Shown: piece by piece, positions 1-64,000 of the stretch | Layout of the letters: each line of letters starts with the position of its first letter | Position numbering within the stretch: position 1 is the first letter of the stretch | Source of the DNA: Staphylococcus phage vB_StaM_PB50 | Sequence record: OR770614.1 | Reading direction: 5' to 3' (one strand) | Length of the DNA: 64,000 bases | Position numbers and translations under genes: made by a program | The notes under the pieces: generated by a model | Database searches by the model: none | What the model saw: the letters and a program-made list of their open reading frames with translations, nothing else | Told to the model about the DNA's origin: nothing

Positions 1-2281
1 ATATGATTTATTATTATCAGGATTAAATACTATTCCTACTTCACAATATGACTTTGAAGAATTTAATAGTGAAACACCTTACTTAGAATACTTTAATGAT
101 AAGTTCTATAGTCGTAATGTTGGTAAAGGTATTAAAAATGCATTAGATTTAGCAATGGATCCTATTACAGAAGATGTATTAAGAGATTTAAAATTACCTG
201 AAACTATGGTAGAATTATTACTCTTAGCTAATACCATGCTAGAAGATGTAACTGCTAGAGAACACAATGACATGGGAATATATCGTGTACGTGGTCCAGA
301 ACAAGTTAATGCTTTAATATATAAAATGATTGCAAATGCATATAAAGAATATTCAGACTCTTACAATAATAAGAATCCTAAGAATATTTCTGTTAAGCAA
401 GACCAATTAATCAAAACTATAATGGAACAACCTACTGTAGATGAAGTATCTGATCTTAATCCATCTTTAGAGATTGATAAGATGACTTCTGTTACATTTA
501 AAGGTCCAGCAGGACGTAATAATGAACAATCATATGAACCTGACATTCGTTCATACAGTGAAAGTATGCAAGGTGTATTAGGAATATCTAGTCCTGATTC
601 TAATAAAATTGGGGTAGTTAGACAGCTTTCATATAATTCACTAATTAAATCTACTAGAGGTTATACAGATGGTGGTAAAAAAGATGCTAATGACACATCT
701 CTATATACTCCATTAGAACTACTTAACCCATATTCTAGTAGACATGCCGATGATCAAACATGGATAGTCGGCTTAAAAACTATTTAATTGCTGAAATTAC
801 TTTAAAGTTAATCAGCATCAATCAAATTGTTCAACGACTAAATAATAGTTACTAATTATATAATTAGTAATGATATAGTCTCAACTATGTATAAAGTATA
901 TAGAAATAAGATAATGTCTCCACGTATTGGAATGACTGGTACTCAAGCCAAGCACGTAATTCCAACAAAAACTAATAGTAAACCATTAGTTGGATCTGGT
1001 GTTGATAAATCTTTAGCTTATCAATTATCAGATACATTTGCTTTTAAAGCTAAGCAAGATGGTAAAGTATTAAAAATTAATGAGAAAACTGGTTTAATGA
1101 CAGTGGAATATATCAATGGTGAAAAAGATATTGTTGATATATCTGAAAAATTAGCCAAAAACTCTAACTCAGGTTTTTATCAATCTAATAAACTTGATCC
1201 ACAATTTAACGTAGACGACACTTTTAATAAAGGTCAAATACTTGCTAAAAATAATAATTTCTTTGCTGGATCTGGTAAAAATAATGATATTCAATTCACT
1301 TCAGGTAAATTATCTAAAGTATCTGTAGCTAGCTCATATGGTATTATAAATGCCTTTCATTATAGTAATGTAATGTCAAAAAATTATTAATTGCTGAGAA
1401 ATATTAAATTAATCAGCATCTCTATATTTATAGAGTTCAACGACTAAATATAATTATTCATTAATGCTAATGAATTTGATATAGTCTAATCTATTATAAA
1501 AATATAATAGCTAATATAAATGACTTATGAAGATAGTTCTATTATTTCTAGTAGTATGTCTGAAGCAATGTCTACTAAAGTTACTATGAAGAAAACAGTA
1601 AATATTCCATCAAACACAAATATTCAATATATAGTTAAAGAAGGTCAGAAAGTACGTACAGGAGATCCTTTAATGATATTTGAAACTTCATTCGATGAAG
1701 AAGGTATTGGTTCTTTATTAGATAAAATTGGTAGTGAATTTGAACAAGATATTCAAGATATAGCTAACCGAGCTGTTAGAAGTAAATATACAGGTAATAT
1801 TAAAAAGATTAATATTTATTATAATGATGATATTGAAAATATGACTGATAGTTTAGCTAAATTAGTTAATAATTACATTAAAAAATCAAATGATAAATAT
1901 AAAGAATATAAATCTGGAATTAAAAATAATAAAGAAACTTTACCTGGTATTGATGTAGATATCGCTGCAGTTGATAAAATTAATACAGAGAAAATTAAAG
2001 GGGAAAAAGTTGACGGAGTTCTTATTGAAATCTTCACTGAGTATGAAGATGATATGAGTGTTGGAGATAAAATTAGTTTCTATGGAGCTTGTAAAACTGT
2101 AGTTGCTGATGTAACTCCTCCAAATGAATCTCCTTATGCAGAATATAGACCTGATGAGGAAATCGAAGCTGTATTCTCTCCATTAAGTATTGTCTCTCGT
2201 ATGACAGTTGATATTTACATGATGCTATTTACAAATAAAGCTTTAATAGAATTAAAACGTAAAGTAAAAGATATGATTTAA
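1..2281 (+). CDS. multisubunit RNA polymerase beta-like subunit, N-terminal/middle fragment (5' partial; three exons approx 1-772, 917-1339..1354, 1523-2281 separated by two group I introns)
   Basis: The reading frame is open from the window start. The translation aligns with bacterial RpoB blocks: ISSPDSNKIGVVRQLS with ETPEGPNIGLINSLS, HADDQT with EHDDANRA, KPLVGSGVDKSLA with KPLVGTGMERAVA, and GDKISFYGACKTVV...SPLSIVSRM with GDKMAGRHGNKGVI...NPLGVPSRMN. The three ORF-track ORFs (155-787, 887-1390, 1520-2281) are joined in frame only when the intron cores are removed. The gene stops before the C-terminal conserved beta regions, so this is a split beta fragment. Confidence 0.7.
773..916 (+). 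mobile_element. group I intron (ORF-less, about 145 nt) in the beta-like gene; boundaries accurate to a few nt
   Basis: In order: P TTAATTGCTGAAATT (788-800), Q TTAATCAGCATC (810-821), R TTGTTCAACGACTAAAT (829-845), a 10-bp P8 hairpin TTACTAATTATATAATTAGTAA, S GATATAGTCTC (872-882), a P9 hairpin, then a G before exon 2 at 917. The P3 candidate is CTATT/AATAG. There is an in-frame TAA at 785 inside the intron. Confidence 0.7.
1340..1522 (+). mobile_element. group I intron (ORF-less) in the beta-like gene; the 5' end is uncertain (1340-1355)
   Basis: P TTAATTGCTGAGAAA (1388-1402), Q TTAATCAGCATC (1409-1420), R AGTTCAACGACTAAAT (1433-1448), P8 hairpin ATTCATTAATGCTAATGAAT, S TGATATAGTCTAAT (1475-1488), P9 hairpin CTATTATAAAAATATAATAG, and a terminal G at 1522. 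Exon 3 starts at 1523 in frame. Confidence 0.7.
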
Positions 2282-2286
2282 TTCAC

Positions 2287-2319
2287 ATATCCCAATGATT
2301 ATATTGATCATTGGGATAT
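2287..2319 (+). terminator. hairpin terminator after the beta-like fragment (ATATCCCAATGATTATATTGATCATTGGGATAT)
   Basis: Perfect 11-bp stem directly after the stop codon at 2281; a variant of the recurring CCCAATACC...GGTATTGGG hairpin. Confidence 0.5.
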
Positions 2320-2370
2320 TATTATTTAACACAATATTATTATAAATATTAAAGAAATGAGGAAAATATA

Positions 2371-3399
2371 ATGGATTTTAAATCTCTAGAAGAATCTTTA
2401 GATAAAGAATTTGGTTTAGTTAATGAAGATCCTGAACAAAACCTTTTTAATGATTTAAAAGGTGTTATTATAAATCAATATCAAAAAGGAATTGATAGAT
2501 TAACTAAACAAGGATATGCTAATTTTCAACCTAGTAAATTTGTTTATGCGGGAACTAATATAAACTTAGAAGTAAAATGTAAACATTTAGTTAGCGGAGA
2601 TAATACGGAAAGAGACTTTGCTGTAGTTAGAGTTAATAGAACTATTGCATCTGGTGGACAGTATGAAAGTTTAATGAATAGAAATAAATCATCCGTATTT
2701 CCTGAACTTAAAAAGATGAAACCTTCAGATGAAGCTAAAAAAGCTGCTGAAAGTAGAATTAAGAAAGATAAAATGAAAACGGAACTTCAAAAAGATATTG
2801 AAGATATTAGAAATACTAAAGACAAACAAGAGAAAAAAAGAAAGATTAAAGAATATAAAGAGAAATTGAAAAATAGTAAGAAAAAATTAAATGAAGAATT
2901 GAATCGTGATATCGATACTGATAAAGAAGAACCTATTTGTGAAGAGTGTGGTTCTAAAATGTCTCCAAATGAATCAGGTCAATTAGTATGTGAAGATTGT
3001 GGTAACACTGCAGATGTTGCTGTTCAAGAAGGAATTGTTGAACCTGATACTCTTGAAGCGGATTTTGCTAAAGCTTGTATGAATTTTAAAATAAAAGCTA
3101 AAAGTAAAGGTATTAGGATTGATTCGGGTAATGCTGTGGTAGTAGCTAAACGTACTGGTGGCAAAAACGCTGCTTTAGAAGTACCTATTATATATAAAGG
3201 TAAAGATAAAATTAGAAGAATACCTATTGGAATAGTTGCAGATCGTTTCAAAGAAGCTCAGAAATGGGCTCAAAGTAATGGTAATAAATTTGTATCTATC
3301 TTTAAAAAAGCTCCTGATAAAAAACCTGAGATTGATGAAGATGATAAAGTGGTAGAAGAATTAGAAAATAAATTGAATGAAGAATTCTTTTTAAACTAA
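2371..3399 (+). CDS. hypothetical protein with a C4 zinc-ribbon (CEECGSKMSPNESGQLVCEDCGN) and a lysine-rich coiled region
   Basis: RBS GAGGAAAA upstream. The N-terminus is MDFKSLEESLDKEFGL. The zinc ribbon is paralogous to motifs in the 6636-8552 product. Confidence 0.6.
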   Translation: MDFKSLEESLDKEFGLVNEDPEQNLFNDLKGVIINQYQKGIDRLTKQGYANFQPSKFVYAGTNINLEVKCKHLVSGDNTERDFAVVRVNRTIASGGQYESLMNRNKSSVFPELKKMKPSDEAKKAAESRIKKDKMKTELQKDIEDIRNTKDKQEKKRKIKEYKEKLKNSKKKLNEELNRDIDTDKEEPICEECGSKMSPNESGQLVCEDCGNTADVAVQEGIVEPDTLEADFAKACMNFKIKAKSKGIRIDSGNAVVVAKRTGGKNAALEVPIIYKGKDKIRRIPIGIVADRFKEAQKWAQSNGNKFVSIFKKAPDKKPEIDEDDKVVEELENKLNEEFFLN

Positions 3400-3436
3400 T
3401 AATTATTAAAAATAAAAAAAAGGTAGGAAAAAACTT

Positions 3437-4027
3437 ATGGAAGATATTTATATTCAAGAAGGTAAAAAATTAGATAAAGCTAAAAAAGCAGCTAGAAAAT
3501 TATTTTTAGGATTAACTCCTGAAGAAATTAAAGAAAAATTTGCTATACGTGTAGCTAAAAAGAAATATAGTCTTGAAGTTAAAAAAGGTTATAAGATAAA
3601 TTATTCTGACGCTAAATTATTTACACATGCAACTACACGTAAAGATTCACATGCTATAGATTACGAATTAAGTTTAGTGTTTTCTTTTACTAAACCTAAT
3701 GGTAAGAAAAGTTTCTTTGATAGAAGCGTTTTTATTTATAATCGTTTCGGATCAATGCAAGAAGCTGTATCATTCCAAAATAAACATGGAAAAGATTTAT
3801 TAAAAATATTTAAAACGACTAAAGCAGATAAAAAACCTAAGAAATCTAAATCAGTTAATGAAAGTATGGAAGAATTAGGTATTAATGAAGATTTTGAAGA
3901 CAAATTATTTGAATATTTAGAAGGCGTTACAGAGCAAATCTTATCTGAAGAAAATAAAGAAGAAAATGATAATAAAAAAGAATTAGATTCTCTAGAAGAA
4001 TCTTTAGATAAAGAATTCAGTTTATAA
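3437..4027 (+). CDS. hypothetical basic protein; its C-terminus repeats the peptide SLEESLDKEFSL
   Basis: RBS AGGTAGGAAAAAA upstream. The last 12 codons are a near-identical 36-nt copy of codons 4-15 of the previous gene. Confidence 0.55.
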   Translation: MEDIYIQEGKKLDKAKKAARKLFLGLTPEEIKEKFAIRVAKKKYSLEVKKGYKINYSDAKLFTHATTRKDSHAIDYELSLVFSFTKPNGKKSFFDRSVFIYNRFGSMQEAVSFQNKHGKDLLKIFKTTKADKKPKKSKSVNESMEELGINEDFEDKLFEYLEGVTEQILSEENKEENDNKKELDSLEESLDKEFSL

Positions 4028-4032
4028 TAATT

Positions 4033-4064
4033 ATCCCAATACCTAAATTAATAGGTATTGGGAT
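4033..4064. terminator. bidirectional hairpin ATCCCAATACCTAAATTAATAGGTATTGGGAT between convergent genes
   Basis: Perfect inverted repeat. The same hairpin occurs at 16143, 37548 and 52409. Confidence 0.6.
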
Positions 4065-4070
4065 ATTTTA

Positions 4071-5240
4071 TTATTTAAGTAAATCTAATTTATATTGTAA
4101 CGTTTCAATTTCTATGCCTAGTTTAACTGCTTTAAGAATATTTTTTCTTTCAGTTATAATTGTAGGAATAACATAAGATATTTCAGTGTTTAAGAAATTA
4201 ATATAATTTAATTTCTTGCTATTTGATGCAATAAATTTATTAAGACTATCTATGTCTTCTCTAGTTATATCTGATTCTGGATCATTAGCTGCTTTAAAAT
4301 ACTCATCTGATCTTTCTAAATCTTCATTAAGTTCTTTTTCAACTTCTTTATAAATTTTATCCATATCCTTAGAGAATAATTTTAAGTTATTTGTAAATTT
4401 ATCAATTTTTTCTATATCTTTATATCTAATATTTGCAGCATTATTTTCATTAATCACTTCATTAGCTGGAAAGATTTTTAAAGAGCTCTTATAATTTCTA
4501 TAATTAGATATTAATTCATCGATTTGTCTTACACTTCTTTTAACTTTAATTACTGAGCTGTTTATATTAACTTCATCTTTTATTCCCATAAATAAATCTT
4601 TAATGTCATTCAATACAGAAAGTTCTTTTAATAATCCTACGCTACCTCTTCCGATTATTCCTTCATAACCATCTTTTATTTTAATTTCACTTAAAGCTTT
4701 TTTCTTAGAGATTATTATATCATTAAATTCTTTTTTCTTCTCTTCTTTATTTTTTCTTAATTCTCTTTCATAGGTATCATTTAAATTATTTAAATATTTT
4801 CTAGATTTTTCTAGATCATTTATTGTTGAATCTTTCTTTTTACTTTCTCTTTCTTTATCTGCTAATTCTTTTTCTTTTTTCTCTATAGTCTTTTTCATAC
4901 GATCTAATTCAGAAGAATAAATATTATAATTATCTGAATTTACTTTTTTCATTTTTTCATTTTCTTTTTTAAGTTTATCTATCTCAGCAATAAATGCTTC
5001 TTCTTTCTTAGAATAACCTGTAATTTTATTAAATAGATTAACTATAAATTTCTTGAATTTCTTATAAATATTTACTAAGAAATTTTTAATTTTTAAAAGC
5101 ATTTTCTTAATCTTTTCTAATACACTCTTTTTATTTTTATTTGAAGATTCTTCTTCATTAATTACTTCATAAAAAGAAATTGATTCTTTAACAAAATCTA
5201 TTTCATATTCTTTCATCTCCAACATAGTATCTTCCCTCAT
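4071..5240 (-). CDS. hypothetical coiled-coil protein
   Basis: 389-aa ORF rich in K/E heptad-like stretches; no recognisable catalytic motif. Confidence 0.5.
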   Translation of the reverse strand: MREDTMLEMKEYEIDFVKESISFYEVINEEESSNKNKKSVLEKIKKMLLKIKNFLVNIYKKFKKFIVNLFNKITGYSKKEEAFIAEIDKLKKENEKMKKVNSDNYNIYSSELDRMKKTIEKKEKELADKERESKKKDSTINDLEKSRKYLNNLNDTYERELRKNKEEKKKEFNDIIISKKKALSEIKIKDGYEGIIGRGSVGLLKELSVLNDIKDLFMGIKDEVNINSSVIKVKRSVRQIDELISNYRNYKSSLKIFPANEVINENNAANIRYKDIEKIDKFTNNLKLFSKDMDKIYKEVEKELNEDLERSDEYFKAANDPESDITREDIDSLNKFIASNSKKLNYINFLNTEISYVIPTIITERKNILKAVKLGIEIETLQYKLDLLK

Positions 5241-5328
5241 TTTATTATTATTTTTTATATAAATTTAATGTTAACATTAACATATCGTATAAATAATAAT
5301 AATAATAATAAGAAAGTGAGGAAAATTA

Positions 5329-6597
5329 ATGGGTTATTTTATTAGTAATGATGATCTTCAACCGAAAGATATTGTAAATAGTTATGTATCTTCATATCTT
5401 TCAGGTACTGAAAAGTATAGTAAATTCCAAGCTGGAGCTCCTAGTTTTGTTACTTATTACAGTAAAGATCATGAGAACTCAACCTCAGATAGATCATTAG
5501 ATAATGTTGAAGAAATTGTTGGAGATAATTCTCCACTTAAATATAATAAATTAAAAGATTTTCCTATATATTCTGTTACTGAAATGAATCCTACTATAGA
5601 ATGGGATGAAGAGTGGGGAACTGAAAAAGATTTAGAAAGTGAAGCTGTAATATTACCTGGAACTATTGAACCTCTTCCAGATGATTTTATTGTATTTCAG
5701 TATCAAACTAAAGATAATTTAAATAGTAGAATATATAGAGTAAATAATGTAGAAATGAGTTCATTAGAAAATTCATCATATTATAAAATAAGTTACCAGA
5801 ATTTTAATGTAAATACAGAAGATATTGAAAGACAAGTTTCTAATACTTATAGAACTGTATTTTCTAATATTGGTACAGATAATAAATCATTGATATTAGA
5901 AGAAGATTTCTATCAAGTTAATAATAGTATTAAATACTCCGATGAAATATCTGCGTTAATTATTGATAATTTCTATAATTCTTCATTAAATACATTCATT
6001 TATTATGAAGATGAAATTAGTGCAATAGCAAATATAAAATATATAGATTTAAATTTATCTAGATTTATATACGATAATAATTTATTAGTAAAGTCTAGTA
6101 CCTATTTATCAAACATAATGCCTTATAAAGATAAAAATCCTAAAAATGAAAGAATAAACCAGAAAAATTATAAATATTCTTTATATGAAAGATTGAAAGA
6201 TAGAAAAGAATTACCTAATATAATAACTTTAGATGAAACTAAAGATAATTTTTTAAAAATGTTTAGAGAGAAATATTTAGAGATTAACTTTATGAATAAA
6301 GCTCTTCATGATACAAAAATATTAAATGATATGAATGATTTCACTGAATTATCTAATATAAGTAAGATTAATAGAATTAATGAAGATTATCAAGGTTTAA
6401 ATAGTTTAACTGATCTTGATGAACGTTATAAATTAATTATACTATACTTACAAAAAGATAATATTGATGAAAAAATTCTTGATAAAATATTTAAGTACTA
6501 TGACAATAAATTTGAATTAGATATGGAAGATTATATATTATTACCATGCATATTATTTATTATAAAGAATAATATTGAATCTAAATTTAAAAAATAA
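5329..6597 (+). CDS. hypothetical protein
   Basis: 422-aa ORF with RBS GTGAGGAAAA upstream. Confidence 0.5.
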   Translation: MGYFISNDDLQPKDIVNSYVSSYLSGTEKYSKFQAGAPSFVTYYSKDHENSTSDRSLDNVEEIVGDNSPLKYNKLKDFPIYSVTEMNPTIEWDEEWGTEKDLESEAVILPGTIEPLPDDFIVFQYQTKDNLNSRIYRVNNVEMSSLENSSYYKISYQNFNVNTEDIERQVSNTYRTVFSNIGTDNKSLILEEDFYQVNNSIKYSDEISALIIDNFYNSSLNTFIYYEDEISAIANIKYIDLNLSRFIYDNNLLVKSSTYLSNIMPYKDKNPKNERINQKNYKYSLYERLKDRKELPNIITLDETKDNFLKMFREKYLEINFMNKALHDTKILNDMNDFTELSNISKINRINEDYQGLNSLTDLDERYKLIILYLQKDNIDEKILDKIFKYYDNKFELDMEDYILLPCILFIIKNNIESKFKK

Positions 6598-6635
6598 TAA
6601 ACTGTGAAATATAGAAAATAAAGGAGAATTTTAAT

Positions 6636-8552
6636 ATGTCTAAAAAAATAAATAAAACAGATTTAAATGAAGAAGATATGTTTTTATATGAAGGAAATGA
6701 TTTAGATAGTAATGATGAAGAATTAAAACGAGATATTCCTGAAGATGAAGAAGAAATTGAAGAAACTTTCAATAAATTAATCAATGAAGAAGAAATTGAT
6801 GATGAAGAATCTGATGATCTTGATGAAGTAGAAGATGCTGAAGAAGAAGATGATGTAAAAGTTATTGATTCTGATGATCCTGAATACGATGATCCTATTA
6901 TCTTAGATAAAGATGATGTAGTTGATGATGATACTGCAAATAATGACATTCAAGAGAATCTTTTATTTAATGAAGATGATAAAGAAGATGAAGAAAAAAC
7001 ACAACCTGGTTATACTGAATTAAGAGCTAAATTCTTAGATTCTCAAATGGTAGTTCCTACTACTTTTGGTCCTCATTCAACTTATGGAGTTAATACATCC
7101 AGTGCAAATACTTCAGCACCTTCCGTTAGTGATGGAGGAATGTCAACAGCTAACGGTACAGCTAGTGTTGGAGGAGCAGTTACTGAAACTTATTTATACA
7201 ATAAAGATCCTAAACCTGAATTTACTTTTGTAGATTTAAAAAATGCTTTGTTAGATACTGATGCCGAAGTAGGATATACAATAGGTACACCTGAATCTAG
7301 TGAAGTAAAAAATCAAAGTAAAAATATTGTTGCGAATGAAGCTTATGTAGATGAGGAAAATAAAGCATTTCCTTTTGTTAAAGTAAATGAAAATTACGAT
7401 ACTGCTATTGTAAAAGCTTTTAATGGTGAAGTTAAGAAAATTAGTGAATCCATTTTAAATACTTTTAAATTAGAATCTAAAAGTAGAAAACAAATTTTTG
7501 TTACTAATGAATCAATTGAAACTATGCGTGGATTATTAAATGAAACTGGAAAAATTAAAAACGGTCAACAAATTTGTGAAGATTGTGGTAGTAAACTTTC
7601 TCTTAATGAATCCAATGAATTAATCTGTGAAAATTGTAATAAAGATATAAATGAAGCAATTAAACAAGAAAAAGAAGTTGGAGAAGTTATCTGCAATGAG
7701 TGTGGGGTACAAGAAGAAGTTGACCCTAACGTTAATGAAGCTGAATTAGTTTGTGAAAATTGTGGTTCTGATGATGTTGAATTTAAAACTAAAGTTATTA
7801 ATGAATTTGAAACTAATGAAGAATTTTCACCTAAAGATTTATTAAGATATGCAACTACAATTTCCGAATCATTAGGTAAACGTGTAGATATAGTTGTATC
7901 TAAAGAATCTTATTCACAAATTCCTTCTGTATATGATCCATCTTCTTTACTTGTAGATAAAGTTGACTTTGGTAAAGGATTTAAAAAGGTAATTGTTGTG
8001 GCTCCTAAAGGAAATAAATTACTTAAAGAACTTTATACTAGTAATGAAATTGATTTTGATTCACTTAAAGAAGAATTCAATAGTCAATTAATACAACGTG
8101 TCACTAATGAATCACTAAATGGAATTTTAGAAAACTTTTTAAATCCTTTAGATGAAGTTGATCATAGTGTAAAAGAAGAACTTAATAATAATGAAGTTGA
8201 TCTAGAACAATTAGAAGAATCAATTAATGCTGAAATGAAAAATAAAGATGAAGTATTATATGAAGGTCATCAAGAGTCTTTAGAAGAATTCTATGAAGAT
8301 ATTGTTTTTGAAGCTTATGAAAATGTACCTAATAAAGATGAAGAAAAATTCAAAAAAGCTTTAAGTGAAAATATCAATGATCTTAATATCAATAAAGAAA
8401 TTAAAGTTAGTGAATCATCATTAATTATCAATGGAAAAACTATTGATTTTGAAGATAAAAGTGAAAAAGAATTAAAAGAAATGCTAATGAATGAAAGTAG
8501 ATTAGAACAAAATCTATTGAACGAAAATATTTTTAAAATTATTAATGGTTAG
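6636..8552 (+). CDS. hypothetical protein with a very acidic N-terminal third and three CxxC...CxxC zinc-ribbon units
   Basis: RBS AAGGAGAA. Zinc-ribbon units: ICEDCGSKLSLNESNELICENCN, ICNECGVQEEVD, VCENCGSDD. The unit resembles the ribbon in the 2371-3399 product. Confidence 0.55.
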   Translation: MSKKINKTDLNEEDMFLYEGNDLDSNDEELKRDIPEDEEEIEETFNKLINEEEIDDEESDDLDEVEDAEEEDDVKVIDSDDPEYDDPIILDKDDVVDDDTANNDIQENLLFNEDDKEDEEKTQPGYTELRAKFLDSQMVVPTTFGPHSTYGVNTSSANTSAPSVSDGGMSTANGTASVGGAVTETYLYNKDPKPEFTFVDLKNALLDTDAEVGYTIGTPESSEVKNQSKNIVANEAYVDEENKAFPFVKVNENYDTAIVKAFNGEVKKISESILNTFKLESKSRKQIFVTNESIETMRGLLNETGKIKNGQQICEDCGSKLSLNESNELICENCNKDINEAIKQEKEVGEVICNECGVQEEVDPNVNEAELVCENCGSDDVEFKTKVINEFETNEEFSPKDLLRYATTISESLGKRVDIVVSKESYSQIPSVYDPSSLLVDKVDFGKGFKKVIVVAPKGNKLLKELYTSNEIDFDSLKEEFNSQLIQRVTNESLNGILENFLNPLDEVDHSVKEELNNNEVDLEQLEESINAEMKNKDEVLYEGHQESLEEFYEDIVFEAYENVPNKDEEKFKKALSENINDLNINKEIKVSESSLIINGKTIDFEDKSEKELKEMLMNESRLEQNLLNENIFKIING

Positions 8553-8594
8553 AATTTTATAACATTATTATATAATATTAATTATTTTTCGCTG

Positions 8595-8694
8595 TTTTGA
8601 ATAAATACCCTAATACATTACTAAACGATGAGCCAATTTAAATATAAGAGACAATCATCGGTTTACAAGTGTATTAGGGGGATTTATTTGAAAA
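8595..8694 (+). other. long imperfect stem-loop in the 5' leader of gene 8721-9875 (candidate structured RNA or regulatory element)
   Basis: CCCTAATACA (8608-8617) pairs with TGTATTAGGG (8670-8679). Inner pairing AAACGATGA/TCATCGGTTT. Flanking TTTGAATAAATA / ATTTATTTGAAA extend the stem. No T-run follows. Confidence 0.35.
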
Positions 8695-8720
8695 ATTTAA
8701 ACAGAAAGTAGGAGAAACTC

Positions 8721-9875
8721 TTGAATAATGAAGATGGTAAAATTCTAATAACGGTCCCACATAGAACATATATACCCAATAAAGGAATGGGACCAATAAA
8801 TAAACCTTTTTATGTTGATAAAGATATTTTAAAATTGTATGACTTAATGAACATACAATATAAAAGAATAACTGAGTATGATTATGTTGATATAAATGAA
8901 GATGGAAAATATGAAGTTGAAGAAATTAAATCAGTAGAAGAATTTATTGAACTAAAGTATCTACAAATTAATGAAATACTTAAACAAATAAAGATTATGT
9001 CTAATGACAGTGAAAAGATTAATAAAGAAATGGAAGATAAATTTAACAAAGTTAAAGAAAATTTAATCAATACTGATAATCTTGATGCATACTTAAGTGA
9101 TCTTGATGAATTTAAAAACAACATAGAAAATAAAAAATCAGATCTTCAATCTGAAAAAGAAGATGTGATTTCAACAATAGAAGATATGAATACTAAGTTG
9201 AATGATATGAAAGCCACTTTATCTGATTTTGAAAAAGTCAAAGAACAGTTCAATAGTAATTATAACAATACAATGAGTCTTAATGATGAAATGCAAAGTT
9301 TAAGTGAAACTGTAAATTATATTAAGGATATGGAAAATAGTGTAATTAAGGTTGAAGAAAAATTAAATCTTATAAAAGATAAATCTGAAGAATTAAAATC
9401 TTCACAAGATTCATTTAATAATAGAATAAACGATTTTGAAAATAATTTATTAGATTATAAAGAGAATCTTAAAAATTATATGATAGAAAATGCTGAAATG
9501 TATAAAGGTGATCCAGGCAAACAAGGACCTAAAGGCGATCCTTTCAAATACTCTGACTTTACTCAAGAGCAGTTAAATGGATTAAAAGGTGAAAAAGGAG
9601 ATAAATTAACTTTTAATGATTTAACTAGCGAAGAAAAAGAAGAATTAAAAGGTGAAAAAGGAGATAAATTAACTTTTAATGATTTAACTACTAAAGATAA
9701 AGAAGAATTAAAAGGTGAAAAAGGCGACCCCTTCAAATATTCTGATTTTACAGAGGAACAATTATCTAACTTAAAAGGTGAAAAAGGCGATTCAGCACCT
9801 CCTAAAGTTTTTACTAGAGAAGAGTATGAAACTTTAGAAGAAAAAGACCCTAATACTCTTTACTTTATTATATAG
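8721..9875 (+). CDS. fibre-like protein: N-terminal shared module, long coiled coil, C-terminal collagen-like G-X-Y and KGEKGD repeats
   Basis: GDPGKQGPKGDP; KGEKGDKLTFNDLT repeated twice; KGEKGDPFKYSDFTEEQL repeated twice. The N-terminal roughly 50 aa are homologous to the N-termini of the 13672-14196 and 14217-16124 products. Confidence 0.6.
   Translation: MNNEDGKILITVPHRTYIPNKGMGPINKPFYVDKDILKLYDLMNIQYKRITEYDYVDINEDGKYEVEEIKSVEEFIELKYLQINEILKQIKIMSNDSEKINKEMEDKFNKVKENLINTDNLDAYLSDLDEFKNNIENKKSDLQSEKEDVISTIEDMNTKLNDMKATLSDFEKVKEQFNSNYNNTMSLNDEMQSLSETVNYIKDMENSVIKVEEKLNLIKDKSEELKSSQDSFNNRINDFENNLLDYKENLKNYMIENAEMYKGDPGKQGPKGDPFKYSDFTQEQLNGLKGEKGDKLTFNDLTSEEKEELKGEKGDKLTFNDLTTKDKEELKGEKGDPFKYSDFTEEQLSNLKGEKGDSAPPKVFTREEYETLEEKDPNTLYFII
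9530..9795 (+). repeat. in-frame tandem coding repeats of about 63 nt (collagen-like/KGEKGD units)
   Basis: Near-identical units, e.g. 9581-9643 and 9644-9706. Confidence 0.6.
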
Positions 9876-9880
9876 AAAGG

Positions 9881-10621
9881 ATGGCTAAAATGATAAATAT
9901 AGGAAGTCTTAAATCATCTTTTCTATATAAAGGTAAAGATTTAATCTATCCGAATCCTATTAAAGATGGTTTAATTCTATGGTATGATTTTGCAAGCATG
10001 AAAAATGATAGTGCTAATAAAAGTATTGCAAAAAATATGATAAATATTGATAATGATGGAAAATTAAATAATTTTGCTTTTAATAGTGAAAGTGGATATA
10101 GTAATAATAATCTTAATTTTGACGGAATAGATGACAAGATAATTGTTGATGGATCTGATGGCAGATTTATGTTAGATAGTTTAACTGTAGAATGGACTGG
10201 AAAAATGAATGCAACTGAAAATAGTGGAACAAATCATATAATATATTGTGGTTATTATATGGGCTGGTCCTTAACTTATCATGATTCAAATCAATTGATG
10301 TTGTGCATGAAAAATTCTTTAAAGGAAGATGGATGGAATAGAAATTACTTATCAAGAACCGTATTTGAAGTTGGTTCAGAAGCTTTTCACTTTACTGCAG
10401 TTTTCAGTCCTAATGGAATTAAATGTTATATTAATGGAGATTATAAAGAAAACGGATCAAACACTACAGAAATAAAACCTCAATATGAAAAAATGTTTGA
10501 TATAGAGATTATGAATGATTTAGAAGGAAGTTTAATGTCAACTAGAATATATAACAGAACTCTTACTGAAGAAGAAATCAAACATAATTATCAGTTAGAA
10601 AAAGAAAGATGGGGGTTATAA
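9881..10621 (+). CDS. LamG-like (concanavalin-type jellyroll) domain protein, probable tail fibre or receptor-binding component
   Basis: KDGLILWYDF ... RIYNRTLTEEEIKHNYQLEKERW is the pattern typical of Laminin_G_3 domains. It is a paralog of the next gene. Confidence 0.55.
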   Translation: MAKMINIGSLKSSFLYKGKDLIYPNPIKDGLILWYDFASMKNDSANKSIAKNMINIDNDGKLNNFAFNSESGYSNNNLNFDGIDDKIIVDGSDGRFMLDSLTVEWTGKMNATENSGTNHIIYCGYYMGWSLTYHDSNQLMLCMKNSLKEDGWNRNYLSRTVFEVGSEAFHFTAVFSPNGIKCYINGDYKENGSNTTEIKPQYEKMFDIEIMNDLEGSLMSTRIYNRTLTEEEIKHNYQLEKERWGL

Positions 10622-10623
10622 TT

Positions 10624-11448
10624 ATGAATACAATTAGATTAGGCAATAATCCCATATCTTTTGTTTATCAAGGTAGTAAATTAATATACCCTAACCCAAT
10701 TAAAGATGGATTAGTTTTATGGTATGATTTTAATGGTATGAAAAATATTGATACTAATAAAGGTGTTACCAAAGATCTAACTGGAAGATCTACTGAAAAT
10801 ACACAACATTTTAATTTCCTATATAACTCTGAAAGTGGTTATAATAAAGGATTAAAATTTGATGGTATTGATGATAGAATTATACCTATGGCAAAACACC
10901 CTGACGGAACGGTAAGTCAGTTAGATATGAAGAAAATTAACAATGGTCAAAAATTTTCAGTTGAAATGACACTAAAAATGTCAGATAAACTTATAGAAAA
11001 AGGATCTGAAATTTTTATGACCAGTAAAACATATGGTAGATTTTGGTTACAGTTTATAAAGGACAATAATATAGTTTCTTCTGAGGAATATAGTATTTCT
11101 GCTTCTACTTACTATGGAGCTGAAGGTGGTAGAAGTACCTATTCATTTAGTAAATCAGAAGGATATAAATATGGCGATGAATTTCATCTAGTATCTACAG
11201 TTGATAAAAACGACAAAATTACATTATATGTAAATGGGGTAAAAAAGGATGAGAAACCTTTAAATGATATTACAATTACAACTTCTCAAGAAACAGATTT
11301 TAAAGTATTTTTAGGTCAAGGAGATGCTACAGCTTATTATAGAAGATTTGAACATGAACTCTATTCAATGAAAATTTACGATAGAGTGCTTACTGAACAA
11401 GAAATTCAGTACAACTATAATTTAGAAAAAGAAAGGTGGAACTTGTAA
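10624..11448 (+). CDS. LamG-like domain protein (paralog of 9881-10621)
   Basis: KDGLVLWYDF ... KIYDRVLTEQEIQYNYNLEKERW. The start at ATG 10624 is preferred over the ORF-track start at 10609. Confidence 0.55.
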   Translation: MNTIRLGNNPISFVYQGSKLIYPNPIKDGLVLWYDFNGMKNIDTNKGVTKDLTGRSTENTQHFNFLYNSESGYNKGLKFDGIDDRIIPMAKHPDGTVSQLDMKKINNGQKFSVEMTLKMSDKLIEKGSEIFMTSKTYGRFWLQFIKDNNIVSSEEYSISASTYYGAEGGRSTYSFSKSEGYKYGDEFHLVSTVDKNDKITLYVNGVKKDEKPLNDITITTSQETDFKVFLGQGDATAYYRRFEHELYSMKIYDRVLTEQEIQYNYNLEKERWNL

Positions 11449-11669
11449 TGAAATTTGTAATTGCAAATGTAGAATTTTTTGAGAAATTAGGATATAGTAC
11501 TAAATATTGGAGAAAATCTGTAGATGGAAATAAAACTATTTGTCATCTAGAATATGCTGAAATTTTAGATAATGGAATTCAAGAGGAAGAAAATGTTTTA
11601 GTTGTTGATGCAGCTGAAGCCCAAGATATTATGAATACTGAAGAATGGTCTAGTAAAGAAGAAGAATAA
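11448..11669 (+). CDS. small acidic hypothetical protein
   Basis: RBS AAAGGTGG is 8 nt upstream of ATG 11448 (in frame with ORF-track 11436). Confidence 0.4.
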   Translation: MKFVIANVEFFEKLGYSTKYWRKSVDGNKTICHLEYAEILDNGIQEEENVLVVDAAEAQDIMNTEEWSSKEEE

Positions 11670-11710
11670 GAACAAGTAAATATAATAAAAATAAATGGAG
11701 GAAATTTTTT

Positions 11711-12673
11711 ATGGCTAAAAAACATATCGGTACATGGAACGGTGTTCCTGTATATACTGATTTTTTACCAATAGGTACTCGTAGAGCTGGAGATAAGCTT
11801 AACGGACCTAAATTTATTGTTGCTCATGACACTGGGAACCCTAACACTACAGCACAAAATAATGTAGATTACTACCGTAATTCATATAATATTGATTGGA
11901 ATTATACAGCATCAGCTCATATCTTTGTTGATGATAAAGAATGTATTATCTGTGTTCCTTTAGATGAAAAAGCATGGCACGTTATGTATGGTACACCTAC
12001 AGATAATGCTTGGTATGGAGTGGATGCAAACGATTCAGCAATTGGAGTAGAAGGATGTTACTTCTCAGACCGTAATCGTTCATTAAAATCATTTGATAAT
12101 TACTGTCGTGTATTAGCTTATTTATGTAAAACATATAAGATTAACGCTAGCACAAATATGCCTGGACATCAAGATATTCAGGCAGATAAACAAGATCCAG
12201 GTAACTTATTAGCTGCGTGCGGTATGTCTCGTAGTGTTTCTAATGTAGATAAAAAAGTATTAGCTTATATGAAATCTGGTGTTACTTCGACTGCAAAAGA
12301 CAGTAAAACAACTAAAGTTGCTACTAAAGAAGAAGTTGCTAAGAAAGCTCCAGCTAAACCGGCTAAAACTTCAACTGTAACTTCTAAAACTTGGAAACGT
12401 AATTCTGCAGGAATTCTATGGAAAACTGAAAAAGCTACATTTAAATGTGGTGTTTCAGTAGGTATTAAAACTCGTAAAGGTGGTCCATGGACTGGATGGC
12501 CGCAAGGTCCATTTATGGCTAAAGGAGATACTATTAAATATGATGAAATTCAAGATTTTGATGGTTATATTTGGGTATCAGGTAACTTTAAAGGTCAATA
12601 TGTTTATGTACCGGTTGGTAAATCAACAGGAAATGGTAAACGTGTAGGGCCAGCATGGGGTACATTTAGTTAA
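11711..12673 (+). CDS. endolysin: N-acetylmuramoyl-L-alanine amidase (Amidase_2/PGRP type) with a C-terminal SH3b (SH3_5) cell-wall binding domain
   Basis: RBS GGAGGAAA. The SH3b block is WKRNSAGILWKTEKATFKCGVSVGIKTRKGGPWTGWPQGPFMAKGDTIKYDEIQDFDGYIWVSGNFKGQYVYVP. The amidase region contains a conserved His. Confidence 0.85.
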   Translation: MAKKHIGTWNGVPVYTDFLPIGTRRAGDKLNGPKFIVAHDTGNPNTTAQNNVDYYRNSYNIDWNYTASAHIFVDDKECIICVPLDEKAWHVMYGTPTDNAWYGVDANDSAIGVEGCYFSDRNRSLKSFDNYCRVLAYLCKTYKINASTNMPGHQDIQADKQDPGNLLAACGMSRSVSNVDKKVLAYMKSGVTSTAKDSKTTKVATKEEVAKKAPAKPAKTSTVTSKTWKRNSAGILWKTEKATFKCGVSVGIKTRKGGPWTGWPQGPFMAKGDTIKYDEIQDFDGYIWVSGNFKGQYVYVPVGKSTGNGKRVGPAWGTFS

Positions 12674-12688
12674 TTTATTAATTTAATT

Positions 12689-12728
12689 GTCCTAACGTTC
12701 ATATAGAGCGTTAGGACTTATTTCTTTA
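12689..12728 (+). terminator. rho-independent terminator (GTCCTAACGTTCATATAGAGCGTTAGGAC followed by a T-rich tract)
   Basis: 10-bp stem plus TTATTTCTTT. Confidence 0.6.
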
Positions 12729-12788
12729 ATAGAAGAACAGGTTATTATAAATATATAAAATGGAATAAAGAAAGGATTTGAATTCTAT

Positions 12789-13586
12789 ATGAAAACAAAA
12801 ACTCAAGCTCTTGATTGGGTTAATAGTCGTATTGGTCGTAGACTAGATTTTGATGGTTGGTATGGAGCTCAGTGTATGGATTTAACTATAGGTTACTGTA
12901 ATTATATCTCAGGTGGTTCTTTCCGTCCTTGGGGTAATGCAATTAATCTTAAAGACAACACAATGCCAGCTGGATGGAAATTAATTAAAAATACTCCATC
13001 ATTCTTACCTCAACCTGGTGATATTGCTATTTGGGCTTATGCACCTTATGATGTTTATGGTCATACAGGTATTATTACTTCAGCTAACTTAAATAACTTC
13101 TATTCAGTTGACCAAAACTGGTTTAATGCAGGAAGTAACGGTTCACCGGCAGCTAAAGTATTTCATGATTATACAGGTTTCTGGGGAGTAATTCGTCCAG
13201 CTTTTGGTAGTACATCTACTAAGAAAGCAACTCCTAAGAAAGCGGCTCCTAAGAAAAAAGTAGTTAAAAAAGCAGCTACTAAGAAAGCAGCTACAACTGC
13301 TACTTGGAAACGTAATTCTGCAGGAATTCTATGGAAAACTGAAAAAGCTAAATTCACATGTAATGTTTCTTCAGGAATTATTACTCGTAAAAATGGTCCA
13401 TGGACTGGATGGGCTCAAGGTCCATTTATGAAGAAAGGTGATACTATTAAATATGATGAAATTCAAGATTTCGATGGACATATTTGGGTATCAGGTAACT
13501 TTAAAGGTCAATATGTTTATGTACCAATTGGTAAATCAAATGGTAAAGGACAACGTATTGGTGCTGCATGGGGTACATTTAGTTAA
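12789..13586 (+). CDS. endolysin: CHAP-domain peptidase with a C-terminal SH3b domain
   Basis: The CHAP Cys/His context is WYGAQCMDL ... DVYGHTGII, followed by a KKAxPKK linker. The SH3b block is almost identical to that of the preceding gene. Confidence 0.85.
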   Translation: MKTKTQALDWVNSRIGRRLDFDGWYGAQCMDLTIGYCNYISGGSFRPWGNAINLKDNTMPAGWKLIKNTPSFLPQPGDIAIWAYAPYDVYGHTGIITSANLNNFYSVDQNWFNAGSNGSPAAKVFHDYTGFWGVIRPAFGSTSTKKATPKKAAPKKKVVKKAATKKAATTATWKRNSAGILWKTEKAKFTCNVSSGIITRKNGPWTGWAQGPFMKKGDTIKYDEIQDFDGHIWVSGNFKGQYVYVPIGKSNGKGQRIGAAWGTFS

Positions 13587-13596
13587 TTAAGTTCTT

Positions 13597-13632
13597 AAAG
13601 GGATTTTTATAAAATCCCTTTTTAACTTTTTT
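13597..13632 (+). terminator. rho-independent terminator (AAGGGATTTTTATAAAATCCCTT followed by T-rich sequence)
   Basis: Hairpin followed by TTTAACTTTTTT. Confidence 0.6.
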
Positions 13633-13671
13633 ATATAATAAAATAATAAAGATGAAAGGAAAGAAAATTAT

Positions 13672-14196
13672 ATGTTAAATTTCAATGAAGATAATAATTT
13701 CATTATTATTAATGAAAAAGCATTTGTTCCTGGTAAAGGTAAAGGTCCTTTTGTTAAACCATTTGTGGCTACAGGATCTCAAATTCGTTTATATAGACGT
13801 TTAGGTTTACAAGTAACAATAGTGGATGAAAATTATGAATATCCTAGTGATAAAGATAATAAAAAAGAAGAAAAAGCTGAAAAGAATGAAGAAGTCAATG
13901 TTGAAGAAAATAATGATACAACAACTGAGACAAAGAAAGATGAGGAAAGCGACTCTTCAGAAAGCAAAGAAGAGAGCGAAGTTTCTGAAGAAAGTAATGA
14001 AGAACATTCAACTGATGAAAAAGTAGATGAACCTCAAGAAGATAATTCTAAAGAAGAATCAGAAATTAGTGAAGAAGATTTAAATGAATTCACTGTTGCT
14101 GAACTTAAAGATGAATTAGATTCAAAAGGCATTGAATATGCAAATAATGCACGTAAAAAAGATTTAATTGAATTATTAAAAGAAAACTCAAAATAA
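13672..14196 (+). CDS. acidic protein with the shared N-terminal module and a C-terminal SAP-like DNA-binding motif
   Basis: The N-terminus FVPGKGKGPFVKPFVATGSQIRLYRRLGL is homologous to the N-termini of the 8721 and 14217 products. The C-terminus is FTVAELKDELDSKGIEYANNARKKDLIELL (SAP motif pattern). Confidence 0.55.
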   Translation: MLNFNEDNNFIIINEKAFVPGKGKGPFVKPFVATGSQIRLYRRLGLQVTIVDENYEYPSDKDNKKEEKAEKNEEVNVEENNDTTTETKKDEESDSSESKEESEVSEESNEEHSTDEKVDEPQEDNSKEESEISEEDLNEFTVAELKDELDSKGIEYANNARKKDLIELLKENSK

Positions 14197-14216
14197 GAAA
14201 GGAAGTTTAACTAATA

Positions 14217-16124
14217 ATGGCAACTACTAACTTTTATAAAGTGAAAGTATTAGATGAAAAAATAATTCCATTTTTAGGTTATAAAGAATACGGTCCTAGA
14301 GAAAATGTTATTCTTTCTGGTAGCGATTTAGCTAGTTTAAAACAAGCTGGCTGGACTATTACTGATGTTACACCTTTACCTGAAACTGGAAAAATTAAAT
14401 ATGATAGACGTACTATCTATTTCAAAACTGAAGGAGAACAAAATAAATTTATTAACGTTCCTTTCTATGTAAATCCTATTGATGCTCGTGATGTATTTGG
14501 TTTACTTAAATTTGATTTAATCAAATTATCTGATAAAACAGTTGTAAGTACACATAATGTTAAAGAAATTAAAAATGAAATATTAAGTATACCTACTTCT
14601 GATCTTGAAATTGGTGAAGAATACAAATTAAGATTATACTTCCCTAAAGATGCAGATGAAAACTATGACATCGCTATTTCTGAAGGTTATAAAGATCTTT
14701 TTGAAAGAGTACATGATGAAGTATTTATTCAAGTAAAAGAATACGGTAAAATTACAGGTCGTCTTGTTCAATTACAACAAGATATTAATGTATATAAAGA
14801 ATCTGTATTACCTTTAGAGAAAATTGTAGGATATAAAGACTTTGATTCTAAAGAAGTAACTCCTATAAGTAAAGAGAATTTATTACAATTATTATCAGTT
14901 GAAGTTAGTGATACTAGCTTTGCTAAATTTGAACGTAATAAAAATCGCTTATTCTTCTATAGTAAAGAAGGAAAAATAGTTGTTAAAGTTATTGAAAGAA
15001 ACATTCAAGACAATATCATTAACTTTAATGTACGTATTTTAAGTGAAGAAACTGCACAAAAAGAAATTGATAAAAAACTTGAATATTCTGTTTATAATCC
15101 TAAAGATGGAAAATTTGAAAGCATTAATCAAACTAAAAGTATAACTGTTACTCCAGAAACAGTTAATATTGAAGCAGAAGGAACTCAAAAATTAGAAGTT
15201 ACTACTGAACCAGAAGGAAGAAAAGTAAGCTTTGAATTAAAAGACGGTTCTGAATTTGCTTCATTAGATAATAACGGAAATATTACTGGTATTTCTGAAG
15301 GAACTGCAACTGTTACAGTTAAATCAGATAATGTTTCTAAAGATGTAAAGGTTAATGTAAGCCGTTTAAAGACTAAGAGTCTAACTGTTACTCCAGAAGA
15401 AATTAACATAGACGCAGAATCATCTCAACAGTTAGACGTTAAACTACAACCATCTACAAATGTTGTAAATTATTCTATTACTGAAGGATCTGAATTTGCT
15501 TCAGTTAATAGTAGCGGTCTTATAACTGCTAAAGCTGTAGGAACTGCTAAAGTTAAAGTAAGTTCTGATTCTATTAGTAAGACAGTTAATGTTAATGTAA
15601 CTAGAGTAAAAACTAAAAATCTAACTGTTACTCCACAGACAGTTAGTATAGATGCAGAATCAACTAAACAGTTAACTGCAACTACAGATCCTAAAGGAAA
15701 CCCTGTAAGTTATTCTATTACTGAAGGATCTGAATTTGCTTCAGTTGACAATAACGGTCTTGTAACCGCTAAAGATGTAGGAACTGCTAAAGTTAAAGTT
15801 GTTTCTGATAGCGTAAGTAAGACAGTTAGTGTTAATGTAACTAGAGTAAAAACTAAAAATCTAACAGTTACTCCTAATAGTGTTGATATGAAAGATAATG
15901 AAACTCAACAATTAACAATAACTACAGATCCTAAAGGAAACCCTGTAAGTTATTCTATTACTGAAGGATCTGAATTTGCTTCAGTTAACAACAGTGGTCT
16001 TGTAACTGCTAAAGCTGCAGGAACTGCTAAAGTTAAAGTTACTTCTGATAGTGTAAGTAAAGATGTTAGTATTAATATTTCTACTTCACAAGTAGAAGAA
16101 ACTCCAGAAGGAACTTCAGAATAA
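14217..16124 (+). CDS. structural-like protein with five tandem Big_2 (bacterial Ig-like) domains
   Basis: Five repeats of the type TVTPxxVxIxAExTxQL...GSEFASVxNxGLVTAKxxGTAKVKVxSDSVSK. The N-terminus shares the IIPFLGYKEYGPRENVILSGSDL module. Confidence 0.7.
   Translation: MATTNFYKVKVLDEKIIPFLGYKEYGPRENVILSGSDLASLKQAGWTITDVTPLPETGKIKYDRRTIYFKTEGEQNKFINVPFYVNPIDARDVFGLLKFDLIKLSDKTVVSTHNVKEIKNEILSIPTSDLEIGEEYKLRLYFPKDADENYDIAISEGYKDLFERVHDEVFIQVKEYGKITGRLVQLQQDINVYKESVLPLEKIVGYKDFDSKEVTPISKENLLQLLSVEVSDTSFAKFERNKNRLFFYSKEGKIVVKVIERNIQDNIINFNVRILSEETAQKEIDKKLEYSVYNPKDGKFESINQTKSITVTPETVNIEAEGTQKLEVTTEPEGRKVSFELKDGSEFASLDNNGNITGISEGTATVTVKSDNVSKDVKVNVSRLKTKSLTVTPEEINIDAESSQQLDVKLQPSTNVVNYSITEGSEFASVNSSGLITAKAVGTAKVKVSSDSISKTVNVNVTRVKTKNLTVTPQTVSIDAESTKQLTATTDPKGNPVSYSITEGSEFASVDNNGLVTAKDVGTAKVKVVSDSVSKTVSVNVTRVKTKNLTVTPNSVDMKDNETQQLTITTDPKGNPVSYSITEGSEFASVNNSGLVTAKAAGTAKVKVTSDSVSKDVSINISTSQVEETPEGTSE
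15130..16080 (+). repeat. about 240-nt in-frame tandem repeats encoding Big_2 domains
   Basis: Near-identical DNA blocks, e.g. 15460-15600, 15700-15840 and 15940-16080. Confidence 0.6.
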
Positions 16125-16142
16125 AAAAAATAATAAAATTTC

Positions 16143-16172
16143 CCCAATACCTAAATTAATAGGTATTGGGGA
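16143..16172. terminator. bidirectional hairpin CCCCAATACCTAAATTAATAGGTATTGGGG between convergent genes
   Basis: Perfect inverted repeat, same family as 4033. Confidence 0.6.
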
Positions 16173-16180
16173 TTATATTT

Positions 16181-17029
16181 TTAACCTCTAATAATATCAT
16201 CATCAGAAAGTTCTATTTTATTACCTGCATCCATTTTATTTATCTCATCTGTATCTATTGTTTCTTTAATGAATTCTATTTTTAAATTCATTCCTAAAGA
16301 ATTGATGACTGTTTCCATAGTCTTCCAAGTTAATTTTCCTTGTTTGATCATTTTATCTAAAGATGATTTTAGTTTACTTACTACATTAACTTCATCTGAA
16401 TTCTTTTCTAGCTCACCAAATAACATTTCAAATGTATAACCTTCATTACCTAATATTTCTAAGAAATCCACAAATTCTAATATATATTCTTCATATAAAA
16501 CATCCGGCATTAATTTAAATCCTAGTTTACCTGAAAATTTAGATGTCTTAGTTTTTCTTTTAGGATTATATAAAGTTAATTCATCTTTATCTTTAAATTC
16601 TTCTGAAACTAATGAAACTTTATACCCGATTACTTCACAAATACTAATTAATGAATGTATAGTAAATACTTTACTACTCTTTAATCTATACATAGTGTTT
16701 TTAAATGAATCGATTTCACCTTCACCATATACTTTAGCATATCTTTCAAAATATTCTTCGAAAGTCATTCCTTCTTTATCGCCTACAATATTTTCCATAA
16801 ATTGTATTACCTTTTTACCTAAATAAGGTAATTTATCATATTCTTCTTTAGTAACAATTCCTTGTATACTACCATGATATTTTGAAGAATTTGATTGTTC
16901 TTCTTGATCTTCCATTTCATCATTTAATTCAGTATATCTGACATCTTTAAATACTGATTTAACATCAACTTCGTCTACATTAGATATAATTCTTTCTAAT
17001 TCGTCTGAAACATCTCTATTGTTTTTCAT
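16181..17029 (-). CDS. hypothetical protein
   Basis: 282-aa ORF. Confidence 0.5.
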   Translation of the reverse strand: MKNNRDVSDELERIISNVDEVDVKSVFKDVRYTELNDEMEDQEEQSNSSKYHGSIQGIVTKEEYDKLPYLGKKVIQFMENIVGDKEGMTFEEYFERYAKVYGEGEIDSFKNTMYRLKSSKVFTIHSLISICEVIGYKVSLVSEEFKDKDELTLYNPKRKTKTSKFSGKLGFKLMPDVLYEEYILEFVDFLEILGNEGYTFEMLFGELEKNSDEVNVVSKLKSSLDKMIKQGKLTWKTMETVINSLGMNLKIEFIKETIDTDEINKMDAGNKIELSDDDIIRG

Positions 17030-17109
17030 TTACATAATCTCCTTACAGTATATAAAAAATAAATATAATATTGGTATAATGTGAGGTTAATCACATTATA
17101 CCGTATTTA

Positions 17110-18315
17110 TTAAATTCCTAAATCATCATCTTTATCTAATTCTTTACTTTTACTTGTAAATTTATCTAATAATGATTTTGATCTACCTTGATCTTCACCA
17201 TTTTCTTCATTTACATTATTTGATAAGTCTTCCATAGATCCAGATTCTTTATTAACATCTGCATCTTTAAACATTGTAGATTTATCAATTTGTCTATCAT
17301 CTTGTTGATTGTTAGTTTCTGTTTTATCAGCAAAAGGTAAATCGTCATCAGAAATATTATCCACTGCACCAAAAGGATTTTCCGGAGTACTTTGTTGTTG
17401 ATTTTGTGGTGTATTATTTACATTACCGAAAGGATTTGGATTTGATTGTTGCTGCTGTTGAGGTTGATTAAAATTACCAAATTGATTATTTGATTGTTGA
17501 GGAGCATTATTCTGTTGTTGATTAAATCCTCCATTATTATTACCAAAATTTCCAAAACCATTATTTTGTTGGTTAAATCCACCTGAGTTATTTTGTTGTC
17601 TTGGAGCACTATTGTATGAAGCTTTCTCATCCATATGATGATTAGACATATCAGTTGGTAAACCTTGAGCTCTTAATAATCCTTTAAGTAGTTGATTATT
17701 TTCAATTTCTTTAGCTTGCATTTCAGCTTGTACACATTGATTTCTAAATGTTAAAGGATCATTAGTAATTCTAACTAATAAATTAACTAAACTAATAAAA
17801 GCATTTGCTGAAATGAAATCATATTTATTATTATCATTTACAATAATAGCAAAACCAATTTCAGTTGAATTAGTACGTTTATTAACAATTGTAGTTGGAG
17901 CGAAAGCAATACCTTTACCTGAAACTAAACTAGGTGATTGCCAAATATGATTTTGATACTCAGCAGTTACTTGATTATTTTGGAAAATACTATTAAAGTT
18001 TTCACCAATACTTTTGTAAGTAGCTTTTAAGAAATTATTAAATTCTTGTAAGTGTGGATAACTAATTAATACATCCTCTGAAATAGGTGCTTGACCTTGT
18101 TGAAATTTACTGTAAGAGAATGAAATATAATGATTACCGTTATTTTCAATTTCACTTAAAAATGGAATATTGTTATATTGACTTGATTTATAAGTATTGA
18201 TATATTCACCATTAATAGCATTACCAGTGTTTTTATTCTTTCTAGCAAATAGTGTGTAAATTGAAACTGAAACATTTTGTCCTCGGTATAGATGGTCTTT
18301 GAAATTTGTTAACAT
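17110..18315 (-). CDS. hypothetical protein: about 200-aa globular N-domain, a Q/N/G-rich low-complexity linker with FGN repeats, and an acidic C-terminal tip (DKDDDLGI). The architecture is reminiscent of single-stranded DNA-binding proteins
   Basis: Linker: GGFNQQNNGFGNFGNNNGGFNQQQNNAPQQSNNQFGNFNQPQQQQQSNPNPFGNVNN, then an acidic tail ending DDDLGI (compare the bacterial SSB DDDIPF tip). The candidate promoter motif lies upstream. Confidence 0.4.
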   Translation of the reverse strand: MLTNFKDHLYRGQNVSVSIYTLFARKNKNTGNAINGEYINTYKSSQYNNIPFLSEIENNGNHYISFSYSKFQQGQAPISEDVLISYPHLQEFNNFLKATYKSIGENFNSIFQNNQVTAEYQNHIWQSPSLVSGKGIAFAPTTIVNKRTNSTEIGFAIIVNDNNKYDFISANAFISLVNLLVRITNDPLTFRNQCVQAEMQAKEIENNQLLKGLLRAQGLPTDMSNHHMDEKASYNSAPRQQNNSGGFNQQNNGFGNFGNNNGGFNQQQNNAPQQSNNQFGNFNQPQQQQQSNPNPFGNVNNTPQNQQQSTPENPFGAVDNISDDDLPFADKTETNNQQDDRQIDKSTMFKDADVNKESGSMEDLSNNVNEENGEDQGRSKSLLDKFTSKSKELDKDDDLGI

Positions 18316-18355
18316 AATAAAATCTCTCCTAATAAAATAATTTTTGTATTACTAC

Positions 18356-18380
18356 TTTTATATAATATATATTTAAATTT
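18356..18380 (-). promoter_or_regulatory. conserved AT-rich motif (plus-strand reading TTTTATATAATATATATTTAAA); candidate promoter for 17110-18315
   Basis: Member of a motif that recurs upstream of at least 8 minus-strand genes. Confidence 0.35.
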
Positions 18381-18986
18381 TTAATCTAAAATTTTTGCTT
18401 TCTTAATGAATGACAATAATAATGATGCAATTGATAGTGAGGAATCAGTCATAGATTCATTTGTTCCCATTAATTCTTCTGCATAAGAATAATCACCATC
18501 TTTAATACTAGACATTCTTACTACTGATTTCACATCAATAGGTTGGAAATCAATATATGAAGGAAATTCATAAGTGTTATCTGAAGATCCACCGTATACC
18601 AATTCAATTAATTGACTCCATAAAGTTATTTCATCTATCCAGAAAACTAATTTATCTGCATATTCAGAAAGTCCTTCAAAATAATCTCTAATACGTTGAA
18701 CTTGAATAACTGTATCATCTTTAATTAATCTCAAGTTATAATCATCTAACGTTTTATCAATCTTAGTATAGTTAGACAATTGACCTTTTTCATATGCATC
18801 CTTAAGCATTTCATTTTTAAATACTTCATTTAGATCTATATCTGAGAACTCTAAATACAAGTCTTTAAATTTAGGACTATCTACCATAAATGTCATATTG
18901 ATAAATTCAGTATTAGTTTTAGGTGAAGTAGTTACTGCAGAAACTATTATATTTAACGCTGGCAATTTTTCTTCAAATTCTATCAA
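18381..18986 (-). CDS. hypothetical protein
   Basis: 201-aa ORF. Confidence 0.5.
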   Translation of the reverse strand: MIEFEEKLPALNIIVSAVTTSPKTNTEFINMTFMVDSPKFKDLYLEFSDIDLNEVFKNEMLKDAYEKGQLSNYTKIDKTLDDYNLRLIKDDTVIQVQRIRDYFEGLSEYADKLVFWIDEITLWSQLIELVYGGSSDNTYEFPSYIDFQPIDVKSVVRMSSIKDGDYSYAEELMGTNESMTDSSLSIASLLLSFIKKAKILD

Positions 18987-18988
18987 TC

Positions 18989-19702
18989 TTATAACCTACC
19001 TTCATATTTAATGTAAAATTCAAAACCATATTCATTTCTAAAATACTGTAAGAAACCATTTATCTTATTGATAATGAAATCTTTATTAGCAAATCTGAAG
19101 TCATATTTACTAATTGTATCTTTTTCTTTTTGAAGTGAGTTTAATTCTTTATTATTCTTATCTAATAACTCTTCATTACTATAGATTCTCTCTTTTAATT
19201 CATTTATTTCTTTTTTAATTTTAAATGAATTATCCATACCTACTAGATTTAATAATGCATTAGATAAAGAACCTAGTTTAATTTTTTCAATTAGTTCATT
19301 ATTTTTATCTTCTAATTCTCTATTATATTTTTTATTATTTCTATTCATAATTTCGATAGTATTTTTTCTAGTGTCTATTTTATTTTCTAATATATTTATT
19401 TGATTATTAATTGATTCTTTTAAAAATTCAATATTCTCTTCTAAGTCATATAAGAATATAATACCTTCGTAAATATCAAATTCAATAAATTTGTTTAAGA
19501 TTAAAAGGGATATATTATTCTTATTTTCAACTATATCAAAATTAGATTTAATATTTTTAATAATAGATGATTTAAAACTAGTATGATTAATTTTAAATAT
19601 CTCATCTGATAAAAAATTATTAATATCTCTTCTTACATTTATAAATAATTCGTTGAGGTATTGATAATTATCAATTGCCTCTTTACGAGATATACGTGTC
19701 AC
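18989..19702 (-). CDS. hypothetical coiled-coil protein
   Basis: 237-aa ORF, tightly packed with its neighbours. Confidence 0.5.
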   Translation of the reverse strand: MTRISRKEAIDNYQYLNELFINVRRDINNFLSDEIFKINHTSFKSSIIKNIKSNFDIVENKNNISLLILNKFIEFDIYEGIIFLYDLEENIEFLKESINNQINILENKIDTRKNTIEIMNRNNKKYNRELEDKNNELIEKIKLGSLSNALLNLVGMDNSFKIKKEINELKERIYSNEELLDKNNKELNSLQKEKDTISKYDFRFANKDFIINKINGFLQYFRNEYGFEFYIKYEGRL

Positions 19703-19722
19703 AATACCTCAACTACCTTTCT

Positions 19723-21279
19723 TTATTTTAACTTAAAATCAGTAACGTTTAAAGCTTTTTTCTTAAATACATTTTTTAATCTATTATTAGCTTGCGTTAC
19801 TAGTTTTTTAAAACCATGATCGACAAAATCAAAATACATCAATTTTTCATTTTCAATATAGCGTAATCTTCCCATTATCTGTATAACTTTACTTTCAGAA
19901 GATAATGGAACTGTATTAATGACAGCTTTGAGATCAGGTATGTCTATACCTGTTCCTAAAGATAAATCTGTAGTAATTATTAGATTAGATTCTAATACTT
20001 TAGATTTTTCTTCTTTATCAATTCCATCATAGTAGCGAATACAGTTTAGAAATTCTAATCCTTCTTTACCTAATTTTTCTTCTAAATAGTAATAAAACTC
20101 ATCTATCATATTTTTCAATTTAAACATAACGACAGTTTTTCTTATTTCTTTTTTCATAATAACTTCATTAATGATATTAAATATCATATCAAAATATTTA
20201 TCTTTTCTCTCATCTTTATCTATAAGATATTTACTGTAATGATTTACATTAAGACCATTTCTTCTTGATGCTGAAACAAAATCTGCTAGCTCTGTTTCAC
20301 TAGGTTCACTATTGTAGCGTATAATGAACACATCATGATATTTAGATGGTATCTTTCTATTAGAAGCTATTTGTTTATCATAATTGTCAGATCTAAATAT
20401 AGGAACATTTAAGAATATATTATTAAATACAAAGTTCTCTGATTTATCAGATCTTTCAGGAGTTGCAGAGAGATATATAGACGGTAAATCTGTTTGTATA
20501 TCTATATTTGTTAAACTTCTAAAGTCTAAATGTGCTTCATCAAATATCTTAATAGATACTTTAGTTTTAAATATTAGTTCTTGTAGTTTTTCAATGTCGT
20601 CTTCTATAAATGAATTTAATGTCTTATACATAACTATATAGAAATCTATTTTATTACGTTCATCAGACTTCATTTTAAATAATTTATTAATACTTGATTT
20701 ACCTTGAATAATATATATTCTTTCATCATCAATATTGGTATATTCTTTAATCTTATCAAACCATTGTTCTTTAAGTTTATTATTATTGACAAATATCATA
20801 GGAACTAACTGACGATCAATAACACTTTTTAAAGCACAAAAAGTTTTACCTTCACCAGTTTTAAGTGATAAAAATTTCTGAGTTGAAGCTTCATATATAC
20901 TAAAAGCATTTAAGAATTCAATAGATTTCTTTTGTAATAAATCTCTTGGTTTAAAATTCATTTCTACATCATAATTCTTTTTAGGTTTAAAATATAAATT
21001 GTCTACTTTTCTAAAATCTTGAAAATCTACTTCTCCATGATTTTGTAATGACTGAATTAGTATCTTCATATTTATTCCAGCAGGAAATGATATAGTTTTC
21101 TCTTCTTCATTATATACGAAAGCTTTATACGTATGTTTAAAGTATATTTTATCCCATACAGATAGATACTTCTCTATTGCTGAACAATATCCTAGTTCAT
21201 AATTTTCAACAAGAATTCGTGTCGGATAAACCGACACTTTTATTTTTCTTGTTTTATTTAAAACTACCATAAATTTCAA
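19723..21279 (-). CDS. SF2 DEAH-box helicase
   Basis: Walker A LKTGEGKTF, motif II IFDEAHL, motif III LSATP, motif VI QIMGRLRY. Confidence 0.7.
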   Translation of the reverse strand: MKFMVVLNKTRKIKVSVYPTRILVENYELGYCSAIEKYLSVWDKIYFKHTYKAFVYNEEEKTISFPAGINMKILIQSLQNHGEVDFQDFRKVDNLYFKPKKNYDVEMNFKPRDLLQKKSIEFLNAFSIYEASTQKFLSLKTGEGKTFCALKSVIDRQLVPMIFVNNNKLKEQWFDKIKEYTNIDDERIYIIQGKSSINKLFKMKSDERNKIDFYIVMYKTLNSFIEDDIEKLQELIFKTKVSIKIFDEAHLDFRSLTNIDIQTDLPSIYLSATPERSDKSENFVFNNIFLNVPIFRSDNYDKQIASNRKIPSKYHDVFIIRYNSEPSETELADFVSASRRNGLNVNHYSKYLIDKDERKDKYFDMIFNIINEVIMKKEIRKTVVMFKLKNMIDEFYYYLEEKLGKEGLEFLNCIRYYDGIDKEEKSKVLESNLIITTDLSLGTGIDIPDLKAVINTVPLSSESKVIQIMGRLRYIENEKLMYFDFVDHGFKKLVTQANNRLKNVFKKKALNVTDFKLK

Positions 21280-21287
21280 CTACTTTC

Positions 21288-21746
21288 TTATTTATTAATT
21301 TCAATTGTAGAAGAAAATACGTTATTAATTATTTGAAAGATATCAGGTCCATCAGCTTTAAACATTCCTGAAAGATCAAATGTAGCATTTTCATCTTCTA
21401 AATTAACATATACAGGCATAGGACCGAATAAAATATCAGAAACAACATAGAATAAACCTTCTTTGAATTGATTATTTTCTTCAGCTTTAATTAGAGTAAT
21501 CTGTTGATCTTCTTCTTTATCTACAATAATATTTAATTTATAAATATCTTTAGAAGTAATACCATCTTTTGAGTATTTTAAATAATCTTCAACATTTTCA
21601 TTAATTAATTTAGTAATAGAAAAAGTACCTTTTTCTGAATTGAAAAAAGCATCTTTAATCTCTTTTAAGTATTTATCTTCTGTATTTAACTCAATTGTAA
21701 CTTCTTTAGGGTATTCTAATTCTTTTAATTTAGTAACTTTCAGCAT
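21288..21746 (-). CDS. hypothetical protein
   Basis: 152-aa ORF. Confidence 0.45.
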   Translation of the reverse strand: MLKVTKLKELEYPKEVTIELNTEDKYLKEIKDAFFNSEKGTFSITKLINENVEDYLKYSKDGITSKDIYKLNIIVDKEEDQQITLIKAEENNQFKEGLFYVVSDILFGPMPVYVNLEDENATFDLSGMFKADGPDIFQIINNVFSSTIEINK

Positions 21747-21815
21747 ATTGAAAATTCTCCATTCTATATAATTTTAAAATTTTATATCTATCAGTTATTA
21801 TAAATTTTTAATTTT

Positions 21816-22109
21816 TTACGAATTAATTTCTCTAATTATCTTTTTATTTAAATCTTCAAACTCATAAATATCTTCAATAGAAAAACTATGTGAAGACACA
21901 GGTATATCATCTTTAGTTAATAAGAATGAAAGTACATATTTATCATTAATATCAGCATCAGAAATTAAATATATATTTCGTTCACCATCGTCATTAATAT
22001 TGTCAAATACCGCATCACAATTTTTAAATATCGCCTTTAGTAATTCATCTTTATCATAATGAAACTTCTCTAATAAATTATCATTAAAAATATTTTCTTC
22101 ATTAATCAT
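21816..22109 (-). CDS. hypothetical acidic protein
   Basis: 97-aa ORF. Confidence 0.4.
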   Translation of the reverse strand: MINEENIFNDNLLEKFHYDKDELLKAIFKNCDAVFDNINDDGERNIYLISDADINDKYVLSFLLTKDDIPVSSHSFSIEDIYEFEDLNKKIIREINS

Positions 22110-22185
22110 ACTTAAATTCCTCCTTAGTAATTTTTATATAATATACCAAACTCTAAAGTTAATTAGAGTTTGGTTAAATCAATTA

Positions 22186-24102
22186 TTAAATATCAAAATC
22201 AAATAATGGATCGAACATAGATTCATCATCTTTACTGAAGAATCCATTAGTTTCATCTGTAGTAAGCTGAGCACGAACATTTTCAAATATCAATGAATGT
22301 ACTGGTGAAGGTGAATTTAATATAGAGTTACCTACATTACGTAAAGTAATTTTAGGATTAAAGTCAGGATCTTTATATTTCACTCTATCTTTATATATAG
22401 TATCATTTAAGAATACCATATTACGAATAATAGTCTCAACATGAACTGACATAACATCTGTACCTGATTTTAATAATAGATCCATTACATCATTAAACAT
22501 TCTTTGATAATCTTTTTCTTCATAATCATTCTTAATAAAATTACTTCTTTCTAATATAGAACGAATTTTTAGAAGTGGATCTGCGACACCTTCATTTTTA
22601 ATTTTAATATTAAATAAGAAATTCTCTCCTAAATCTTTCATATTAAATACATAAGCATTTTCATCTTCATTGTAGAATTTTTCAATTGAATCAAATTTCT
22701 GATCTGGTATTCTAAGAATAACAGGTGATTTAACTTCATGTACTTTAGTACCTATTTTAAATTTAAATGATTTAGCTTTATATTTTCCATAATCAATATC
22801 TTCATTAATAATCATATCATCTATAATAACTTTAGTTTTCTCATCACGAGGAATAATATTATCACCAGAGAATTCAAAGTGTTCGTTAAATATATCTGGC
22901 CATGAGAATTCAGAAAGTTGAACAGCTTGAAGATGCTTTGTTGAAAGTAATTTCTGTGTCATAGGTTCTGTTAACTGTAATGTAGCTATGATACCTACTG
23001 CTAAATTTCTATTAATATCATATAGTCTTCTTCCATAACACATTTGACATATTTTACCATTTGGTTCAGCACATGTTATAGGAGATCTTAATGGTACAAT
23101 TTGCCCTATTAAATGAACATCATTTCTACTATCAATTAATTTAAATTCTTGATCGTTATCATCATAATAATATCTATCATTAATACGATCTAGTTTTTCT
23201 TGACTATCTACATTAAAGTAAAGTAAGTGCTTACTACCACAATCATGATTATCTGATAGTTTTAAATCTGAAGTTAATAATGTAATCTTACGGTTTAAGT
23301 ATCCTGATTCTCTAACTTTATTCTTAGAGTTCATTAATGCATTTAAAGAAGATTCTGCATCAATAGCAAATTGAGTTGTATTCTTTAATCCACGCATAAA
23401 TGAAGTATCAATAATATCAGTAACAACATCTCCACGAATATCAGGTTTAAATCCTACAAAACTTAATACCTCATTCAATTGTATTTTATTTATACCTGTT
23501 CCTGACTCTAAGAAAGTTTTATAATCATTTTCTTTATCCATCTTAATATGTTTAATAAGATTATCCATATTAGGTTTTTGAACTTCATTAATAATTTGTT
23601 GATACGTTAAATTAGGATCGATATCGTCATTATCAAAGTTAATTAATCTTTCAATTTCTTTATCTTCATTAGCTAATCTCATAATATCATATAAAGATAT
23701 AGAAGGTCCATCTACAGGAAGAATATATTCATTTGAGAATATAGTAAGTTCATCAATGATATAAGCTATTGATTGACTGATTTTAATAGGATCATGTCCT
23801 TCTTTAATAAAGTTCACTACAATTTTATCAAAATAATCATAGTATTCATTAATATTAGTTGGATTAACTAAATACTCTTCTGTAAATTTCTTATTCATTT
23901 CTCTAAAAGGTTTTCCTAAAATTAATAATGTTAAATAATTACTTTTAGAAATATTATCTTCAAAATAGTCATTCATTCTATCTTTAGGGTTATTAATAAT
24001 ATCCTGCTTTAATTCTTCTATTATTTCATAATAATTATCTGAATGTAAATAATTATTATATTTACCCAATTTTAAATCCAAAACTAACTTTTCTTCACTC
24101 AT
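22186..24102 (-). CDS. multisubunit RNA polymerase beta-prime-like subunit, C-terminal fragment (regions F to G/H)
   Basis: ESGYLNRKITLLTSDLKL aligns with ANSGYLTRRLVDVAQDLVV (region F). CQMCYGRRLYDINRNLAVGIIATLQLTEPMTQKLLSTKH aligns with [37 protein letters not shown] (region G / trigger loop). It has its own start, and the candidate promoter motif lies upstream. Confidence 0.75.
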   Translation of the reverse strand: MSEEKLVLDLKLGKYNNYLHSDNYYEIIEELKQDIINNPKDRMNDYFEDNISKSNYLTLLILGKPFREMNKKFTEEYLVNPTNINEYYDYFDKIVVNFIKEGHDPIKISQSIAYIIDELTIFSNEYILPVDGPSISLYDIMRLANEDKEIERLINFDNDDIDPNLTYQQIINEVQKPNMDNLIKHIKMDKENDYKTFLESGTGINKIQLNEVLSFVGFKPDIRGDVVTDIIDTSFMRGLKNTTQFAIDAESSLNALMNSKNKVRESGYLNRKITLLTSDLKLSDNHDCGSKHLLYFNVDSQEKLDRINDRYYYDDNDQEFKLIDSRNDVHLIGQIVPLRSPITCAEPNGKICQMCYGRRLYDINRNLAVGIIATLQLTEPMTQKLLSTKHLQAVQLSEFSWPDIFNEHFEFSGDNIIPRDEKTKVIIDDMIINEDIDYGKYKAKSFKFKIGTKVHEVKSPVILRIPDQKFDSIEKFYNEDENAYVFNMKDLGENFLFNIKIKNEGVADPLLKIRSILERSNFIKNDYEEKDYQRMFNDVMDLLLKSGTDVMSVHVETIIRNMVFLNDTIYKDRVKYKDPDFNPKITLRNVGNSILNSPSPVHSLIFENVRAQLTTDETNGFFSKDDESMFDPLFDFDI

Positions 24103-24145
24103 ATCCTAATCTCTCCTTAAGTATAAATAAATCAAATATTGTTAC

Positions 24146-24166
24146 ATGTTTATAATATATAATTGA
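24146..24166 (-). promoter_or_regulatory. variant of the conserved AT-rich motif (GTTTATAATATATAATTG) upstream of the beta-prime C gene
   Basis: Lies 45-65 nt upstream of the start at 24102. Confidence 0.3.
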
Positions 24167-24208
24167 ATAATGATTTGTAATAAACCATTATTCAATTATT
24201 TTTATATC

Positions 24209-26695
24209 TTAAAAATCACTATCATCATCTGCATTGTTATCATCAGAACCAAATGAATCATCATCTGTATTACCATCAGAACCAAATGAATCATCATCAG
24301 ATTTTTTTGATAACTCATCTTCTTTTTTATCTTTTTCTATATCTTTTTTAACATTCTCAATAATGTTTTCAAATCTATCATAAGATAAATTAGACATAAA
24401 TTCTTGTGTTACTAATTCTTTCCTAAATAATCTCTTAAGTTTATCATTTTCAGTCTCGTCTTCAGTTTCTGGAGTATATAAAGGAACTAAGAAATCTAAC
24501 ATTTGTGTTACTGCACCAACTTCTTCATTTAAATTACCTAAATTTAAAAATACTGGTGGTGGGAAATATGCTTCTATTTCTGATACAGTTCCTAATAGTT
24601 CTTCATAATCTTTTTCATTATTAGTTTCTTTATTTTCTAAATAATATAAACGTCTTAATACTTTAGTAAAGAAATCTCCAAATGAATTTTGATAGTTAAC
24701 TACTTTTCTTACAAATCCATTATTTTGCATTGCTAATGATCTTGCATAATCAGTTTCAGCTTCAGAATCAATATAATTTAAAGGTACTCCTGTACCTGAA
24801 ATAACGGATTTCTTAAGCCATTCTAAGAATTCATCATTAATATCAATTTGAATACCTGAAATGGTATCTATTTCTAAAGGTGTATTACCATCTTTATTCT
24901 CAGGAATGTACATGTTCTCTAAATTACCTACTTGGTTAAACATTGTTTGAACTGATGTTCCATCTCCAAACATACCAGAAGACATTTCACTAGATCTTAC
25001 ATTACGGATAACTTCTTCTACAGTACCTTCATAATCATCATCTAATCCAGATTTAACTCTAAATACACGTCTATCTCTTGACTGATTTATTTTAACCATC
25101 ATTGTAGTAATTAATGTACTTAAATATAATTTAGCAAAGAATAATGATTTGTATAATCTTGAAACTCCATATGTCTTCTGACTATCAAGTTTATGATGTA
25201 CAACTTCTTCAGGTTCTAAGTACGTTAATTTAATACCATTTTCAATAATATAATTTTTACGTATTAAACGATATATAACATCTTTAAAAGAATCATTTTT
25301 ATTTACAAAATCCATATCAATCTTTTTAGCTATACCTTTAACCATTACATCTACAAGACCTTGATAAGCCATTAATGTATTACCATTTTCAAAGTAAGAA
25401 CCTGAAGTAGCATTCATTCCAGCATTTGGATTTTTAGAATTAGTAGTTGTTCCTCCCGTAGCTGAATTACCTGTAACAGGATCTAAATTAGTTATTCCCA
25501 TTCCATTTGGCATAGAACCCATTTGGGATTGTTTTTGATATCCATCTCCCATAATACCGTTCATAGCACTTAATAAAGGATTTGCTCCTCCTCTAATATC
25601 AGTACCAGAATCAGGTTCAATATAAAGATAACCAATACATAAACCATCAATTTCTAATTTAATCATATCTTCTGGATTAACATTTCGGAAATATGTAGTT
25701 CCACTTTTAATCTTTTTATCTCTGTTACTTCCTTGAGCTTTATCTAAGAAAGATTGAAGGTCATTTGAACCTTTATATTTACCAACATCAGAAAGCAATT
25801 CAGAAGAATTTTTAAAGAACTCTACATTTTCATTAATACTCTTAAGAATCTCATTTTTAAAATTTTCTTTTTGTAATTTAACATTCTTTTCATCTTTATA
25901 TATTGATCCTTCATCAATATGATTATTTAATTCCTTAAGTAAGATATCTAAATCTTCATTATTAATTTCTTCATCTAAAAATGATTCATTAATAACTTTA
26001 GCATCATCAACAGAAGAACTTTCTCTACCTAAAACATCATCGTTCTCAGTAAGTATTTCTTCAAAATCTTTTCTAGTATCTTTAATAATATAGAAGAGAT
26101 CACCTAACATTAATCCTTCTCTCACTGAAGGATATATTAATTTATTTAAATCATATTTATCTACAATACGATCTAATTCTCTTTTAACTTTTCTATTCTC
26201 TTCATTATTTTCATTAATGTCAGATTTATATCTATACATTAATGATAATTTACTAGTATCATCAGGAGCTATAATTGAAGTTGAGAATACATCTATACTA
26301 GAAGAAATTTCTGGTATAAATTTATCTATAATACGATAATCATCATATCTAGATATTCTAGCTACTTCAGTACTAAAATCTTGATCATCGATATTCTCTT
26401 TAATAAAATCATTAACAAAGTTTTGTCTCTCATCTTTAGATACAGTTTTATTCCTTCTACTGTTACTCATTTCTTTAGCAGTAACCTTAGCACCTAAAGA
26501 TAATAAATCTCCACCATTTTCATCTCTATGACTAGTTTTTCTTCTTATATTAGGCAATCTTTTATTAAAATCGTTAATACTATTTCCTAGTATTTTAGGA
26601 TTTTCTTCAGGATCTAAACTTTTAATAATATCTTTATCTAAATTATTAAAAGAATTATTTATTTTATTATTTTCATCAGCCAAATTCCATTTCAT
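24209..26695 (-). CDS. large hypothetical protein (828 aa) with a Gly/Asn/Thr-rich internal segment and an acidic C-terminus with DDDSFGSD repeats
   Basis: Long ORF with no recognisable catalytic motif. The repeats DDDSFGSDGNTDDDSFGSDDNNADDDSDF are at the C-terminus. Confidence 0.5.
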   Translation of the reverse strand: MKWNLADENNKINNSFNNLDKDIIKSLDPEENPKILGNSINDFNKRLPNIRRKTSHRDENGGDLLSLGAKVTAKEMSNSRRNKTVSKDERQNFVNDFIKENIDDQDFSTEVARISRYDDYRIIDKFIPEISSSIDVFSTSIIAPDDTSKLSLMYRYKSDINENNEENRKVKRELDRIVDKYDLNKLIYPSVREGLMLGDLFYIIKDTRKDFEEILTENDDVLGRESSSVDDAKVINESFLDEEINNEDLDILLKELNNHIDEGSIYKDEKNVKLQKENFKNEILKSINENVEFFKNSSELLSDVGKYKGSNDLQSFLDKAQGSNRDKKIKSGTTYFRNVNPEDMIKLEIDGLCIGYLYIEPDSGTDIRGGANPLLSAMNGIMGDGYQKQSQMGSMPNGMGITNLDPVTGNSATGGTTTNSKNPNAGMNATSGSYFENGNTLMAYQGLVDVMVKGIAKKIDMDFVNKNDSFKDVIYRLIRKNYIIENGIKLTYLEPEEVVHHKLDSQKTYGVSRLYKSLFFAKLYLSTLITTMMVKINQSRDRRVFRVKSGLDDDYEGTVEEVIRNVRSSEMSSGMFGDGTSVQTMFNQVGNLENMYIPENKDGNTPLEIDTISGIQIDINDEFLEWLKKSVISGTGVPLNYIDSEAETDYARSLAMQNNGFVRKVVNYQNSFGDFFTKVLRRLYYLENKETNNEKDYEELLGTVSEIEAYFPPPVFLNLGNLNEEVGAVTQMLDFLVPLYTPETEDETENDKLKRLFRKELVTQEFMSNLSYDRFENIIENVKKDIEKDKKEDELSKKSDDDSFGSDGNTDDDSFGSDDNNADDDSDF

Positions 26696-26720
26696 CTCCT
26701 TTTTAGAATTTTTCCTTACA

Positions 26721-27506
26721 TTATATATTATAAATCAAAAAATCTAAATTTGCTATAAATTTATCTTGAGAAATTGAAAATTTTAGTAAGATAAATTCAC
26801 TATATACATCTGTTTCCGGAGCAAAGATATCTACATGAACTTCAGGACAAACAATATTTCCTTTTGTCGTTTTATATTTTAATCCTAATAGATATTTCTT
26901 TGAAGTTCTGAAATCAATTAAATAATCATCTTCATCATAAATATAATACGGTTCTCTTACAAACATTTCATTTTCAGTAAATATACATTTAAAGAATTCA
27001 GAAGGTTTACATTCTTTAATATATAATAAAGATTTTTCATCTAAATTAAAAGAATAGAAAGGATCTGATTCTTTAAGAAATTTAATAGCATCCTCTGTAT
27101 AATTATATTCTTCATTGATATTCTCTTCAATATGATAATCTTTATCATCAATAATTGTTTCTAAATCAGATTCTCTAGTAAACTTAATACCTTTATTATC
27201 TTCATCATTAAAGAATTCTACTTTAATAATTTTATCAGCTTTATTAGTTCTAACTTGTATAAAATCTTCTACATTAAAGCTACAATATTCAATTGGAAGA
27301 AGATAATCATAAATTGGATTATCTTCTTTAATTTGTACATTAACATTATTAGGTATAGTCTCTAAATTAGAACCATTAGTAAATACATTATTTTTGAAAT
27401 CTATCAATTTATTTCCATTTTCAATATTATTAAATAATTTAGAAATTTCTTCAAAAGTCATGACTAATTTATTTACTATTTTACTTTCTTCAATTAAAAT
27501 ACTCAA
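26721..27506 (-). CDS. hypothetical protein
   Basis: 261-aa ORF. Confidence 0.5.
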   Translation of the reverse strand: MSILIEESKIVNKLVMTFEEISKLFNNIENGNKLIDFKNNVFTNGSNLETIPNNVNVQIKEDNPIYDYLLPIEYCSFNVEDFIQVRTNKADKIIKVEFFNDEDNKGIKFTRESDLETIIDDKDYHIEENINEEYNYTEDAIKFLKESDPFYSFNLDEKSLLYIKECKPSEFFKCIFTENEMFVREPYYIYDEDDYLIDFRTSKKYLLGLKYKTTKGNIVCPEVHVDIFAPETDVYSEFILLKFSISQDKFIANLDFLIYNI

Positions 27507-27509
27507 AGG

Positions 27510-30143
27510 TTAAGCTCCTTTACTTTTTATTTTATCAGATACTTTCTTAGCTGCAACATTCAATGGAGGTAAACCATGAAATTCTTGAGCAAATGCTACA
27601 CTATCTTGACTGTTAAATTTACTAATAAATTCAGTATTAAAGTCGTAATTTAATTTGTCTTCTTCATACTTAGGAACTGTCATTGTAGATTTATCTTGTA
27701 TTTGAATTTTACCTATATGTCCTTCAGGTGTTATATTATATGCTCTAATAATAGATGGATATAGAGCAGTCAAGTCAAAGTCACAAACATTACTAAATAA
27801 TCTATTAGATCTAATATCTCTACCTTTAACTAAAATATCACCCATACGTTCTATTAATGTCATATTAGCTACAAATCCACCACGTATTTTATCTGCGTTT
27901 GGATCAGATAGTATTTTAGAGTGATTATTACTTAATACATATCCTTGATTTTCAAAGAAGACAGAACTACGATTTCTTAAACAAATAGTTTTCTTAAGTG
28001 CTTTACTTGGTCTCGTTCTAGTCATATCTACAATAGAGAATAATAAATCAAACATATTAGTGTTCTTTTCTATTAAAGCAGTTAATACTGTATCTTTAAT
28101 ATTGTATAGAATAAATGTATAATAATCTCTAAAATGTAAATCAGAGATAGATCCTTCATATACATCCTTTTTAATACCAGTTTCTTTTTCACCAACATCA
28201 TTTAACTTAACTGATTCCATAACACCATTTGGTTTATTTACATTTGCATATAAAGCTAATTGGTCAATCCAGTTAGTGTATGAGTTAGTTTCGAATGTAG
28301 ATGATCTATTAGCTGCATCTGTAGCATTTTTATCTAATCTATAATAAGCTTTTTTATCTTGTAAATCTTTAGAACAGAAATAATCAGCTGGATCTTCTCC
28401 ATTAGCTCTGATTCTTTCAAATATAGCAGGAAAATCGTAATCAAGATTCCACTTTTATTTAAATAGACTGTATCTTATTTGTTATTTAAACAAATTTCCT
28501 TATTCAGTCGTTGAACGTATATTAATACGATGCTGATTAGTTTAAACACTTCCAGCAATTAAAGGAATTTTACACGACCTAGAATTTTGATTAAGCCGTA
28601 CATACATCAGGTTTACTAATTTCATTAATATAATATAAAAATGCTTTTATAATTTCCATTTCAGATTCTAATTCATATATTTCAAATTCTAATCCTAGAT
28701 TACCAATTTTACTATTTTCATTATTATAAATATTATTTAAATCTTCTAACAGTTTACTTTTATTTTCCATAGTTTCTTTATAAGTATCTGTATCATATTT
28801 TAAAGCAAATGTTAAACATTTACGTTTACTCCAGTCAACAGCAGTTATAATATTAACTTCAGCCTCTGCTTTTTCTGGTTCAGGGACATTTATATTAACT
28901 TTATACAATTGTATAAAGATTAGACTATATCTTTTAAATTCAAATATATTTCCATTTAAAATTTTTGTAAGTTTTACTATTTCTATAACCATTTGCAACT
29001 GCTTGTATTCCTTTTCTATCTATATTTAATTCTTCCGCTGCAAATTTAGCACTTTCATATTCTTTTATAATTTTATCTGTTTCTTTATCTATTTGTGCCA
29101 CTGGTTTTCTTCTCTTTTTTAATGATTCTTCCATTTTATCAGTTTTATGAAGATTATTTTCTATAGCATGTAAATTATTTTCTAATACTGACATCCATTC
29201 TAAATTAGATAAATTATTATTTAATTTATTACCGTCAATATGATTAACTACATTTTTATCAATATCTTTATTTTCGATAAAATTCTCTGCAACTAAACGG
29301 TGTATTCTTCTTGTATGCTTCTTATTATTTTTATATAATTGAACATCTTCATAACCATTTTTATTTATTCTTGTCTTTAATACTCTTTCTTTAATAAGCA
29401 TTCTTTTATCTTTACCTTTTAAAGAATCATTATATACATATCTTGAAACCGATTTAACTTTACCAGTATTGGATATTTTATAGTAATTTTCAAAATCTTT
29501 AATGTCTTTCCATATTTCTTTCATTATTTTCCTCCTTTTATAAAGGAAGTATATTTGAATTATATTATTATATTTAGTCGTTGAACACTAAATTAGTGAT
29601 GCTGATTATTTTTAAACTTTTCAGCAATTAATAATTTTTTAATTGAGCTACCTAAATTAACCCAACTGTTTGCGAAGAATCAACTTCTATATCAAAGAAA
29701 ACTATATCAATTCCAACTTTACTATCTAAGTTTTGTTTGATATACTCATTAATATTATAATCTTCAATATTAATATCAGATCCATGAACATTATTCATTA
29801 AATGAAAATCTTTTAATTTTCTAAACTCTTCATAATTACCTGAAGATAATATTCTATCGTATTCTGATTTATCTTGAGCATTACCTGCTTCTCTAACTAT
29901 AGATTTAATAACATCTTTATGTTTACAGTGTACAGTTCTAACTTTTTCTTTAGCCATAGAACCTACAACTATATTAGGTGGTAACCAATGTTCATCTTTA
30001 GTTACATAATAATGCATCATAGGATCTACTATTTCCATATGTTTCTTAGTTCCATCTTCTTCTTTGACTACCATTACTACTTTTTCTTTTTTATTAGATG
30101 TTTCTTTTTTATTCAAATATGTTGATTTTATAAAACGACCCAT
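27510..30143 (-). CDS. family-B DNA polymerase, N-terminal half (exonuclease motif I through polymerase motif A); three exons approx 30143-29660, 28898-28595, 28451-27510 separated by two group I introns
   Basis: Exo I: IVFFDIEVDSS. ESEMEIIKAFLYYINEISKPDV|WNLDYDFPAIFERI matches the E..LL..F...I....PDII.GYN..FD.PYL block. Motif A: CDFDLTALYPSIIRAYNITPE. The gene stops about 70 aa after motif A. Motifs B and C are in a separate gene at 49872-51988. Confidence 0.85.
28452..28594 (-). mobile_element. group I intron (ORF-less, about 143 nt) in polB-N
   Basis: On the minus strand: P TTAATTGCTGGAAGTG, Q AATCAGCATC, P6 GTATTAATATAC, R GTTCAACGACTGAAT, P8 AAATTTGTT..ACAAAT, S ATACAGTCTAT, then a G before the exon TGGAATCTT (WNLDY). 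R and S carry a compensatory pair (GACUG/CAGUC versus GACUA/UAGUC in the other copies). Confidence 0.7.
28899..29659 (-). mobile_element. group I intron carrying an HNH homing endonuclease ORF (inserted between R and S), in polB-N
   Basis: On the minus strand: exon ...GTTGGGT then intron TAATTTAGG..., P TAATTGCTGAAAAG, Q TAATCAGCATC, R GTTCAACGACTAAAT, then RBS AAAGGAGG and the HNH ORF; S AAGATATAGTCTAAT sits after the ORF (plus-strand 28909-28925), then P9 TATACAATTGTATA and a terminal G at 28899. Confidence 0.7.
28940..29524 (-). CDS. HNH homing endonuclease (intron-encoded; NUMOD4-like N-terminus, HNH core, IENR/NUMOD1-like C-terminal DNA-binding motif)
   Basis: NTGKVKSVSRYVY ... HTRRIHRLVAENFIENKD ... 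VVNHIDGNKLNNNLSNLEW and the C-terminal AAEELNIDRKGIQAVANG. Strong RBS AAAGGAGG is 8 nt upstream. Confidence 0.85.
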   Translation of the reverse strand: MKEIWKDIKDFENYYKISNTGKVKSVSRYVYNDSLKGKDKRMLIKERVLKTRINKNGYEDVQLYKNNKKHTRRIHRLVAENFIENKDIDKNVVNHIDGNKLNNNLSNLEWMSVLENNLHAIENNLHKTDKMEESLKKRRKPVAQIDKETDKIIKEYESAKFAAEELNIDRKGIQAVANGYRNSKTYKNFKWKYI

Positions 30144-30220
30144 AACTAAAAATTCCTCCTAATTCAAGTTATTTCATAATTGCTAGTTATTACAATTTTG
30201 TAAAAAATTAAAAATATAAT

Positions 30221-30262
30221 GCCAAACAACCTTATTAAAGTTGTTTGGCTTGTTTTATATTT
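30221..30262. terminator. hairpin GCCAAACAACCTTATTAAAGTTGTTTGGC with T/A-rich flanks on both strands
   Basis: 11-bp stem between polB-N start region and HTH gene end. Confidence 0.45.
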
Positions 30263-30308
30263 ATTTAGTCCAAATAAAAACTGTTTCTTTAGTAGTTTTT
30301 GATTCTTT

Positions 30309-30509
30309 TTAAATTTTCTCCTTTGATTTTAATTCTAAGTAATAATCATTTAACTTTTCACAAATATTTAAAGATAATCCACCTATTTCTCTTTTACCAT
30401 TCTTAAGTTTAGATATTTGTGATTGATCTACTTTTGTTTCTTTTGCAATTCTACTTCCATTTATATTACTTTTAAGTAATTTTTCTATATTATTTCTCAT
30501 CTCACTCAT
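30309..30509 (-). CDS. small XRE/Cro-like helix-turn-helix DNA-binding protein
   Basis: IAKETKVDQSQISKLKNGKR is the HTH_3 pattern. Confidence 0.6.
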   Translation of the reverse strand: MSEMRNNIEKLLKSNINGSRIAKETKVDQSQISKLKNGKREIGGLSLNICEKLNDYYLELKSKEKI

Positions 30510-30531
30510 ATATAAACTCCCATTCTATATT

Positions 30532-30693
30532 TTATAATAATTTATCTTCTTCATTATATACATATTTTTCTGTATCAACTGTGTCGATATCATCTTGCTG
30601 ATATCTAGTTCTTAAATGTTCAAAGAATAAGTTAAGTGGTAAAGCAATTGCAATAGTCATTAAAGTAGATATTAGTAGTCTTTTTTTATTCAT
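30532..30693 (-). CDS. small (53 aa) membrane-anchored hypothetical protein, not in the ORF track
   Basis: MNKKRLLISTLMTIAIALPLNLFFEHLRTRYQQDDIDTVDTEKYVYNEEDKLL has an N-terminal hydrophobic helix. Confidence 0.3.
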   Translation of the reverse strand: MNKKRLLISTLMTIAIALPLNLFFEHLRTRYQQDDIDTVDTEKYVYNEEDKLL

Positions 30694-30733
30694 TTTAAAA
30701 CATCCTTTTCAAATTTATTTAAATAAGTCTTGT

Positions 30734-33469
30734 TTAATTTAATTTAAATAACACATTCTTACCTTGCATTATTTCTTCATCATTAATATCAATCTTACTT
30801 TCATATCCTTTAAGTAAAATTAAATCAATATCAGAACTATAAAATTCATCATTATGACTAATTAAGAATACTTGTTCTAATCCCATTAATTCAATTTGTT
30901 TATCTATAACATCAACAAATCTTCTACGATTATTAGAGTCTAATGTTGCGTCCATCTCATCTAGGTAAAGAATATTATAATCTTGTGATACTTTATTTAA
31001 TAATGATAATGATAAACTAATATTAGTTAAAGCTGTTTCACCTTGAGAAGCTTCTTTAATGTCTTGTAATTCAGTTCCATTACCTTTATAAACATTAATA
31101 AAGAAATCCTTGTCAGTTAAATCAAAATCAATCTTGAATGAATTATTATAAGCTACTGAAAGAAGTTCATTAGTACTTACTGCAATATCTTTAAGGTAAT
31201 TAGTAATGAATATTAATGGTATAGAATCTTTTTTAGGGTTTAATGAATCGACTACTAATGAATATTTCCATAAAACTTTCTCAATATCATCAATCTTATT
31301 AATAATCGTATTTACTGTAAAGTATTTTTCTTTAGTAGATTCTAATTCATTTTTCTTCATAGTTAAATTATCTTTAATAGAATTAATCTTATTATCTGAT
31401 TGTTGATTAAGTTCATATAATCTACTTAATTTATTTAAATCTTTATCAACTTCATCAATCTTATATTGTTTATCTTTAATGTTAGATTTAATTTCATCAG
31501 ACTTCTCTGTTAAATTAATAAATTCATTAATAATGTCTAAAGTATTTTGTCCTTTATCTTTCTTTGCATTAAGTTCATTAAGATTCTCTAAGATATTATC
31601 TTTATTACTTTTAACTTCTTCAATCTGCTTTTCTAATTCAGCTTTATCTTCATTATATTGATTCATTAATTTTTGATTAGAATGATCTTCTTTAAACGCA
31701 TATCTTTTTCTTTCTAATTCTTTAGATAATTCATCTCTATTGCGTTCAGATGTTCTAATTTCATTAACATTATCTGATAATGATTTCAAGCTATTTTCTT
31801 CATTAGTAAATGAGCTATTATTAATAAATATTTCTTTAATATTATCCATAGTAATAATATCAAAACCTAAATATTCGTTTAATGAATCGACATCTTCTTT
31901 AATATAATTAAATTGATTTAATATATCGATATGATTAGAAAGAAGTTCATTATCATTTTCTAACTGATTATTTTCTTCATAAAGTTCATTAACTCTAGTT
32001 TCCAATTTATCAATTGAATCATATTCATTATCTTTAAAATCAACTACTAAAGGTACAAACACACATTCTTTATAATGTTCATGATCTTTTTGTTCTAATA
32101 TTTTAAGTAAATCTGATTTACCTTTAATTTGATTAAGACTTGTATTAAGTTCATTAGCTTCATTTAGGTTCATAGAAATTTTTTCTTTATTAGATTTAAT
32201 TTCAGTTTCAAAATCTCCATGAATATCATTATATTTAAATTTATTATCATTAACTAGACTCTTGAATTTATTAACTTTATTTAATAGATTATCTATATAT
32301 AAATTAAGCGTATTAACTTCAATGTCGTCTTTAATTTTAATATTAAAGTTATTGAAATAAGATCCTCTAGCAGCATCTATATCATTATCCAAATCAGTTA
32401 GATCATCTTTATATGATTGAAGAATTTCATCAATTTCCTGTGAAGCGTCATAATCTTCATTGAACTTAATAGCATTCATTCTAGATTCAATTTTAGATTT
32501 TCTACTAATTAAATCATCTAATTTATCTTGATTAGATTCTTTATCTTTTTTAGTTGATGTTAAATTTGTATGAACTTCATTAAGTATAGAAGATACTTTT
32601 TCTTTCTTTTCATTAGCAGATTCTAATGTATAATTATTTAAATTTTCATTAGATTCTTTTAACTTTCTTTCTTTTTCTAATTCAATTTCAAGTTCATGAA
32701 GTTCATTACTTAAATTTTCTTTTAATTGAGTTGGATGAATTTCATTATACTTTTCTTCCATAATAGAATTTAATTTAGTTTCATTAGAAGTCTTTTCTTT
32801 ATTAGCATTATCTAATTCATCCTGAATTTCATTAATTAGATTTTCTAGTACTTCTTTTTCTTTCTTAATTTCATCAAATTCTTTATATTTATCTAAATCA
32901 AATCTTAATGATTTAAGATCTTTATCAATAAGTCTTTTCTTTTCATTAGCTACTTTATAAGCTTCTAAATATTTATCAATATTAGGTACAAATTTATTAA
33001 TATATGTCTTACGATCACCAGTAGTATAATCAATAAAGTTAGAAACATTATCTCCTAATCTACCTACAGTGAAATATTCTTGAGATACGTCTAATTCTTT
33101 ATCAACTATTTCATTAAATAACTTAATACCACCATTCTCATTTAGCTCTTCACCATTCTTTTTAATAAATGATTTATTTTGAGAACTGTTTTTTCCATAA
33201 TGATGTTTAATCTCATATATGTCACTATTTTTAATATAATCGATTTCTTTAATTCCTTTTTCATCTTCAATAATATGATTTTTTCTTACATCATTAGAAC
33301 CTCTGTATGGACTTAATTGAGATATAATCGCTGATTTTCCAGATCCATTATCTCCAAGAAGCATTATCATATTATTTTTACTTTTACTGAAGTCTATTTC
33401 AATTTCTTTTAATCCTGTTCCAGCATATATACCTATAAAATTCTTTAACTTTAATCTTTTAATTTTCAT
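30734..33469 (-). CDS. SbcC/Rad50-like ATPase (recombination/repair; ABC-type head plus long coiled coil)
   Basis: Walker A MLLGDNGSGKSA at the N-terminus; about 600 aa of coiled coil; C-terminal signature EASQGETAL, Walker B ILYLDEMDATLD, and LISHNDEF. Confidence 0.75.
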   Translation of the reverse strand: MKIKRLKLKNFIGIYAGTGLKEIEIDFSKSKNNMIMLLGDNGSGKSAIISQLSPYRGSNDVRKNHIIEDEKGIKEIDYIKNSDIYEIKHHYGKNSSQNKSFIKKNGEELNENGGIKLFNEIVDKELDVSQEYFTVGRLGDNVSNFIDYTTGDRKTYINKFVPNIDKYLEAYKVANEKKRLIDKDLKSLRFDLDKYKEFDEIKKEKEVLENLINEIQDELDNANKEKTSNETKLNSIMEEKYNEIHPTQLKENLSNELHELEIELEKERKLKESNENLNNYTLESANEKKEKVSSILNEVHTNLTSTKKDKESNQDKLDDLISRKSKIESRMNAIKFNEDYDASQEIDEILQSYKDDLTDLDNDIDAARGSYFNNFNIKIKDDIEVNTLNLYIDNLLNKVNKFKSLVNDNKFKYNDIHGDFETEIKSNKEKISMNLNEANELNTSLNQIKGKSDLLKILEQKDHEHYKECVFVPLVVDFKDNEYDSIDKLETRVNELYEENNQLENDNELLSNHIDILNQFNYIKEDVDSLNEYLGFDIITMDNIKEIFINNSSFTNEENSLKSLSDNVNEIRTSERNRDELSKELERKRYAFKEDHSNQKLMNQYNEDKAELEKQIEEVKSNKDNILENLNELNAKKDKGQNTLDIINEFINLTEKSDEIKSNIKDKQYKIDEVDKDLNKLSRLYELNQQSDNKINSIKDNLTMKKNELESTKEKYFTVNTIINKIDDIEKVLWKYSLVVDSLNPKKDSIPLIFITNYLKDIAVSTNELLSVAYNNSFKIDFDLTDKDFFINVYKGNGTELQDIKEASQGETALTNISLSLSLLNKVSQDYNILYLDEMDATLDSNNRRRFVDVIDKQIELMGLEQVFLISHNDEFYSSDIDLILLKGYESKIDINDEEIMQGKNVLFKLN

Positions 33470-33526
33470 TATCCAAAGTCATCTCCTAGCCGAATTATAA
33501 TTTTCCGTTACTATAGATTTTTAATT

Positions 33527-34387
33527 TTATTTAAAATTATCCCTTACTTTATATTTAGCTATAATCTTTTCATCATTAATTTTCTCAAATGTATCTGTTT
33601 CATCTATATAACTGAATAATTCTATATATTCATCTTTAATATCTTCTTCTTTTATTTTTAAATCTTCTTTGCTAAATTCTAAAAAATATTTTTCATTTAA
33701 ATAAAAATTTATATTAAGATGGTTAGTTATTTTATTCAATAATATTAGTATTTCACTATTTATATTTAGAAGAACTTTATACATCATATGATGACCTAGA
33801 TTTTTTTTCTTTAAAGCATTATATAATTGAATTGGATCTTCTTCAGGTATAAATTTATTTATTTCAAATACCAATGTATTATTTTCTCCTTTAAACTCAA
33901 ATACATTTCCACATATTTTATTAAATAATTTTTTGTCTAATTCAGTTCCAAGATTTGAAATATTCAATTCTAAACTAAGATCAATACCATTTTTAAGTAC
34001 ATAAATATCATTATCGTCTTTATCTTTATATTTACCTTTTTCATGAAATTTAACATCTGAATTTAAATTTATACTAAAATTATTTAATATTTTTGAATTG
34101 TCTATACTATAAGATAAAAAAGGTAGAAATGACATCATATCTAGATTAACTCCTTTAATATGTCTTGGTTCCTCTTTAAAAATATTAAAAAGCATAAAAG
34201 GGGATTTATCAGGGTTTCTATTTTCTTTATTTGAGAATTGTAAATTTGATAATATATGACTTAAAGTATTAATTTCTGGAGTTATAAAATTCTTTATACC
34301 TATATCCGATAAATCTTCAATTTCATTTTCAACTGTGTACATTTTGTCTTCTAATTTATATAGATAATAATCTTTATTTTTATCCAA
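33527..34387 (-). CDS. member of the paralogous KYLVKxNFK-tail family (unknown function)
   Basis: N-terminus MDKNKDYYLYKLEDKMYTVENEIEDL; C-terminus FEKINDEKIIAKYKVRDNFK. Confidence 0.6.
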   Translation of the reverse strand: MDKNKDYYLYKLEDKMYTVENEIEDLSDIGIKNFITPEINTLSHILSNLQFSNKENRNPDKSPFMLFNIFKEEPRHIKGVNLDMMSFLPFLSYSIDNSKILNNFSINLNSDVKFHEKGKYKDKDDNDIYVLKNGIDLSLELNISNLGTELDKKLFNKICGNVFEFKGENNTLVFEINKFIPEEDPIQLYNALKKKNLGHHMMYKVLLNINSEILILLNKITNHLNINFYLNEKYFLEFSKEDLKIKEEDIKDEYIELFSYIDETDTFEKINDEKIIAKYKVRDNFK

Positions 34388-34401
34388 CGAAAAATCCTCC
34401 T

Positions 34402-35133
34402 TTATTTAAAATTTTCTCTTACTAAATACTTCTCAATAGTTTCTTTATCAGTTATTTCCTTAAATATTCTACCAGAATCAAAATTTTTAAGAAATTCAAT
34501 TTCTTTATTATCGAATTTACTATAGTCTTCTAAATTTTTAGTTCCAATTATAGATGCAAAAGAAACTTCTTTTATTAAGAATTCTAAATCAAAATGTTTA
34601 GACATTGCATGTAAAACATTGATAATTGCACCATTCATATCAGATAAAGTAAACACCATATCATTATTATTTTTAAGATTTTCATTTTCAAGATCTGAAA
34701 TGAAAATATCATAATCACTTATTACCGGTAAATACTCCATTTTTATTGAATTATTTTTGTCTAAGATATCTCCAGATACAGATCTAAAGAATGGATTATA
34801 AACAGTAGGATAAACTCCAGTATTAAATACTAAAGTTAAGTAGCTGGTATCATTTTTATTTATTTCAAATCTTCCAGCAATATCGATATAATCAATTGAT
34901 TCTTCATTTTTACTTTTTATTGAATAATATAATCTAGGAAATATATTATGAAAATCTATAGTACAAGATTTTTTATCTTTTTCATAGCTGGACCATTCAT
35001 AGGAATCAGTTTTAACTTGTAAACTAGCAAGCAAATAATTGAAAAATATTTCATTATTTGTTTGCTCTGAATTTATATTATCTATTTCAATTAATCTTTC
35101 ACTTAGTTTTGTTACAAAATATTTTTTACCCAT
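34402..35133 (-). CDS. member of the KYLVKxNFK-tail family
   Basis: N-terminus MGKKYFVTKLSERLIEIDNI; C-terminus IFKEITDKETIEKYLVRENFK. Confidence 0.6.
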   Translation of the reverse strand: MGKKYFVTKLSERLIEIDNINSEQTNNEIFFNYLLASLQVKTDSYEWSSYEKDKKSCTIDFHNIFPRLYYSIKSKNEESIDYIDIAGRFEINKNDTSYLTLVFNTGVYPTVYNPFFRSVSGDILDKNNSIKMEYLPVISDYDIFISDLENENLKNNNDMVFTLSDMNGAIINVLHAMSKHFDLEFLIKEVSFASIIGTKNLEDYSKFDNKEIEFLKNFDSGRIFKEITDKETIEKYLVRENFK

Positions 35134-35149
35134 ATTAAATTTCTCCTTT

Positions 35150-35932
35150 TTATTTAAAATTATTTTTCACTAAATATTTTTTAATAATCTTTTCATCTTT
35201 AATCTCTTCAAATACTCCAGATATTTTATACTCGTCAAATAAATTATAGTATTCATCATCTATATCAACATTATCTCTTTTATCATTCTCTGGTATGTGC
35301 GAGAAACAACCATCTGATACAAAAAATTCTATATCAAAATGATCTCTAATTTGTGATAAAATTTCCAATATAGAACTATTTACTTCAACTAATATTTGGT
35401 ATAAATCTTTATTATTTCTAAAATTATTCTCTGTACCACTATTAAAATCTGATATTAAATCTTCCATGCTATTTATATGAAATCTAAAAGGCACTTTTAA
35501 AGAATTGGATTCATCTAATATATTGCCAATAACGCTATTAAAAATTATTGAATTTATACCTGAAGAGTATGGATTTTCAATTCTAACTTTTAAATAGTTC
35601 TTATTTTCTATTGATTCGTTGAAAATAATATCAAAATCAATAATAAGTATATTCGTTGTCTTTTTATTATTAACATTATATTTGATAACTGGAAAAATAT
35701 ATCCAGCCGATATAATCCCTGACCATAAATTCTCTCCATTATCATCTTTATCAACAATCTCTTCAGAAGATATAGTTATTTCTTCATTACTTTTTACTTG
35801 TAAATTAGAAAGTAATTGAGGTAGATATAAATAATCTTCACTTATATTATATTTGTATAAATTAGTAACTTCAAATAAATCATCTGTCATTTTACTTAAA
35901 AAATATTTTTTATGACTTTTATTTATACTCAT
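35150..35932 (-). CDS. member of the KYLVKxNFK-tail family
   Basis: N-terminus ...HKKYFLSKMTDDLFEVTN; C-terminus VFEEIKDEKIIKKYLVKNNFK. Confidence 0.6.
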   Translation of the reverse strand: MSINKSHKKYFLSKMTDDLFEVTNLYKYNISEDYLYLPQLLSNLQVKSNEEITISSEEIVDKDDNGENLWSGIISAGYIFPVIKYNVNNKKTTNILIIDFDIIFNESIENKNYLKVRIENPYSSGINSIIFNSVIGNILDESNSLKVPFRFHINSMEDLISDFNSGTENNFRNNKDLYQILVEVNSSILEILSQIRDHFDIEFFVSDGCFSHIPENDKRDNVDIDDEYYNLFDEYKISGVFEEIKDEKIIKKYLVKNNFK

Positions 35933-36741
35933 TATGAAAATCCTTTCTTGACTTTAAAATTTTTAATATCTTTTTCATCTGTTAATTCTTTAAATAAATC
36001 ATTTTCATCACTTTCTATTAGATGTAATAAATTAATTAAACTGCCACCCTTACTGGAGAAACTAATATAAAATTCTATATCATCTTTATACATATATTTA
36101 ATCTCATAAAGAGACATTAATACACTAAGATTATTCTGATATAATATTATAAAGAATAAATCCTTAAAATCTTCTATAAATTTAATAATAGGATTTTTCT
36201 CAAATGCCGATATTGAAAAACTTAAATCCATAAATGATTCATTATTATATTTGATCTCGTATAAACTCTTTTCAAATAATTCAATATTTACAAGAGATCT
36301 CATTTTTTCATTTATTCCTTCATTAACTAAATTATTTTCATTTACTAAACCATTAGTAATTGTATTGAAATATTCTTTATATAATGAATTATCAAAATGA
36401 AAATCTAATTTAAATTCTCCAGTTTCAATTTTATCCATTCTACCAGTATTGAAATTAATATGAAAATTAGTATTAAATCTTTTAAAAGCATCATTTTTAT
36501 TATGTTTGTCTATAAAATAAATATCATTATCAATTTCTTTATAATGAAAATTCATATAATCTTCTTCTTTAGAAATATTATTTATGAAAGATTTAGCGTA
36601 TCCTTTACTACTTAAAATATTATTAATATCCATAGTGGTTAATACATATGCAATATATTCATATCGGTTAAGATAATTTCTATCAATTTCAATTAATTCA
36701 TCTCTTTCTTTATCTATAAAATATTTTGTATTATTTTTCAT
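35932..36741 (-). CDS. member of the KYLVKxNFK-tail family (start moved to the internal ATG at 36741)
   Basis: N-terminus MKNNTKYFIDKERDELIEIDRNY; C-terminus LFKELTDEKDIKNFKVKKGFS. The ORF-track start at 36789 would overlap the upstream gene by 47 nt. Confidence 0.55.
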   Translation of the reverse strand: MKNNTKYFIDKERDELIEIDRNYLNRYEYIAYVLTTMDINNILSSKGYAKSFINNISKEEDYMNFHYKEIDNDIYFIDKHNKNDAFKRFNTNFHINFNTGRMDKIETGEFKLDFHFDNSLYKEYFNTITNGLVNENNLVNEGINEKMRSLVNIELFEKSLYEIKYNNESFMDLSFSISAFEKNPIIKFIEDFKDLFFIILYQNNLSVLMSLYEIKYMYKDDIEFYISFSSKGGSLINLLHLIESDENDLFKELTDEKDIKNFKVKKGFS

Positions 36742-36742
36742 A

Positions 36743-37522
36743 TTAGGAAAATCCTTTCTTGACTTTAAATTTTTTAATCTCTTTCTCATCAGTTATTTCT
36801 CTAAAATATGCATCAGCGTCAAAATCATTTAAACTGATATACTTATCATATTCTTTTTCAAAACTAAAACCTTTTTCTTTTACCTTTTCCTTAACGCTAA
36901 AATCCCAATCCGGTGCAATAAGAAATTCAATATCTGAATGGTCTTGTATCTGATCTAGTAATTCAAAGATTAATTTATTTGTATCATTAAATATTTTATA
37001 TAAATCATCTTTGAGTTCTACAGCTCTTTTTCCTTTTTGTATATGACTTTTATAATATTTTAAAAATCGAGATATAATTTCTTCATTAAAGCTATGATGT
37101 AAATATAGTTCGCCATCATCATCAAATATACCAGATCTTTTACTAAATAATCTTTTACCTATCTTACTATTATTATATACAGGGAAAGCTCTAATCTTAA
37201 TATAGTTATCGTCTTCTTCTTTTAAACTAAAACGTATTGTAGCGTAAAAGAGAAGTTCCATTTTATTTTTTTTACCCTTATATTTATATTTTACGGTAGG
37301 GAAAGCATCAAAAAATAATCTAACACCAAATAAGCCATCATTATCATCATATTCTTCATGAGTTATGAAAAATCTTTCATTATACTTTAACTGCATTTCA
37401 GCGAATAATTTGCTTAAAACTTTCCATTTAAAGTCAAAATAGTTTGTTTCATTTTCATTGAAACTTAATTCCATAAATTCTTCTCTCAATTTACTAATAT
37501 AATATTTATTAATTTTCTCCAT
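36743..37522 (-). CDS. member of the KYLVKxNFK-tail family
   Basis: N-terminus MEKINKYYISKLREEFMELSFN; C-terminus YFREITDEKEIKKFKVKKGFS. Confidence 0.6.
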   Translation of the reverse strand: MEKINKYYISKLREEFMELSFNENETNYFDFKWKVLSKLFAEMQLKYNERFFITHEEYDDNDGLFGVRLFFDAFPTVKYKYKGKKNKMELLFYATIRFSLKEEDDNYIKIRAFPVYNNSKIGKRLFSKRSGIFDDDGELYLHHSFNEEIISRFLKYYKSHIQKGKRAVELKDDLYKIFNDTNKLIFELLDQIQDHSDIEFLIAPDWDFSVKEKVKEKGFSFEKEYDKYISLNDFDADAYFREITDEKEIKKFKVKKGFS

Positions 37523-37547
37523 TTATTTAACTCCTTTTATTATAATA

Positions 37548-37579
37548 ATCCCAATACCTAAATTAATGGGTATTGGGAT
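37548..37579. terminator. hairpin ATCCCAATACCTAAATTAATGGGTATTGGGAT (same family as 4033)
   Basis: Inverted repeat with one G.U pair. It lies between two minus-strand genes and is immediately followed by the conserved AT motif. Confidence 0.5.
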
Positions 37580-37583
37580 AACA

Positions 37584-37605
37584 TTTTTATAATATATATT
37601 TATTC
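37584..37605 (-). promoter_or_regulatory. conserved AT-rich motif (ACATTTTTATAATATATATTTATT), candidate promoter for 36743-37522
   Basis: Lies 62-81 nt upstream of the start at 37522. Confidence 0.35.
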
Positions 37606-38006
37606 TAATCTTCAGAATTGAGTGACACTTGAACATTTTCCATTTCTTCACGTTGTTCTTTAAGTCTATCAAGAACTTCTTTTTCTTCTTTATTTTGAGT
37701 TAATTCTGGTTCAATTAATAATTCTTTTTCTTTCATGTCTTCTAATATACTTAAACCTTTTTGAACCTCTGGCGATTCATTAGAAGGATTAAATCTATTA
37801 TGTTTATTATCATAATAATTTAATTTAACTAGATCTGAATTAGTTTCAATAACCACTTCAGCTTCTATGAATAAAATATCATTCGGATCAGTTACACGTT
37901 TTCTATATATTAAAGCTTTAGTATAAGAATCCTTTTTAAAACCATAATCTCTTAATAGCTGTTTAATATTTTCTTTATTACTATTTAATCTATATTCTGA
38001 TAACAT
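37605..38006 (-). CDS. hypothetical protein
   Basis: 133-aa ORF; not a family member. Confidence 0.45.
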   Translation of the reverse strand: MLSEYRLNSNKENIKQLLRDYGFKKDSYTKALIYRKRVTDPNDILFIEAEVVIETNSDLVKLNYYDNKHNRFNPSNESPEVQKGLSILEDMKEKELLIEPELTQNKEEKEVLDRLKEQREEMENVQVSLNSED

Positions 38007-38168
38007 TATAAATCACTCCTTAATTATTTTTACTAAATTCATGAACTTCATTAAGATGCTCATGATCTTGGTAGCTAAATTTAAACTCGTATAGTTTCTT
38101 TTCAAATCTTTTTCTAGTTAATAATTCGTATAATCTTTTTAACATATCTAATACATCTCCTTATTAAT

Positions 38169-38579
38169 TTAAAATGAAGCATCTATTACTAAATAAAAAT
38201 TATGCTTATTGCTTTCTAAATAGTATCTATTTTGAAATATTTCTAACATTAATTTGTAGTATTTTGTTAGATCATTATCAAAATTATCTTCTTTTAATTC
38301 TTTTTTCATTAATTCTTTTAAATTTGATTCTGAAATTACTTGAACATCATAACCTTCATCATCTTTAAAAATAGTTGAATTTTCACTTAAAACTTTAAAT
38401 AATTCATGTGGTTTATATAATTCTAATTCAAATAAGTGATTTTTCTTATTTATATATCTTTTATTTTTAATATACCAATCTAAATTTCTTTGATGACTTT
38501 TATTTATTCCATATATACTAAGTTCCATACCCATAAATAATACATCTCCTATATAATAAATACCCATAATATATTGCAT
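38169..38579 (-). CDS. hypothetical protein
   Basis: 136-aa ORF. Confidence 0.45.
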   Translation of the reverse strand: MQYIMGIYYIGDVLFMGMELSIYGINKSHQRNLDWYIKNKRYINKKNHLFELELYKPHELFKVLSENSTIFKDDEGYDVQVISESNLKELMKKELKEDNFDNDLTKYYKLMLEIFQNRYYLESNKHNFYLVIDASF

Positions 38580-38602
38580 TAATATATTATGGGCAAAATA
38601 AT

Positions 38603-39388
38603 CTAAAATTCTGCTTTTTGATAAATATTTCCAAATTCATCTTTAACTATTTCATCATTACCTTCAATATCTTCAAAGATAAGATCTCTAGTCATAGTAA
38701 ATAATTCTGGATATTCATCTTCAAGCTCATCTTCTTCAATGATATTCATTTCATTATCAGCAATTACTAGTTCATATTCATTTGGAGTATCACCTAATAC
38801 AAAGAATTGCAATGTGCCTTTATATACTTTTAAAATAGAAGCTAAGTCTTGATATTTAAGTTCATTGACCTCTTTTTGTAATTCCTCTCTTTTTTCAATT
38901 TCTTTTTCATCTTCATCTATATCTTTATTTAGATTTTCTAAAGTTTGATCTAATTTATCTTTCAAATCTTCTTCATCTTCAGCAGTATCTTCTTCATTTT
39001 CTGTCATGCTGTTTAATATATCTTTATTAGACATATTATTAAGCTGACTAAGTACATTTTTAGCAAGCACTTTATAGTTATCTTCAGATTCATCATCTTC
39101 AGCCATTTTCTGAGCTTTCATAGTTAAGTCAATAATATCTTTTTTAACATTTTTCATTTGCATAATAGTGTCTTTAATTTCTTTTTCTACACTAATAATA
39201 TTAGCTTCCATATTAGATACAAATGTATGTTTAGGATATTTCAGATTCTTAGTTAAATCTCTAATTCTTTCTTCTAATTGAATTTCTTTACGTTCCATTT
39301 TAGATTTAAAACCAACTAGCATTTTATATTCTTCCATCATATCATTAATTTGTGAAATTAAATCAATTCCGTTATTTTCATTAGACAT
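38603..39388 (-). CDS. hypothetical acidic coiled-coil protein
   Basis: 261-aa ORF with Glu/Asp-rich segments. Confidence 0.5.
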   Translation of the reverse strand: MSNENNGIDLISQINDMMEEYKMLVGFKSKMERKEIQLEERIRDLTKNLKYPKHTFVSNMEANIISVEKEIKDTIMQMKNVKKDIIDLTMKAQKMAEDDESEDNYKVLAKNVLSQLNNMSNKDILNSMTENEEDTAEDEEDLKDKLDQTLENLNKDIDEDEKEIEKREELQKEVNELKYQDLASILKVYKGTLQFFVLGDTPNEYELVIADNEMNIIEEDELEDEYPELFTMTRDLIFEDIEGNDEIVKDEFGNIYQKAEF

Positions 39389-39434
39389 TTAGTTAATCAC
39401 TTCTTTCATATATTATAAAAGTAAGTTAATTAAA

Positions 39435-40121
39435 TTACCTAAAGTTTTTATTTACTAAATAGTTTTTAATTTCTTTCTCATCTTTAATTTCAATAAATTT
39501 CTTACTGAAATTTAATATATTATAATCTTCTAATGTACCATCTTTATACTTCGAGAAATTTTCTAGTTTTATTTTATTCTTATTTTCTTCAAATTCTTCT
39601 ATAATTTCTTCATTAATTACATAAAAATCAATATCATCATTTTCAATTTCTTTTAATACCGCTTCAAACATTTCACTAAAGAAAATCTGATCTTCTTCTT
39701 TATAATCATATTCAAATTTAGGATAATTTTCATATTTAAATAATTTCCGGTTATAAAATAAGTTTCTTACTTTTGTGAAATTTCCAACACTTTCAAATTT
39801 ATTAAGAGTTGCAGCTGTAGGTGTAAGTTTAATATTAATTATAGCTTCATGATTAAGCTTCAACCGAATAGTCAATTCTATGTGTTTTATTCTATACATA
39901 ATGTTATTGTGATTAATTACAATGAAACTTCCAGTCATTCCTTGATGTCTCAATATATAGTCGTCTTTTGTATATTTTTCATGCTTCACTAAGTATAGAT
40001 TATCATCCACATAGTTAATAAATGAAAAAGATCTAATATATTTTTCTATACCATCTTTTGCTTCTATATATTTTCCATTATCTATATTTTTGTATAATTT
40101 AAAATCAATCATATTATTCAA
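39435..40121 (-). CDS. member of the KYLVKxNFK-tail family
   Basis: N-terminus MNNMIDFKLYKNIDNGKYIEAKDG; C-terminus FIEIKDEKEIKNYLVNKNFR. Confidence 0.6.
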   Translation of the reverse strand: MNNMIDFKLYKNIDNGKYIEAKDGIEKYIRSFSFINYVDDNLYLVKHEKYTKDDYILRHQGMTGSFIVINHNNIMYRIKHIELTIRLKLNHEAIINIKLTPTAATLNKFESVGNFTKVRNLFYNRKLFKYENYPKFEYDYKEEDQIFFSEMFEAVLKEIENDDIDFYVINEEIIEEFEENKNKIKLENFSKYKDGTLEDYNILNFSKKFIEIKDEKEIKNYLVNKNFR

Positions 40122-40749
40122 AACCTTTCTTGACTAAGTAATTTTTAATTTCCTTTTCATCCGTTACTTCTTTAAATAGTTCATCTATAATATTTAAATT
40201 ATAGATTTCTTTTATATCCTCTTTACTTATTTTGTAATCATGAATATTGTCTTCGTTATTTAATGAAAAGACATTAAATGCAGAACCATTTTTATTAAAT
40301 ATATCTCTAGTCAAGTATTCTTTAGCTCTGTCTAGTAAAGTTTTTCCTTCAGTATATATTTCTGTATCATTAAAATAAAATTCAATTTCACCTTCTCTAG
40401 ATACAAAAGGTCCTATTTCACAGTGAACTTCTTTTTTTGAAAACGCTGGAATATCTAATACAAAACTAAATTCATATTGACCATCATTTTTATCTACGAA
40501 AAGATCAAATTCATTTACATAAAAAAGATTATTCATATCATAACCGAATCTTAGAATTAGACCATCCATAGAATTTATCCAAAGACGAACATTTTTAACA
40601 TCATAACCAGTACAGCCTGGATGTTTGAAAAATTGATCAAAAGATATATCAAATAATTCTTTTCTAGAAAGACTCTTTTTATCAATGAAACTATATTCTA
40701 AAATATCAGATACATATAATGATTCATTCATTTTAATTACCTCTTTCAT
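40114..40749 (-). CDS. member of the KYLVKxNFK-tail family
   Basis: C-terminus LFKEVTDEKEIKNYLVKKGFE; its start overlaps the stop of the upstream gene. Confidence 0.6.
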   Translation of the reverse strand: MKEVIKMNESLYVSDILEYSFIDKKSLSRKELFDISFDQFFKHPGCTGYDVKNVRLWINSMDGLILRFGYDMNNLFYVNEFDLFVDKNDGQYEFSFVLDIPAFSKKEVHCEIGPFVSREGEIEFYFNDTEIYTEGKTLLDRAKEYLTRDIFNKNGSAFNVFSLNNEDNIHDYKISKEDIKEIYNLNIIDELFKEVTDEKEIKNYLVKKGFE

Positions 40750-41363
40750 TATTTAAAATTTTTTTCTACTAAATATTTTTTAATTTCTTTTTCATCTTCT
40801 AGTTTTCTAAAATATACATGAGGTTCAAATATATCAATACCATTTATAAAGATTTTAGTATTTCCATCAACATTTTCTTCTTTAAGCATTTTGTCCAACA
40901 AATTAGACAATGTATCTAAATTATTTTCGTATTGATTATAACCCATAAGATCTTTTTCATAAAAATCTTTTACCATTGTTATAGCAAGACTATTTGAAAT
41001 AGTATCATCTTCTAAAAATTGTATCTGAGTATCTCTATTAATATAGGTTTCTAATTGTAATGTTACTTCATTATCTTTAATTTTTACATATGAAAATTCT
41101 AAGGCTTCTACTGGAAGATTCTTTCTAATCCCATTATATATATTACTGTAATATATATTTTCACTATCAATTAAATCAAAACGTAAATTTCTATTATAAT
41201 AAAGATCATCATTTAAACTAGGGTAATAATCTAAATTTCTTTCCATTAACTTTTTATAATAGAATTTATTTATTTTATCATTAATATCATTTTCATCTTT
41301 ACCAATTATAAAAAGCTCATTAATATCCTTATTGTAATAAAATTCATTCTCTTTTAAAATCAT
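40749..41363 (-). CDS. member of the KYLVKxNFK-tail family
   Basis: N-terminus MILKENEFYYNKDINELFIIGKDE; C-terminus YFRKLEDEKEIKKYLVEKNFK. Confidence 0.6.
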   Translation of the reverse strand: MILKENEFYYNKDINELFIIGKDENDINDKINKFYYKKLMERNLDYYPSLNDDLYYNRNLRFDLIDSENIYYSNIYNGIRKNLPVEALEFSYVKIKDNEVTLQLETYINRDTQIQFLEDDTISNSLAITMVKDFYEKDLMGYNQYENNLDTLSNLLDKMLKEENVDGNTKIFINGIDIFEPHVYFRKLEDEKEIKKYLVEKNFK

Positions 41364-41427
41364 ATCTTTTCCACTCTCCTAATTAAATTAATATAGAGAT
41401 AATGAATCATATTAATTCATTATCTCA

Positions 41428-41450
41428 TTTTTATAATATATATTTAACAC
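41428..41450 (-). promoter_or_regulatory. conserved AT-rich motif (TTTTTATAATATATATTTAACAC), candidate promoter for 40749-41363
   Basis: Lies 65-87 nt upstream of the start. Confidence 0.35.
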
Positions 41451-41455
41451 ATATT

Positions 41456-42133
41456 TCATCTAAATCCTTCTTTAACTAAATAATTCTTGAATTCTTTATC
41501 AGTAGCAACTCTAAATAAGTTTTCATTGTGTAAATTGATATCTTTTAAACTATAATATTTTCCATCAATTAAAAACTGTATATCTTCATATTTATTTAAT
41601 TCAGTTATTATTTTTAAAAATTCTTTTTTAAACTTTTCAATTGATAAGTGAAATTTAGGACACCTTTTACCATCAAAATCTGATAAGCTTACTAATTCTT
41701 TTGTTTTAACCTTAAGTGTATTCTTTTTGTTATTCATACCTAAATTTTTTCTTTTCATCATATTAAATTCATATAGTATTTCATCTTCTAAATAACTATT
41801 ATCTTTCTCTTTAGATATAATTTTTAATTCAGTAGAAGTAAATGATAAACCGGCAAAATTAGTTGTATGGTCATTCATATTCTGATAATAACTTATTTTA
41901 ATATCTTTATAATCATTAAAACCTCTTAGTTTTAATTTACAATCAATTTTAAATGATATTATATTTTCAAAATCAGGATTAGCATTATTCGTTAATAATC
42001 TCATCATGTTAACAACATTTACTTTCTCAATATATTCTCTATCATTATTATATTTATCTTTATCTATTCTCGTAAAATAATTATTTTCTATATCTTTGGT
42101 CGCTTTATATAGATCAAAATCATAATTTTCCAT
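41456..42133 (-). CDS. member of the KYLVKxNFK-tail family
   Basis: N-terminus MENYDFDLYKATKDIENNYFTRIDKD; C-terminus LFRVATDKEFKNYLVKEGFR. Confidence 0.6.
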   Translation of the reverse strand: MENYDFDLYKATKDIENNYFTRIDKDKYNNDREYIEKVNVVNMMRLLTNNANPDFENIISFKIDCKLKLRGFNDYKDIKISYYQNMNDHTTNFAGLSFTSTELKIISKEKDNSYLEDEILYEFNMMKRKNLGMNNKKNTLKVKTKELVSLSDFDGKRCPKFHLSIEKFKKEFLKIITELNKYEDIQFLIDGKYYSLKDINLHNENLFRVATDKEFKNYLVKEGFR

Positions 42134-42135
42134 TA

Positions 42136-42321
42136 TTATTCTTCTCCTTTTAAGATTCTTTCCATTTCTTCTTTAGAAACTTTCTCTCCTATAATTGGAC
42201 CTTTTATTTTTTTCTTGTCTTTATTTTTCTCTCTGTATAATTCTGCATCAATTTCCCATTTTTCTTGTAAAGTCAATTGTTTACTTTCATTTTTTCTAAT
42301 TTCTTTTCTCATATTTATCAA
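42136..42321 (-). CDS. small charged hypothetical protein (61 aa)
   Basis: K/E-rich ORF that fills the gap between family members. Confidence 0.35.
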   Translation of the reverse strand: MINMRKEIRKNESKQLTLQEKWEIDAELYREKNKDKKKIKGPIIGEKVSKEEMERILKGEE

Positions 42322-42326
42322 TCCCC

Positions 42327-42818
42327 TTATCTAAAATGATTTCTAATTTTAAAATCTTTTACTTCTTTACAATCTTCTGAGATTATTTCAAATATATCTT
42401 CATTATCAAAATTGAATTTTTCTAATGGAATATTATAATGTGCCATATTTATATCTATCGCATAACATAATCTTTTATAAAATAAATAATAAAGATCAAT
42501 TGAAGAGTCTGATATGACAAGATTTTGGTTTGTTAAATCTATATTTTTAGGTATAAAAGGAATACTATTAAGATCCCAAGAAATGTTTGTAGTTAAATGA
42601 AGATTAATAAAACCGTAAAGTAAGAAAAACTCCAATTTTATAATTCCTACGTCTTCATCATATAAATCAATCTTTTTACCATAAGATCTATAAAAAGACG
42701 AATTCTCTTTTTTAAATTTATTTCCAAATACATAATAAAATGCATCATCTTTTCTATGAATATCATTAACTTCATATATTTCGCCATTTACTTTATTTTC
42801 GTAATATATCATATCCAC
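42327..42818 (-). CDS. member of the KYLVKxNFK-tail family (short subtype; C-terminus KDFKIRNHFR)
   Basis: N-terminus MDMIYYENKVNGEIYEVNDIHRKDDAFYYVFGNKFKKE; recent duplicate of 43546-44028. Confidence 0.6.
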   Translation of the reverse strand: MDMIYYENKVNGEIYEVNDIHRKDDAFYYVFGNKFKKENSSFYRSYGKKIDLYDEDVGIIKLEFFLLYGFINLHLTTNISWDLNSIPFIPKNIDLTNQNLVISDSSIDLYYLFYKRLCYAIDINMAHYNIPLEKFNFDNEDIFEIISEDCKEVKDFKIRNHFR

Positions 42819-42828
42819 TTACACTTCC

Positions 42829-43530
42829 TTATTTAAATTCTTCTTTAATTAAGTAATTTTTAATTTCTTCCTCATCAGTAATTTCTTCAGCAATAAATTC
42901 CAAATTCCATCTTAGATAATCCATAAAATACATATACGAATTGTCGATCTTAATTCTAAGGTCCTTTAATATATAATATATCAATTCATCTAGAGAATCA
43001 TAAACGTCATTATTCTTATCAGACAAATAATCTTGTTTGAAACTAACTTTAAAATGTACTTCATTTTTATCCATTGTACAAGAAGATATTTTATATTTAT
43101 CACTTTTATATTTATCTAGCATACGAATTATTTTCTTAGCCTTTTTTGTATTTAAAACAATTTGAAATATATTTTCATAAATTCCATCATTATCTGTATT
43201 AGAATCAGAGAAACAAACAATTGAAGATGAAATATTTCTTTCTTTATTTTCATTACTCTTAATTATTATATCTTCGTCTACTCCAATTAAATTTTTAAAA
43301 TTTATAATAATATCTGAATGTGTATAAAAATGAAAATTCAGTTGTTTATTAATTAAATAAGAGTTTCCATTGGTTGTAACGGGTTGGTCTTCATAATTAT
43401 AATATGGGTAAAAATTACTTTTTATCTGTTTCATGACTTTATAAAGAAATCTACCATTATTAATTTCATCTTTAGATAAAATAAATTTATTACCATTTTC
43501 TAGATTTTTATACAATTTAATATTTTCCAT
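42829..43530 (-). CDS. member of the KYLVKxNFK-tail family
   Basis: N-terminus MENIKLYKNLENGNKFILSKDE; C-terminus IAEEITDEEEIKNYLIKEEFK. Confidence 0.6.
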   Translation of the reverse strand: MENIKLYKNLENGNKFILSKDEINNGRFLYKVMKQIKSNFYPYYNYEDQPVTTNGNSYLINKQLNFHFYTHSDIIINFKNLIGVDEDIIIKSNENKERNISSSIVCFSDSNTDNDGIYENIFQIVLNTKKAKKIIRMLDKYKSDKYKISSCTMDKNEVHFKVSFKQDYLSDKNNDVYDSLDELIYYILKDLRIKIDNSYMYFMDYLRWNLEFIAEEITDEEEIKNYLIKEEFK

Positions 43531-43545
43531 TTAAAATTTCTCCTT

Positions 43546-44028
43546 TTATTTAAAAAGATTTCTAATTTTAAAATCTTTTACTTCTTTACAATCTTCTGAT
43601 AATATTTTAAATATGTCTTCATTATCAAAATTAAATTCTTTTAATAATATATTATAATTTAATAAAGGTATATCTATTGCATTACACATTCTTTTATATA
43701 ATATATAGTAAAGATCTTCTGAAGAATCAGATGAGACAAGATTTTGATTCTTTAAATCTACTAATTTAGGTGCAAAAGGATTATTATTATCATATTTCAT
43801 ATGTGTAACTAAAAATAATCTAGATGAGTCATAATTTAATTGGAAGTTTAATTCTTTATGTCCTTTATCTTTATCAAATAAATCAATTTTTTTACCCACT
43901 GATTCATATAATTCCATTCTTTCTTTTTTAAATTCATTACCAAACACATAACAAAAAGCATCATCTTTTCTATGAATATCATTAACTTCGTATATTTCAC
44001 CATTTACTTTATTTTTGTAATATATCAT
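43546..44028 (-). CDS. member of the KYLVKxNFK-tail family (short subtype; C-terminus KDFKIRNLFK)
   Basis: N-terminal 35 aa near-identical to 42327-42818 at both DNA and protein level. Confidence 0.6.
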   Translation of the reverse strand: MIYYKNKVNGEIYEVNDIHRKDDAFCYVFGNEFKKERMELYESVGKKIDLFDKDKGHKELNFQLNYDSSRLFLVTHMKYDNNNPFAPKLVDLKNQNLVSSDSSEDLYYILYKRMCNAIDIPLLNYNILLKEFNFDNEDIFKILSEDCKEVKDFKIRNLFK

Positions 44029-44045
44029 TATCTATTTCAACTCCA

Positions 44046-44666
44046 TTATTTAAAATTTTCTTTAATTAAATATTTCTTAATCTTATCAATATCTTTTTCT
44101 TCATTATTTTCTAATTCATTTATATTCCTACCATTTAATAACAAATCATAACCTTTATCATTAAATTTTCTTTCTAAATCGTATAAGTATCTAATTACAA
44201 TATCAGAATATTTTAAATGAAAATCATTTTTATCATAATTAAAAATAGAAATTGTTACATTATTGATTTCTTTATCATCTACTATTAAATTTATATAATC
44301 AACATCTGATATAAGTTTTTTATATCTATCACTTTCTATTTGTTTTTCTTCATTATCATAAAACAATCTTATGCCACTTGTATATTCATTTAACTCATTT
44401 TCTTGTTTTTCAGAAAAAATATCTATTGACAAACTAAATTGAAATTTTATATTTTCACATATCAATTCAAGATTATCAAGAGAAATATTTATATCTAATC
44501 TCTCTAGACCTAAATTTAGAAAATTATCTTCCTTGATACGATCTACATCAATATGCAACATTCCTATCAAGTCTGTAATATTTCCTTTAATTTTATCTTT
44601 ATAGATTTGCATTAATCTATCATCCATTTTAAAATACCTATAATCATTAATATTCAAAATAATCAC
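44046..44666 (-). CDS. member of the KYLVKxNFK-tail family
   Basis: N-terminus MIILNINDYRYFKMDDRLMQIYKD; C-terminus DKIKKYLIKENFK. RBS AAAGGAGAAG. Confidence 0.6.
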   Translation of the reverse strand: MIILNINDYRYFKMDDRLMQIYKDKIKGNITDLIGMLHIDVDRIKEDNFLNLGLERLDINISLDNLELICENIKFQFSLSIDIFSEKQENELNEYTSGIRLFYDNEEKQIESDRYKKLISDVDYINLIVDDKEINNVTISIFNYDKNDFHLKYSDIVIRYLYDLERKFNDKGYDLLLNGRNINELENNEEKDIDKIKKYLIKENFK

Positions 44667-44693
44667 TTCTCCTTTTATATTTTAATACACTTC

Positions 44694-44716
44694 TATTTTA
44701 TAATATATATTTAAAT
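44694..44716 (-). promoter_or_regulatory. conserved AT-rich motif (TTTTATAATATATATTTAAATAAG), candidate promoter for 44046-44666
   Basis: Directly downstream of the beta-prime N gene terminator hairpin. Confidence 0.35.
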
Positions 44717-44727
44717 AAGTATTTTGT

Positions 44728-44775
44728 ATAAGAGCAATATAATAAGAGTAACGATCTATATTAGACCGTTACTCT
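44728..44775 (-). terminator. rho-independent terminator of the beta-prime N gene (AGAGTAACGGTC..GATCGTTACTCT plus U-rich tract on the minus strand)
   Basis: 12-bp stem followed by TTATTATATT on the minus strand. Confidence 0.55.
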
Positions 44776-44786
44776 GAATTTTTAAA

Positions 44787-46772
44787 TTATTCTTTAGTTA
44801 AAGAATATAAAGCTTGTACCATATATTTATGATAATTAGACTATATCTTATGATATTTAAATCATTTTCATATTTAGTCGTTGAACAACTTTTATTAAGT
44901 TGATGCTGATTAATTTTGTTTTTCCAGCAATTAATGAAATTTATTGAGAGCATACAAACTTACTCTCATTACCAACTCCACGTATACTATTTCCTGTGTA
45001 GTTTAAGTAATTAGTTTTCTTATTAATAAGTTTATCAGCTTCTTTATTTGCTTCTACAGACCATAAAGAGCGTATTGAAATCATATCCATTTTATATACA
45101 TGTATTTACATATAATTAGACTATATCTTCTTTAGTAATATATTTAGTCGTTGAACAACTTTTATTAAGTTGATGCTGATTATCTTATAGATTTTCCAGC
45201 AATTAATATTATTTAATGATGGTAATATAAAATTTTGCCATCAAAATCTGCACCAAGTGCTTGAGCATATGAATTGTGTATGATTGCAGTATCTAAGAAA
45301 ATATCTTCATCAACAGGATACTCTCTTACTACTTTAGGGTAATCTTTTAATACTATATCATCTAAAATTATTTCTGGAATAGTATCAACAGTAGTTAATA
45401 TTTTAATTTTAGCAGGTGCTACGTTCAAGAAATTTTCGCATTTATTATATTTATATAAGTATTATATAAATTAGACTATATTATATACTATTAAATAGTA
45501 TCATTGCATTTAGTCGTTGAACAATTATATTTAATTGATGCTGATTAACTTTATTAATAGTATTTCAGCAATTAACAATATTTATCAACTTAAATCACTT
45601 TAAGCAGCGACCATTTTATTAATCGGATATCTTGAATACATAACATGCTTATCTTCTACTATTTCGGTTGCAGCAATATAAAGTAAATCAATTACAGTAA
45701 AATCTCTACCCAAAGTTTTTTCAAATAATTTAACTTTATGGCGTTTACCTTCTCTATCATTTACATATATAGGACTAAATCTTTCATTAGGATCTTTAAT
45801 AAAGAATTCTAGCATATTCTTAATAGATTTATCATCGAATTGTTCATATACTTCTTCTAATGATAATTCTTTCTCATCATTTCCAGTAGCTGTTTGGAAA
45901 GCATCTTTATGAAGTTCAATAAAATCAATTATATACTTATTAAAGAATGGTAAGAATAATGTAACTAACTGAGTTAATGGTACACCTAACTCACCAAACT
46001 CAATTTGCATTTCATCCCATTTATTCGAATTAATTTTAGGTGAAGAAATAACAGCACGAGTACTATTATCTACCGTTTTACCCAATATACGTTTTTGCAT
46101 AAAACCAGTTTTACCTGATAATTCTCCTGAAGTAAATTTCTGATATATTTCAAATAATGTATTTTGTATATTATATTTAGTACTGTTAGCAATAAAACCA
46201 AAAGAATTAAAACTAATGGCATCTACAGAACGTATAATAGAAGAATACATATTATTAACTTCTTCAGTATCTTGAATTTCTCCTGAAGTTTCATTAGGAT
46301 TAAAGTCTCTATAAAAAGCAGGTATTACTAGCCATTTATCTACAAATATTTTTTGCTTATCTGTATTTTTAATCATATCAATTTTTTCAGATCTAATACG
46401 AGAATCATTCTTTTTAAATTTTAAATCATCAAATACTTCATATAAGAAATTCAGTCCAGTATCTCCATCTTCTGAAGGAACTAATTGACCTTTTTCTACT
46501 TTAAAATATTCTGAACCCTGAATACATAGTTCAATATTTTTATCTAAATCTTTTAATGCTTTATAAGCTACCGGATTAAGGTATTTATCCTTTAAATTAA
46601 TCCAACCTAAATTAGTTTTTCTTTCAGGAGTACCTATTAAACCAAATATATCATATGAAAATAAACCATCTTCTTTTGGTAATATACCTGAATCAAAGAA
46701 TACAGGATTGGTTACTTCTTTAGCATTTGTATCAGTTATGACTTGTTCAATATCTATCATATCTACTTTCAT
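44787..46772 (-). CDS. multisubunit RNA polymerase beta-prime-like subunit, N-terminal fragment (regions A to D/E including the catalytic DFDGD); four exons approx 46772-45604, 45438-45237, 45087-44956, 44819-44787 separated by three group I introns
   Basis: EDGLFSYDIFG matches ERDGLFCARIFG. ILGKTVDNSTRAVISSPK matches LLGKRVDYSGRSVITVGP. YAQALGADFDG|DMISIRSLWSVEANKEADKLI matches [30 protein letters not shown]. The final 11-codon exon VQALYSLTKE matches VLGLYYMTRD. The frames connect only when the intron cores are removed. Confidence 0.8.
44820..44955 (-). mobile_element. group I intron (ORF-less, about 136 nt), third intron of beta-prime N
   Basis: On the minus strand: P TTAATTGCTGGAAAAAC, Q TTAATCAGCATC, P6 AACTTAATAAAAGTT, R GTTCAACGACTAAAT, P8 AAATGATTTAAATATCAT, S AAGATATAGTCTAATT, and a G before exon GTACAAGCT. 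Confidence 0.65.
45088..45236 (-). mobile_element. group I intron (ORF-less, about 149 nt) inserted between DFDG and D of the beta-prime catalytic motif
   Basis: On the minus strand: exon ...GCAGATTTTGATGGC then intron AAAATTTTATATTACCATCATTAAATAATA, P TTAATTGCTGGAAAATC, P5 ATCTATAAGAT, Q AATCAGCATC, P6 AACTTAATAAAAGTT, R GTTCAACGACTAAAT, S AAGATATAGTCTAATT, ...AAAATG then exon GATATGATTTCA. An in-frame TAA lies 8 codons into the intron. Confidence 0.75.
45439..45603 (-). mobile_element. group I intron (ORF-less, about 165 nt), first intron of beta-prime N (in the NRAPTLH-equivalent region)
   Basis: On the minus strand: ...ATGGTCGCTGC then TTAAAGTGATTTAAG (hairpin CUUAAA/UUUAAG), P TTAATTGCTGAAATAC, Q TTAATCAGCATC, R GTTCAACGACTAAAT, P8 GATACTATTTAATAGTAT, S AATATAGTCTAATT, P9 TATATAATACTTATATA, ...AAATG then exon CGAAAATTTC. 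Confidence 0.7.
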
Positions 46773-46775
46773 TTA

Positions 46776-47066
46776 CTATTTCACATCACTTTCTTTTAAT
46801 AATGGATTAATATCTTTTTCGATATAATAATCTATCATATTTTCTTTATTATAATATTTTAGTGATTCTTTATTATCTTCTTTATTAAATAAATTATACA
46901 GTAATACAGTAATACATATAAATAAAACGATTATTATATTAAAGAATAGTATAATAATTTTATTACTTTTTTTGTAATTAATTTTACTTAAAAATATTAC
47001 AGACGGTATAGCGACTAAAATAAGATAGAATAAAGAAAAAACTATTATGAAATCTTTAATGTCCAT
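46776..47066 (-). CDS. small membrane protein (two predicted TM helices)
   Basis: FIIVFSLFYLILVAIPSVIFL and IIILFFNIIIVLFICITVLLYNLF. Its stop is 4 nt upstream of the beta-prime N start, so they are probably co-transcribed. Confidence 0.5.
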   Translation of the reverse strand: MDIKDFIIVFSLFYLILVAIPSVIFLSKINYKKSNKIIILFFNIIIVLFICITVLLYNLFNKEDNKESLKYYNKENMIDYYIEKDINPLLKESDVK

Positions 47067-47104
47067 TTTTCATTTTAATTTCCTTTCTCAATGTCAATTT
47101 TTAT

Positions 47105-47153
47105 AAAAAAAAATTATAATAAACCCATGTTTGACTTGAATTTGTCAAACATG
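47105..47153 (-). terminator. rho-independent terminator (CCCATGTTTGAC..GTCAAACATGG followed by a 9-U run on the minus strand)
   Basis: 11-bp stem; A9 tract at 47105-47113 on the plus strand. Confidence 0.65.
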
Positions 47154-47163
47154 GATTATTTGT

Positions 47164-47898
47164 TTATTTAATACTTTGTCCCATATAACTGAAATAGTTT
47201 AAATCAATTTTCTTTTCTTTAGCTTTTAATATCGTTCCTTCATCAATATTTTGATTATATCCCAATGAAGGAATATCAATTCCTGTTTGTGTTACATTTT
47301 GACAGTTCTTTATAATATCACTAATATTACTTACTTCATCTTCATATATTCTAGTAACATATCCTAAAGAATTAATCACATCAGATTTTTTCTCATCTGG
47401 TTCTAAGTAGAATATATCAACTTTATCCATACTTCCTCTAAATAAAGTTTTTAAAAACTTCTCTTTAGATTTTAGATTATTATCTGAAGTTTTAGTAACG
47501 ATAGTTAATTTATTCATTAACGGTGTATTAATGGTATATGATAAACTTCTACCTAAATTAGTTGGTTGAAGTTCATCATATAAATCTTTTTTAAATATAA
47601 TTTCATTTTGTAGTCTTTCTCTTGCTTCATTAACTTCTTTTTCTGAAAAGTTATTATAAACATCTTTTCTAACTAACCATTGATCTATATAGTATTCAGG
47701 TCTACTTAATATTACATCATAATGTTTATTATAATCAAAATCTTCAGATAATCTAAAGAATTGATTATAATATTCATAATCTTCATGCATTAATTGAACT
47801 ATCTTTGGTGAAATATTAACTAAGACTTCATCACAATCCGCAACTATATGACCTGTATTCATTTCATCTTCTGTATACATATATTTGTTATCCTCCAT
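47164..47898 (-). CDS. hypothetical protein
   Basis: 244-aa ORF. Confidence 0.5.
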   Translation of the reverse strand: MEDNKYMYTEDEMNTGHIVADCDEVLVNISPKIVQLMHEDYEYYNQFFRLSEDFDYNKHYDVILSRPEYYIDQWLVRKDVYNNFSEKEVNEARERLQNEIIFKKDLYDELQPTNLGRSLSYTINTPLMNKLTIVTKTSDNNLKSKEKFLKTLFRGSMDKVDIFYLEPDEKKSDVINSLGYVTRIYEDEVSNISDIIKNCQNVTQTGIDIPSLGYNQNIDEGTILKAKEKKIDLNYFSYMGQSIK

Positions 47899-47901
47899 AT
47901 A

Positions 47902-49212
47902 CTATTCAAAATCCTTTATAAATTTATCTTTTAAATTTGTTATTTTATCTTCTCTAAATTTAGTTTGTCTAATTTTAAATGGTCTTTCAGGTATTAAGAA
48001 ATCAGTTGTATGAATATTTTCTTCATCTGAAATTGTCATATATTTAGGGTTAGACGTATCAAAAGCTGTATAAATATCAAATTTACCTTTTTTCATTAAA
48101 TTATATTTAGCTTGTGAAATTAATACACTATAATAAATATCTTTTAATTTAACCGATTTTCTATAATTAGATGGATCTTGAAGTTCTGGAGATTCTTTAC
48201 CGTTAACTATTATACCTTTACCATGATAATTCTTACCAATATAGTATATTAAATAAATAAACCCTTGATCATCTTTAACACTGAATAATTTATACCCATC
48301 TTTATCTTCATCAAATATTTCATAAATATTCCAGTCTTTAATTATTCTACGTTTAGCATAATAAGGTCTATTTTCAGGTCTTAAATGATAAGGTTGTCCT
48401 CCAATAGGCATTTTCTTATCGTATTCTTCTTTTTCAAGTTGTTTAATATATGTTTTACTGAAATTATCAAATAAGAAAGACACTTGATCATCAAAACCTT
48501 CATAATTATAAGTAACTGGTAAAATAACTTTAAATATTTTGCTATTAGTTTTATTAAATACTTTTCTTAAATTAAAGTCATTTAATTTAATTCTTATTTC
48601 ATTAGAGCTAATATCTTCATAATAATCATCAATTTCAATTGATTCTAAAGAACTAATTAAAGTACTATATGATTTTGGATTCTCTTCTTCAATATCTGTA
48701 TGAATAACAATTTCTTCATTTTCATGATCAATATGAGCAATCATTCTATAATCTTTCATATCAAGATAATCAACGTCATATACTTCTTCTTTATCAGGTT
48801 CTCTTGACCATATTTCTAAATCATCAAATTCTTTTATTTCTAATTTAGAATTATCTTTCAAAGTAATATTTTTTAAGAAATCTTTTCCAATATGTTTTCT
48901 AGATAAATGAGTGAAGAATATCTTTAATTGAGATTTATTTAATTTAGGTATATCTTTATCTAGTTCAAAGAAGTAACAATCATTATTAAATTTTTCTTTA
49001 TTACCATAATTATTTCTATAATCATTTAATAAGTTTTTTAATTCTTTATCTTCCATAAATCTAGTTAAATTATCAATAATAAATCTATTATGATCAAATC
49101 TATAAAACCAAGTACCGTCTACATCCATCTTTCTAAATTTAGAAGGAATTTTTCTACCATTTTTTCTATATAATGATTTCTTTTTACTAAATACATCTGA
49201 TTGTTTTGCCAT
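47902..49212 (-). CDS. hypothetical protein
   Basis: 436-aa ORF; candidate promoter motif at 49272-49296. Confidence 0.5.
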   Translation of the reverse strand: MAKQSDVFSKKKSLYRKNGRKIPSKFRKMDVDGTWFYRFDHNRFIIDNLTRFMEDKELKNLLNDYRNNYGNKEKFNNDCYFFELDKDIPKLNKSQLKIFFTHLSRKHIGKDFLKNITLKDNSKLEIKEFDDLEIWSREPDKEEVYDVDYLDMKDYRMIAHIDHENEEIVIHTDIEEENPKSYSTLISSLESIEIDDYYEDISSNEIRIKLNDFNLRKVFNKTNSKIFKVILPVTYNYEGFDDQVSFLFDNFSKTYIKQLEKEEYDKKMPIGGQPYHLRPENRPYYAKRRIIKDWNIYEIFDEDKDGYKLFSVKDDQGFIYLIYYIGKNYHGKGIIVNGKESPELQDPSNYRKSVKLKDIYYSVLISQAKYNLMKKGKFDIYTAFDTSNPKYMTISDEENIHTTDFLIPERPFKIRQTKFREDKITNLKDKFIKDFE

Positions 49213-49271
49213 TTCTTTCCACTCTCCAAATTTATTAAGAATAAGTTTAATTTTAATAGTGACATATTCTC

Positions 49272-49296
49272 GTTTTTATAATATATATTTTAACAT
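49272..49296 (-). promoter_or_regulatory. conserved AT-rich motif (CGTTTTTATAATATATATTTTAACA), candidate promoter for 47902-49212
   Basis: Lies 61-83 nt upstream of the start. Confidence 0.35.
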
Positions 49297-49350
49297 AAAA
49301 TTAAAAATTAAGCAAGAATTTTTATATGAAAAATAATAAATTTTTTCAAT

Positions 49351-49854
49351 CTACATAAAATTCTTTTTAGTTTCTATTTTCATAAATTCTGTTTTATCTA
49401 TCTCTTCAAAAATAGTATAAATATCATTTAAGTAAATATAAAAATAATCATCTTTGTCATTATATTGAAAATTTAAACGAAGATAATTATTAGAATTATC
49501 TTCGTCAATAGATGGACATTCAATTAAACCATGTTTATAAGGCATGTTAGAATCATACTCTATACTATTTTTATTTATATTTATTTCTTTATGAATATCC
49601 AAACTAATAGGAACATATAATTCTGACGCTTTTAGTATTTCTCCATCTTTTTTATTGTATGCTTTACATCTTATAAAAGGTAATATTTCATCACTTAAAA
49701 TATTATATAACATCATAAAAATATCATCATTTTCATCAACTTTAAATACAATATCTTTTTTCATATCTCTATAATATTCAAAGACAGATGATAATTTCTT
49801 TTCAGTTTCAAATAGTTCTTGAAACTTTTTAGGCTTAAATAAAAAATATCTCAT
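49351..49854 (-). CDS. hypothetical protein (C-terminus loosely resembles the family tail: KIETKKNFM)
   Basis: 167-aa ORF. Confidence 0.4.
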   Translation of the reverse strand: MRYFLFKPKKFQELFETEKKLSSVFEYYRDMKKDIVFKVDENDDIFMMLYNILSDEILPFIRCKAYNKKDGEILKASELYVPISLDIHKEININKNSIEYDSNMPYKHGLIECPSIDEDNSNNYLRLNFQYNDKDDYFYIYLNDIYTIFEEIDKTEFMKIETKKNFM

Positions 49855-49871
49855 TAAATATACCTCTTTTT

Positions 49872-51988
49872 CTAAAATTTAACCATATTTGATACGAAAG
49901 AACTATTAGAAGATTCTAACACTTTAACTCCAATAGATTCAATAATATCTTTACCCGGTTTAATGTGATCTTCTATCATTGAATCATAATCAATAAAAGG
50001 TCTAAATTCTTCAGGAATTGTATTACCTTCAACTGCAATTACATTCATTCCATTTTTAACTAATCTTTCGTTTCTAAACACTTCTCTAAATTTATCTAAT
50101 AATTCTTCATCATCAACTTTATCCTTAATATCTCCAAATGATTTAATATTTAATTTGACCATTAAGATATTTGCTGGGAGAGATATTTCTTTATCTGGAT
50201 ACATTAAATTCCATGATAAAGCTGCTCTATAATTCATTTGTGTATAAGGATCTTTATATACTTCTGCATTATTAGCTTTACCAGGTTTTAAGAATTCAAT
50301 ATCACCATTCTCTAATGATTTTTTAATCATCTCTTCAATTTCTTTATATTTACGTATAATTCCAATTCTATCAATACCAGTTTTATTTTCTAAAATATCT
50401 TTTTGTAATATTTCAGTAAATAATTCTCTGATACGTTTATTAGTATTAACTTTTCTAATAGCCATACCTTTAACATCTAAATCTGGAGGTTTAATTAAAT
50501 TACCTTCTTGTTGAATTACTGATGATGCATAAGTTTTCTTTTTATCTGTCGTTAATTGTTTGTCTAATAAAAATTCATTTTTCATTGATATTAACCCTAA
50601 ATGTTCATCTTCTAATCCTAAATCTTTACAGAATCTATGATAAGATAATTCTAGTAATTTAGTAATTTGATAGTTAATAATAGATATATTACCTACACGT
50701 TGTTCTAGTTTATCTTCTAAACCATTTTCTGCAATAGGGAAATCTTCAGGTTTCTTTTCTTTCATTTTTTGATATAATGGATCTAAATGTACGAAGTTAC
50801 TATCTGTCTTTAATATTATATTTTTAAATATAAAATAGACTATATCATATACTCTTTATAAGTATCATTATATTTAGTCGTTGAACAATCATTCTAATTG
50901 ATGCTGATTAATTTAATAAATATTTTCTCAGCAATTAATAATGTGAAACAACTTAAATTACTTTAAGCAGCGACCATGTTATCATAATCGATTGTAAGTA
51001 CACTTCTACGTTTTTTATAATTCATTCTATACATTCTATTGTAATCTTGATAATTATAAATAACCCAATCTTCTAATATATCAAATAATTCATCTAATAA
51101 TGGAATCATATCTTCAGGTGGTTCGTTCGGATCTAAGAAATCTTCTCGTCCAGTCATTTTACTAATTTTATTATCAAATATATCTGTATGATCTAATAAA
51201 CCATAAAGATTATTTTTAAAATAAACTTTGTTTTTCTCATCTTGAGTTAAATTACTAAAGAATTCTTTTAAATCATTTTCCTCATCTTCAGAGAAATTAT
51301 ATTCTACGTTATCCAATAAACCTTTTAATATTTCATTATCAGTAGGAACTGAATTTATCTTAATATCATGATCTTTATATTCTTCTTGACAAATTCTTGC
51401 AATATAATTATAAATTTCACTAATATTCATAAAGAATATTTTACTACCTATAAATCTTTCTAAAGCTATTGCTGAAGTCGTAACAATATCGACACCACTA
51501 TATGTGATAGCTGGACCTGAATAAGGATCATAGAAAATACTATTCCCTTGTATCATAGCACCGTAGTAACTATTAGCCAAAATCTTAATTGTTTTTTGCT
51601 CATTCATGTATTTATGATATTTGACATCATCTACACCTTTACTTATAAACATATTATGTTTAGCTACTTTACGTGAGTCAATGAAGTCTTTTAACATCTC
51701 TGCATTTAAATTTTTTCTTTGTGATTGTGGTTGATAAATCGAACCTGACCCAGTTACTATTAAATTTGAATTAATAACTGTACGTAATAAAGAATCAACA
51801 TTCATTTCTTGACCTGATACTTCTGTCATGACAGGTTTAACATTTTCTTTTACAAACTCTCTACATTCTTTTAATATTTCTTCTTTATCAAAATCCGGAT
51901 TATTCTTTTGAACCATCCATACCAATTGTTCTAAATAACCAGTTAAAGCTCTTTTTCTTTCTTCTTTATTCTTTAATTCTGTTGTCAT
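49872..51988 (-). CDS. family-B DNA polymerase, C-terminal half (motif B, motif C region, thumb); two exons approx 51988-50966 and 50807-49872 separated by one group I intron; separately translated from the N-terminal half
   Basis: Own RBS TAGGAGGTTAG 10 nt before ATG 51988. Motif B KILANSYYGAM with downstream AITYSGVDIVTTSAIALERFI. Across the intron, ...VLTIDYD...|TDSNFVHLDPLY is a motif C-like junction (YGDTDS context). The exact splice junction is not resolved. Confidence 0.8.
50808..50965 (-). mobile_element. group I intron (ORF-less, about 158 nt) in polB-C at the motif C region
   Basis: On the minus strand: ...ATGGTCGCTGCT then TAAAGTAATTTAAG (hairpin), P TTAATTGCTGAGAAAAT, Q TTAATCAGCATC, R GTTCAACGACTAAAT, P8 ATACTTATAAAGAGTAT, S GATATAGTCTATT, P9 TTATATTTAAAAATATAA, ...TATTAAAG then exon ACAGATAGT. 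Confidence 0.7.
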
Positions 51989-52120
51989 TTGGTTTACTAA
52001 CCTCCTACATAATTATAAAAATCTAGTTATTCTTTAGTATTAAAATTTTTAAATTATCATTAACAAAACATACTATTTATTAATAAACTAATTAAATCTA
52101 AGAAAGAGATGTGAAACATT

Positions 52121-52399
52121 TTGTCTAATAATTTATCTTCAATCGAAAAACAAATATTAGAAGCTACTGATGAAGCTCTTATTCAAGAGCAAAACATCAT
52201 GCGTTTAGATGAACGTACTAAACGTAAACGTAGATTAAATCAAGCAGCATTAATTGCAGCTAAAGAAGCTCAAGATCCTATTTACTTTAAATACCAAAAA
52301 GCTTCTAGAGCACGTAGAAAATGGCGTGACTTAATTCGTCAAAAATACGCTACTAAAGCTAAATTAAAATTAGCTGAGTATGATCACAACAAAAAATAA
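52121..52399 (+). CDS. small basic hypothetical protein (92 aa)
   Basis: K/R-rich (KRKRRLNQAALIAAKEAQ...RARRKWRDLIRQKY); followed by the conserved hairpin. Confidence 0.45.
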   Translation: MSNNLSSIEKQILEATDEALIQEQNIMRLDERTKRKRRLNQAALIAAKEAQDPIYFKYQKASRARRKWRDLIRQKYATKAKLKLAEYDHNKK

Positions 52400-52408
52400 T
52401 TTATATTT

Positions 52409-52443
52409 ATCCCAATACCTATTGTATTAATAGGTATTGGGAT
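52409..52443. terminator. bidirectional hairpin ATCCCAATACCTATTGTATTAATAGGTATTGGGAT
   Basis: Same stem as 4033, 16143 and 37548, between convergent genes. Confidence 0.6.
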
Positions 52444-52448
52444 TATTT

Positions 52449-53105
52449 TTATTTAAAATTTTTATTTATTTTATATTTTTTAACTTCACTTTCAGAAAGC
52501 TCTTCAATTATATTATTCTTTCTGCTGTTAAATACATTTTCAATCTCTTGTAAATAAAATATATTACTGTCTTCTACTTTTCCATTTTTAAATAAAGATA
52601 GATTGAATGAATATATATCTCCTAAAATGAATTTAATTTTGTTTAAAATAGAATAAACTAATTTTTCAAAATCATCTTTATCTATATGAATTTTGACATT
52701 ATTATCCGAATATTCTATATGAAACTCTTCATTTAAATCTATTAAAGCTACTTTAGTTGCATATAGATCATAATATACACCTAAATCTAATTTCAATCCA
52801 ATATCAGAAAAATTCTCAACAAATAATATAGAAATAAAATTATTATTATCAATATCACTTGAAAATACTAATGACATGGGGTTTTTATCTAAACTATTTG
52901 AAATAAAATCTTTGATTAAAATTTTAAAATATAAGAAAAAGCTGATTTTATCATTTAATTTAAACACATTATTTTTTCTTAAATTTACATCTTTAGAAAA
53001 ATTGAAATTCAAATAATTAATTTTTAATCTATAATAAAAAGAATCATCATTGAATCTCAATAAATTTGTATAGTGGTTTATTAATTCATCTTTAAATTTC
53101 TTCAT
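52449..53105 (-). CDS. outlying member of the KYLVKxNFK-tail family
   Basis: C-terminus LSESEVKKYKINKNFK; N-terminus MKKFKDELINHYTNLLRFNDD. Confidence 0.5.
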   Translation of the reverse strand: MKKFKDELINHYTNLLRFNDDSFYYRLKINYLNFNFSKDVNLRKNNVFKLNDKISFFLYFKILIKDFISNSLDKNPMSLVFSSDIDNNNFISILFVENFSDIGLKLDLGVYYDLYATKVALIDLNEEFHIEYSDNNVKIHIDKDDFEKLVYSILNKIKFILGDIYSFNLSLFKNGKVEDSNIFYLQEIENVFNSRKNNIIEELSESEVKKYKINKNFK

Positions 53106-53131
53106 TCAAAATTTCCCTTCAATATATTTTA

Positions 53132-53410
53132 TTAATTTCTAATATATGAAATTATAAATGAAATTACAAATAAAATACTCAATACAAGAATTACTGTCAA
53201 TCCAAATGTTACTATAAAGTCTAAGACAGGACTACCCAAATGGATATCTGGAAAGTTAAATATTGATTCGTTAGGAATATTATCGTCTGGTGTATGTTGT
53301 GGCATATTTGCAGGGTTAGTTGGACTGGTGGGATTAGCTGGATGTAAAGGATTGTTTGGATTAGCTGGATTAGCTGGATTTAAGGGACTAGTGGGATTAG
53401 ATGGGTTCAT
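53132..53410 (-). CDS. tail-anchored membrane protein with N-terminal NPxNP proline/asparagine repeats
   Basis: MNPSNPTSPLNPANPANPNNPLHPANPTSPTNPAN ... C-terminal TM helix VLDFIVTFGLTVILVLSILFVISFII. Confidence 0.5.
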   Translation of the reverse strand: MNPSNPTSPLNPANPANPNNPLHPANPTSPTNPANMPQHTPDDNIPNESIFNFPDIHLGSPVLDFIVTFGLTVILVLSILFVISFIISYIRN

Positions 53411-53454
53411 TATTCATTCTCTCCTTATCTATAATATTATTTAAAAACATTGAA

Positions 53455-54177
53455 TCATTCTAATTCTAATCTTTCATATCCTAAATAACCTTTAGCTTCT
53501 TGTATATTATTATACTTATTAATTAAATTAACTAAACTATGTCTTAATCTATAATATACAGTACCTTTACATTTACTAATATTCTCATCTAAGAACATAA
53601 TCCATTCATATAATATTTTTTCATCAATTTCTTTAATTAGATTCCTATGAATCAAATATTCTATTACAGATTGTAAATTAGGATTAAATATAATTCTATT
53701 TAATTTATTCTGATTAAATTCATCTTTAAAATTGATGTATATTACATCCGAAATATACTTGGAATCATCTTCTTTAATTTTAGTTCCTATATCAATTAAT
53801 CGATTAATAAATAGATATTTATCATTAATAATCATAGTATCAGGATCTACCATTTTAACTAATCTCTTAATTGATGCTTTTCTTAATAGACCTGTTAAAA
53901 ATTTATCCTCTTTTCCATTAATTCTTATACCTTCAGATTCAAAATTGTCTATGATATAATTTATAAATTCTTCATATTTGTTTAACTCATTTTTAGTAAA
54001 TAAAGTTTTATCTAGATTATCTTTAATATAACAACTTAAAATATTACTTTCCAGCAATAACTGAAAAGTAATAATATTTTTTGAAGATGGATCATTTAAA
54101 TTAATTGTCATTAATTGATCTATACGTATACTATCTCTATTCTTTAACTTCACTTCTTTATTCTCCTTTACTAACAT
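53455..54177 (-). CDS. hypothetical protein
   Basis: 240-aa ORF. Confidence 0.5.
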   Translation of the reverse strand: MLVKENKEVKLKNRDSIRIDQLMTINLNDPSSKNIITFQLLLESNILSCYIKDNLDKTLFTKNELNKYEEFINYIIDNFESEGIRINGKEDKFLTGLLRKASIKRLVKMVDPDTMIINDKYLFINRLIDIGTKIKEDDSKYISDVIYINFKDEFNQNKLNRIIFNPNLQSVIEYLIHRNLIKEIDEKILYEWIMFLDENISKCKGTVYYRLRHSLVNLINKYNNIQEAKGYLGYERLELE

Positions 54178-54196
54178 ATCGCATAACCTCTTTCTT

Positions 54197-55441
54197 TTAA
54201 ATAAATGTTTTCTTAACTGTATCGTGCATAATTATTCTCTTAAGTTCTCCTTTAGATTTACTAACTAAAAATCTTGGATCGTTATATTTAAATTTATCAA
54301 TATTATTAAAACTAGGATTTAAAATATCTTTTATAAGTTTTTTCTTCTCTGTTGTAGTTGTATTTTTATTAATTAAATCTAATAATTTAATAAAGAATGC
54401 TTCAACATTCTCATTTTCAGGTAATTTATTTTTAAATATTACACATAAACGAAAAATACTATCATATTGATAATTATTGAAAAAGAATGCTTTAACTATA
54501 TCATCATTATCACCTAAGTAAGTTTCTTTATTGTATTTTAAATAATCATCTATTCTATTATAAATACCTGTATCTTGTATATTTTTATTGTAAATTCTTA
54601 TTCTTTCAATTAAATACTTTTTATCAAATTCTTTATATTTAATATCTTTAACTTTATTATTAATAATATTGTCCACTGTATTTTCAATATAATTTAATAT
54701 ATCGTTATCAGATTTTTTATATTTTCTTCCAAATACACGATACAACTCATTCATAATTAATATTTTATTACTATACGTTTTATTTTTAGTTCCAGTATAA
54801 ATATAATCAATTACAGTTTTAATAAATTTTTCTTCTTTATCTTTATTAAAAGATCTAGTGTAGAATATTTTATTAAATAATTGAGTTATACCTATTTCAT
54901 TAATATACTTTAAACTCATTATATGTGTGTTCTCTTTAAAGAAGTCCATATCTTCATCTTTTATTAATTTAACCATATATGCAATATCTGTTTCGTTAGA
55001 GAAATATTCATCTATATCAATATTAATTTCATTTAAATCATTATCATAAATAAATTTACTGATATACATAAATTTAATTAATACATTTATATCTTTATTC
55101 ATATAATAATTATCTTCCATATTTATTTCTTTAATTAAATTATCCTTTAATATTTCTTTTAAATCTAAATTTTCAGTATGGTAATAATTTAATATTAATG
55201 AAGCTAATATGTCACCATTTTTTAAATTATTAAAATCTCTTATTTTGATAATCTTAATATTATCATTTATTTTTACTTCTTTCGAATTTAAAATATTCAA
55301 ATTATCTATACCTTCTGAAAGTGAATATCTATAGAACAAATTTGTAATAAATTTATTAATCATGTATTTATCATCTTCATTTAAATCATTATTTTTTAAA
55401 TCAAAGATAAATATATCATTTTCATATAAATCTTCTACCAT
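54197..55441 (-). CDS. hypothetical protein
   Basis: 414-aa ORF; candidate promoter motif upstream. Confidence 0.5.
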   Translation of the reverse strand: MVEDLYENDIFIFDLKNNDLNEDDKYMINKFITNLFYRYSLSEGIDNLNILNSKEVKINDNIKIIKIRDFNNLKNGDILASLILNYYHTENLDLKEILKDNLIKEINMEDNYYMNKDINVLIKFMYISKFIYDNDLNEINIDIDEYFSNETDIAYMVKLIKDEDMDFFKENTHIMSLKYINEIGITQLFNKIFYTRSFNKDKEEKFIKTVIDYIYTGTKNKTYSNKILIMNELYRVFGRKYKKSDNDILNYIENTVDNIINNKVKDIKYKEFDKKYLIERIRIYNKNIQDTGIYNRIDDYLKYNKETYLGDNDDIVKAFFFNNYQYDSIFRLCVIFKNKLPENENVEAFFIKLLDLINKNTTTTEKKKLIKDILNPSFNNIDKFKYNDPRFLVSKSKGELKRIIMHDTVKKTFI

Positions 55442-55511
55442 ATCTATTTCATCTCCTTATAAATTAAAATAGTGTAATATCAAATTAATGATATTACACT
55501 CTAATTATTAC

Positions 55512-55536
55512 ATTTTTATAATATATATTTAAATCA
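55512..55536 (-). promoter_or_regulatory. conserved AT-rich motif (CATTTTTATAATATATATTTAAATCA), candidate promoter for 54197-55441
   Basis: Lies 72-95 nt upstream of the start at 55441. Confidence 0.35.
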
Positions 55537-55539
55537 CAT

Positions 55540-57759
55540 TTATAAAAATATATTTCTTGCTAGATATTTAGTTCTGTATTTTCTAAATTTATTCAATACT
55601 TCATACTTCAAATTATCTCCATTATCTTTAATGAAATTACTGAAACTTCCACTTTTAATTTTACCTTCATTATCTTTGTAAACAAACTCTGAATTTAAGA
55701 AATATTTTGAGCTTGTATTAAGCTTTTCTAAATAAAAATTATTATGTGGTTGGTTGAAATTAATATTTCCAAATAATAGTAAAAGTATATTTGAAATAGA
55801 TTCATAATTACCATCTATAAATATACTTTTAATTACATTTAATGAGGTTGTTTGTCCTTTATAATCTACTTCCTCTCTAAATGAAGAAATCATATTATCT
55901 ACACCTGTAATTTCTAATTCTTCATTTTCTTGTTTAAATCCATTAATTGAAATTAAGAATATTAATGATACATCTTCAATACTTAGACCGTTATTAATAA
56001 TTCTAACACTTTCAGTTAATATATTACTTGATCCAAAACCATCAAATTTATTAAAGTTAATTATAAAATTGTCTAGACTAACACTTATTATATTTTTATG
56101 ATCATTTTTCTTACTATCTAATTCTTCAAAAATCTTTTTGTAATTTTTAATTAAATAATCTTTATCAAATTCATTTATATCTTTAATACACATTTTAGTG
56201 AAATAATCTATATTATCTAAAGAAGGAGACATCGTTATTTTCATAAAATTATCATTTTCAAGAGAATTAATTAAATCATATGTTGAATCTTTTAATTTAC
56301 TGAAATCAATATTAGTTGCATCAATATTTATTTTTTTATTATATTTTTTAATAACTTCAATTAAATTTCTTATAAGATTTTCATCATGTAAATCTTTAAT
56401 ATAGAATTTATCCTCATCTCTTAGATTTAAAGAATTATAAGTGTTAAAAATTCTAATTTCAAAATCATCTAATTGTTCTACTTTTTCATTAGCTTTTTCA
56501 TCAAGGAAATAATTAATTATATTTTCTTGATTTATATAACCTATAGAGTTTTTAATTTCACTAATAATATTAGATAATCTATTATTGTATTTTTCTTTAA
56601 CTTTATCAATTGTATAACTAGAAATACCTGAATTATTATCTTTAATGACTTCTTCAATTGATTTATCTAAGACACCATTAAAACCAATTTTTATATTCTC
56701 ATTAACATCTAAATTTTTATTTAATTTATTAAGAACATCATTAAAATCACTTAAAATTCTTTTATTTAAATCATTTCTTTGTCTCATGTATCCTTCTAAT
56801 TCTATATTTTTATCTTTTTTAATTTCAATTACATTTCTATCTAATCTTGTTTTCAAATTAGGATATTTTAATTTTTGATCATCAATAATATTATTTATTT
56901 CATTAACTCTAATTAAATTGTTTAATAGCATCATTGTATTTGCAAGAGAATAATAACTGTTTCTATTATATCCTCTATATGCACCCACAAATAATAAATA
57001 TTCTAATCCAATAAATTTGTATAGATCTGCTCTAAAGTCAGTAGTTTTATATACACATGTAGCTATAAATTTCATTACCTCTGGTGCATACTTATATATG
57101 ATATTCATATCTGGGATGGATTCTTTTTCTATTGATTTATACCATTTTCTTTTTTCTCTAATAGATACTGTCTCGTCAATACACAATATATTTTCAAAAG
57201 ATAATTCAGATATTTTATTATTTTCATCAACAAAACAATCAGATTGGAAGAATTTTATATCAGTTTCTAATCTATCTGTAATTACATTATTATAATTTAT
57301 AGACATATTTCTAAGTACAAAAGTATCTTTTAATTTAGTACCATTATCTAGTCGTTCACCTTTATTTGTAAAAATATCCTCACGTCTATTTACATTATTT
57401 ATAATATCTGAATCTCTTATTGTACTAGTATCGCCATACGGATCGTTAAAAATAGAAATACCTTCTTCATTTTCATCCAATAACCCGTCTGTATTAATAT
57501 CAGGATGACTCATTAAAAAATCTTTATAATTTTTTCTATATTCATTATCTCTAACCATTACTTTTTGTTTGACATCTCCATATGAGTATCTAACGAGGTT
57601 AATTAAATTTTCTTCTATTCTACTTTTCAAATTATCAGTTAAAAAAGTTCTAGTATTCGTATCTTTTCTATTGTACATAACATCTAAATCACAAAATTCC
57701 TTATTATATATAGTTACATTAAATAATTTTTCTATCTCATCTTTTACAAAATTTTCCAT
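55540..57759 (-). CDS. large hypothetical protein (739 aa)
   Basis: Long N/K/I-rich ORF with no recognisable motif. Confidence 0.5.
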   Translation of the reverse strand: MENFVKDEIEKLFNVTIYNKEFCDLDVMYNRKDTNTRTFLTDNLKSRIEENLINLVRYSYGDVKQKVMVRDNEYRKNYKDFLMSHPDINTDGLLDENEEGISIFNDPYGDTSTIRDSDIINNVNRREDIFTNKGERLDNGTKLKDTFVLRNMSINYNNVITDRLETDIKFFQSDCFVDENNKISELSFENILCIDETVSIREKRKWYKSIEKESIPDMNIIYKYAPEVMKFIATCVYKTTDFRADLYKFIGLEYLLFVGAYRGYNRNSYYSLANTMMLLNNLIRVNEINNIIDDQKLKYPNLKTRLDRNVIEIKKDKNIELEGYMRQRNDLNKRILSDFNDVLNKLNKNLDVNENIKIGFNGVLDKSIEEVIKDNNSGISSYTIDKVKEKYNNRLSNIISEIKNSIGYINQENIINYFLDEKANEKVEQLDDFEIRIFNTYNSLNLRDEDKFYIKDLHDENLIRNLIEVIKKYNKKINIDATNIDFSKLKDSTYDLINSLENDNFMKITMSPSLDNIDYFTKMCIKDINEFDKDYLIKNYKKIFEELDSKKNDHKNIISVSLDNFIINFNKFDGFGSSNILTESVRIINNGLSIEDVSLIFLISINGFKQENEELEITGVDNMISSFREEVDYKGQTTSLNVIKSIFIDGNYESISNILLLLFGNINFNQPHNNFYLEKLNTSSKYFLNSEFVYKDNEGKIKSGSFSNFIKDNGDNLKYEVLNKFRKYRTKYLARNIFL

Positions 57760-57789
57760 ATCTTAAATATTCATTCCTTTCAATATATA

Positions 57790-57839
57790 AAAAATAAAAT
57801 ATAATATGTGGTAATAGAGAAATTAATCTCCATTACCAC
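57790..57839 (-). terminator. rho-independent terminator after the VWA gene (GTGGTAATGGAGATTAATTTCTCTATTACCAC plus U-rich tract on the minus strand)
   Basis: Hairpin at 57808-57839 followed on the minus strand by ATATTATATTTTATTTTTT. Confidence 0.5.
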
Positions 57840-57849
57840 ATAATTAGTA

Positions 57850-59793
57850 TTAGAAACTATTACGATCATTATCTATTTCTAATTTTAGTACTTTACCTTT
57901 TGGATCATTAACTGATAAGTTTTTCTCATCTTCAGTGATAACCCAAATAATATCTTTTAATACACCATAATCAACTTCCGGCTCTCCAAAACCATCTGAG
58001 AAGAATAATAAAATGTCATCTTTTGTTACATTGTATTTATTTTTATTATTATCATCATTTAAATAATCAAATACAGAACTAAAGTAAGTTCCTCCTCGAC
58101 CCATTACATAATTATTAAATTGGTTAGGTCTAGTTACTTCTACAACTTCTTCTACATCTGTAGAGAAGAATAATAAAACTAAATCAATCTTCATATCTTT
58201 ACTGATATAATATAATTCAGCAATAATTTCTTCAATTTCAGTTTTACTCATTGAACCTGAAGTATCAATTGCTGCAAACACTTTTCCTAATTTCTTACCA
58301 GGTAAAGTTCCTCTAACATCATTACGATAAGGTTGTCTTCTATTACGTCTTAAAATAGTTTTTCTAGTGTCTGCACGTTTCTTACCAACTTTAGATTTTA
58401 AGAAATCTTGCCATCTAATTTTTGGTTTACGTTTCAGTATTTCAATTTGTTCTTTAATATGAGCTGGAGTATCACCTCTACTATTGCTAACAGCGTTAGT
58501 TAATAATTCATGAAGTTGATCTTTCATTCTTTCTTCAGTAGCATCATTTTGTAATGGATTAACATCAAATCTATCTTCATATTTTTTATTACCTTCTAAT
58601 GAAGAAGACATAGTCATATTACTTCCCATTTCACTAATATTTTGACCATTGCTCATTCCACTATCTTCACCTTGCATACCTTCAGAACCTTGCTGCATAC
58701 TATTTTGAATCATCTGATTTAATAAGTTTGATTTCATTTCTTGAATTTTGTCAGATAAATCAGAATTATTAGATTGATCAAAATCATTATTATTACTATT
58801 ATCTTTCATAGAATCTAATAAATCATTCATCTTTTCTTCAATTTCTTTTTGACTTTTAGTATCATTACTTTCTTTTTCATTATTACCATTCAAATCATCT
58901 AACTGATTCATATAATCTTGAGCTTGTTTTTCAAAGTCATCAATATCTGAATCATCAATTTTATTATTGGAAAGTTGTTTTGATAAATCATTCTTTTCTT
59001 CTATATCTTTTAATTTATCCAACATATCTTTCAACTGTTCATTTTCTTGTTCTAATGATTCTTCGCTTCTTTCATTTTGTTTCTCAGAAGCTTCTTGAAT
59101 CATATTTTGAATAGATTCTCCCATAGATTCAAACAAATCTTCTTCTTCATTTTCTTTATATACATCCACTAATTCTTTAATATAATAATGAGAGCCATCT
59201 TTATGATTTAATTTAAAATCTGGTTTATTAAATTTATCTTGAATATACTTTTCAATCTTATCTACATTAGGTGCAATTTCAGGTAATACTTTTTTACTAG
59301 TATTAGCTTCACGTTTACCTAATTGGAAGTCTTCATCAATTTCAAATATAGATAAATCCATACCTAAATGACTTATCATTTTTAATTGTTGATCTTCTTT
59401 ATTCTTTAACATTCTAAATTCAATCAAATGTCCATGAGCAACATGCATAGCTTCATGTAGGAACATAGAAATAATTTCTTCATCTTTATCAACTGTAGTA
59501 GCTAATAGTATTGGATTAATACCAATTCTATATCCTTTATCTTCATCATATACAGAGAATGTAGCTTCAGGTACTTCTAAATCAATAATCTTTTCTACAG
59601 TCATTAACATAACTCCATAGATATCTACATCTGAAGTATATAATACAAATATACTATTCTCCATTAATTCTTTACCAAGTTTAACTAATTTTTCTTTATC
59701 ATAACTTCTATCTTCTCTAATAGAATCTTGAACTTCATCAAGTATATCTCTTCTAATAACTTTAATAGTACGTTTTTCCATTATCCAATTCAT
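57850..59793 (-). CDS. protein with an N-terminal HEXXH metallopeptidase-like domain, a long acidic coiled linker and a C-terminal von Willebrand A (MIDAS) domain (DUF2201-like architecture)
   Basis: FLHEAMHVAHGHL (HEXXH). C-terminal KVFAAIDTSGSMSKTEIEEIIAELYYIS ... LLFFSTDVEEV (DxSxS MIDAS and VWA beta strands). Confidence 0.65.
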   Translation of the reverse strand: MNWIMEKRTIKVIRRDILDEVQDSIREDRSYDKEKLVKLGKELMENSIFVLYTSDVDIYGVMLMTVEKIIDLEVPEATFSVYDEDKGYRIGINPILLATTVDKDEEIISMFLHEAMHVAHGHLIEFRMLKNKEDQQLKMISHLGMDLSIFEIDEDFQLGKREANTSKKVLPEIAPNVDKIEKYIQDKFNKPDFKLNHKDGSHYYIKELVDVYKENEEEDLFESMGESIQNMIQEASEKQNERSEESLEQENEQLKDMLDKLKDIEEKNDLSKQLSNNKIDDSDIDDFEKQAQDYMNQLDDLNGNNEKESNDTKSQKEIEEKMNDLLDSMKDNSNNNDFDQSNNSDLSDKIQEMKSNLLNQMIQNSMQQGSEGMQGEDSGMSNGQNISEMGSNMTMSSSLEGNKKYEDRFDVNPLQNDATEERMKDQLHELLTNAVSNSRGDTPAHIKEQIEILKRKPKIRWQDFLKSKVGKKRADTRKTILRRNRRQPYRNDVRGTLPGKKLGKVFAAIDTSGSMSKTEIEEIIAELYYISKDMKIDLVLLFFSTDVEEVVEVTRPNQFNNYVMGRGGTYFSSVFDYLNDDNNKNKYNVTKDDILLFFSDGFGEPEVDYGVLKDIIWVITEDEKNLSVNDPKGKVLKLEIDNDRNSF

Positions 59794-59799
59794 CTCCTA

Positions 59800-59854
59800 G
59801 TATTTATAAATAAAAAAATAAATAAAGATAATGGAGAACTTAATCTCCATTATC
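59800..59854 (-). terminator. hairpin ATAATGGAGAACTTAATCTCCATTAT with U-rich tract on the minus strand, after the AAA+ gene
   Basis: Inverted repeat at 59829-59854. Confidence 0.45.
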
Positions 59855-59863
59855 TAAATTATA

Positions 59864-61410
59864 TTATCCTAAAGAACCTGTCATTTTTTCATATAGTTTA
59901 AATGCTTCATCACTATATAAATCATTATCAGTAAATTTATCATATAGAATTTGGTCTGTATCTTCTGTTGATTCTGATAATCTACTAATTAATCTTACTG
60001 ATGTAGCATTAGTTTCAGTTTTACCTAATAATAAAGCTTCTACTGCAACTTGAATAACTTTCTCATCAATTAAGTCTGGATTATTTTTAAGATAGTTAAT
60101 AATTGCAGTTTTAAGTGTCAATTGACGGATTGTAGATTGACCTTCAATAACTTCAATGTGCTGTTTCAATAATTCTTTTCTTGGAGTCATTACACCTCTA
60201 TCATATTCAAATAGAATATCAGAAGGTCTTGGAAGCTTAGCTTGATTATCAATATAGAATTTAGTAAATTTATTAGCTAAAGACATATTAATTTTACCCT
60301 CTGCAGAAATCTGTAATGCTTTTTGTTTATTACGTCTATTTTCTTCTGGACTTCCTGTTTTTAATAAATCACTATCTTCAATAGTATATACAAGATTACT
60401 TAACATTTCCCAAGAACGAGGGTTAGTATCGTTAAAGTCAACATTCGCTTCTTTATTAGGATTGAATAAATATTCATAACTTTCTTTTTCAGTAATAAAT
60501 TCTAATACAGAAGGATGAATATTTTGTTTTTCAGAATCTGGTTTATATTGAGTTGCATATTGTACGAAACTAGTCATATCTGGTTCCATATGAATGTGAA
60601 GTAAACGAGAAGATACTGCATTATCCATAGATGTTGAAGAATAGTCTGTATCTTCAAAACCAGGCATATCAGAACTTGGATTTTGTGCTAGAGCAATTTT
60701 AACATTGTCTGGTAAATAATATCCATTAACTTGACGTTCTAATAAGAAGTTCATAAGTTCAGATTGTACTTGTTGATCTGTACGAGCAATTTCATCAACA
60801 AATAGAAGTGTATAAGGTCTAGGAATTAATTCTAATACTTTACTAATATAATAACCTTTACCTAATTTATCTTTTAGTTCTTTACCAGTAAGTTCTTTAA
60901 AGATTTCTTCTAATTCTGGTACAGATTTATTTCTTAATTCTGCATGAGTATATTTAACATTTTTAACTTTAGCTTTGTTAAATACTTTATTCACATAGTT
61001 TTCTTGAGTATCTTCATAATATTCAACTAGATTATCTTCTTTAGATAAATCTTTATAAATTTCTTTAAGTTCATCTAGTTTCATATTAGCTAAATCTCTT
61101 TGAGAATATTGAACTCCACCATTAGCTTGATACTCTTTATAAGCTTCATAAAGTCTATTTGCTTCTTTAATTTTATCCATTGGAGCGTATACAACTTCAT
61201 TATCTTTAGGTGAAAGCATTGGCATTGAAAGCTCACCTTCTTTTAAGTTGTTAGCTGCAATAGTAATGAAGTTCATATTTTCTTCTCTAGCAATTTCTTT
61301 GAATAATTGAGTCTTACCGATTCCTCCGTGTCCGATGATATTCACCAAGTTATCCGCCTCAAAGTTTAATTTTGCTACTAATTTTACATCACTGTATTTT
61401 GTTACTGACA
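59864..61410 (-). CDS. MoxR-like AAA+ ATPase with a long C-terminal extension (start moved to ATG 61410)
   Basis: Walker A IIGHGGIGKTQL. Walker B and sensor LLFVDEIARTDQQVQSELMNFLLERQV (MoxR pattern hhhDEInRa...LL..m.E.qV). RBS AAGAGGAGAG is 8 nt before ATG 61410; the ORF-track start at 61561 lacks an RBS. Confidence 0.7.
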
Positions 61411-61487
61411 TATCCAAATCTCTCCTCTTAATTAAAATTTTTATTTTATATTTGAGAATTAAGTCTAATAATAACTCATTCTCAATA

Positions 61488-61510
61488 AAATAATATATAT
61501 TTAAAATATT
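61488..61510 (-). promoter_or_regulatory. conserved AT-rich motif variant (AATAATATATATTTAAAATATTA), candidate promoter for the AAA+/VWA operon
   Basis: Lies about 80-100 nt upstream of ATG 61410. Confidence 0.3.
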
Positions 61511-61597
61511 ATTTGAAAATTCTAATTTTTTATCTATATTGATAAATGCTTTAACAACCATTTATTATACCAATAAAATGAACGGAAGTGAAATTAA

Positions 61598-63826
61598 ATG
61601 CTTATACGTAACGTAGGGAACTCGAATATGGGAAAGAATGATGTTCCTGAAATGGCTGAAGAAATACAATATTCCAAATCAAATAAACTATTATTAAATA
61701 ATATATCTGAATGGTATATATTTGAAAAGCAATCAGTATTCGGTTTTCCATTATTAAAGAAATATGAAAATGTATTAAAGGCAGATTTGATAGATTATGA
61801 ATTAGATAAAGCATATCATTATAAACCTGAATATCTTTCCAATGAATTATATGGAACAACAGATCTATGGTATTTATTATTATTCGTAAATGATATGCAG
61901 ACAGTGGATCAATTTAATACAGATACTGTTAAAGTATTCACAGAAACTGTAATTAACGATTTAAATAAGATTATCAATAGTGAAAACGATGTATTAGGAT
62001 CTGAAACTAATCCTAAACCAATATATAAACATATGATTAAAAGTACTGAAGAAGATTCAGACAGAGTAACACCTAAATACAGAAATCCTAAAATTATACC
62101 TTTTGTACCTGAATTAGACTTTGATGATAAATTAGAGGATATTACTTCAGATCGCTATTTAAGAGAAAGATATGAAGTTCATGAACACAAATTCTATAGA
62201 CCTGATACAGATAAAAAAGAATTGGTTGAACCTTTTACACTTAATAATGATGGTTTAAAAACTTTACCTCATTTATTCTATAAGAAAGGTTTCTCTCGTA
62301 AATTTAAAGGTAAAATGTATTTCAAACCTGGTGAAAAATACTTATTTGCTCCATTACAAAATGGAACTTCTAAATTAAATATAACAGATAGTAAAGGGTT
62401 TAATATAATTAATGCTACAGAAAATTACCAATTTAAAGCTCCAACTGCTATATTTGATTTAAGAAAAGCTAATGATGAAGATGTACAGCATTCTAATTTA
62501 GAATCAACTAGATTATCTTCGGTAAGTTTTAATAAAGAAACTGGTCTTTATGAAGTTAAAGGAGATATGTTCAGTAAATCAGATAAAGAAGAAGGTGATT
62601 CAGCTTCTTTTGTCAAAATAACTCTAGATGATGAAAATGAAAATCCTAGAATGAATATCAAGCGTTTACTTAAATATGATTTCTTTGCATTTAATTTAGG
62701 TTATTCAACTAATTTTAAAGATAATAATCATCCAACAGCTAAATTAGTTTATGATATTACATTAACTTCTAATACTGGTAAAGTTAAGAAAGTTGAAAAC
62801 ATATTCCCTTCAACTAATAAAAATTATAATACTCAAGGTCAAAAATCTTATCTTAAGCATATGATGTATAATATGAAGAATATTAAGAAAATGGAGATAG
62901 AGGTTAAATTAACTAATTTTAATAATGAAGTTGATCCAAATGAAATTATACAAGTTAGCCTTGATGAACTTGAAATAGCTGGAATTAGTCATGAAGAATT
63001 TAATAACACATTTATAGTGACTAAAGAAGATTGGTATGATGTGGAATTGGAATACAACTATTCATTAAAAAATCCAGATGGATCACAGTATTTCTTTGAC
63101 GAAAGTCGTTCAGGAATCTTCTTTAATCCTATGATAGTTGCTTTACGTTCTTATGGAACTTATCCAGTTGATACACAGACATATACAGGATTTTACAATA
63201 AATCAATTACTAAACAATCATTAGGAAACTATGGTTACATTAGCTTTAAAGATGGAACAACTAAATTTGATGATGATTCTTTAAACTATGTATATAGTCA
63301 AAATTTCAAATTCCCTAAAAATTATATTATGACATTTAAAGTTATTAATAAAAATAATACTGGTGGAGCAGGAATTGTATTCGATTATAATTCTAATCTT
63401 AACTCAGGTTATATGTTGTGGATAGCTTCTCAACAAGAAAATTGGGATGTACCTTATTTTGATTTAGATGATAAAGATGTGATGGATGATCCTGATCGTG
63501 TAATGAAAACTGGTTTCTATGAAATTGATAAAGTATTTGGAAAACCTAAAGAAATATTCCAAGATGAAAAAGAAAAACAACTATATGTAACTAATCATGT
63601 ACCTTTAGATATTAATAATAAATATATTAAGATTATAAAGAATGAAAATAGAATTAGAATTTTTATAGACAAAAATAAGGATTTTAATTATAAAAAACCT
63701 GATGTTGATATTAAAGATATTGAAAATATCAATATGGAAGGTCATATGGGATTCATATCAGCCTTTTCAGGTTTAGAAGTTCAATTCGATAGCTACTATG
63801 AATATAAAGATAAATATGATGACTAA
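61598..63826 (+). CDS. large hypothetical protein (742 aa), possibly structural
   Basis: Long ORF; the C-terminal region GGAGIVFDYNSNLNSGYMLWIAS is jellyroll/LamG-like. Followed by a strong terminator. Confidence 0.5.
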   Translation: MLIRNVGNSNMGKNDVPEMAEEIQYSKSNKLLLNNISEWYIFEKQSVFGFPLLKKYENVLKADLIDYELDKAYHYKPEYLSNELYGTTDLWYLLLFVNDMQTVDQFNTDTVKVFTETVINDLNKIINSENDVLGSETNPKPIYKHMIKSTEEDSDRVTPKYRNPKIIPFVPELDFDDKLEDITSDRYLRERYEVHEHKFYRPDTDKKELVEPFTLNNDGLKTLPHLFYKKGFSRKFKGKMYFKPGEKYLFAPLQNGTSKLNITDSKGFNIINATENYQFKAPTAIFDLRKANDEDVQHSNLESTRLSSVSFNKETGLYEVKGDMFSKSDKEEGDSASFVKITLDDENENPRMNIKRLLKYDFFAFNLGYSTNFKDNNHPTAKLVYDITLTSNTGKVKKVENIFPSTNKNYNTQGQKSYLKHMMYNMKNIKKMEIEVKLTNFNNEVDPNEIIQVSLDELEIAGISHEEFNNTFIVTKEDWYDVELEYNYSLKNPDGSQYFFDESRSGIFFNPMIVALRSYGTYPVDTQTYTGFYNKSITKQSLGNYGYISFKDGTTKFDDDSLNYVYSQNFKFPKNYIMTFKVINKNNTGGAGIVFDYNSNLNSGYMLWIASQQENWDVPYFDLDDKDVMDDPDRVMKTGFYEIDKVFGKPKEIFQDEKEKQLYVTNHVPLDINNKYIKIIKNENRIRIFIDKNKDFNYKKPDVDIKDIENINMEGHMGFISAFSGLEVQFDSYYEYKDKYDD

Positions 63827-63840
63827 AAAGCAGTATAATT

Positions 63841-63887
63841 GAGGTAATGACATTAATTTGTCATTACCTCTTATTTTTTTTTTTTGC
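63841..63887 (+). terminator. rho-independent terminator (GAGGTAATGACATTAATTTGTCATTACCTC plus T14)
   Basis: 12-bp stem followed by CTTATTTTTTTTTTTTT. Confidence 0.75.
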
Positions 63888-64000
63888 TGGGTCAACTTTT
63901 AACTCATATTTTTTCTAACTAAATAATCCTTAATTTCTTTAACATCATATTTTTTAGCTACTTCGAAAATAAGCTCTCTAAGTTCTTTTACTTCTTTTTC

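Follow-up and report, generated by a model that had tools for sequence, protein, structure and literature searches.

With a probability of about 0.9, eight elements in the window (the whole stretch of DNA that was analysed, 64,000 nt) belong to a single family of closely related group I introns. The phage is a Staphylococcus jumbo phage from the Machias/AH12 lineage, and the elements interrupt four of its essential genes. Covariation, a P1 helix with a wobble pair at the splice site and restoration of the reading frames all support the group I assignment of the original prediction; the match to the Rfam model is below threshold.

Identification of the elements

An ordered set of conserved blocks had been noticed at eight places, and this was confirmed by a covariance model built from the intron family itself, which with filters off found exactly these 8 copies in the window (63-104 bits; next-best match 18 bits). 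All of them are sense relative to the interrupted gene. The GTTCAACGACTAAAT block is present as seven exact copies and one copy with 1 mismatch, all at the places predicted before; there were 5 further matches, each with 3 mismatches (chance expectation at <=3 mismatches, 3.1). TTAATTGCTGRRAA was found in 8/8 copies, and every element ends in G, as had been claimed.

Intron boundaries and host genes

Phage S6 has uninterrupted alleles at all eight sites, which gives nucleotide-exact boundaries for the introns. After removal of the elements in silico the ORFs are collinear with S6, with 0 gaps at any junction. The hosts are four genes, one more than supposed originally:

1..2281, plus strand, vRNAP beta C-terminal part gene, exons ..751, 917-1342 and 1523-2281 (Machias annotation); extends beyond the start of the window, its 644 aa being collinear with those of S6 and aligned with 0 gap columns
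27510..30143, minus strand, DNA polymerase exonuclease-domain gene, exons 30143-29660, 28886-28594 and 28451-27510 (Machias annotation); spliced ORF 572 aa vs 573 aa in S6
44787..46772, minus strand, vRNAP beta' N-terminal part gene, exons 46772-45622, 45438-45237, 45087-44962 and 44819-44787; spliced ORF 503 aa, as long as that of S6 and 85% identical to it, 0 gap columns
49872..51988, minus strand, DNA polymerase catalytic subunit gene, exons 51988-50987 and 50807-49872 (Machias annotation); spliced ORF 645 aa vs 644 aa in S6, alignment gap-free

The introns and the one ORF inside them are as follows, with boundaries from the S6 alleles and scores from the family model:

752..916, plus strand, intron beta1, 165 nt, vRNAP beta C-terminal part, junction D/SPRIGM, 89 bits
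1343..1522, plus strand, intron beta2, 180 nt, vRNAP beta C-terminal part, 94 bits
28452..28593, minus strand, intron exo2, 142 nt, DNA polymerase exonuclease-domain gene, 100 bits
28887..29659, minus strand, intron exo1, 773 nt, DNA polymerase exonuclease-domain gene, 63 bits
28940..29524, minus strand, HNH homing endonuclease ORF within exo1, 194 aa, I-HmuI-like domain set
44820..44961, minus strand, intron bp3, 142 nt, vRNAP beta' N-terminal part
45088..45236, minus strand, intron bp2, 149 nt, vRNAP beta' N-terminal part, 85 bits
45439..45621, minus strand, intron bp1, 183 nt, vRNAP beta' N-terminal part at RYP/I, 92 bits
50808..50986, minus strand, intron pol, 179 nt, DNA polymerase catalytic subunit, 104 bits

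Compared with the intron-less S6 alleles, the eight places predicted earlier were right, but five of the 5' ends and three of the 3' ends were not. The introns had been taken to begin at the first in-frame stop, which set the five 5' ends 6-45 nt downstream of the true ones, and so P1 and P2 were missed. The three 3' ends were 12-34 nt short, and P9 was missed.

RNA architecture and covariation

The blocks were correctly read as the P, Q, R and S elements; P4 and P7 pair as claimed, and the double change to GACUG/CAGUC in P7 of exo2 (the copy first placed at 28452-28594) is real. P3, P4, P6, P7 and P8 have strong covariation. When 14 cores were aligned by plain MAFFT, 98.3% of the cells were paired, compared with 26-55% in slid controls, and 15 pairs changed on both sides, including 5/6 P3 pairs; the P7 pair 73-124 is AU in 13 cores and GC in 1. 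For 45 distinct Staphylococcus-phage copies the values are 97.6% versus 28-56%, and for 38 distinct IMG/VR copies 94.6% versus 33-47%, with compensatory changes at 17 of the 21 pairs.

Hairpins had been described at the P5, P6, P8 and P9 positions. Those of P6 and P8 are supported by covariation and by RNAalifold, which unaided predicted P4, P6, P7 and P8, but P5 (~3 bp) is barely a helix, with a predicted stability of zero in 5/8 copies, P9 is missing in two window copies and P8 is cut to a few nucleotides in one. P7.1/7.2 and P9.1 are absent, and P2 and P9 are optional. The P8-reduced variant, with a turn of 5-6 nt, occurs at a minimum of five sites (>=5), all of them within essential genes; the four phages that have it are viable.

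In seven introns the preceding U pairs with a G of the guide sequence (P1), and the exception is bp2, with C opposite A. Folding, which had been proposed as a check, recovered P1 with U(-1).G in the MFE structure of 6/8 copies and failed to recover that of bp1. Six copies form a P10 of 6-8 pairs (five from folding, bp2 by hand), and in bp1 and pol P10 is weak. Intron G+C is 19-26%, and the helices are very A+U rich.

The proposed Rfam check was borderline. Intron_gpI (RF00028) gave no match in the whole window at the gathering score (50) nor at E<=10. The pol intron searched alone gave 26.7 bits (E 3.4e-5), which is sub-threshold, yet the alignment was full-length (model positions 1-253) with identical helix assignment. 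The rudimentary P5, the A+U-rich helices, the defects of bp2, the weak P10s and the sub-threshold Rfam score suggest, therefore, that some copies may need protein help.

The single introns differ in their outer parts. In beta1 the 5' exon ends in GCCGAU opposite the guide GUCGGC, P1 with U.G is in the MFE fold, P2 is absent and P9 has 8 bp; beta2 has P1 GGU/AUU with AAUGCC (splice site after GGU), a P2 hairpin and also a P9 of 8 bp. P1 of exo2 is ACGGCU/UA with UAGGUCGU (splice site after ACGGCU), its P10 is AUUCUA/uggaau, and it has neither P2 nor a real P9. In pol, with P1 CGAU/UAUG-AUAA-CAUGGUCG (splice site after CGAU), both P2 and P9 are there. Intron bp1 belongs to the same subfamily as pol: it follows CGAU, with guide UGGUCG and P2 GCUUAAA/UUUAAGU, and its putative P1 is assigned from that of the homologous pol intron, since the MFE fold picked a different pairing. 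The site of bp2 lies within the catalytic, Mg-binding NADFDGD motif, split ADFDG/DM; its C at -1 is opposite the A of the guide UUAUAUU-A-CCAUCA instead of a U.G pair, P8 is shrunk to CUAAAG and P10 has 7 bp. The bp3 intron is upstream of a 10-codon final exon, VQALYSLTKE*, with P1 GAGAGU/GCUCUC (splice site after GAGAGU) and P10 of 8 bp; it is missing from the Machias annotation, in which the CDS stops where the bp3 core starts.

The copy predicted to bear an HNH gene does encode an I-HmuI-type endonuclease. Pfam gave NUMOD4 (3.8e-15) and HNH_3 (7.9e-9) above cutoff, and I-HmuI_NUMOD-like (3.8e-5) and NUMOD1 (0.0027) below it. This ORF is surrounded by a 12-bp P8 stem, AAUUCAAAUAUA/UAUAUUUGAAUU, and because of the insert in P8 the model score of exo1 is lower (63 bits).

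Copy number and spread

The window is ~97% identical to phage Machias, and 95-99% over the intron-bearing genes. Copies per genome number ~29-32 in Machias, AH12 and LY01 and 10-12 in MarsHill and Madawaska, and none were detected in S6, DC4, PALS_2 and SA1. Presence or absence of introns varies between phages that are 80-97% identical, which together with the ~30 copies in Machias agrees with the earlier view of one recently spreading family.

One subfamily (guide GUCG and identical P2) occupies four distinct sites, all behind CGAU, and no flank similarity beyond CGAU was found among them. This suggests guide-directed spread; a match between guide and target would also be expected from selection for splicing competence alone, whatever the insertion route. 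The phage has a reverse transcriptase gene, which is also present in 9/9 relatives, intron-poor ones included, so it gives the spread route no correlative support. In Machias, TnpB genes (OrfB_IS605 plus Cas12f1-like TNB) lie directly 3' of three family copies. The covariance model also matched 277 places in IMG/VR contigs, with identical Q, R and S blocks; many of these contigs are 360-400 kb, fitting Jug phages, and their Jug identity is presumed from this size.

Proposed mechanism and alternative explanations

We infer catalysis, splicing autonomy and the route of transposition as follows. The transcribed RNA would fold into a group I core, in which the last 3-6 exon bases and the internal guide form P1, with a U.G wobble marking the splice site (C/A in bp2), and P3-P8 and P4-P6 pack around P7. 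Free guanosine would attack the 5' splice site, the guide would then align the 3' exon via P10, and exchange of the terminal G would join the exons, which would make the polymerase reading frames intact again. The I-HmuI-type HNH endonuclease kept in exo1 would permit homing at the DNA level. For the ORF-less copies, recombination between co-infecting phages is the most likely way of spread at occupied sites, and guide-directed insertion the most likely one at new sites; in the latter, reverse splicing into RNA would be followed by a DNA copy and recombination.

It is conceivable, but in our view rather unlikely, that the elements derive from group I introns and have lost self-splicing, and that the most reduced copies (the 142-nt exo2 and bp3, the P8-reduced bp2) need a protein of phage or host origin, or other intron copies in trans, to fold and splice. 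The rudimentary P5, the copies without P9 or P8, the low G+C (19-26%), the sub-threshold Rfam score and the non-U splice site of bp2 would fit with this. The absence of plaques of these phages at 37 C, reported by Korn et al. (10.1101/2020.12.14.422802), is compatible with fragile folds, a speculative link. However, the catalytic core (P3, P4, P6, P7, J8/7 and the R and S blocks) is intact and clearly covarying, and the P8-reduced form is kept in essential genes of viable phages. The model matches presumed Jug contigs as well, and the small introns of Jug phages are spliced (PMC12880540), which does not imply autonomy.

The TnpB genes behind the three Machias copies, and the ORF-less forms of IStrons on record (PMC4227781), could point to non-autonomous, MITE-like derivatives of IStrons (group I intron plus IS200/IS605-type element) that were amplified as DNA with TnpA/TnpB from full-length copies and not by reverse splicing or homing. 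We consider this improbable: 0/8 window copies carry or adjoin a TnpB-type ORF, no TnpA was seen, no fixed IS605-type pentanucleotide is common to the insertion sites and each site fits its own guide. TnpB by itself is not known to transpose (bioRxiv 10.1101/2023.11.20.567912). Hardly any weight is given to the reading that nothing is spliced, the polymerase genes being split into separately translated pieces and the repeated element lying between genes, as a regulatory sequence or a repeat. In jumbo phages, beta and beta' are indeed naturally divided among several genes (PMC7598289), each element has an in-frame stop, and 6/8 end in AUG, 4 of these in frame with the next exon. But no Shine-Dalgarno was found upstream of these AUGs, the pieces would be as small as 10 and 42 aa, one break splits the Mg-binding ADFDG/D, the same proteins are uninterrupted in S6, and the elements have full group I architecture with covariation.

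Comparison with known systems

The Bacillus jumbo phages AR9/PBS1 represent a related clade, which has uracil-DNA and encodes two multisubunit RNAPs. Their RNAP and replication genes reportedly, from the work of Lavysh and co-workers in 2016, have self-splicing group I introns, some with homing endonucleases. The genes and sites occupied differ from those in the window (Korn et al.). A blastn search with one window intron gave matches in five Staphylococcus phages only, and nucleotide similarity to AR9 was not detected.

The textbook example of a minimal group I ribozyme that splices itself is the Azoarcus pre-tRNA-Ile intron of ~205 nt; it is G+C rich, owes stability to tetraloop-receptor contacts and interrupts a tRNA, and its activity has been proven biochemically. 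The window introns share with it a compact P1-P9 core without large peripheral domains, but they are 20-30% shorter, have 19-26% G+C and are known here from sequence. The SPO1/SP82 DNA polymerase intron (I-HmuI) and the Twort orf142 introns are Firmicute-phage group I introns in essential genes, of ~250 nt or more without ORFs, with subgroup IA2 peripheral elements. Similar to these are the I-HmuI-type HNH inside the intron and the possibility of several introns per gene; the IA2 peripheral elements are absent from the window introns.

IStrons consist of a group I intron and TnpB, and those of Group B have documented splicing after a non-U base (PMC4227781); the IS part is found in 0/8 window copies and the common IS target motif is absent. 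Jug gut jumbo phages have on average 18.5 small group I introns per genome (~206 nt, ORF-less, in essential genes), and their splicing is supported by metatranscriptome reads (PMC12880540). These phages have hosts of another phylum and their introns form a distinct subfamily (P4 AAUGCUG; P3 UUCUAU/AUAGAA), and the window introns are shorter (142-183 nt).

In the records of Machias, MarsHill and Madawaska (MW349128, MW248466, MW349129) exons were joined by protein alignment to AR9 (10.1101/2020.12.14.422802). Machias has the same elements, and 7/8 window introns fall in its joined-exon CDSs. It differs in having two pol introns vs one in the window, and a ~1 kb endonuclease-bearing intron vs the 142-nt one at the exo2 site; ~30 model copies compare with ~23 introns implied by its joined CDSs. 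The novelty implied by the original prediction does not hold for the kind, which is already known because the Machias record and Korn et al. treat the genes as intron-split and Jug phages have small, dense introns. Korn et al. gave neither the RNA class and structure of the introns nor their family relationship and number of copies. What is new is the tiny RNA architecture and the guide-matched insertion sites, undescribed before for Machias-type introns: 142-nt cores that have neither P2 nor P9, a variant seen repeatedly in which P8 is only 5-6 nt, one splice site with C/A in place of U.G (bp2), ~30 copies in Machias, and one subfamily at four CGAU-preceded sites.

Intron copies, boundaries and host genes

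A covariance model of the intron family (R1), trained on 14 distinct family cores and run on the window with its filters disabled, recovered the eight copies of the original prediction at 63-104 bits, with none overlooked and none spurious, and the next-best match in the window scored 18 bits. The conserved block GTTCAACGACTAAAT had seven exact matches and one single-mismatch match, at the predicted places, and TTAATTGCTGRRAA was present alongside each of the eight copies. The other five matches to GTTCAACGACTAAAT all carried three mismatches, and about three matches are expected by chance at three or fewer mismatches. All four host genes are uninterrupted in the related phage S6, and alignment to S6 sets each insertion to the nucleotide.

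Predicted group I introns in the window, with boundaries from the S6 alignment
752-916, plus strand, 165 nt: beta1, in the vRNAP beta C-terminal part
1343-1522, plus strand, 180 nt: beta2, in the vRNAP beta C-terminal part
28887-29659, minus strand, 773 nt: exo1, in the DNA polymerase exonuclease-domain gene
28452-28593, minus strand, 142 nt: exo2, in the DNA polymerase exonuclease-domain gene
45439-45621, minus strand, 183 nt: bp1, in the vRNAP beta' N-terminal part
45088-45236, minus strand, 149 nt: bp2, in the vRNAP beta' N-terminal part
44820-44961, minus strand, 142 nt: bp3, in the vRNAP beta' N-terminal part
50808-50986, minus strand, 179 nt: pol, in the DNA polymerase catalytic subunit

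Removal of the introns gave ORFs of 503, 645 and 572 aa, compared with 503, 644 and 573 aa in S6, and a partial beta ORF of 644 aa. The spliced ORFs are collinear with those of S6 at 82-85% identity, without a gap at any of the eight junctions, and one junction (bp2, ADFDG/DM; the slash marks the splice site) splits a catalytic motif. All eight introns end in G, as had been predicted, at ends set independently by the intron-less S6 alleles.

The finding is correct in substance, with coordinates and gene count amended. The copies had been put at the right places, but five 5' ends were taken to be the earliest in-frame stop, in many cases the conserved UAA of J3/4, and three 3' ends were short, stopping before P9. 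Because the introns were begun at the first in-frame stop, P1 and P2 had been overlooked. Three host genes had been claimed; by the annotation of the near-identical relative Machias (MW349128) there are four, namely vRNAP beta C-terminal, vRNAP beta' N-terminal, the exonuclease-domain protein and the catalytic subunit.

The third beta' intron (44820-44961) and a last exon of 10 codons (44787-44819, VQALYSLTKE and stop) are missing from the Machias annotation, in which the beta' CDS stops within the bp3-equivalent intron. An AUG is found at the 3' end of six of the eight introns (916, 1522, 28887, 45439, 45088 and 44820), and four of these AUGs share the frame of the next exon. No Shine-Dalgarno sequence was found before these AUGs and the resulting pieces would be absurdly small, so separate translation was ruled out; the AUG may be a P9.0/3' splice-site constraint.

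Core structure and covariation

Folding with the amended ends showed the full group I arrangement in each copy, as anticipated. The core runs in the order P3, J3/4 UAA, P4 (UGCUG), a very short P5, P4' (CAGCA), P6, J6/7, P7 (GACUA), J7/3 AAU, P3', P8, J8/7 (GAUAUA), P7' (UAGUC) and an optional P9. The P, Q, R and S elements AAUUGCUG, AAUCAGCA, GUUCAACGACUAAA and GAUAUAGUCU align with the Rfam consensus AAUUGCGGgAAA, AAuCCGCAGC, GUUCAaAGACUAAA and AAGAUAUAGUCu. In P1 the final 3-6 exon bases pair with the internal guide, and U(-1) is opposite a guide G in the free MFE fold of six of the eight copies. We infer the P1 of bp1 from homology with pol, with which it has the guide UGGUCG and P2 in common. 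Pairing of the guide with the start of the 3' exon (P10) amounts to 6-8 pairs in six copies, of which five were scored computationally and bp2 by hand.

In a plain MAFFT alignment of the 14 cores, standard pairs occupied 98.3% of cells, compared with 26-55% when the partners were slid by 1-3 columns, and the covariation score was 0.50 against at most 0.08. Both sides had changed at 15 pairs, and the long-range P3 was compensatory in five of six pairs. The same held for 45 distinct Staphylococcus-phage copies (97.6% of cells paired, 28-56% slid), in model-fitted alignments that are biased toward structure, and for 38 distinct sequences from IMG/VR (94.6% paired, 33-47% slid, 17 of 21 pairs compensatory). 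On the unfitted alignment, P4, P6, P7 and P8 were returned independently by RNAalifold; P3 and P7 form a pseudoknot and are therefore jointly beyond this program. Compensatory changes are abundant in P3, P6 and P8.

Class membership

The proposed Rfam check came out in two ways. Scanning of the whole window gave nothing at the gathering score or at E<=10, but the pol element alone (231 nt searched) had a sub-threshold full-length match to RF00028 Intron_gpI (model positions 1-253, 26.7 bits, E 3.4e-5), and the Rfam alignment gives it the identical helix assignment. The score is below the RF00028 gathering score of 50, which is a curated detection threshold and not a biological feature, while the P1 wobble, terminal G, covarying core, P/Q/R/S elements and frame-restoring excision of group I introns are all present. 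The group I core and the length of 142-183 nt rule out a group II intron, and no group II family appeared in the Rfam scans. Reading the window copies as IStrons was also rejected: seven are without an ORF, the remaining one holds an HNH gene within P8, and there is no IS module.

The blindness of Rfam to this family in whole-window scans explains the report of no introns by Rfam in the genome of phage DC4 (PMC10638138); by blastn, no family copies were found in DC4. Since standard Rfam scans miss all family introns, genes of such phages are mis-annotated as fragments. A weak Rfam greA leader match at 16075-16178 (plus strand, 33.5 bits with a cutoff of 60, E 0.04) has a terminator-like hairpin at its end and is probably a mere intrinsic terminator.

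Reduction of the ribozyme

P5 has about 3 bp, with zero predicted stability in five copies. The introns exo2 and bp3 (142 nt each) are without P2 and have no real P9, and bp2 has only CUAAAG at the P8 position. A C-N3-4-G turn replaces P8 in 7 of 48 R1 model hits. The window, Machias, MarsHill (MW248466) and LY01 (OR836606) provide these seven, and their sites, at least five in number, include beta', the beta N-terminal part and prohead protease. That viable phages repeatedly have the P8-reduced form in essential genes argues that it would work. Taken together, the copies amount to a natural deletion series of a predicted group I ribozyme, in which P2 and P9 are each present or absent, P8 may give way to a 5-nt turn and the length ranges from 142 to 183 nt. 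They must function, since the genes they interrupt are essential and the phages viable. They are a ready collection of minimal ribozymes on which folding studies and circular-RNA engineering can draw.

The Azoarcus intron of about 205 nt is the usual example of a 'minimal' self-splicing intron, and the roughly 60-70-nt degenerate introns of fungal rDNA are without the core. One review puts group I introns at 250-500 nt (PMC10964413), and the introns of Jug phages are about 206 nt on average (PMC12880540). Within our limited literature access, no smaller complete-core group I intron was found documented, and the intron database paper states no minimum length.

A predicted C(-1) splice site in bp2

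At the ADFDG/DM site, the window and Machias have gauggc/AAAAUUUUAUAUU-A-CCAUCA. The exon is paired with CCAUCA, C(-1) is opposite A, and the preceding UUAUAUU is paired with the 3' exon gauauga. MarsHill and LY01 have gacggu/..UAUAUU-G-CCGU at the same site, with a normal U.G. The change from GGU to GGC is synonymous. ADFDGDM is obtained solely with C(-1) and the terminal G; splicing after GAU, GAUG or GAUGG was rejected, as it would shift the frame, give a DVD motif or lose the terminal G. In Tetrahymena, C.A wobble can reportedly replace U.G, in work of 1989 ascribed to Doudna and colleagues. The occurrence of U.G and of C opposite A at one splice site across related phages repeats in nature a classic mutational experiment. 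According to Tourasse et al., splicing after U is virtually universal among group I introns, and a verified exception is the group B IStrons, which splice after G.

In LY01, two tandem family introns lie within the vRNAP beta' NADFDGD motif (locus L100, about 6310-6700), with a 9-nt micro-exon TTTGACGGT (F-D-G) between them; of the two, the upstream intron belongs to a subfamily targeting CGAU.

Endonuclease and TnpB genes

The window copy said to carry an HNH gene is exo1, and it is indeed the sole copy with an ORF. NUMOD4 (56 bits) and HNH_3 (35.5 bits) exceed their cutoffs, which I-HmuI_NUMOD-like (23.6 bits) and NUMOD1 (18.3 bits) narrowly miss. With both HNH and NUMOD domains, the product is a predicted I-HmuI-type HNH homing endonuclease. 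In Machias, TnpB genes (OrfB_IS605 and Cas12f1-like TNB) lie directly after three family introns in an IStron-like arrangement, of which the window has none.

TnpB-associated intron copies in Machias
29006-30414, minus strand, locus L095
9565-10987, plus strand, locus L098
31938-33355, plus strand, locus L098

Distribution among Staphylococcus phages

The window is 95-99% identical with Machias and 80-96% identical with AH12, LY01, MarsHill, Madawaska (MW349129), S6, DC4, PALS_2 and SA1. A blastn search with one intron matched 29 places in Machias, 29 in AH12, 32 in LY01, 12 in Madawaska and 10 in MarsHill, and none in S6, DC4, PALS_2 or SA1; it showed no similarity with AR9. The complete Machias genome has 30 R1 matches of at least 52 bits, compared with about 23 introns implied by its joined CDSs. 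The unannotated copies include bp3 and two immediately past the point where the annotation ends the non-virion beta' N-terminal gene. These two (locus L094, 2837-2941 with 106 bits and 3024-3128 with 96 bits) lie in a 620-nt 'intergenic' gap after that gene, which suggests that the gap holds unannotated introns and small terminal exons.

Occupancy varies even among genomes of 96-97% identity, and a second pol intron of Machias is absent from the window. At the exo2 site, Machias (about 96% identical to the window) has an endonuclease-bearing intron of about 1 kb (locus L006, about 2163-3220) with an extended, G+C-richer P5, compared with 142 nt in the window, and P1 and guide are related; the endonuclease ORF had no Pfam match. 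The core of bp2 in the window resembles the core at the bp3 site of MarsHill and LY01, while P1 remains site-specific, and from these likenesses cores are apparently swapped from site to site.

Korn et al. (bioRxiv 10.1101/2020.12.14.422802) found these phages unable to form plaques or grow efficiently at 37 C. As pure speculation, temperature-sensitive splicing of about 30 very A+U-rich introns in essential genes could contribute to this defect.

Spread to new sites

One subfamily, with the guide GUCG and the P2 hairpin CUUAAAGUnAUUUAAG, is found at four different sites, and CGAU is the sole similarity among their flanks.

5' flanks of the GUCG-guide subfamily (slash, insertion site)
pol: acaAUCGAU/
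beta' RYPI: uaUCCGAU/
gyrB (Machias): gaUGCCGAU/
beta' ADFDG (LY01): gguGCCGAU/

Flanks with CGAU and nothing more in common fit reverse splicing, which predicts 4-6 bases complementary to the guide. They are not expected from a homing endonuclease, for which a site of 14-40 bp is predicted. Insertion by any other route, if selection for splicing came after it, would leave a match between guide and target as well. The idea that the phage reverse transcriptase explains the intron burst gained no support: by tblastn, each of the nine relatives has the RT, the intron-poor S6, DC4, PALS_2 and SA1 among them, and there is no correlation with intron load. We consider guide-directed ectopic insertion the most likely route to new sites, at somewhat less than an even chance, and cognate sites would be served by recombination and the single HNH endonuclease. 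The broader reading is that these are the smallest natural complete-core group I ribozymes (142 nt, some with P8 as a turn of 5-6 nt, one with C.A instead of the near-universal U.G) and that they reached about 30 copies per genome through such insertion by reverse splicing; we hold it tentatively, with a probability of roughly 0.3.

The review of Hausner (PMC3984707) states that there is no direct evidence for mobility by reverse splicing, the best circumstantial case being rDNA introns at two sites. If guide-directed insertion is true, the family would be the clearest natural evidence yet for this long-proposed pathway, in protein-coding genes and not in rDNA. A phage group with intron-rich and intron-free, co-infectable members would also serve as an experimental test system for reverse splicing.

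Relation to known phage introns

The kind of intron described here is already known. Records of Machias, MarsHill and Madawaska have joined CDSs, with exon boundaries predicted by alignment to AR9 proteins, and the Machias annotation already implies seven of the eight introns. Korn et al. (bioRxiv 10.1101/2020.12.14.422802) described multiple genes disrupted by introns, as in AR9, SPO1 and K-like phages, with no RNA analysis. New are the mini-intron family and its covariance model, the extreme reduction including a near-absent P8, the natural C.A site, one unannotated intron and the guide-matched occupancy of multiple sites; as predictions from sequence they are descriptive and hypothesis-generating.

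Relatives occur in IMG/VR, where 86 stretches of contigs, mostly of 200-400 kb, had the Q...R pattern. The P element differs there and the strict anchor pattern is unmatched, and the loci were scored with R1, giving 277 matches (the loci overlap). In one contig (3300008672_000001, locus L053) seven cores lie within 1.4 kb at 10881-12243 on the minus strand, spaced by about 210 nt, and a similar array is at 3199-4202 of locus L013. A segment between the L053 cores encodes FDGDTVSIR, so that the RNAP beta' gene of an uncultured phage of about 400 kb is cut into micro-exons of about 30-50 nt.

The finding largely confirms what is known: polymerase genes of the AR9/Machias clade are riddled with introns, and small, dense group I introns have been published from gut jumbo phages. 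The Jug phages have 2,513 small group I introns, and metatranscriptome reads support the splicing of 37 of 76 (PMC12880540). Many of the IMG/VR contigs with R1 matches, at 360-400 kb, fit the Jug phages, a likeness by size alone.

Follow-up and report, generated by a model that had tools for sequence, protein, structure and literature searches.

Probable pieces of two multisubunit RNA polymerases, and predicted small group I introns in the virion enzyme genes, of Staphylococcus phage vB_StaM_PB50

Introduction

The closest described counterparts of the genes analysed here belong to the Bacillus phages AR9 and PBS1, which encode a virion (vRNAP) and a non-virion (nvRNAP) multisubunit RNA polymerase. 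AR9 g189 is annotated as 'N-terminus; virion RNAP subunit', g145 as 'virion RNAP subunit, N-terminus' and g154 as 'non-virion RNAP subunit' (PDB code 7S00); group I introns interrupt the vRNAP genes, g145 and g189 carry homing-endonuclease ORFs and the early promoters have the consensus AAATATATATTAT-(6N)-G (PMC5312081). AR9-like phages are reported to lack a phage nucleus and to contain uracil in their DNA (PMC7598289). Both enzymes have been published for the AR9/PBS1-like jumbo phage Machias, and earlier work on Staphylococcus jumbo phages described introns in the genes for RNA polymerase and for DNA polymerase (Korn et al., bioRxiv 10.1101/2020.12.14.422802). The split β/β′ architecture is shared by the much more distant vRNAP (gp178/gp149/gp180/gp80) and nvRNAP (gp55/gp74/gp71-73/gp123/gp68) of phiKZ-like phages, and in PhiPA3 the vRNAP β gene (gp210) contains a group I intron with an HNH homing endonuclease, bordering a conserved Asp (Birkholz et al. 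2024, PMC11620839). Cyanobacterial rpoC1/rpoC2 (γ/β′) are likewise split after the double-psi β-barrel carrying DFDGD, at a site that coincides with the phage split (PMC7598289), but the phage enzyme has no α, ω or σ and its virion β′ is in three pieces.

The window considered here is a stretch of 64,000 nucleotides from Staphylococcus phage vB_StaM_PB50 (sequence record OR770614.1). A sequence-only reading had placed three regions homologous to β and β′ at 1–2281, 46772–44787 and 24102–22186, and the similarity at all three lies far above chance. The genes are very probably pieces of two phage multisubunit RNA polymerases in a Machias-like, AR9/PBS1-related phage, with five introns in the vRNAP genes; they are three of the roughly ten genes that encode both enzymes. 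The main inference of that reading was correct yet already known, the Machias-type vRNAP and nvRNAP having been published. Each gene has a one-to-one orthologue in AR9/PBS1, the polypeptides end at identical split points, the early-promoter consensus is shared and the vRNAP genes are in both cases interrupted by group I introns. However, the amino-acid identity is only 33–50%, intron number, position and content differ, the five RNA polymerase introns of the window contain no ORF, and the host is a Staphylococcus and not a Bacillus. Much closer are Machias, MarsHill, Madawaska, DC4, S6, PALS_2 and SA1, which form the same genus-level group with the same gene order and whose RNA polymerase subunits are 80–99.8% identical.

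The predicted virion RNA polymerase genes

The reading frame at 1–2281 (+ strand) is open from base 2, and the gene is cut at the left end of the window, which holds the final 644 codons of a large vRNAP β polypeptide (∼1,400 aa) orthologous to AR9 g189. The sequence is divided into exons at 2–751 (+; ending in SSRHAD and colinear with the intron-less genes of S6, DC4 and SA1), 917–1342 (+; SPRIGMTG...VASSYG, colinear with exon 2 of Madawaska and with the intron-less homologues) and 1523–2281 (+), the last of which includes the stop codon and the GDK...SRM block of β region H, as seen in Pfam, PDB and PHROG comparisons. When joined, the 644 residues align in one piece with the intron-less S6, DC4 and SA1 proteins. 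The fragment matches Pfam RNA_pol_Rpb2_6 (E = 1.7e-8), with the last exon ending within Rpb2 domain 6 (profile positions 129–281 of 373), and phrog_14872, 'RNA polymerase beta subunit' (E = 4.8e-162, profile positions 753–1390 of 1393), a profile that ends on the same residue as the exon. Alignable segments of bacterial β comprise residues 672–732 and the GDK...SRM block of the Escherichia coli subunit and residues 545–604, 697–819 and 1090–1172 of PDB chain 6j9e_C, the last of these matched by the final exon. Conserved regions D, F and H are present; region I is absent, the polypeptide stopping before it. GenBank records conflict on this gene, which is labelled 'C-terminal' in Machias, MarsHill and Madawaska and 'N-terminus' in AR9; the alignments support the AR9 label.

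The β′ N-terminal gene lies on the − strand. Its first exon (46772–45622; 383 codons plus 2 nt) shows 43% amino-acid identity with AR9 g145, an alignment that spans 99% of the exon (E = 1e-99), while the nvRNAP paralogue 7s00_d is matched at only E∼1e-12. Exon 2 (45438–45237) ends in GADFDG, exon 3 (45087–44962) reads DMISIRSLW...GNES and exon 4 (44819–44787) consists of ten codons, VQALYSLTKE, and a stop, followed by an intrinsic-terminator-like hairpin at 44775–44745 (−). The short fourth exon matches the C-termini of the Madawaska (...GNESVQALYSLTKE*) and LPJP1 proteins. The ORF set of the sequence-only reading was correctly located here, with two corrections: the gene has a fourth exon (44819–44787), and the breaks are attributable to introns. 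The predicted spliced product of 503 aa, equal in length to DC4_00023 and the LPJP1 protein, aligns in one piece over residues 1–503 with SA1, PALS_2, DC4 and S6 (about 85% identity) and, again in one piece, with BpSp and Goe21 (44% identity); in DC4, S6, PALS_2 and SA1, unlike in the window, the gene is intron-less. It matches phrog_2986 over residues 1–499 (E = 1.4e-109), aligns with bacterial β′ regions C and D and with residues 455–521 of the 624 of cyanobacterial γ, and contains a single Cys, in agreement with the earlier remark that no N-terminal zinc finger is visible. Only after splicing is Pfam RNA_pol_Rpb1_2 matched over the DFDGD motif, at 25.5 bits against a cut-off of 25.3.

Predicted group I introns

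On the strength of sequence comparison and predicted RNA structure, we assign the internal ORF breaks in both vRNAP genes to very small group I introns and not to domain boundaries. There are five, all ORF-less and 142–183 nt long, two in the β gene and three in the β′ N-terminal gene. The proposal that each piece stops at a domain boundary holds for the final gene ends, which are family-wide split sites; the internal stops reflect read-through into introns.

The first β intron, bN_A (752–916, +; 165 nt), has the P/Q/R/S core and covarying core helices; its P1, GCCGAU/GUCGGC, places a U:G pair at the splice site, and its last nucleotide is G. It is inserted after the D of RHAD, the aligned site in E. 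coli β being EHDD/ANR (insertion points are marked here by a slash). This places it, like the intron of PhiPA3 gp210, beside a conserved Asp, in an HDD-like motif, but bN_A has no ORF; a short-query tblastn search with the insertion site retrieved neither phiKZ nor PhiPA3. Madawaska also has a mini-intron at this position, and the additional homing-endonuclease intron of Machias appears to lie there too, its version of the first β intron differing from that of the window in containing the endonuclease. The second, bN_B (1343–1522, +; 180 nt), has the core elements and ends in G; Madawaska is read straight through its site (...SSYG/TYEDSS...).

In the β′ N-terminal gene, bpN_1 (45621–45439, −; 183 nt) ends in G, has a P1 of CGAU/GUCG and matches Rfam RF00028 at 21.9 bits (E = 0.004, local search); Madawaska reads RYPI/ENFL through the site. 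Intron bpN_2 (45236–45088, −; 149 nt; RF00028 32.6 bits, E = 2.6e-6, local search) sits inside the catalytic DFDG/D codons, and because of this the DFDGD active-site motif would exist only in the spliced message. Its removal reconstitutes GADFDGD, and the polypeptide ends shortly past the double-psi β-barrel domain. The 5′ exon here ends in C, opposite A, and bpN_2 thus appears to use C:A in place of the canonical U:G at its 5′ splice site. Intron bpN_3 (44961–44820, −; 142 nt) has a P1 of UGAGAGU/GCUCUCA with a U:G pair and scores 27.8 bits (E = 7e-5).

The core sequences AATTGCTG, AATCAGCA, GTTCAACGACTAAAT and GATATAGTCT (P, Q, R and S) occur in all copies, and the R element GTTCAACGACTAAAT is found eight times, against 0.14 expected. 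Pairing was assessed in all seven of the window's introns that lack an ORF, five in RNA polymerase and two in DNA polymerase genes: 99.4% of cells are paired in the P3/P4/P6/P7/P8 core, including the P3–P7 pseudoknot, whereas shifted registers pair only 24–50%. Compensatory changes affect 13 of the 26 core pairs, and none of 500 shuffles attained any of these measures. At the 5′ splice site a U able to pair with a G of the internal guide sequence is present in seven of eight introns, and all eight end in G. The best RF00028 (Intron_gpI) scores in the 1-kb searches (32.6, 27.8 and 21.9 bits) stay below the gathering score of 50 bits, and whole-window Rfam scans gave no group I match; P2 and the P9 extensions are missing from the introns, as is most of P5, and the model expects all three.

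If decaying pseudogenes or sequencing and frameshift artefacts had produced the interruptions, the β and β′ N-terminal genes would be non-functional remnants. In-frame stops do leave three ORFs in one gene and four in the other, Pfam has no match for four of the six raw ORFs, and in the PB50 and AH12/LY01 records the pieces are annotated as individual or hypothetical proteins. Yet each interruption consists of a complete group I core whose helices covary, and taking it out between the U:G (or C:A) pair and the terminal G yields an uninterrupted frame colinear to the residue with intron-less homologues; Machias and AH12, sequenced independently, carry the same introns, and an exon identity to Machias of 99.5% counts against decay. 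These points make such remnants very unlikely and favour introns, whose splicing from the mRNA would restore the 503-aa β′ polypeptide and the 644-aa β fragment.

The predicted non-virion β′ gene and assignment of the two halves

The β′ C-terminal gene (24102–22186, −) encodes an uninterrupted 638-aa orthologue of AR9 gp154, identical to WPH64319.1 of PB50, and is followed by an intrinsic-terminator-like hairpin (22174–22145, −). It matches Pfam RNA_pol_Rpb1_5 (E = 1.6e-8), AR9 nvRNAP chain 7s00_D over residues 31–633 (E = 1.7e-78), phiKZ gp74 (7ogp_D; E = 8.4e-18) and residues 723–938 of E. coli β′ (E = 3.9e-8), the last in keeping with its earlier description as β′ regions F–G, and it carries the bridge-helix/trigger-loop block. 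It holds exactly four cysteines (HDC...ITC-x6-C-x2-CYG), which may correspond to the second β′ zinc site. The motif AATTATATATTAT-AAACAT-G, an AR9-type early promoter (AATTATATATTAT-N6-G) with one mismatch to the consensus, lies at 24164–24145 (−), 42 nt upstream of the start codon. Other positions of the window hold seven exact copies of the AR9 consensus, where 0.02 would be expected, and in AR9 an early promoter is annotated at the equivalent place before g154. This motif match suggests that the gene is an early one with a vRNAP-type promoter.

The sequence-only reading had left undecided whether the two β′ halves belong to one enzyme, and its suggested comparison with phiKZ and AR9 subunits bore out the homology, with the E values given above for 7s00_D, gp74 and g145. 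The halves are complementary, one with regions A–D and the other with regions F–G, and lie 20 kb apart on the same strand, as the N- and C-terminal parts of a single polymerase might. Such a pairing is nevertheless highly improbable: each half has a one-to-one AR9 orthologue in a different enzyme, the MarsHill and Madawaska records call the two 'viral' and 'non-viral', and the middle β′ gene of the vRNAP lies just beyond the window, adjoining the β gene in Machias. Because they are orthologous to g145 (virion) and g154 (non-virion), the halves are assigned to the vRNAP and the nvRNAP, respectively, and are predicted not to be partners. The basis of this assignment is orthology to annotated AR9 genes, together with one weak proteomic match, the DC4 β orthologue UFVDC4_00067, which was found in virions by LC-MS with one peptide and is the only one of these subunits in the DC4 virion proteome (PMC10638138).

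By analogy with AR9, packaged vRNAP may be injected along with the DNA and transcribe early genes from AAATATATATTAT-N6-G promoters. With such a promoter preceding the β′ C-terminal gene, nvRNAP would be made early and could then transcribe late genes, those for the vRNAP subunits among them; five introns would have to leave the vRNAP mRNAs to restore the reading frames.

Phage context

Capture of bacterial rpoB/rpoC pieces from a low-GC host, or a bacterial origin of the window, would account for the detectable similarity to bacterial β and β′ but can practically be dismissed, since those matches are marginal and local only (E∼1e-3 to 1e-13), whereas AR9-like phage subunits reach 1e-70 to 1e-100 in tblastn and 1.7e-78 for the PDB chain. 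In addition, synteny with a phage genome of 274 kb extends over the whole window, which also has genes for portal and baseplate proteins, for lysins and for split DNA polymerases. Two exact protein matches to vB_StaM_PB50 and a DNA identity to Machias of 95–97% bear out the expected type of phage, a jumbo phage like AR9/PBS1 and related to phiKZ, with a low-GC Gram-positive host. The AT-rich DNA (21–31% GC) and staphylococcal-type lysins cited in its favour are likewise present, the latter as ORFs with Amidase_2 and SH3_5 (11711–12673) and CHAP and SH3_5 (12789–13586) domains. Additions to published work appear small, namely β′ N-terminal exons absent from public records (that of Machias misses the third intron and exon 4 of this gene) and the apparent C:A pair of one intron.

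Assignment of the RNA polymerase fragments

The fragments resembling RpoB and RpoC that the sequence-only reading had placed in three regions are confirmed by Pfam, PDB, PHROG and AR9 matches, and the comparison with phiKZ and AR9 RNA polymerase subunits that it had proposed gave AR9 g189, g145 and g154 and phiKZ gp74 as counterparts. On the basis of sequence similarity, beta and beta-prime N are assigned to the virion enzyme (vRNAP) and beta-prime C to the non-virion enzyme (nvRNAP). The AR9 counterparts thus answer the question, left undecided earlier, of whether the two beta-prime halves belong to the same polymerase: they come from different ones.

Beta-prime C is a single uninterrupted ORF of 638 aa at 24102-22186(-) with a Pfam match to RNA_pol_Rpb1_5. 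It matches the AR9 nvRNAP chain 7s00_D over residues 31-633 (E=1.7e-78) and phiKZ gp74 (7ogp_D; E=8.4e-18), and aligns with residues 723-938 of Escherichia coli beta-prime. The tblastn counterpart is AR9 g154, annotated 'non-virion RNAP subunit ... C-terminus', and the orthologues in MarsHill and Madawaska carry the label 'non-viral'. The protein contains exactly four cysteines with the spacing HDC...C-x6-C-x2-CYG, a pattern that would match the second beta-prime zinc site.

The first ORF of beta-prime N encodes 390 aa at 46772-45600(-). AR9 g145, annotated 'virion RNAP subunit ... N-terminus', matches this ORF with 43% identity over 99% of its length, whereas the nvRNAP paralogue 7s00_d gives a much poorer match (E~1e-12). 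In our splicing model the gene consists of four exons (46772-45622, 45438-45237, 45087-44962 and 44819-44787, all on the minus strand) separated by three ORF-less group I introns, bpN_1 (45621-45439, 183 nt), bpN_2 (45236-45088, 149 nt) and bpN_3 (44961-44820, 142 nt). The spliced product of 503 aa aligns in a single piece over residues 1-503 with SA1, PALS_2, DC4 and S6 (~85% identity) and with BpSp and Goe21 (44% identity), and the DC4 orthologue is also 503 aa long. Madawaska is uninterrupted at the junctions RYPI/ENFL and GNES/VQALYSLTKE-stop, and the LPJP1 protein terminates in ...LYTLTK. The Pfam domain Rpb1_2, which includes the DFDGD loop, is matched only once the gene is spliced. As had been remarked earlier, there is no N-terminal zinc ribbon in beta-prime N, since the spliced product has a single cysteine. 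The polypeptide ends ~50 residues past DFDGD, at the 'post-DPBB' split position that it shares with cyanobacterial gamma/beta-prime (PMC7598289).

The beta frame is open from base 2 to base 2281(+) and is interrupted twice, by the ORF-less group I introns bN_A (752-916, 165 nt) and bN_B (1343-1522, 180 nt), leaving exons at 2-751, 917-1342 and 1523-2281. The spliced fragment of 644 aa matches phrog_14872, 'RNA polymerase beta subunit' (E=4.8e-162, profile positions 753-1390 of 1393), and aligns in a single piece with S6, DC4 and SA1. Bacterial beta aligns to it at the GPGG/fork block, EHDDANRALMG and the GDK...SRM block. The last beta ORF matches Rpb2 domain 6 (Pfam), and the polypeptide stops inside this domain, ahead of region I. 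The alignments span regions D-H, with ~790 more residues upstream. For beta regions within the N-terminal ~1,000 aa, as searched in the Madawaska copy, PDB gave nothing and Pfam a weak Rpb2_3 match (E=0.19). The AR9 counterpart g189 is annotated 'beta subunit, N-terminus; virion RNAP subunit'.

The fragments had also been described as stopping at domain boundaries. This holds for the gene ends, which are split sites found across the family; the internal breaks are group I introns.

Compact group I introns

Three near-identical blocks of ~110 nt occur within 45700-44600(-). Each has the classical group I P, Q, R and S elements, AATTGCTGGAAA, AATCAGCATC, GTTCAACGACTAAAT and GATATAGTCTAA. In the window as a whole, the R element is present in eight copies, compared with 0.14 expected. 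A local Rfam scan of 1 kb gave RF00028 at 32.6, 27.8 and 21.9 bits (E=2.6e-6, 7e-5 and 4e-3), all below the gathering score of 50 bits for this family. A whole-window scan at the gathering threshold found nothing, and one by E-value returned chance matches only, the introns being lost to the filters. Splice sites were placed so that the exons were colinear with intron-less homologues, the 5' exon could pair at its end with an internal guide sequence, and the intron ended in G. Four of the six raw ORFs had no Pfam match, and matches arose or improved only after splicing.

In all, a single family of group I introns has eight members within 64 kb; seven are ORF-less and 142-183 nt long, five of these in RNA polymerase genes. 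All eight end in G, and in seven a U at the 5' exon end can pair with G. The remaining members are at 28593-28452(-) (142 nt), 50980-50808(-) (173 nt) and 29659-28887(-) (773 nt). The seven ORF-less introns were aligned and their structure tested for P3, P4, the base of P6, P7, P8 and the P3-P7 pseudoknot. Core helices are 99.4% paired, compared with 24-50% in shifted registers; compensatory changes affect 13 of the 26 core pairs, and none of 500 shuffles reaches any of these measures. RNAalifold missed P3 because pseudoknots are beyond it, and P3 was tested with a hand-written structure. The ORF-less introns have the full P3-P8 core and almost no P2, P5 or P9 periphery, and natural introns of group I with a complete core are not known to be as small as this (142-183 nt). 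The Rfam group I model misses such compact introns, so intron content in phages of this kind is probably under-reported.

Two DNA polymerase genes are also interrupted. In the exonuclease-domain gene (27510-30143(-)), the 773-nt intron encodes an I-HmuI-like HNH/NUMOD4 endonuclease (ORF 29524-28940), and the 142-nt mini-intron lies ahead of the WNLDYDFP motif. The catalytic-subunit gene (49872-51988(-)) has the one 173-nt intron here; the Machias annotation gives it three exons.

The beta site after RHAD is polymorphic. Its intron is 165 nt here and ~140 nt in Madawaska (L008:4752-4892), and Machias has ~1.4 kb of extra sequence with two homing-endonuclease ORFs (L002:~6750-8400), which by coordinates appears to lie at this site. 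The site is intron-free in DC4, S6, SA1, LPJP1 and phiR1-37; AR9, PBS1, Goe21 and BpSp have interruptions there or close by. The PhiPA3 gp210 intron may occupy this same site (PMC11620839); a 130-aa tblastn search for this link retrieved neither phiKZ nor PhiPA3.

The second intron of beta-prime N

A U:G pair at the 5' splice site is near-universal in group I introns. The exception here is bpN_2, which lies within the DFDG/D active-site codons of vRNAP beta-prime N: at 45237/45236(-) the 5' exon ends in GAU GGC, opposite the A of ACCAUCA. From the sequence, bpN_2 thus appears to use C:A instead of U:G. The C and the A are identical in PB50, Machias and AH12. MarsHill has an intron at the same DFDG/D site with GGU opposite GCCGU, that is, U:G where C:A stands here; both sides have therefore changed. 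The efficiency of bpN_2 splicing could set the amount of active virion RNA polymerase. It seems improbable that all parts of a joint reading hold together, namely that the 142-183 nt introns of these essential genes are among the smallest group I ribozymes to function in nature, that bpN_2 uses C:A and that its splicing gates active vRNAP. In phiR1-37, g178 (L006:1501-2919), annotated as vRNAP beta-prime N, ends in ...GGDFDGKF and two stops, exactly at DFDG/D, which suggests that an intron in the position of bpN_2 has been left out of the annotation.

Promoters and transcription

In AR9, the injected vRNAP uses AAATATATATTAT-(6N)-G promoters to transcribe early genes; the nvRNAP genes are early and the vRNAP genes late (PMC5312081; PMC7598289). 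In PB50, nvRNAP beta-prime C has AATTATATATTAT-AAACAT-G 42 nt ahead of its start, and the exact AR9 consensus AAATATATATTAT-N6-G is found seven times elsewhere in the window (0.02 expected), always on the minus strand: at 18355-18374, 37582-37601, 41426-41445, 44693-44712 (past the beta-prime N terminator and ahead of the next gene), 49271-49290, 55511-55530 and 61483-61502. These seven exact copies suggest that the Bacillus and Staphylococcus phages have kept the same vRNAP promoter specificity. In a scheme taken largely from AR9, the nvRNAP genes would be expressed early through the vRNAP and the vRNAP genes late. Terminator-like hairpins are present 3' of both beta-prime genes. An AACA-N6-TA late-promoter motif upstream of beta-prime N is too short to be meaningful alone.

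Relation to known phages and public annotation

GC content in the window is 21-31%. Two proteins encoded in it have exact matches in Staphylococcus phage vB_StaM_PB50 (273,701 bp), so the DNA belongs to a deposited genome. Megablast searches with two parts of it matched Staphylococcus jumbo phages only, the best match being Machias (MW349128; 97.3% identity over 44000-47200 and 95.5% over 1-4000). Machias, MarsHill and Madawaska resemble the Bacillus phages AR9 and BpSp, and their RNA polymerase subunit genes comprise five 'viral' and five 'non-viral' ones, many disrupted by introns (bioRxiv 10.1101/2020.12.14.422802). Split vRNAP and nvRNAP with introns in their genes are thus already published for AR9-like Staphylococcus jumbo phages, and the remaining novelty is confined to the compact introns and to annotation fixes. 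The work carries little weight as discovery; its practical value is corrective, concerning the enzyme to which each fragment belongs, exon and intron coordinates, labels and the Rfam gap.

The exact coordinates restore the 503-aa catalytic beta-prime N relative to public records. The PB50 record gives 390 aa, comprising exon 1 and read-through; the Machias CDS of 499 aa runs into intron 3 (...GNESKFVCSQ-stop) and misses exon 4; and in AH12 and LY01 the exons appear as three 'hypothetical' ORFs. The beta-prime N gene of these two phages also contains the intron core a fourth time. The large beta polypeptide is labelled 'C-terminal' in Machias (L002:3671-9729), MarsHill and Madawaska (L008:1680-6098), and 'N-terminus' in AR9 g189. 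Because the alignments cover beta up to region H and region I is absent, 'N-terminal (large) part', as in AR9, appears to fit better.

Neighbouring genes

No further RNA polymerase genes were found in the window, either from the syntenic Machias and MarsHill annotation or in PHROG and Pfam scans of 18 other ORFs, and no tRNAs were found in it. The middle beta-prime gene of the Machias vRNAP is divergent from and directly upstream of beta, which places it beyond the left window edge. The 'Sigma70 factor' mentioned in the DC4 paper (UFVDC4_00065) should, judging by its gene number, lie near beta; no sigma-70 domain was found in the five ORFs downstream of beta. An earlier remark on staphylococcal-type lysins is borne out by two cell-wall hydrolase ORFs side by side, Amidase_2+SH3_5 at 11711-12673(+) and CHAP+SH3_5 at 12789-13586(+). 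Downstream of beta, the ORFs at 2371-3399(+), 6636-8552(+) and 4071-5240(-) give weak zinc-ribbon matches (C-x2-C...C-x2-C), and one of the three has a sub-threshold match to a phiKZ internal head protein.

Follow-up and report, generated by a model that had tools for sequence, protein, structure and literature searches.

We found that a 773-nt segment of the window (the whole 64,000-nt stretch of DNA from Staphylococcus phage vB_StaM_PB50, record OR770614.1, that was analyzed), at 29659..28887 on the minus strand, is very likely a mobile group I intron; the gene that it interrupts, in a Staphylococcus jumbo phage of the Machias/PB50 type, encodes the polB exonuclease domain. This family B DNA polymerase gene occupies 30143..27510 on the minus strand and contains two group I introns, and the elongation part of the polymerase is encoded by a separate gene at 51988..49872. 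The initial annotation, made from the sequence of the window, had described a group I intron with an I-HmuI-like HNH gene between the R and S blocks. This description held and can be made more precise, with the open reading frame (ORF) located in the P8 loop, and the P, Q, R and S blocks, the ribosome binding site (RBS), the 194-aa ORF and the P9 hairpin on which it was built were all present on the minus strand (Table 1).

Table 1 Features of the polB exonuclease-domain gene and of its endonuclease-bearing intron
Feature	Coordinates	Strand	Sequence or description
Exon 1	29660..30143	minus	From ORF list, alignment to intron-less S6 gene and spliced translation; ends ...FFDIEVDSSQTVG plus U
Last 8 nt of exon 1 (P1 5' strand)	29667..29660		AGUUGGGU
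Intron 1 (group I, 773 nt)	28887..29659	minus	Ribozyme, about 170 nt; P8 loop, 603 nt, with the ORF
Internal guide region	29641..29656	minus	GCUCAAUU (29648..29641), base-paired to the end of exon 1; U29660·G29648 wobble
P10 strand	29656..29649		UUUAGGUA; can pair with exon 2 UCCCUGAA (read by eye from sequence)
Catalytic core, 5' part	29564..29639	minus
P3 5' strand; P3 3' strand	29635..29631; 29571..29567
P block	29622-29629	minus	AATTGCTG
P4	29626..29622 with 29604..29600		Followed by a short P5
Q block	29598-29607	minus	AATCAGCATC
P6 hairpin	29598..29586
R block	29572-29586	minus	GTTCAACGACTAAAT
R/P7 5' strand	29579..29575
P8 5' strand	29551..29561	minus	AAUUCAAAUAU; perfect 11-bp complement of 28947..28937
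RBS hairpin	29531..29549	minus	CUUCCUUU-AUA-AAAGGAGG; buries the Shine-Dalgarno of the endonuclease ORF
RBS	29531-29538	minus	AAAGGAGG; 6 nt upstream of the ATG
HNH homing endonuclease ORF	28940..29524	minus	194 aa; NUMOD4, HNH, C-terminal helix-turn-helix-like region
P8 3' strand	28937..28947	minus	AUAUUUGAAUU
Catalytic core, 3' part	28887..28933	minus
S block	28919-28933	minus	AAGATATAGTCTAAT
S/P7 3' strand	28927..28923	minus
P9 hairpin	28918..28899	minus
Intron tail	After P9, to terminal G at 28887		UUAAUAUAAAUG
Exon 2	28594..28886	minus	Starts UC CCU GAA (F-P-E-P-E-K-A-E-A-E-V...)
Intron 2 (142-nt mini group I intron, no ORF)	28452..28593	minus	ACGGCU/...AAAAG/UGGAAU
Exon 3	27510..28451	minus	WNLDYDFPAIF ... 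motif A DFDLTALYPS ... stop

The boundaries of intron 1 were evident from the comparison with intron-less alleles of related phages that the initial annotation had proposed. The insert was exactly missing from S6, MarsHill, SA1 and Madawaska, which read ...GG(C/A/T) TTC CCA... without interruption (CAAGTAACAGGCTTCCCAGATCCTGAAAA in S6 and MarsHill), while the five intron-carrying alleles (window, Machias, AH12, LY01 and PALS_2) read GGGT/intron...G/TCCC. In the four intron-less alleles and in RB69 gp43, G-F-P-(D/E)-P spans the junction. Excision of exactly 773 nt, at 29660/29659 and 28887/28886, restores the frame and the GFPEP segment found in S6, MarsHill and RB69, and leaves G28887 as the terminal G of a group I intron; the predicted ligated junction is ...CAGUUGGGU/UCCCUGAACC..., and that across intron 2 is ...GUACGGCU/UGGAAUCU.... 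Allele comparison, spliced translation and RB69 alignment agreed with the 5' end previously placed at 29659, and they moved the 3' end, previously placed 12 nt too early at 28899, to G28887/T28886. A 3' site at G28899 would add four residues (NINV) missing from all intron-less homologues and from RB69, would fall inside the P9 stem at its final paired base, and would disregard a tail (...UAAUAUAAAUG) that is conserved in an intron of a different gene. Exon 2 begins with TCCCTGAA (F-P-E-P-E) rather than with FNINVPEPE as previously read, and exon 1 does not end at ...DSS but continues through SSQTVG plus one U (T29660). An exact-sequence look-up of the spliced Machias and window proteins, with either junction, found no entry.

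The spliced polB product is 572 aa long, compared to 573 aa in S6, and the exact splice junctions allow the annotation of this polymerase subunit to be corrected. It aligned with RB69 gp43 (residues 107-338 and 404-436, E=7.6e-11) across FDIEV, GFPEP and DLTSLYPSII, and it carries Exo I (DIE), the later exonuclease motifs and then motif A, as expected of a family B polymerase. Intron 1 sits 10 residues past Exo I, in keeping with its earlier placement in the exonuclease domain. Pfam gave no match for the entire spliced protein at E<=0.01 and a weak DNA_pol_B match for exon 3 by itself.

We examined the predicted fold of the intron RNA by pairing, folding energy and covariation. The end of exon 1 (AGUUGGGU) pairs with the internal guide GCUCAAUU and places a U·G pair at the 5' splice site; the exon/intron P1 fragment folded at -7.6 kcal/mol (z -3.4), and a single compensatory change, U-A to C-G, was seen in P1 of LY01 and PALS_2. 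Across 12 related mini-introns, 98.1% of the cells at 22 pairs in P3, P4, P6 and P7 could pair and 11 pairs were changed on both sides, a level reached by none of 500 shuffles, and slid controls were 27-55% paired. The helices P3 and P6 covaried strongly, and P4 and most of P7 were invariant, which makes covariation uninformative for both. P5, P8 and P9 were out of register in the MAFFT alignment and were excluded from the pair count, being judged by individual sequences and folds. The P8 and P9 hairpins had a different sequence in every copy of the family, the 11-bp P8 stem formed when the whole intron was folded to minimum energy, and the P1, P9 and RBS hairpins outfolded shuffled sequences. 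The P8 stem and the RBS hairpin were identical in the sole other copy (Machias) and are thus without covariation support. The tail after P9 contains the sequence YUAAUAUAAAUG, which is common to intron 1 and an intron at an unrelated site (1379-1522), and most copies of the family end in ...AAUG.

Eight copies of this very AT-rich intron family were present in the window, the ORF-less members being about 125-154 nt in length. Covariance-model hits also supported intron 1 as a group I intron. The R block occurred eight times exactly and, with up to three mismatches, 13 times compared to 3.9 expected (none of 100 shuffles reached 13). The P4 and P7 core blocks of the family (AATTGCTG...ATCAGCA...GTTCAACGACT...GATATAGTC) were found, identical, in at least 120 IMG/VR stretches and are shared with ordinary phage IA2 introns and RF00028. 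In contrast to ordinary phage IA2 introns, the family has a reduced core without P2, P7.1/P7.2 or any P9 extension. Rfam gave no group I match in the whole window at the gathering score, and only chance miRNA and snoRNA matches in 27000-31000 at E<=10; RF00028 scored no member of the window family, including intron 1, even at E<=10. Two ordinary relatives with the same P4-P7 core (L009 and L011), used as a positive control, reached 83 bits on RF00028. The RF00028 miss is a limit of the model, which expects a larger intron and misses ORF-bearing as well as mini forms, and not counter-evidence to the intron. Escape of the whole mini-intron family from Rfam implies that such introns are probably under-annotated in AT-rich jumbo phages. 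Because the core is without the peripheral helices that stabilize IA2 introns, unaided self-splicing is uncertain. The 205-nt Azoarcus intron is the customary small benchmark for group I; if spliced unaided, the family would rank with the smallest group I ribozymes in nature, and if not, a splicing factor must come from the phage or the host.

The product of the ORF in intron 1 was identical to WPH64324.1 (vB_StaM_PB50) and 99.5% identical to Machias QQO92523.1. The Pfam search proposed with the initial HNH call bore that call out, with NUMOD4 (56.3 bits, cut-off 23.4) and HNH_3 (35.5 bits, cut-off 24.8) both above threshold; C-terminal matches to I-HmuI_NUMOD-like (23.6 bits, cut-off 27) and NUMOD1 (18.3 bits, cut-off 22.8) were weak and each fell below it. 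Residues 5-191 matched I-HmuI (PDB 1U3E, E=3.2e-23), with the C-terminus aligning to I-HmuI residues 120-170. H95, N104 and N116 aligned with H75, the N87 region and N96 of I-HmuI, which we take to include the catalytic His and conserved Asn of 1U3E. The motif VNHIDGNK..NN..NLEW..EN fits the norm of the family, in which 47 of 54 relatives have an N preceding the catalytic His.

Two features of the RNA suggest a control on this ORF. The RBS lies in an 8-bp hairpin of -7.5 kcal/mol (z -2.8; 2 of 200 shuffles were as stable) that also formed in the full-length fold, and the last codons of the ORF and its UGA stop fall within the P8 3' strand. With the RBS sequestered and the stop codon in P8, any one transcript could probably either be translated for the ORF or fold into the ribozyme but not both, and the RBS hairpin would have a regulatory role. 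A broader reading, in which the reduced family interrupts essential polymerase catalytic motifs and the HNH copy is a minimal core that tolerates a 603-nt insert in L8 with translation and splicing coupled, is one we offer tentatively, as a possibility short of an even chance.

From the anatomy of the element, the pre-mRNA is predicted to fold to the reduced core, comprising P1 with U·G at the 5' splice site, P3, P4, a short P5 and P6-P9. An external guanosine would attack after U29660 and the freed exon 1 would attack after the terminal G28887, giving the ligated product GGG-UUC-CCU and restoring the conserved G-F-P-E-P segment. By analogy with I-HmuI, the enzyme would nick a co-infecting relative's intron-less polB close to the point of insertion, and recombinational repair would copy the intron and a short flanking exon stretch into the nicked allele.

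The distribution of the intron was consistent with such mobility. Overall, the window and phage Machias share 95.6% identity. Intron 1 is identical at 769/773 positions (99.5%), three of the four differences lying in the ORF and being synonymous; in exon 1, 471/484 positions match, and in exon 2 250/287 (87%), with a 6-nt indel in addition. Intron 1 was patchily present across nine phages. Together, the intron identity of 99.5% against 87% in exon 2 and the patchy presence argue for recent homing of intron 1, as judged from these sequence comparisons. The exon flanks are identical for 16 nt upstream and 12 nt downstream and overlap the pairing partners of P1 and P10, and this identity may mirror RNA constraint instead of co-conversion. 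Among the nine phages, one polB site was empty, held a mini-intron, held a mini-intron whose P8 carries an HNH gene, or held a large intron whose P6 carries one; these four states form a natural series for studying how an endonuclease gene and a ribozyme are combined.

The initial annotation had offered two origins for this copy, as the master of the intron family or as a secondary recipient of the endonuclease gene, and the latter is better supported, the former unsupported, because the AH12 intron has no ORF and HNH relatives lie in P6 loops. In AH12 the same intron occupies the same site with a short, closed P8, and its shared parts are 88/91 and 46/47 identical; the nearest non-identical HNH relatives (43% identity) are in the P6 loop of different, larger introns. 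In IMG/VR, no relative of the HNH protein exceeded 50% identity, and among the 80 best relatives there was none with R upstream and S downstream. Most likely, the ORF was acquired by a pre-existing mini-intron that had none. We consider it very unlikely that the HNH-carrying intron is the active source or mobilizer of the ORF-less copies in this genome, although it is the sole ORF-bearing member among the eight and the P4 and P7 core blocks are near-identical in all of them. The seven other copies occupy unrelated sites (RNA polymerase beta and beta', polB elongation subunit), and an HNH homing enzyme recognizes one DNA target and thus cannot mobilize them; P3, P6, P8 and P9 are so divergent, differing at nearly every position among copies, that the copies must be old and not recent offspring. 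The ORF-less AH12 intron counts against a master copy as well, as do the HNH relatives, which are mostly free-standing or within other intron types. Loss of the ORF is a doubtful alternative that nonetheless carries some weight: an ancestral intron at site 1 would have had the HNH gene in P8, and AH12 (perhaps also LY01) would have deleted it. Homing endonuclease genes are expected to degenerate and then vanish after fixation, and the shared parts of the AH12 intron are otherwise 96-98% identical, both of which fit such a loss. However, the AH12 P8 (AUCA-CUGAUAU-UGAU) has nothing in common with the 11-bp P8 stem and contains no ORF remnant, and P8 is a short closed hairpin in all other family members, which leaves gain of the ORF by a mini-intron as the preferred origin.

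If there were no splicing, the polB fragments would be translated separately with the HNH gene as a free-standing endonuclease between them, an arrangement recalling AR9-like phages, which do have a family B polymerase split into separate genes, and agreeing with the failure of Rfam to find an intron. We give this virtually no credence, as exon 2 has no in-frame start codon or RBS (the first listed start is a TTG within the HNH ORF), the flanks of the ORF together make up an entire group I core that shows compensatory changes, with U·G at the 5' site and G as the final intron base, and exact removal of 773 nt gives the GFPEP of intron-less alleles and RB69. An intein or a separate-subunit reading was rejected on the same evidence. 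A further proposal, that the endonuclease is mainly a weapon against co-infecting intron-less relatives or a splicing helper for the reduced ribozyme, is unlikely in our estimation, and it is compatible with a mobile intron and not opposed to it. The jumbo phage PhiPA3 gains a competitive edge over PhiKZ from an intron-encoded endonuclease (PMC12908238), and S6, MarsHill and SA1, which are intron-less relatives, infect the same hosts. The helper role would suit a ribozyme without stabilizing peripheral helices, but the seven sibling mini-introns manage without an ORF, which argues against the need for a cis-acting maturase.

Since SPO1, phage DNA polymerase genes have been known to harbor group I introns with endonuclease genes, and the element described here is already annotated in Machias and PB50 and holds little new biology. 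Machias (MW349128, CPT_Machias_137/138) carries the element at this very site; its annotation gives a 'DNA polymerase exonuclease domain protein' in three exons, with an 'HNH homing endonuclease' inside, and introns in its DNA polymerase subunits were reported (Korn et al., bioRxiv 10.1101/2020.12.14.422802 / J Virol 2021). The exon junctions there were predicted by protein alignment only, and RNA structure was not described. At site 2 the two phages differ, Machias carrying a different, endonuclease-carrying intron of about 1.09 kb and the window the 142-nt mini-intron.

Among better-characterized systems, I-HmuI and I-HmuII of SPO1 and SP82, which are nicking enzymes (PMC3428280), appear to share the protein architecture of the ORF product in full-length alignment. 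As in the window, their HNH genes reside in group I introns that interrupt phage DNA polymerase genes, and the phage DNA is modified (non-thymine). The SPO1 and SP82 introns are full-size and occupy a different position, in a family A (Pol I-type) polymerase, whereas here a ribozyme of about 170 nt lies in a T4/RB69-like family B polymerase gene. The ORF product has modest sequence identity to I-HmuI, and its nicking activity is predicted by homology. I-BasI (Bastille), I-PfoP3I (Pf-WMP3) and I-TwoI (Twort nrdE) are HNH nicking enzymes in phage group I introns (PMC3428280; reference list of PMC12908238); their host genes also serve DNA metabolism, at genes or sites other than that in the window. 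The Pf-WMP3 intron is of type IA2 with P7.1/P7.2 and an ORF that begins in P6a (PMC3428280), whereas the intron in the window has its ORF in L8 and lacks P7.1/P7.2. The closest non-identical relatives, AR9_g271 HNH (from the intron of the AR9 non-virion RNA polymerase beta' gene) and PALS_2 HNH, come from the same jumbo-phage clade, and the PALS_2 intron is inserted at exactly the polB site 1 of the window. Both ORFs sit in a P6 loop, in larger introns with the core GTTCAACGACTATC... followed by P7.1/P7.2-type helices, so that ribozyme and ORF are combined independently.

An HNH-bearing group I intron is present in the gene for the DNA polymerase exonuclease domain (polB), as the initial annotation had correctly read it, although two corrections apply, one to its 3' splice site and one to the origin of its ORF. 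In the phages S6, MarsHill, SA1 and Madawaska polB was uninterrupted (...CAA GTA ACA GGC TTC CCA GAT CCT..., Q V T G F P D P), whereas the window, Machias, AH12, LY01 and PALS_2 carried an insert at the same point, in all five as GGGT/insert...G/TCCC, and the intron therefore spans 29659..28887. These junctions confirmed the 5' limit of 29659 and moved the 3' splice site from 28899 to 28887. G28899, considered as the intron end, closes the P9 stem and would add NINV, found in no homologue. The 12-nt tail UUAAUAUAAAUG has a counterpart, CUAAUAUAAAUG, closing the RNA polymerase gene intron at 1379-1522 and is therefore intron rather than exon. Exon ligation yields GGG-UUC-CCU-GAA-CCA (G-F-P-E-P), and RB69 gp43 has GFPEP at the aligned position.

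The exon 1 ORF, read from 30143 (-), ended ...VGIDIVFFDIEVDSSQTVG before an in-frame TAG just within the insert; no plus-strand ORF of at least 40 aa in the ORF list overlapped the region. The spliced product (572 aa) matched RB69 gp43 in the exonuclease domain (residues 107-338) and motif A (404-436) with E=7.6e-11, and the remaining polymerase part is a separate gene, 51988..49872. Over 27000-31000 the window shared 95.6% identity with Machias, a Staphylococcus jumbo phage whose copy of the gene bears the annotation 'DNA polymerase exonuclease domain protein', with three exons and an enclosed 'HNH homing endonuclease'. Korn et al. predicted DNA polymerase subunit introns in Machias, MarsHill and Madawaska via protein alignment. 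Since Machias and PB50 both carry annotation for the identical element, it is already known.

Coordinates of the polB introns, their parts and the related mini-introns
Feature	Coordinates	Strand	Sequence, context or source
Intron 1, 773 nt	29659..28887	-	junctions of intron-less and intron-bearing alleles
Guide (pairs with exon 1 end)	29648..29641	-	GCUCAAUU
P block	29629..29622	-	AATTGCTG
Q block	29607..29598	-	AATCAGCATC
R block	29586..29572	-	GTTCAACGACTAAAT
P8 stem	29561..29551 with 28947..28937	-
Shine-Dalgarno/RBS	29538..29531	-	AAAGGAGG
HNH ORF, 194 aa	29524..28940	-	ORF list
S block	28933..28919	-	AAGATATAGTCTAAT
P9 hairpin	28918..28899	-	CTTTATACAATTGTATAAAG
Intron 2, group I, 142 nt, no ORF	28452-28593	-	polB, T-A/W-N just before Exo II region
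Mini-intron	776-916	+	RNA polymerase beta (Rpb2_6) gene
Mini-intron	1379-1522	+	RNA polymerase beta (Rpb2_6) gene
Mini-intron	44813-44942	-	beta'-like gene, one of three copies that split SRYPI/ENF, DFDG/DM and NES/VQA
Mini-intron	45088-45214	-	beta'-like gene, DFDG/DM
Mini-intron	45439-45583	-	beta'-like gene, one of the same three copies
Mini-intron	50804-50946	-	polB elongation subunit, motif C split as TID/TDS

The blocks, RBS, ORF and hairpin listed in the initial annotation were all present on the minus strand. The R block had eight exact occurrences in the window; allowing up to three mismatches raised the count to 13, well beyond chance, since 3.9 were expected and 0 of 100 shuffles came as high. 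The eight copies of the window were aligned over the core with four more, taken from AH12, LY01 and Madawaska, and pairs were counted in P3, P4, P6 and P7 only, written as a pseudoknot. In this 12-copy alignment 98.1% of cells in these helices were paired compared with 80.5% in shuffles, 11 pairs showed changes on both sides, and the covariation score was 0.459 versus 0.117, with every measure out of reach of all 500 shuffles; sliding the 3' partner reduced pairing to 27-55%. Covariation resided in P3 and P6, P4 was invariant and P7 nearly so (one G-C for A-U), and the P8 and P9 hairpins were unrelated in sequence from copy to copy. The end of exon 1, AGUUGGGU, pairs with the guide to form P1 (fold, -7.6 kcal/mol, z -3.4). 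U29660·G29648 marks the cleavage site, and a U-A pair of this helix has become C-G in LY01 and PALS_2, a compensatory change. By eye, UUUAGGUA, the 8 nt directly 5' of the guide, can pair with exon 2 UCCCUGAA at 7 of 8 positions as P10. P8 of intron 1 is a perfect 11-bp stem closing a 603-nt loop, and when all 773 nt were folded, the minimum-energy structure contained P4, P8, the RBS hairpin and P9.

A covariance model from the core alignment matched exactly these eight copies in the window and nothing further. The Rfam model RF00028 matched no window-family intron even at E<=10, and two ordinary viral introns with the same P4-P7 blocks reached 83 bits. The family is a reduced group I form without P2, P7.1/P7.2 and P9 extensions, and this reduced ribozyme family, invisible to Rfam, is the sole aspect with some potential for novelty. 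At least 120 stretches of viral contigs (IMG/VR, L009-L128) contained the exact core pattern AATTGCTG...ATCAGCA...GTTCAACGACT; among the matches listed, the majority were GC-richer IA2-type introns with an R-S distance of 55-60 nt, and reduced window-like forms appeared in a few AT-rich contigs (L018, L026, L027, L068, L091).

The protein encoded by the ORF matched WPH64324.1 ('HNH homing endonuclease [Staphylococcus phage vB_StaM_PB50]') without a difference, which makes PB50 the very probable source of the window. Pfam bore out the HNH assignment (NUMOD4, 56.3 bits; HNH_3, 35.5 bits; both above cut-offs), and I-HmuI (PDB 1U3E) matched residues 5-191 with E=3.2e-23. For the proposed C-terminal NUMOD1/IENR-like motif, the I-HmuI_NUMOD-like and NUMOD1 matches were weak and below the Pfam cut-off. 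The motif VNHIDGNKLNNNLSNLEW...ENN is the subfamily norm, and 47 of 54 viral relatives have N in front of the catalytic His. Nothing in the sequence suggests decay of the ORF; the window and Machias introns differed at 4 nt, all in the ORF, three of them synonymous. The Shine-Dalgarno was fully paired within an 8-bp hairpin (-7.5 kcal/mol, z -2.8), and the final codons and UGA stop sit in the P8 3' strand. T4 intron endonuclease genes are a model for translation held back on the unspliced precursor. By analogy, translation of this ORF may be repressed on the unspliced precursor, and translation and ribozyme folding would be mutually exclusive.

Nicking HNH enzymes of phage group I introns include I-HmuI/II, I-BasI, I-PfoP3I and I-TwoI (PMC3428280). 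The window element probably shares the working mode of these systems in SPO1/SP82 (I-HmuI/II), Bastille (I-BasI), Pf-WMP3 (I-PfoP3I) and Twort (I-TwoI), but differs in its host gene, a T4-like family B rather than Pol I-type polymerase, in its small ribozyme and in the location of the ORF in L8, the P8 loop. In jumbo phages, an intron endonuclease was shown to act when co-infecting phages compete (PMC12908238), and such a role could apply here.

Across nine phages, site 1, that of intron 1, occurred in four states: empty (S6, MarsHill, SA1, Madawaska); an ORF-less mini-intron (AH12, ~154 nt; LY01, ~142 nt); the same mini-intron carrying an HNH gene in P8 (window, Machias); and, in PALS_2, a different intron of ~1 kb whose P6 loop holds another HNH. 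Repeated homing combined with independent ORF invasion would be expected to produce this pattern. The AH12 and window introns were identical at 88/91 and 46/47 positions in their shared parts, and AH12 P8 is a short hairpin unrelated to that of the window. The AH12 intron is ORF-less, the closest non-identical HNH proteins (43% identity) are encoded by larger introns of AR9 and PALS_2, within the P6 loop, and an arrangement with R upstream and S downstream was absent from all of the best 80 IMG/VR relatives. The favoured origin, one of two initially proposed, is therefore that a mini-intron without an ORF acquired it secondarily; ORF loss in AH12 is possible. The other proposed origin, with the HNH-bearing copy as master of the intron family, was not supported, since the insertion sites of the other seven copies are unrelated and would not be cut by a site-specific enzyme, and these copies differ from it throughout the variable helices.

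Compared with Machias, intron 1 was identical at 769/773 positions and exon 1 at 471/484, with exon 1, exon 3 and the intron at 97-99.5% identity; exon 2 (28594-28886) was identical at 250/287 (87%), with a 6-nt indel and EKAEAEV versus GMAEI. The divergence of exon 2 beside the intron indicates a local recombination mosaic. Next to the intron, the exons were identical for no more than 16 nt on the upstream side and 12 nt on the downstream side, which could be a short co-conversion tract or a P1/P10 pairing constraint.

At site 2, that of intron 2, the Machias intron is unrelated, ~1.09 kb long and encodes a 253-aa homing endonuclease. A mini-intron of LY01 and Madawaska lies 7 nt downstream of window site 2. 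The six further mini-introns of the family scored 95-109 bits with the covariance model, and none contained an ORF. For that at 45088-45214 (-), GADFDG/DMISIRSLW is restored, as in intron-less S6, only if the 5' exon ends in C (GAUGGC/AAAAUU, ~45215); this C faces A of the guide ACCAUCA, giving C·A at the cleavage site, where a U·G wobble is near-universal. The same sequence is present in Machias (99.7% identity). Paralogous ORFs of ~200-290 aa (33527-36789, 42829-44666, 52449-53105, -) share a similar C-terminal motif, ...KYLV/IKxNFK, and look like a multi-copy gene family flanking the polymerase genes.

Follow-up and report, generated by a model that had tools for sequence, protein, structure and literature searches.

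About 10 kb of the genome of Staphylococcus phage vB_StaM_PB50 (OR770614.1), an AR9/PBS1-like jumbo phage with Machias as its closest relative, is given to 14 copies of an undescribed protein family. The question raised by this locus is what function could require so many divergent proteins with a common C-terminal tail. The window analyzed here is the whole stretch of 64,000 nucleotides containing the array. Judged by sequence and promoter evidence, the family is a good candidate for host takeover or counter-defence.

Organization of the Array

The family ORFs (n = 14, 160–286 aa) are all located on the minus strand, in three sub-operons and one outlier (Table 1). An ORF check of the window found every one of these paralogs where an earlier reading of the letters (the sequence-only reading) had placed them, together with the stop/start overlaps and RBS-like sequences it had described; for example, the start of 40114–40749 overlaps the stop of the upstream gene. 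The true start of 35932–36789 is likely a downstream Met (MKNNTKYF...), at which P0011 begins. Searches of Pfam and PHROGs with the three interleaved genes matched nothing. An SbcC-like ATPase gene lies directly downstream of 33527–34387.

The pI of the family proteins is mostly 4.6–6.3, no transmembrane segment was found in them, and they are predicted to be soluble.

Table 1. Genes, predicted promoters and hairpins of the array and of the outlying unit.
Feature	Coordinates	Strand	Length (aa)	Held-out tail E	Remarks
Terminator-like hairpin	44745–44775	-			upstream of array, closes vRNAP beta' unit; 14-bp stem, then T-rich tail
Predicted early promoter (AAATATATATTAT-N6-G)	44700–44712	-			heads sub-array 1 (44666 to 41456); +1 G at 44693
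Family member, g13	44046–44666	-	206		tail ..KIKKYLIKENFK; listed start GTG at 44666
Family member, g1	43546–44028	-	160	0.076	short subtype; tail ..CKEVKDFKIRNLFK
Family member, g3	42829–43530	-	233	2.3e-7	
Family member, g1	42327–42818	-	163	6e-4	short subtype
Family member, g5	41456–42133	-	225	6.9e-7	last gene of sub-array 1
Predicted early promoter	41433–41445	-			heads sub-array 2 (41363 to 38603); +1 G at 41426
Hairpin at predicted transcription start	41396–41426	-			terminator-like on both strands
Family member, g4	40749–41363	-	204	1.4e-9	
Family member, g6	40114–40749	-	211	8.3e-12	
Family member, g11	39435–40121	-	228	1.2e-8	
Interleaved non-family genes	38603–39388, 38169–38579, 37605–38006	-			no tail, no family HMM match
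Predicted early promoter	37589–37601	-			heads sub-array 3 (37522 to 33527); +1 G at 37582
Hairpin after promoter 37589–37601	37579–37548				
Family member, g0	36743–37522	-	259	3.6e-13	
Family member, g2	35932–36789	-	285	2.1e-10	length from first ATG
Family member, g0	35150–35932	-	260		modelled member
Family member, g0	34402–35133	-	243	1.1e-6	
Family member, g12	33527–34387	-	286	1.5e-5	last array gene
Predicted early promoter	55518–55530	-			unit with outlying member; exact AR9-type match
Outlying family member, g9	52449–53105	-	218	0.028	rank 14
Hairpin after outlying member	52409–52443				

Conserved Tail and Variable Bodies

All 14 genes encode the pattern F.EI.DEKEIKKYLVK.NFK at the C-terminus. 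A tail HMM, compared with each of the 344 window ORFs of ≥40 aa, recovered the 14 members at E-values of 3e-13 to 5e-7, the next best ORF scoring 0.17; this separation bears out the strong tail conservation noticed at first sight. In a held-out test, the whole orthogroup of a member was removed and the model was trained on relatives from other phages. At E ≤ 1.5e-5, 11 of the 14 members were still recovered, and the weaker values of 42327–42818, 52449–53105 and 43546–44028 (Table 1) placed them above every non-family ORF. The weakest family member is 44046–44666: it was not recovered by the held-out tail HMM, and its C-terminus fits exactly the 10-residue motif [IVF][KE][KND][YF][LK][VI][KRN][KEN]xF, which is rare, with only 532 occurrences in the whole of IMG/VR.

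Across 112 members from nine phage loci, the penultimate Phe is invariant (112/112) and forms the only invariant column of the family alignments; K-10 is conserved in 92%, K-13 in 73%, E-14 in 72% and D-15 in 70%. It is the peptide of the tail that is conserved: the codons vary synonymously (GTA/GTC/GTG/GTT, AAA/AAG, TAT/TAC, GGA/GGT), and amino acid exchanges are conservative (V/I, Y/F, K/R). The codon pattern largely refutes a translated DNA element as the source of the tail.

With the tails removed, BLAST and profile–profile comparison link only {33527, 34402, 35150, 36743, 35932}, in which the g2 and g12 members have profile links to g0 of 78% and 98%, and the pair {42327, 43546} (body E 3e-57). 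The description of the middle regions as unalignable therefore stands for most bodies but not for this five-member group or this pair. An N-terminal motif (..KYF..K...L.E[IV]) is present in 70/112 members vs. 13/156 background ORFs, and a D[ILV].[FI] strand motif in 35/112 vs. 7/156, both regular expressions having been composed after the data had been seen.

A possible degenerate relative, or fifteenth member, is encoded at 49351–49854 (minus strand, 167 aa, C-terminus ..FEEIDKTEFMKIETKKNFM). Neither the tail HMM nor the family HMM found it; hhalign gave a weak match to the family C-terminal module (E 0.0085, probability 4.7%).

Restriction to One Phage Clade

The family had been proposed to be undescribed, and this is confirmed: no match was obtained in Pfam, NCBIfam, PHROGs, PADLOC or PDB sequences, and no structural neighbour was found in the structure libraries searched. 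The proposed search for the tail in other phage genomes returned matches only within the same clade. In all searched sets the family is confined to AR9/PBS1-like Staphylococcus phages, and nothing was detected outside this clade in 1.84 billion cluster representatives, 50,697 phage genomes, IMG/VR, GTDB genomes or JGI metagenomes. A body-only profile of 41456–42133 matched only proteins of the same clade among 5.8 billion clusters. AR9 and Listeria phage LPJP1 have no member at the syntenic locus, from the vRNAP beta' gene to the SbcC-like gene. Intact family ORFs are present in nine phages and one metagenome contig.

Predicted Structure

The AlphaFold model of 35150–35932 (pLDDT 82.5, pTM 0.85) comprises a hairpin (9–22), a beta-meander (52–119), a long helix (175–198), a strand (201–205) and a tail folded as a strand (241–244) followed by a helix (247–259). 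A search for its structural neighbours gave none of significance in the structure libraries covered, and a relative among predicted structures may yet exist. In the model of 42829–43530 the centre is of low confidence, and the confident termini form the same hairpin and strand-plus-helix tail. The suggestion that the tail be examined as a helix or strand by structure prediction is thus answered by a beta-strand and a helix in two very different members (tail pLDDT 74–88). The tail, first suggested as a possible sorting, degradation or partner-binding tag, is therefore predicted to be structured and not a disordered tag. The N- and C-termini may pack together as one module. Since most bodies have no detectable homology to one another and only one body type is confidently modelled, a single common fold is not proven.

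Predicted Early Promoters and Transcription Units

All 14 family genes belong to units headed by exact copies of the AR9 virion-RNAP early promoter. The sequence AAATATATATTAT-N6-G is the experimentally mapped early consensus of this polymerase (Lavysh et al. 2017, PMC5312081). Its exact copies number seven in the window vs. 0.23 expected, all on the minus (coding) strand with G at +1, and six of the seven lie between genes, with the first ATG of the following ORF 47–77 nt further downstream. Promoter 44700–44712 is followed by the listed GTG (44666) at a distance of ~34 nt and by the first ATG (44627) at 73 nt. The outlying member is the last gene of a separate predicted early unit.

Early promoters are kept at matching positions before the family sub-arrays in 8/8 relatives. 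The array-head 13-mer is exact before the first family gene in the metagenome contig and in 7/8 relatives, and +1 is A rather than G in the contig and five relatives; in LY01 this promoter was not found, and the upstream genes of the array are also missing. Hairpin 41426–41396 begins with the +1 G of promoter 41433–41445; it could terminate transcription of sub-array 1 and form a 5' stem-loop on the transcript of sub-array 2. The unit of sub-array 3 probably continues into the SbcC-like gene, which would be co-transcribed with the array.

Promoter identity with AR9 indicates that the family genes are probably expressed early. Against this, the SbcC-like gene is assigned to the "middle" class in the published SA1 RNA-seq; the family genes have no class in the text of that paper.

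Gene Turnover and Evolutionary Rates

Family copy number in related phages ranges from 8 to 15. Of the 15 body groups, just two occur throughout the nine phages, and g11 occurs in 3/9. An ortholog of 44046–44666 exists in Machias only. Comparison with Machias reveals whole-gene replacements, the body of 40749–41363 being replaced there by two other members. The outlying gene 52449–53105 is missing from Machias and SA1, in which its flanks are contiguous.

The median dN/dS of the family is 0.505 vs. 0.26 for neighbouring genes (p = 2e-4), or vs. 0.19 at matched low dS. Together with gain, loss and replacement among close phages, these rates agree with the rapidly diversifying family first supposed. 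Gene-wide dN/dS stays below 1, and relaxed constraint accounts for the rates no less well than diversifying selection.

The near-identity of 42327 and 43546 over codons 1–35 had been taken as a sign of ongoing duplication. This is contradicted by the dS of 0.38 in that segment (dN 0.035; dS of the middle 0.60) and by the presence of both paralogs in six other phages, according to which the duplication is old and the N-terminus is under purifying selection. In this pair the termini are constrained (omega 0.09) and the centre is nearly neutral (omega 0.6–0.8).

Proposed Function and Alternatives

The exact AR9-type promoters favour an early role in host takeover or counter-defence. The family could consist of early non-enzymatic binding proteins serving these purposes, with a conserved terminal frame and a variable target-recognising centre; this explanation is preferred tentatively, its probability being placed somewhat short of even. 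No conserved catalytic residues or enzyme signature were found in the family alignments, and binding rather than catalysis is suggested by the sequences. Owing to the virion-RNAP promoter on each unit, the proteins would probably be produced within the first minutes once the DNA has been injected. The frame may comprise the N-terminal motif as a beta-hairpin, in many members a long helix leading into a D[IL].F strand, and the conserved tail as a C-terminal beta-strand with an amphipathic helix. A common fold could be held by this frame, and the charged residues conserved on its surface (D, E, K, E, K) could act as a common docking or self-association site. The centre would recognize differing host or competitor targets, and the array may have diversified by duplication, divergence and whole-cassette exchange between related phages.

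Alternatively, the terminal module, above all the C-terminal strand and helix, could dock all members to one shared machine (a host protease, host RNAP or the phage's own polymerase), the centres delivering substrates or targets. Over 15 body types conservation is much higher in the tail than in the remaining protein, many conserved tail positions are charged and probably exposed at the surface, and the tail is placed at the extreme C-terminus with the invariant Phe one residue from the end. Both AlphaFold models, however, give a structured tail instead of a free peptide, and the tail is not known to resemble the ssrA-type ..LAA degron, the clamp-binding QL[SD]LF motif and the ..DDDIPF tip of SSB. 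Such docking is considered doubtful.

The target could also be another phage, through competition or superinfection exclusion, or another mobile element, rather than host defence or takeover. Predicted early expression, high turnover and cassette exchange fit this as well as they fit conflict with the host. Nothing specific favours it, though, and the members are devoid of the membrane segment typical of many exclusion proteins; it is regarded as improbable.

Packaging into the virion, for injection as internal proteins, had been among the initial suggestions; the tail or the N-terminal motif would then be a signal comparable to the T4 capsid-targeting sequence. As in T4 IPI–III, a short conserved terminal peptide is common to several otherwise dissimilar small proteins; many proteins are packaged by jumbo phages, and the Machias annotation of the adjacent SbcC-like gene reads "virion associated". 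In T4, however, the signal is an N-terminal propeptide that the prohead protease cleaves off, and late genes encode the packaged products; in the staphylococcal family the signal is C-terminal and structured and every unit has an exact early promoter. Of the 43 virion protein genes of AR9, 41 are late and the remaining two are continuously expressed (PMC5312081), which, given the early promoters, argues against virion proteins. The DC4 virion proteome, a shallow set of 15 proteins, contains no product of the 18 array genes UFVDC4_00025–00042 or of the outlying UFVDC4_00016. Packaging thus appears very improbable, and of the initial suggestions a host-takeover or counter-defence role is favoured over injected proteins.

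A DNA-level origin of the tail likeness (a recombination site, translational coupling, a regulatory element or AT-rich chance) could draw on the 22% G+C genome with its strongly biased codons and on identity blocks vs. Machias that break inside tails and at gene starts (34466/35923, 40798/41379), but such boundaries are expected since any tail aligns with any other, and the idea is scarcely credible given a peptide preserved through synonymous and conservative substitutions, ORFs intact in every carrier, tails kept without a following family gene at 33527, 41456 and 52449, and a tail HMM that matches nothing else in the window.

Comparison with Known Systems

The array resembles the early genes of AR9/PBS1 in the promoter, identical including the +1 G, in its intergenic position on the coding strand, and in genes of unknown function. 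For 76% of the early gene products of AR9, no function is predicted (PMC5312081). In contrast to the present phage, no such paralog array is known in AR9.

Tandem, strain-variable paralog arrays occur in large DNA viruses of eukaryotes, namely the poxvirus ankyrin/PRANC (F-box-like) proteins and the ASFV MGF360/505 families. In the poxvirus proteins the part that binds the target is variable and a short C-terminal motif is conserved, the partner of PRANC being Skp1/cullin. Likeness to the staphylococcal phage family lies in the array layout and, for the poxvirus proteins, in this division of the protein, with no sequence or structural relationship; the poxvirus and ASFV families have known folds, whereas the predicted fold of the phage family has no match.

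In large lytic Firmicute phages, whose hosts are Gram-positive, small early genes without an assigned function are likewise densely clustered and equipped with strong early promoters and terminators, as in SPO1 (genes 37–60) and in the terminal repeats of Kayvirus/Twort-like phages. These host-takeover clusters consist mostly of unrelated genes, whereas the staphylococcal phage array is one expanded family with a common frame.

Family Membership and Distribution

The 14 tandem paralogs carried by the minus strand of the window, 13 of them in one array (33527-44666), constitute a real, undescribed family confined to one phage clade. All 14 ORFs listed by the sequence-only reading are present as it described them. 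A profile HMM of their last 24 residues (the tail) recovers the 14 members at E 3e-13 to 5e-7, with the next ORF at 0.17 (344 ORFs of at least 40 aa). Because this HMM included each tested member in its own model, the search was rerun with models built from relatives alone, leaving out the entire orthogroup of the member tested. At E ≤ 1.5e-5 this recovered eleven members; 42327-42818, 52449-53105 (the outlier lying apart from the array) and 43546-44028 gave 6e-4, 0.028 and 0.076, all three outranking every non-family ORF. The gene 44046-44666 fails the held-out HMM. Its C-terminus is a 10-residue motif counted only 532 times across all IMG/VR, and it is therefore retained as the weakest member. 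Among 112 members from nine phage loci the penultimate Phe of the tail is invariant, and conservation weighted by group reaches 92% for K-10, 78% for Y-8 and 74% for I-11.

The suggestion that the family was undescribed was borne out by database searches. None of the members (14 of 14 scanned) has a significant profile-HMM match in Pfam-A, NCBIfam, PHROGs v4 or PADLOC-DB; the best Pfam scores (E ≥ 0.012) are far under the curated cut-offs, and the weak ones are spread over unrelated families. A PDB sequence-profile search with the whole family and two body groups (the body being the protein without its tail) gave no match, and no sequence-profile or fold likeness was found to any PDB chain or function-known BFVD viral model. 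The array genes are labelled "hypothetical protein" in every phage record, and no paralogous family is mentioned in the publications on MarsHill/Machias and DC4. The proteins are soluble and mostly acidic, with no conserved polar residues outside the tail.

The window has a G+C content of 22-28%, and its minus strand carries most genes. The array is flanked by the intron-split N-terminal gene of the virion RNA polymerase (vRNAP) beta' subunit and by an SbcC-like ATPase gene. GenBank matches to region 33000-45000 are restricted to nine phages, all of them Staphylococcus jumbo phages: Machias, the best match (93.8% identity over 73% of the region), S6, PALS_2, MarsHill, Madawaska, DC4, SA1, LY01 and AH12. 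They belong to the AR9/PBS1-like type, which has two multisubunit RNA polymerases. No member occurs at the syntenic loci of AR9 and Listeria phage LPJP1 or in the first 50 kb of Machias, a genome scanned at positions 1-50,000 and over the 31-kb locus. Homology of the interleaved gene 38603-39388 to an LPJP1 gene was considered and proved wrong (BLASTP E 16).

Broader searches gave the same limits. The 14-member profile retrieved 17 proteins from 1.84 billion cluster representatives, all bearing the tail; every source-named one is from a Staphylococcus jumbo phage, and the others are closely related metagenome/ENA sequences. A word-seeded search of 5.8 billion clusters returned eight proteins, a body-only profile of one group returned clade members only, and tblastn with the tail consensus against 50,697 phage genomes matched only the nine phages. 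A degenerate DNA pattern (tail plus stop codon) is absent from IMG/VR and from 185,579 GTDB species genomes; its one match among JGI metagenomes is a 5.2-kb contig made up of seven tandem members in yet another combination. IMG/VR protein-pattern matches, confirmed against one body type only, included no family member.

A Shared Terminal Frame

BLAST comparison of the tail-less proteins links 33527, 34402, 35150 and 36743 (members named by start coordinate; E 1e-9 to 1e-16) and the pair 42327/43546 (E 3e-57), with no further links. The eight related loci hold 8-15 family copies each, and bodies from all loci form 15 sequence groups. Profile-profile comparison of these bodies joins only groups g0 and g12 (98%), g0 and g2 (78%), and g5 and g14 (92%), versus 0-3% for unrelated neighbouring genes used as controls. 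The middle regions had been called unalignable; this is correct for most bodies and incorrect for the few groups linked by BLAST or profiles. A single ancestry for all bodies is not proved by sequence, since only those three pairs are linked.

Two further motifs are enriched outside the tail. An N-terminal aromatic-K...hydrophobic-x-hydrophobic motif occurs in 70 of 112 members versus 13 of 156 background ORFs, and a D[ILV].[FI] strand motif, 25-85 residues before the end, in 35 of 112 versus 7 of 156; both regular expressions were composed after inspection of the data, and the motifs are collinear. In most members, two or three short elements thus form a common frame that encloses an unalignable centre.

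The AlphaFold model of 35150-35932 is confident (pLDDT 82.5, pTM 0.85), and its elements are listed in the table. The model of 42829-43530 is poor as a whole (pLDDT 52.9), with confident termini (72-88) that reproduce the hairpin and the strand-plus-helix tail of 35150-35932. Confidence in its centre was too low for this model to serve as a test of one fold for all bodies. The question raised earlier, whether the tail forms a helix or a strand, is answered by both models with a strand followed by a helix, which suggests a structured element rather than a floppy tag. From their joint confidence we infer that the hairpin and the tail would be packed together. The predicted fold is possibly new.

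Predicted structural elements of 35150-35932 (residues) and exact copies of the AR9-type early promoter (window positions)
Feature	Position	Strand	Remark
Hairpin	9-22		followed by helix
Antiparallel meander	52-119		five-stranded
Helices	175-198		position of the long helix, one of several
Strand	201-205		DIEFFV
Tail strand	241-244		FEEI
Tail helix	247-259
Promoters of array sub-units	44700, 41433, 37589	minus	exact AR9 early consensus
Promoter of outlier unit	55518	minus	exact copy; outlier 52449-53105 is last gene of unit
Promoter copies outside array	18362, 49278, 55518, 61490	minus	exact consensus; 55518 is the outlier-unit copy above

Gene Turnover and Rates of Evolution

The content of the array varies strongly between phages. 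Only 2 of the 15 body groups are found in all nine, four occur in at most three, and three that are common elsewhere are missing in the window. Relative to Machias, two whole-gene replacements (34467-35922 and 40799-41378) are flanked by sequence of 94-99% identity, and identity is only 77-79% in 41379-44112, which is nearer to S6-type phages (87-89%). The outlier gene is missing in Machias and SA1, where its flanks are contiguous. Blocks of identity to Machias have their limits in tails, but every tail can be aligned with every other, and this pattern was not counted as evidence of recombination at the tails. In LY01, most of the upstream half of the array has been lost.

The median omega of the family is 0.505 versus 0.26 in 24 neighbouring genes (p = 2e-4; pairwise Nei-Gojobori), and versus 0.19 for the neighbours at matched low divergence (p = 3e-4). 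The near-identical first 35 codons of 42327 and 43546 had been taken as a sign of ongoing duplication, which does not agree with a dS of 0.38 even within these codons. There dN is 0.035, and in the centre dN is 0.47 and dS 0.58; the duplication is therefore old, with the ends of the genes held by selection. The highest omega for any gene segment, 0.81, belongs to the centre of this pair (pairwise Nei-Gojobori estimates only). As omega never exceeds 1, relaxed constraint may also account for the rates. In its tandem paralogs, its variation of copy number and content and its faster protein evolution than that of neighbouring genes, the array resembles strain-variable viral multigene families with conflict-type evolution.

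The dS of family members against their best orthologs is 0.05-0.53, being below 0.3 in 7 of the 12 members with usable pairs, and that of flanking core genes such as SbcC and RNAP beta' is higher, at ~0.6. Exchange of the array between phage lineages is therefore more recent than that of the genes around it.

Predicted Early Promoters

The early promoter of AR9, which is read by the injected virion RNA polymerase, has been experimentally mapped as AAATATATATTAT-N6-G(+1) (PMC5312081). Seven exact copies of AAATATATATTAT-N6-G are present in the window (0.23 expected), on the minus strand only and with G at the predicted +1 in all seven; for the three array sub-units this G lies at 44693, 41426 and 37582. 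Six are intergenic and precede the first ATG of the following ORF by 47-77 nt (17110-18315, 47902-49212 and 54197-55441 for the copies at 18362, 49278 and 55518), and the copy at 61490 sits within ORF 59864-61561. Matching promoters precede the family sub-arrays in 8 of 8 relatives and in the metagenome contig. The units containing family genes thus have promoters on the coding strand, intergenic and upstream, as AR9-type early genes do, and the family is predicted to be expressed first in infection. The text of an RNA-seq study of SA1 infection sampled at 5, 15 and 55 min, in which 259 genes were classed, places the SbcC-like gene downstream of the array among "middle" genes and does not give the classes of ORF180-184 and ORF189-192 (PMC9414953).

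Stable hairpins lie at 41396-41426 and 37548-37579 (minus), beside promoters 41433 and 37589. In one case the hairpin starts with the predicted +1 G, and in the other this G lies 3 nt before it; the early mRNAs would therefore start with a 5' stem-loop. Both hairpins also score as terminators in either direction and could terminate the upstream unit. The palindrome ATCCCAATACC...GGTATTGGGAT occurs three times (4033-4064, 37548-37579, 52409-52443; six arm matches versus 0.5 expected), and family genes adjoin two of these copies.

Proposed Role and Alternatives

Early paralog arrays are a known feature of large phages. On the favoured reading, the present family would comprise early, non-catalytic binding proteins for host takeover or counter-defence. 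The common terminal frame would carry a variable recognition centre, and the array would diversify by duplication and cassette exchange. The frame may serve only to hold the fold or may dock on a shared partner as well; strong conservation of charged residues in the tail leans towards the shared partner.

It is rather unlikely that the frame acts as an adaptor, docking the variable centres onto one shared machine. Its extended form is less likely again: the two-ended frame would be a new fold and a universal plug joining varied target-recognition centres to one host or phage machine, for example a protease or polymerase, and each paralog would neutralise or redirect its own target, a staphylococcal protein or defence system, within minutes of the start of infection. 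The family would then parallel, in a bacterial virus, the ankyrin/F-box adaptors of poxviruses. A function in competition between phages is improbable. Packaging of members in the virion, in the manner of T4 internal proteins, is more improbable still: the conserved signal lies at the C-terminus, the N-terminus has a predicted structured hairpin in place of a targeting propeptide, and every member-bearing unit is headed by an early promoter, unlike the late expression of T4-type internal proteins. Of the 43 virion protein genes of AR9, 41 belong to the late class and two are expressed continuously (PMC5312081). The shallow virion proteome of DC4 includes no DC4 family gene among its 15 detected proteins. 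A DNA-level artefact as the source of the tail is scarcely credible: synonymous codons alternate and amino-acid replacements are conservative, a pattern of codon usage that shows protein-level selection, and the tail is also retained where a hairpin or non-family gene, not another member, comes next; a chance-read non-coding repeat is therefore excluded.

Staphylococcus jumbo phages are considered for therapy, and ~80% of their genes lack a functional assignment. The family occupies ~4% of the genome, is retained in every sequenced clade member and varies more than any other part of a region that is otherwise syntenic. Such retention and variability, together with predicted first expression, are traits to be expected in genes that determine the range of strains open to takeover by a phage. 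The ~15 body types provide a defined set for screening of anti-defence or host-shutoff activity in S. aureus, and the compact module at the conserved termini, whose fold may be new, is a candidate shared interaction handle. If dispensable, the family would represent a clean case of large neutral gene expansion in a phage.

Other Elements of the Region

The only plus-strand gene of the region, 52121-52399, encodes a Lys/Arg-rich protein of 92 aa matching PHROG 26909, "virion structural protein" (E 1.6e-20). UFVDC4_00019 of DC4, its syntenic counterpart by position and size, was detected in virions by LC-MS. Next to the outlier member lies a small minus-strand ORF, 53132-53410, with serial (N)P(A/T)NP repeats at its N-terminus and a hydrophobic segment at its C-terminus; SA1 lacks both genes. 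LY01 has an annotated transposase gene within its split DNA polymerase region (28573-29721 of the LY01 sequence).

Compact ORF-less elements of ~130-200 nt lie at 44817-45619 and 50828-50982 (minus): three split the vRNAP beta' N-terminal gene and one splits the DNA polymerase catalytic gene. Their copies are 85-100% identical across repeat segments of 43-88 nt, with one more 34-nt segment at 76%. Both upstream exon ORFs end in MVAA and a stop because the 5' end of the element carries GGTCGCTGCTTAA. Throughout the window, Rfam matches stay below the gathering score; in the region searched at the E-value threshold, which covers the beta' copies, those copies give sub-threshold group I intron matches of 32.6, 27.8 and 21.9 bits (gathering score 50; E 2.6e-6 to 4e-3). 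In the Machias annotation, the beta' N-terminal and DNA polymerase catalytic genes are recorded as joined exons.
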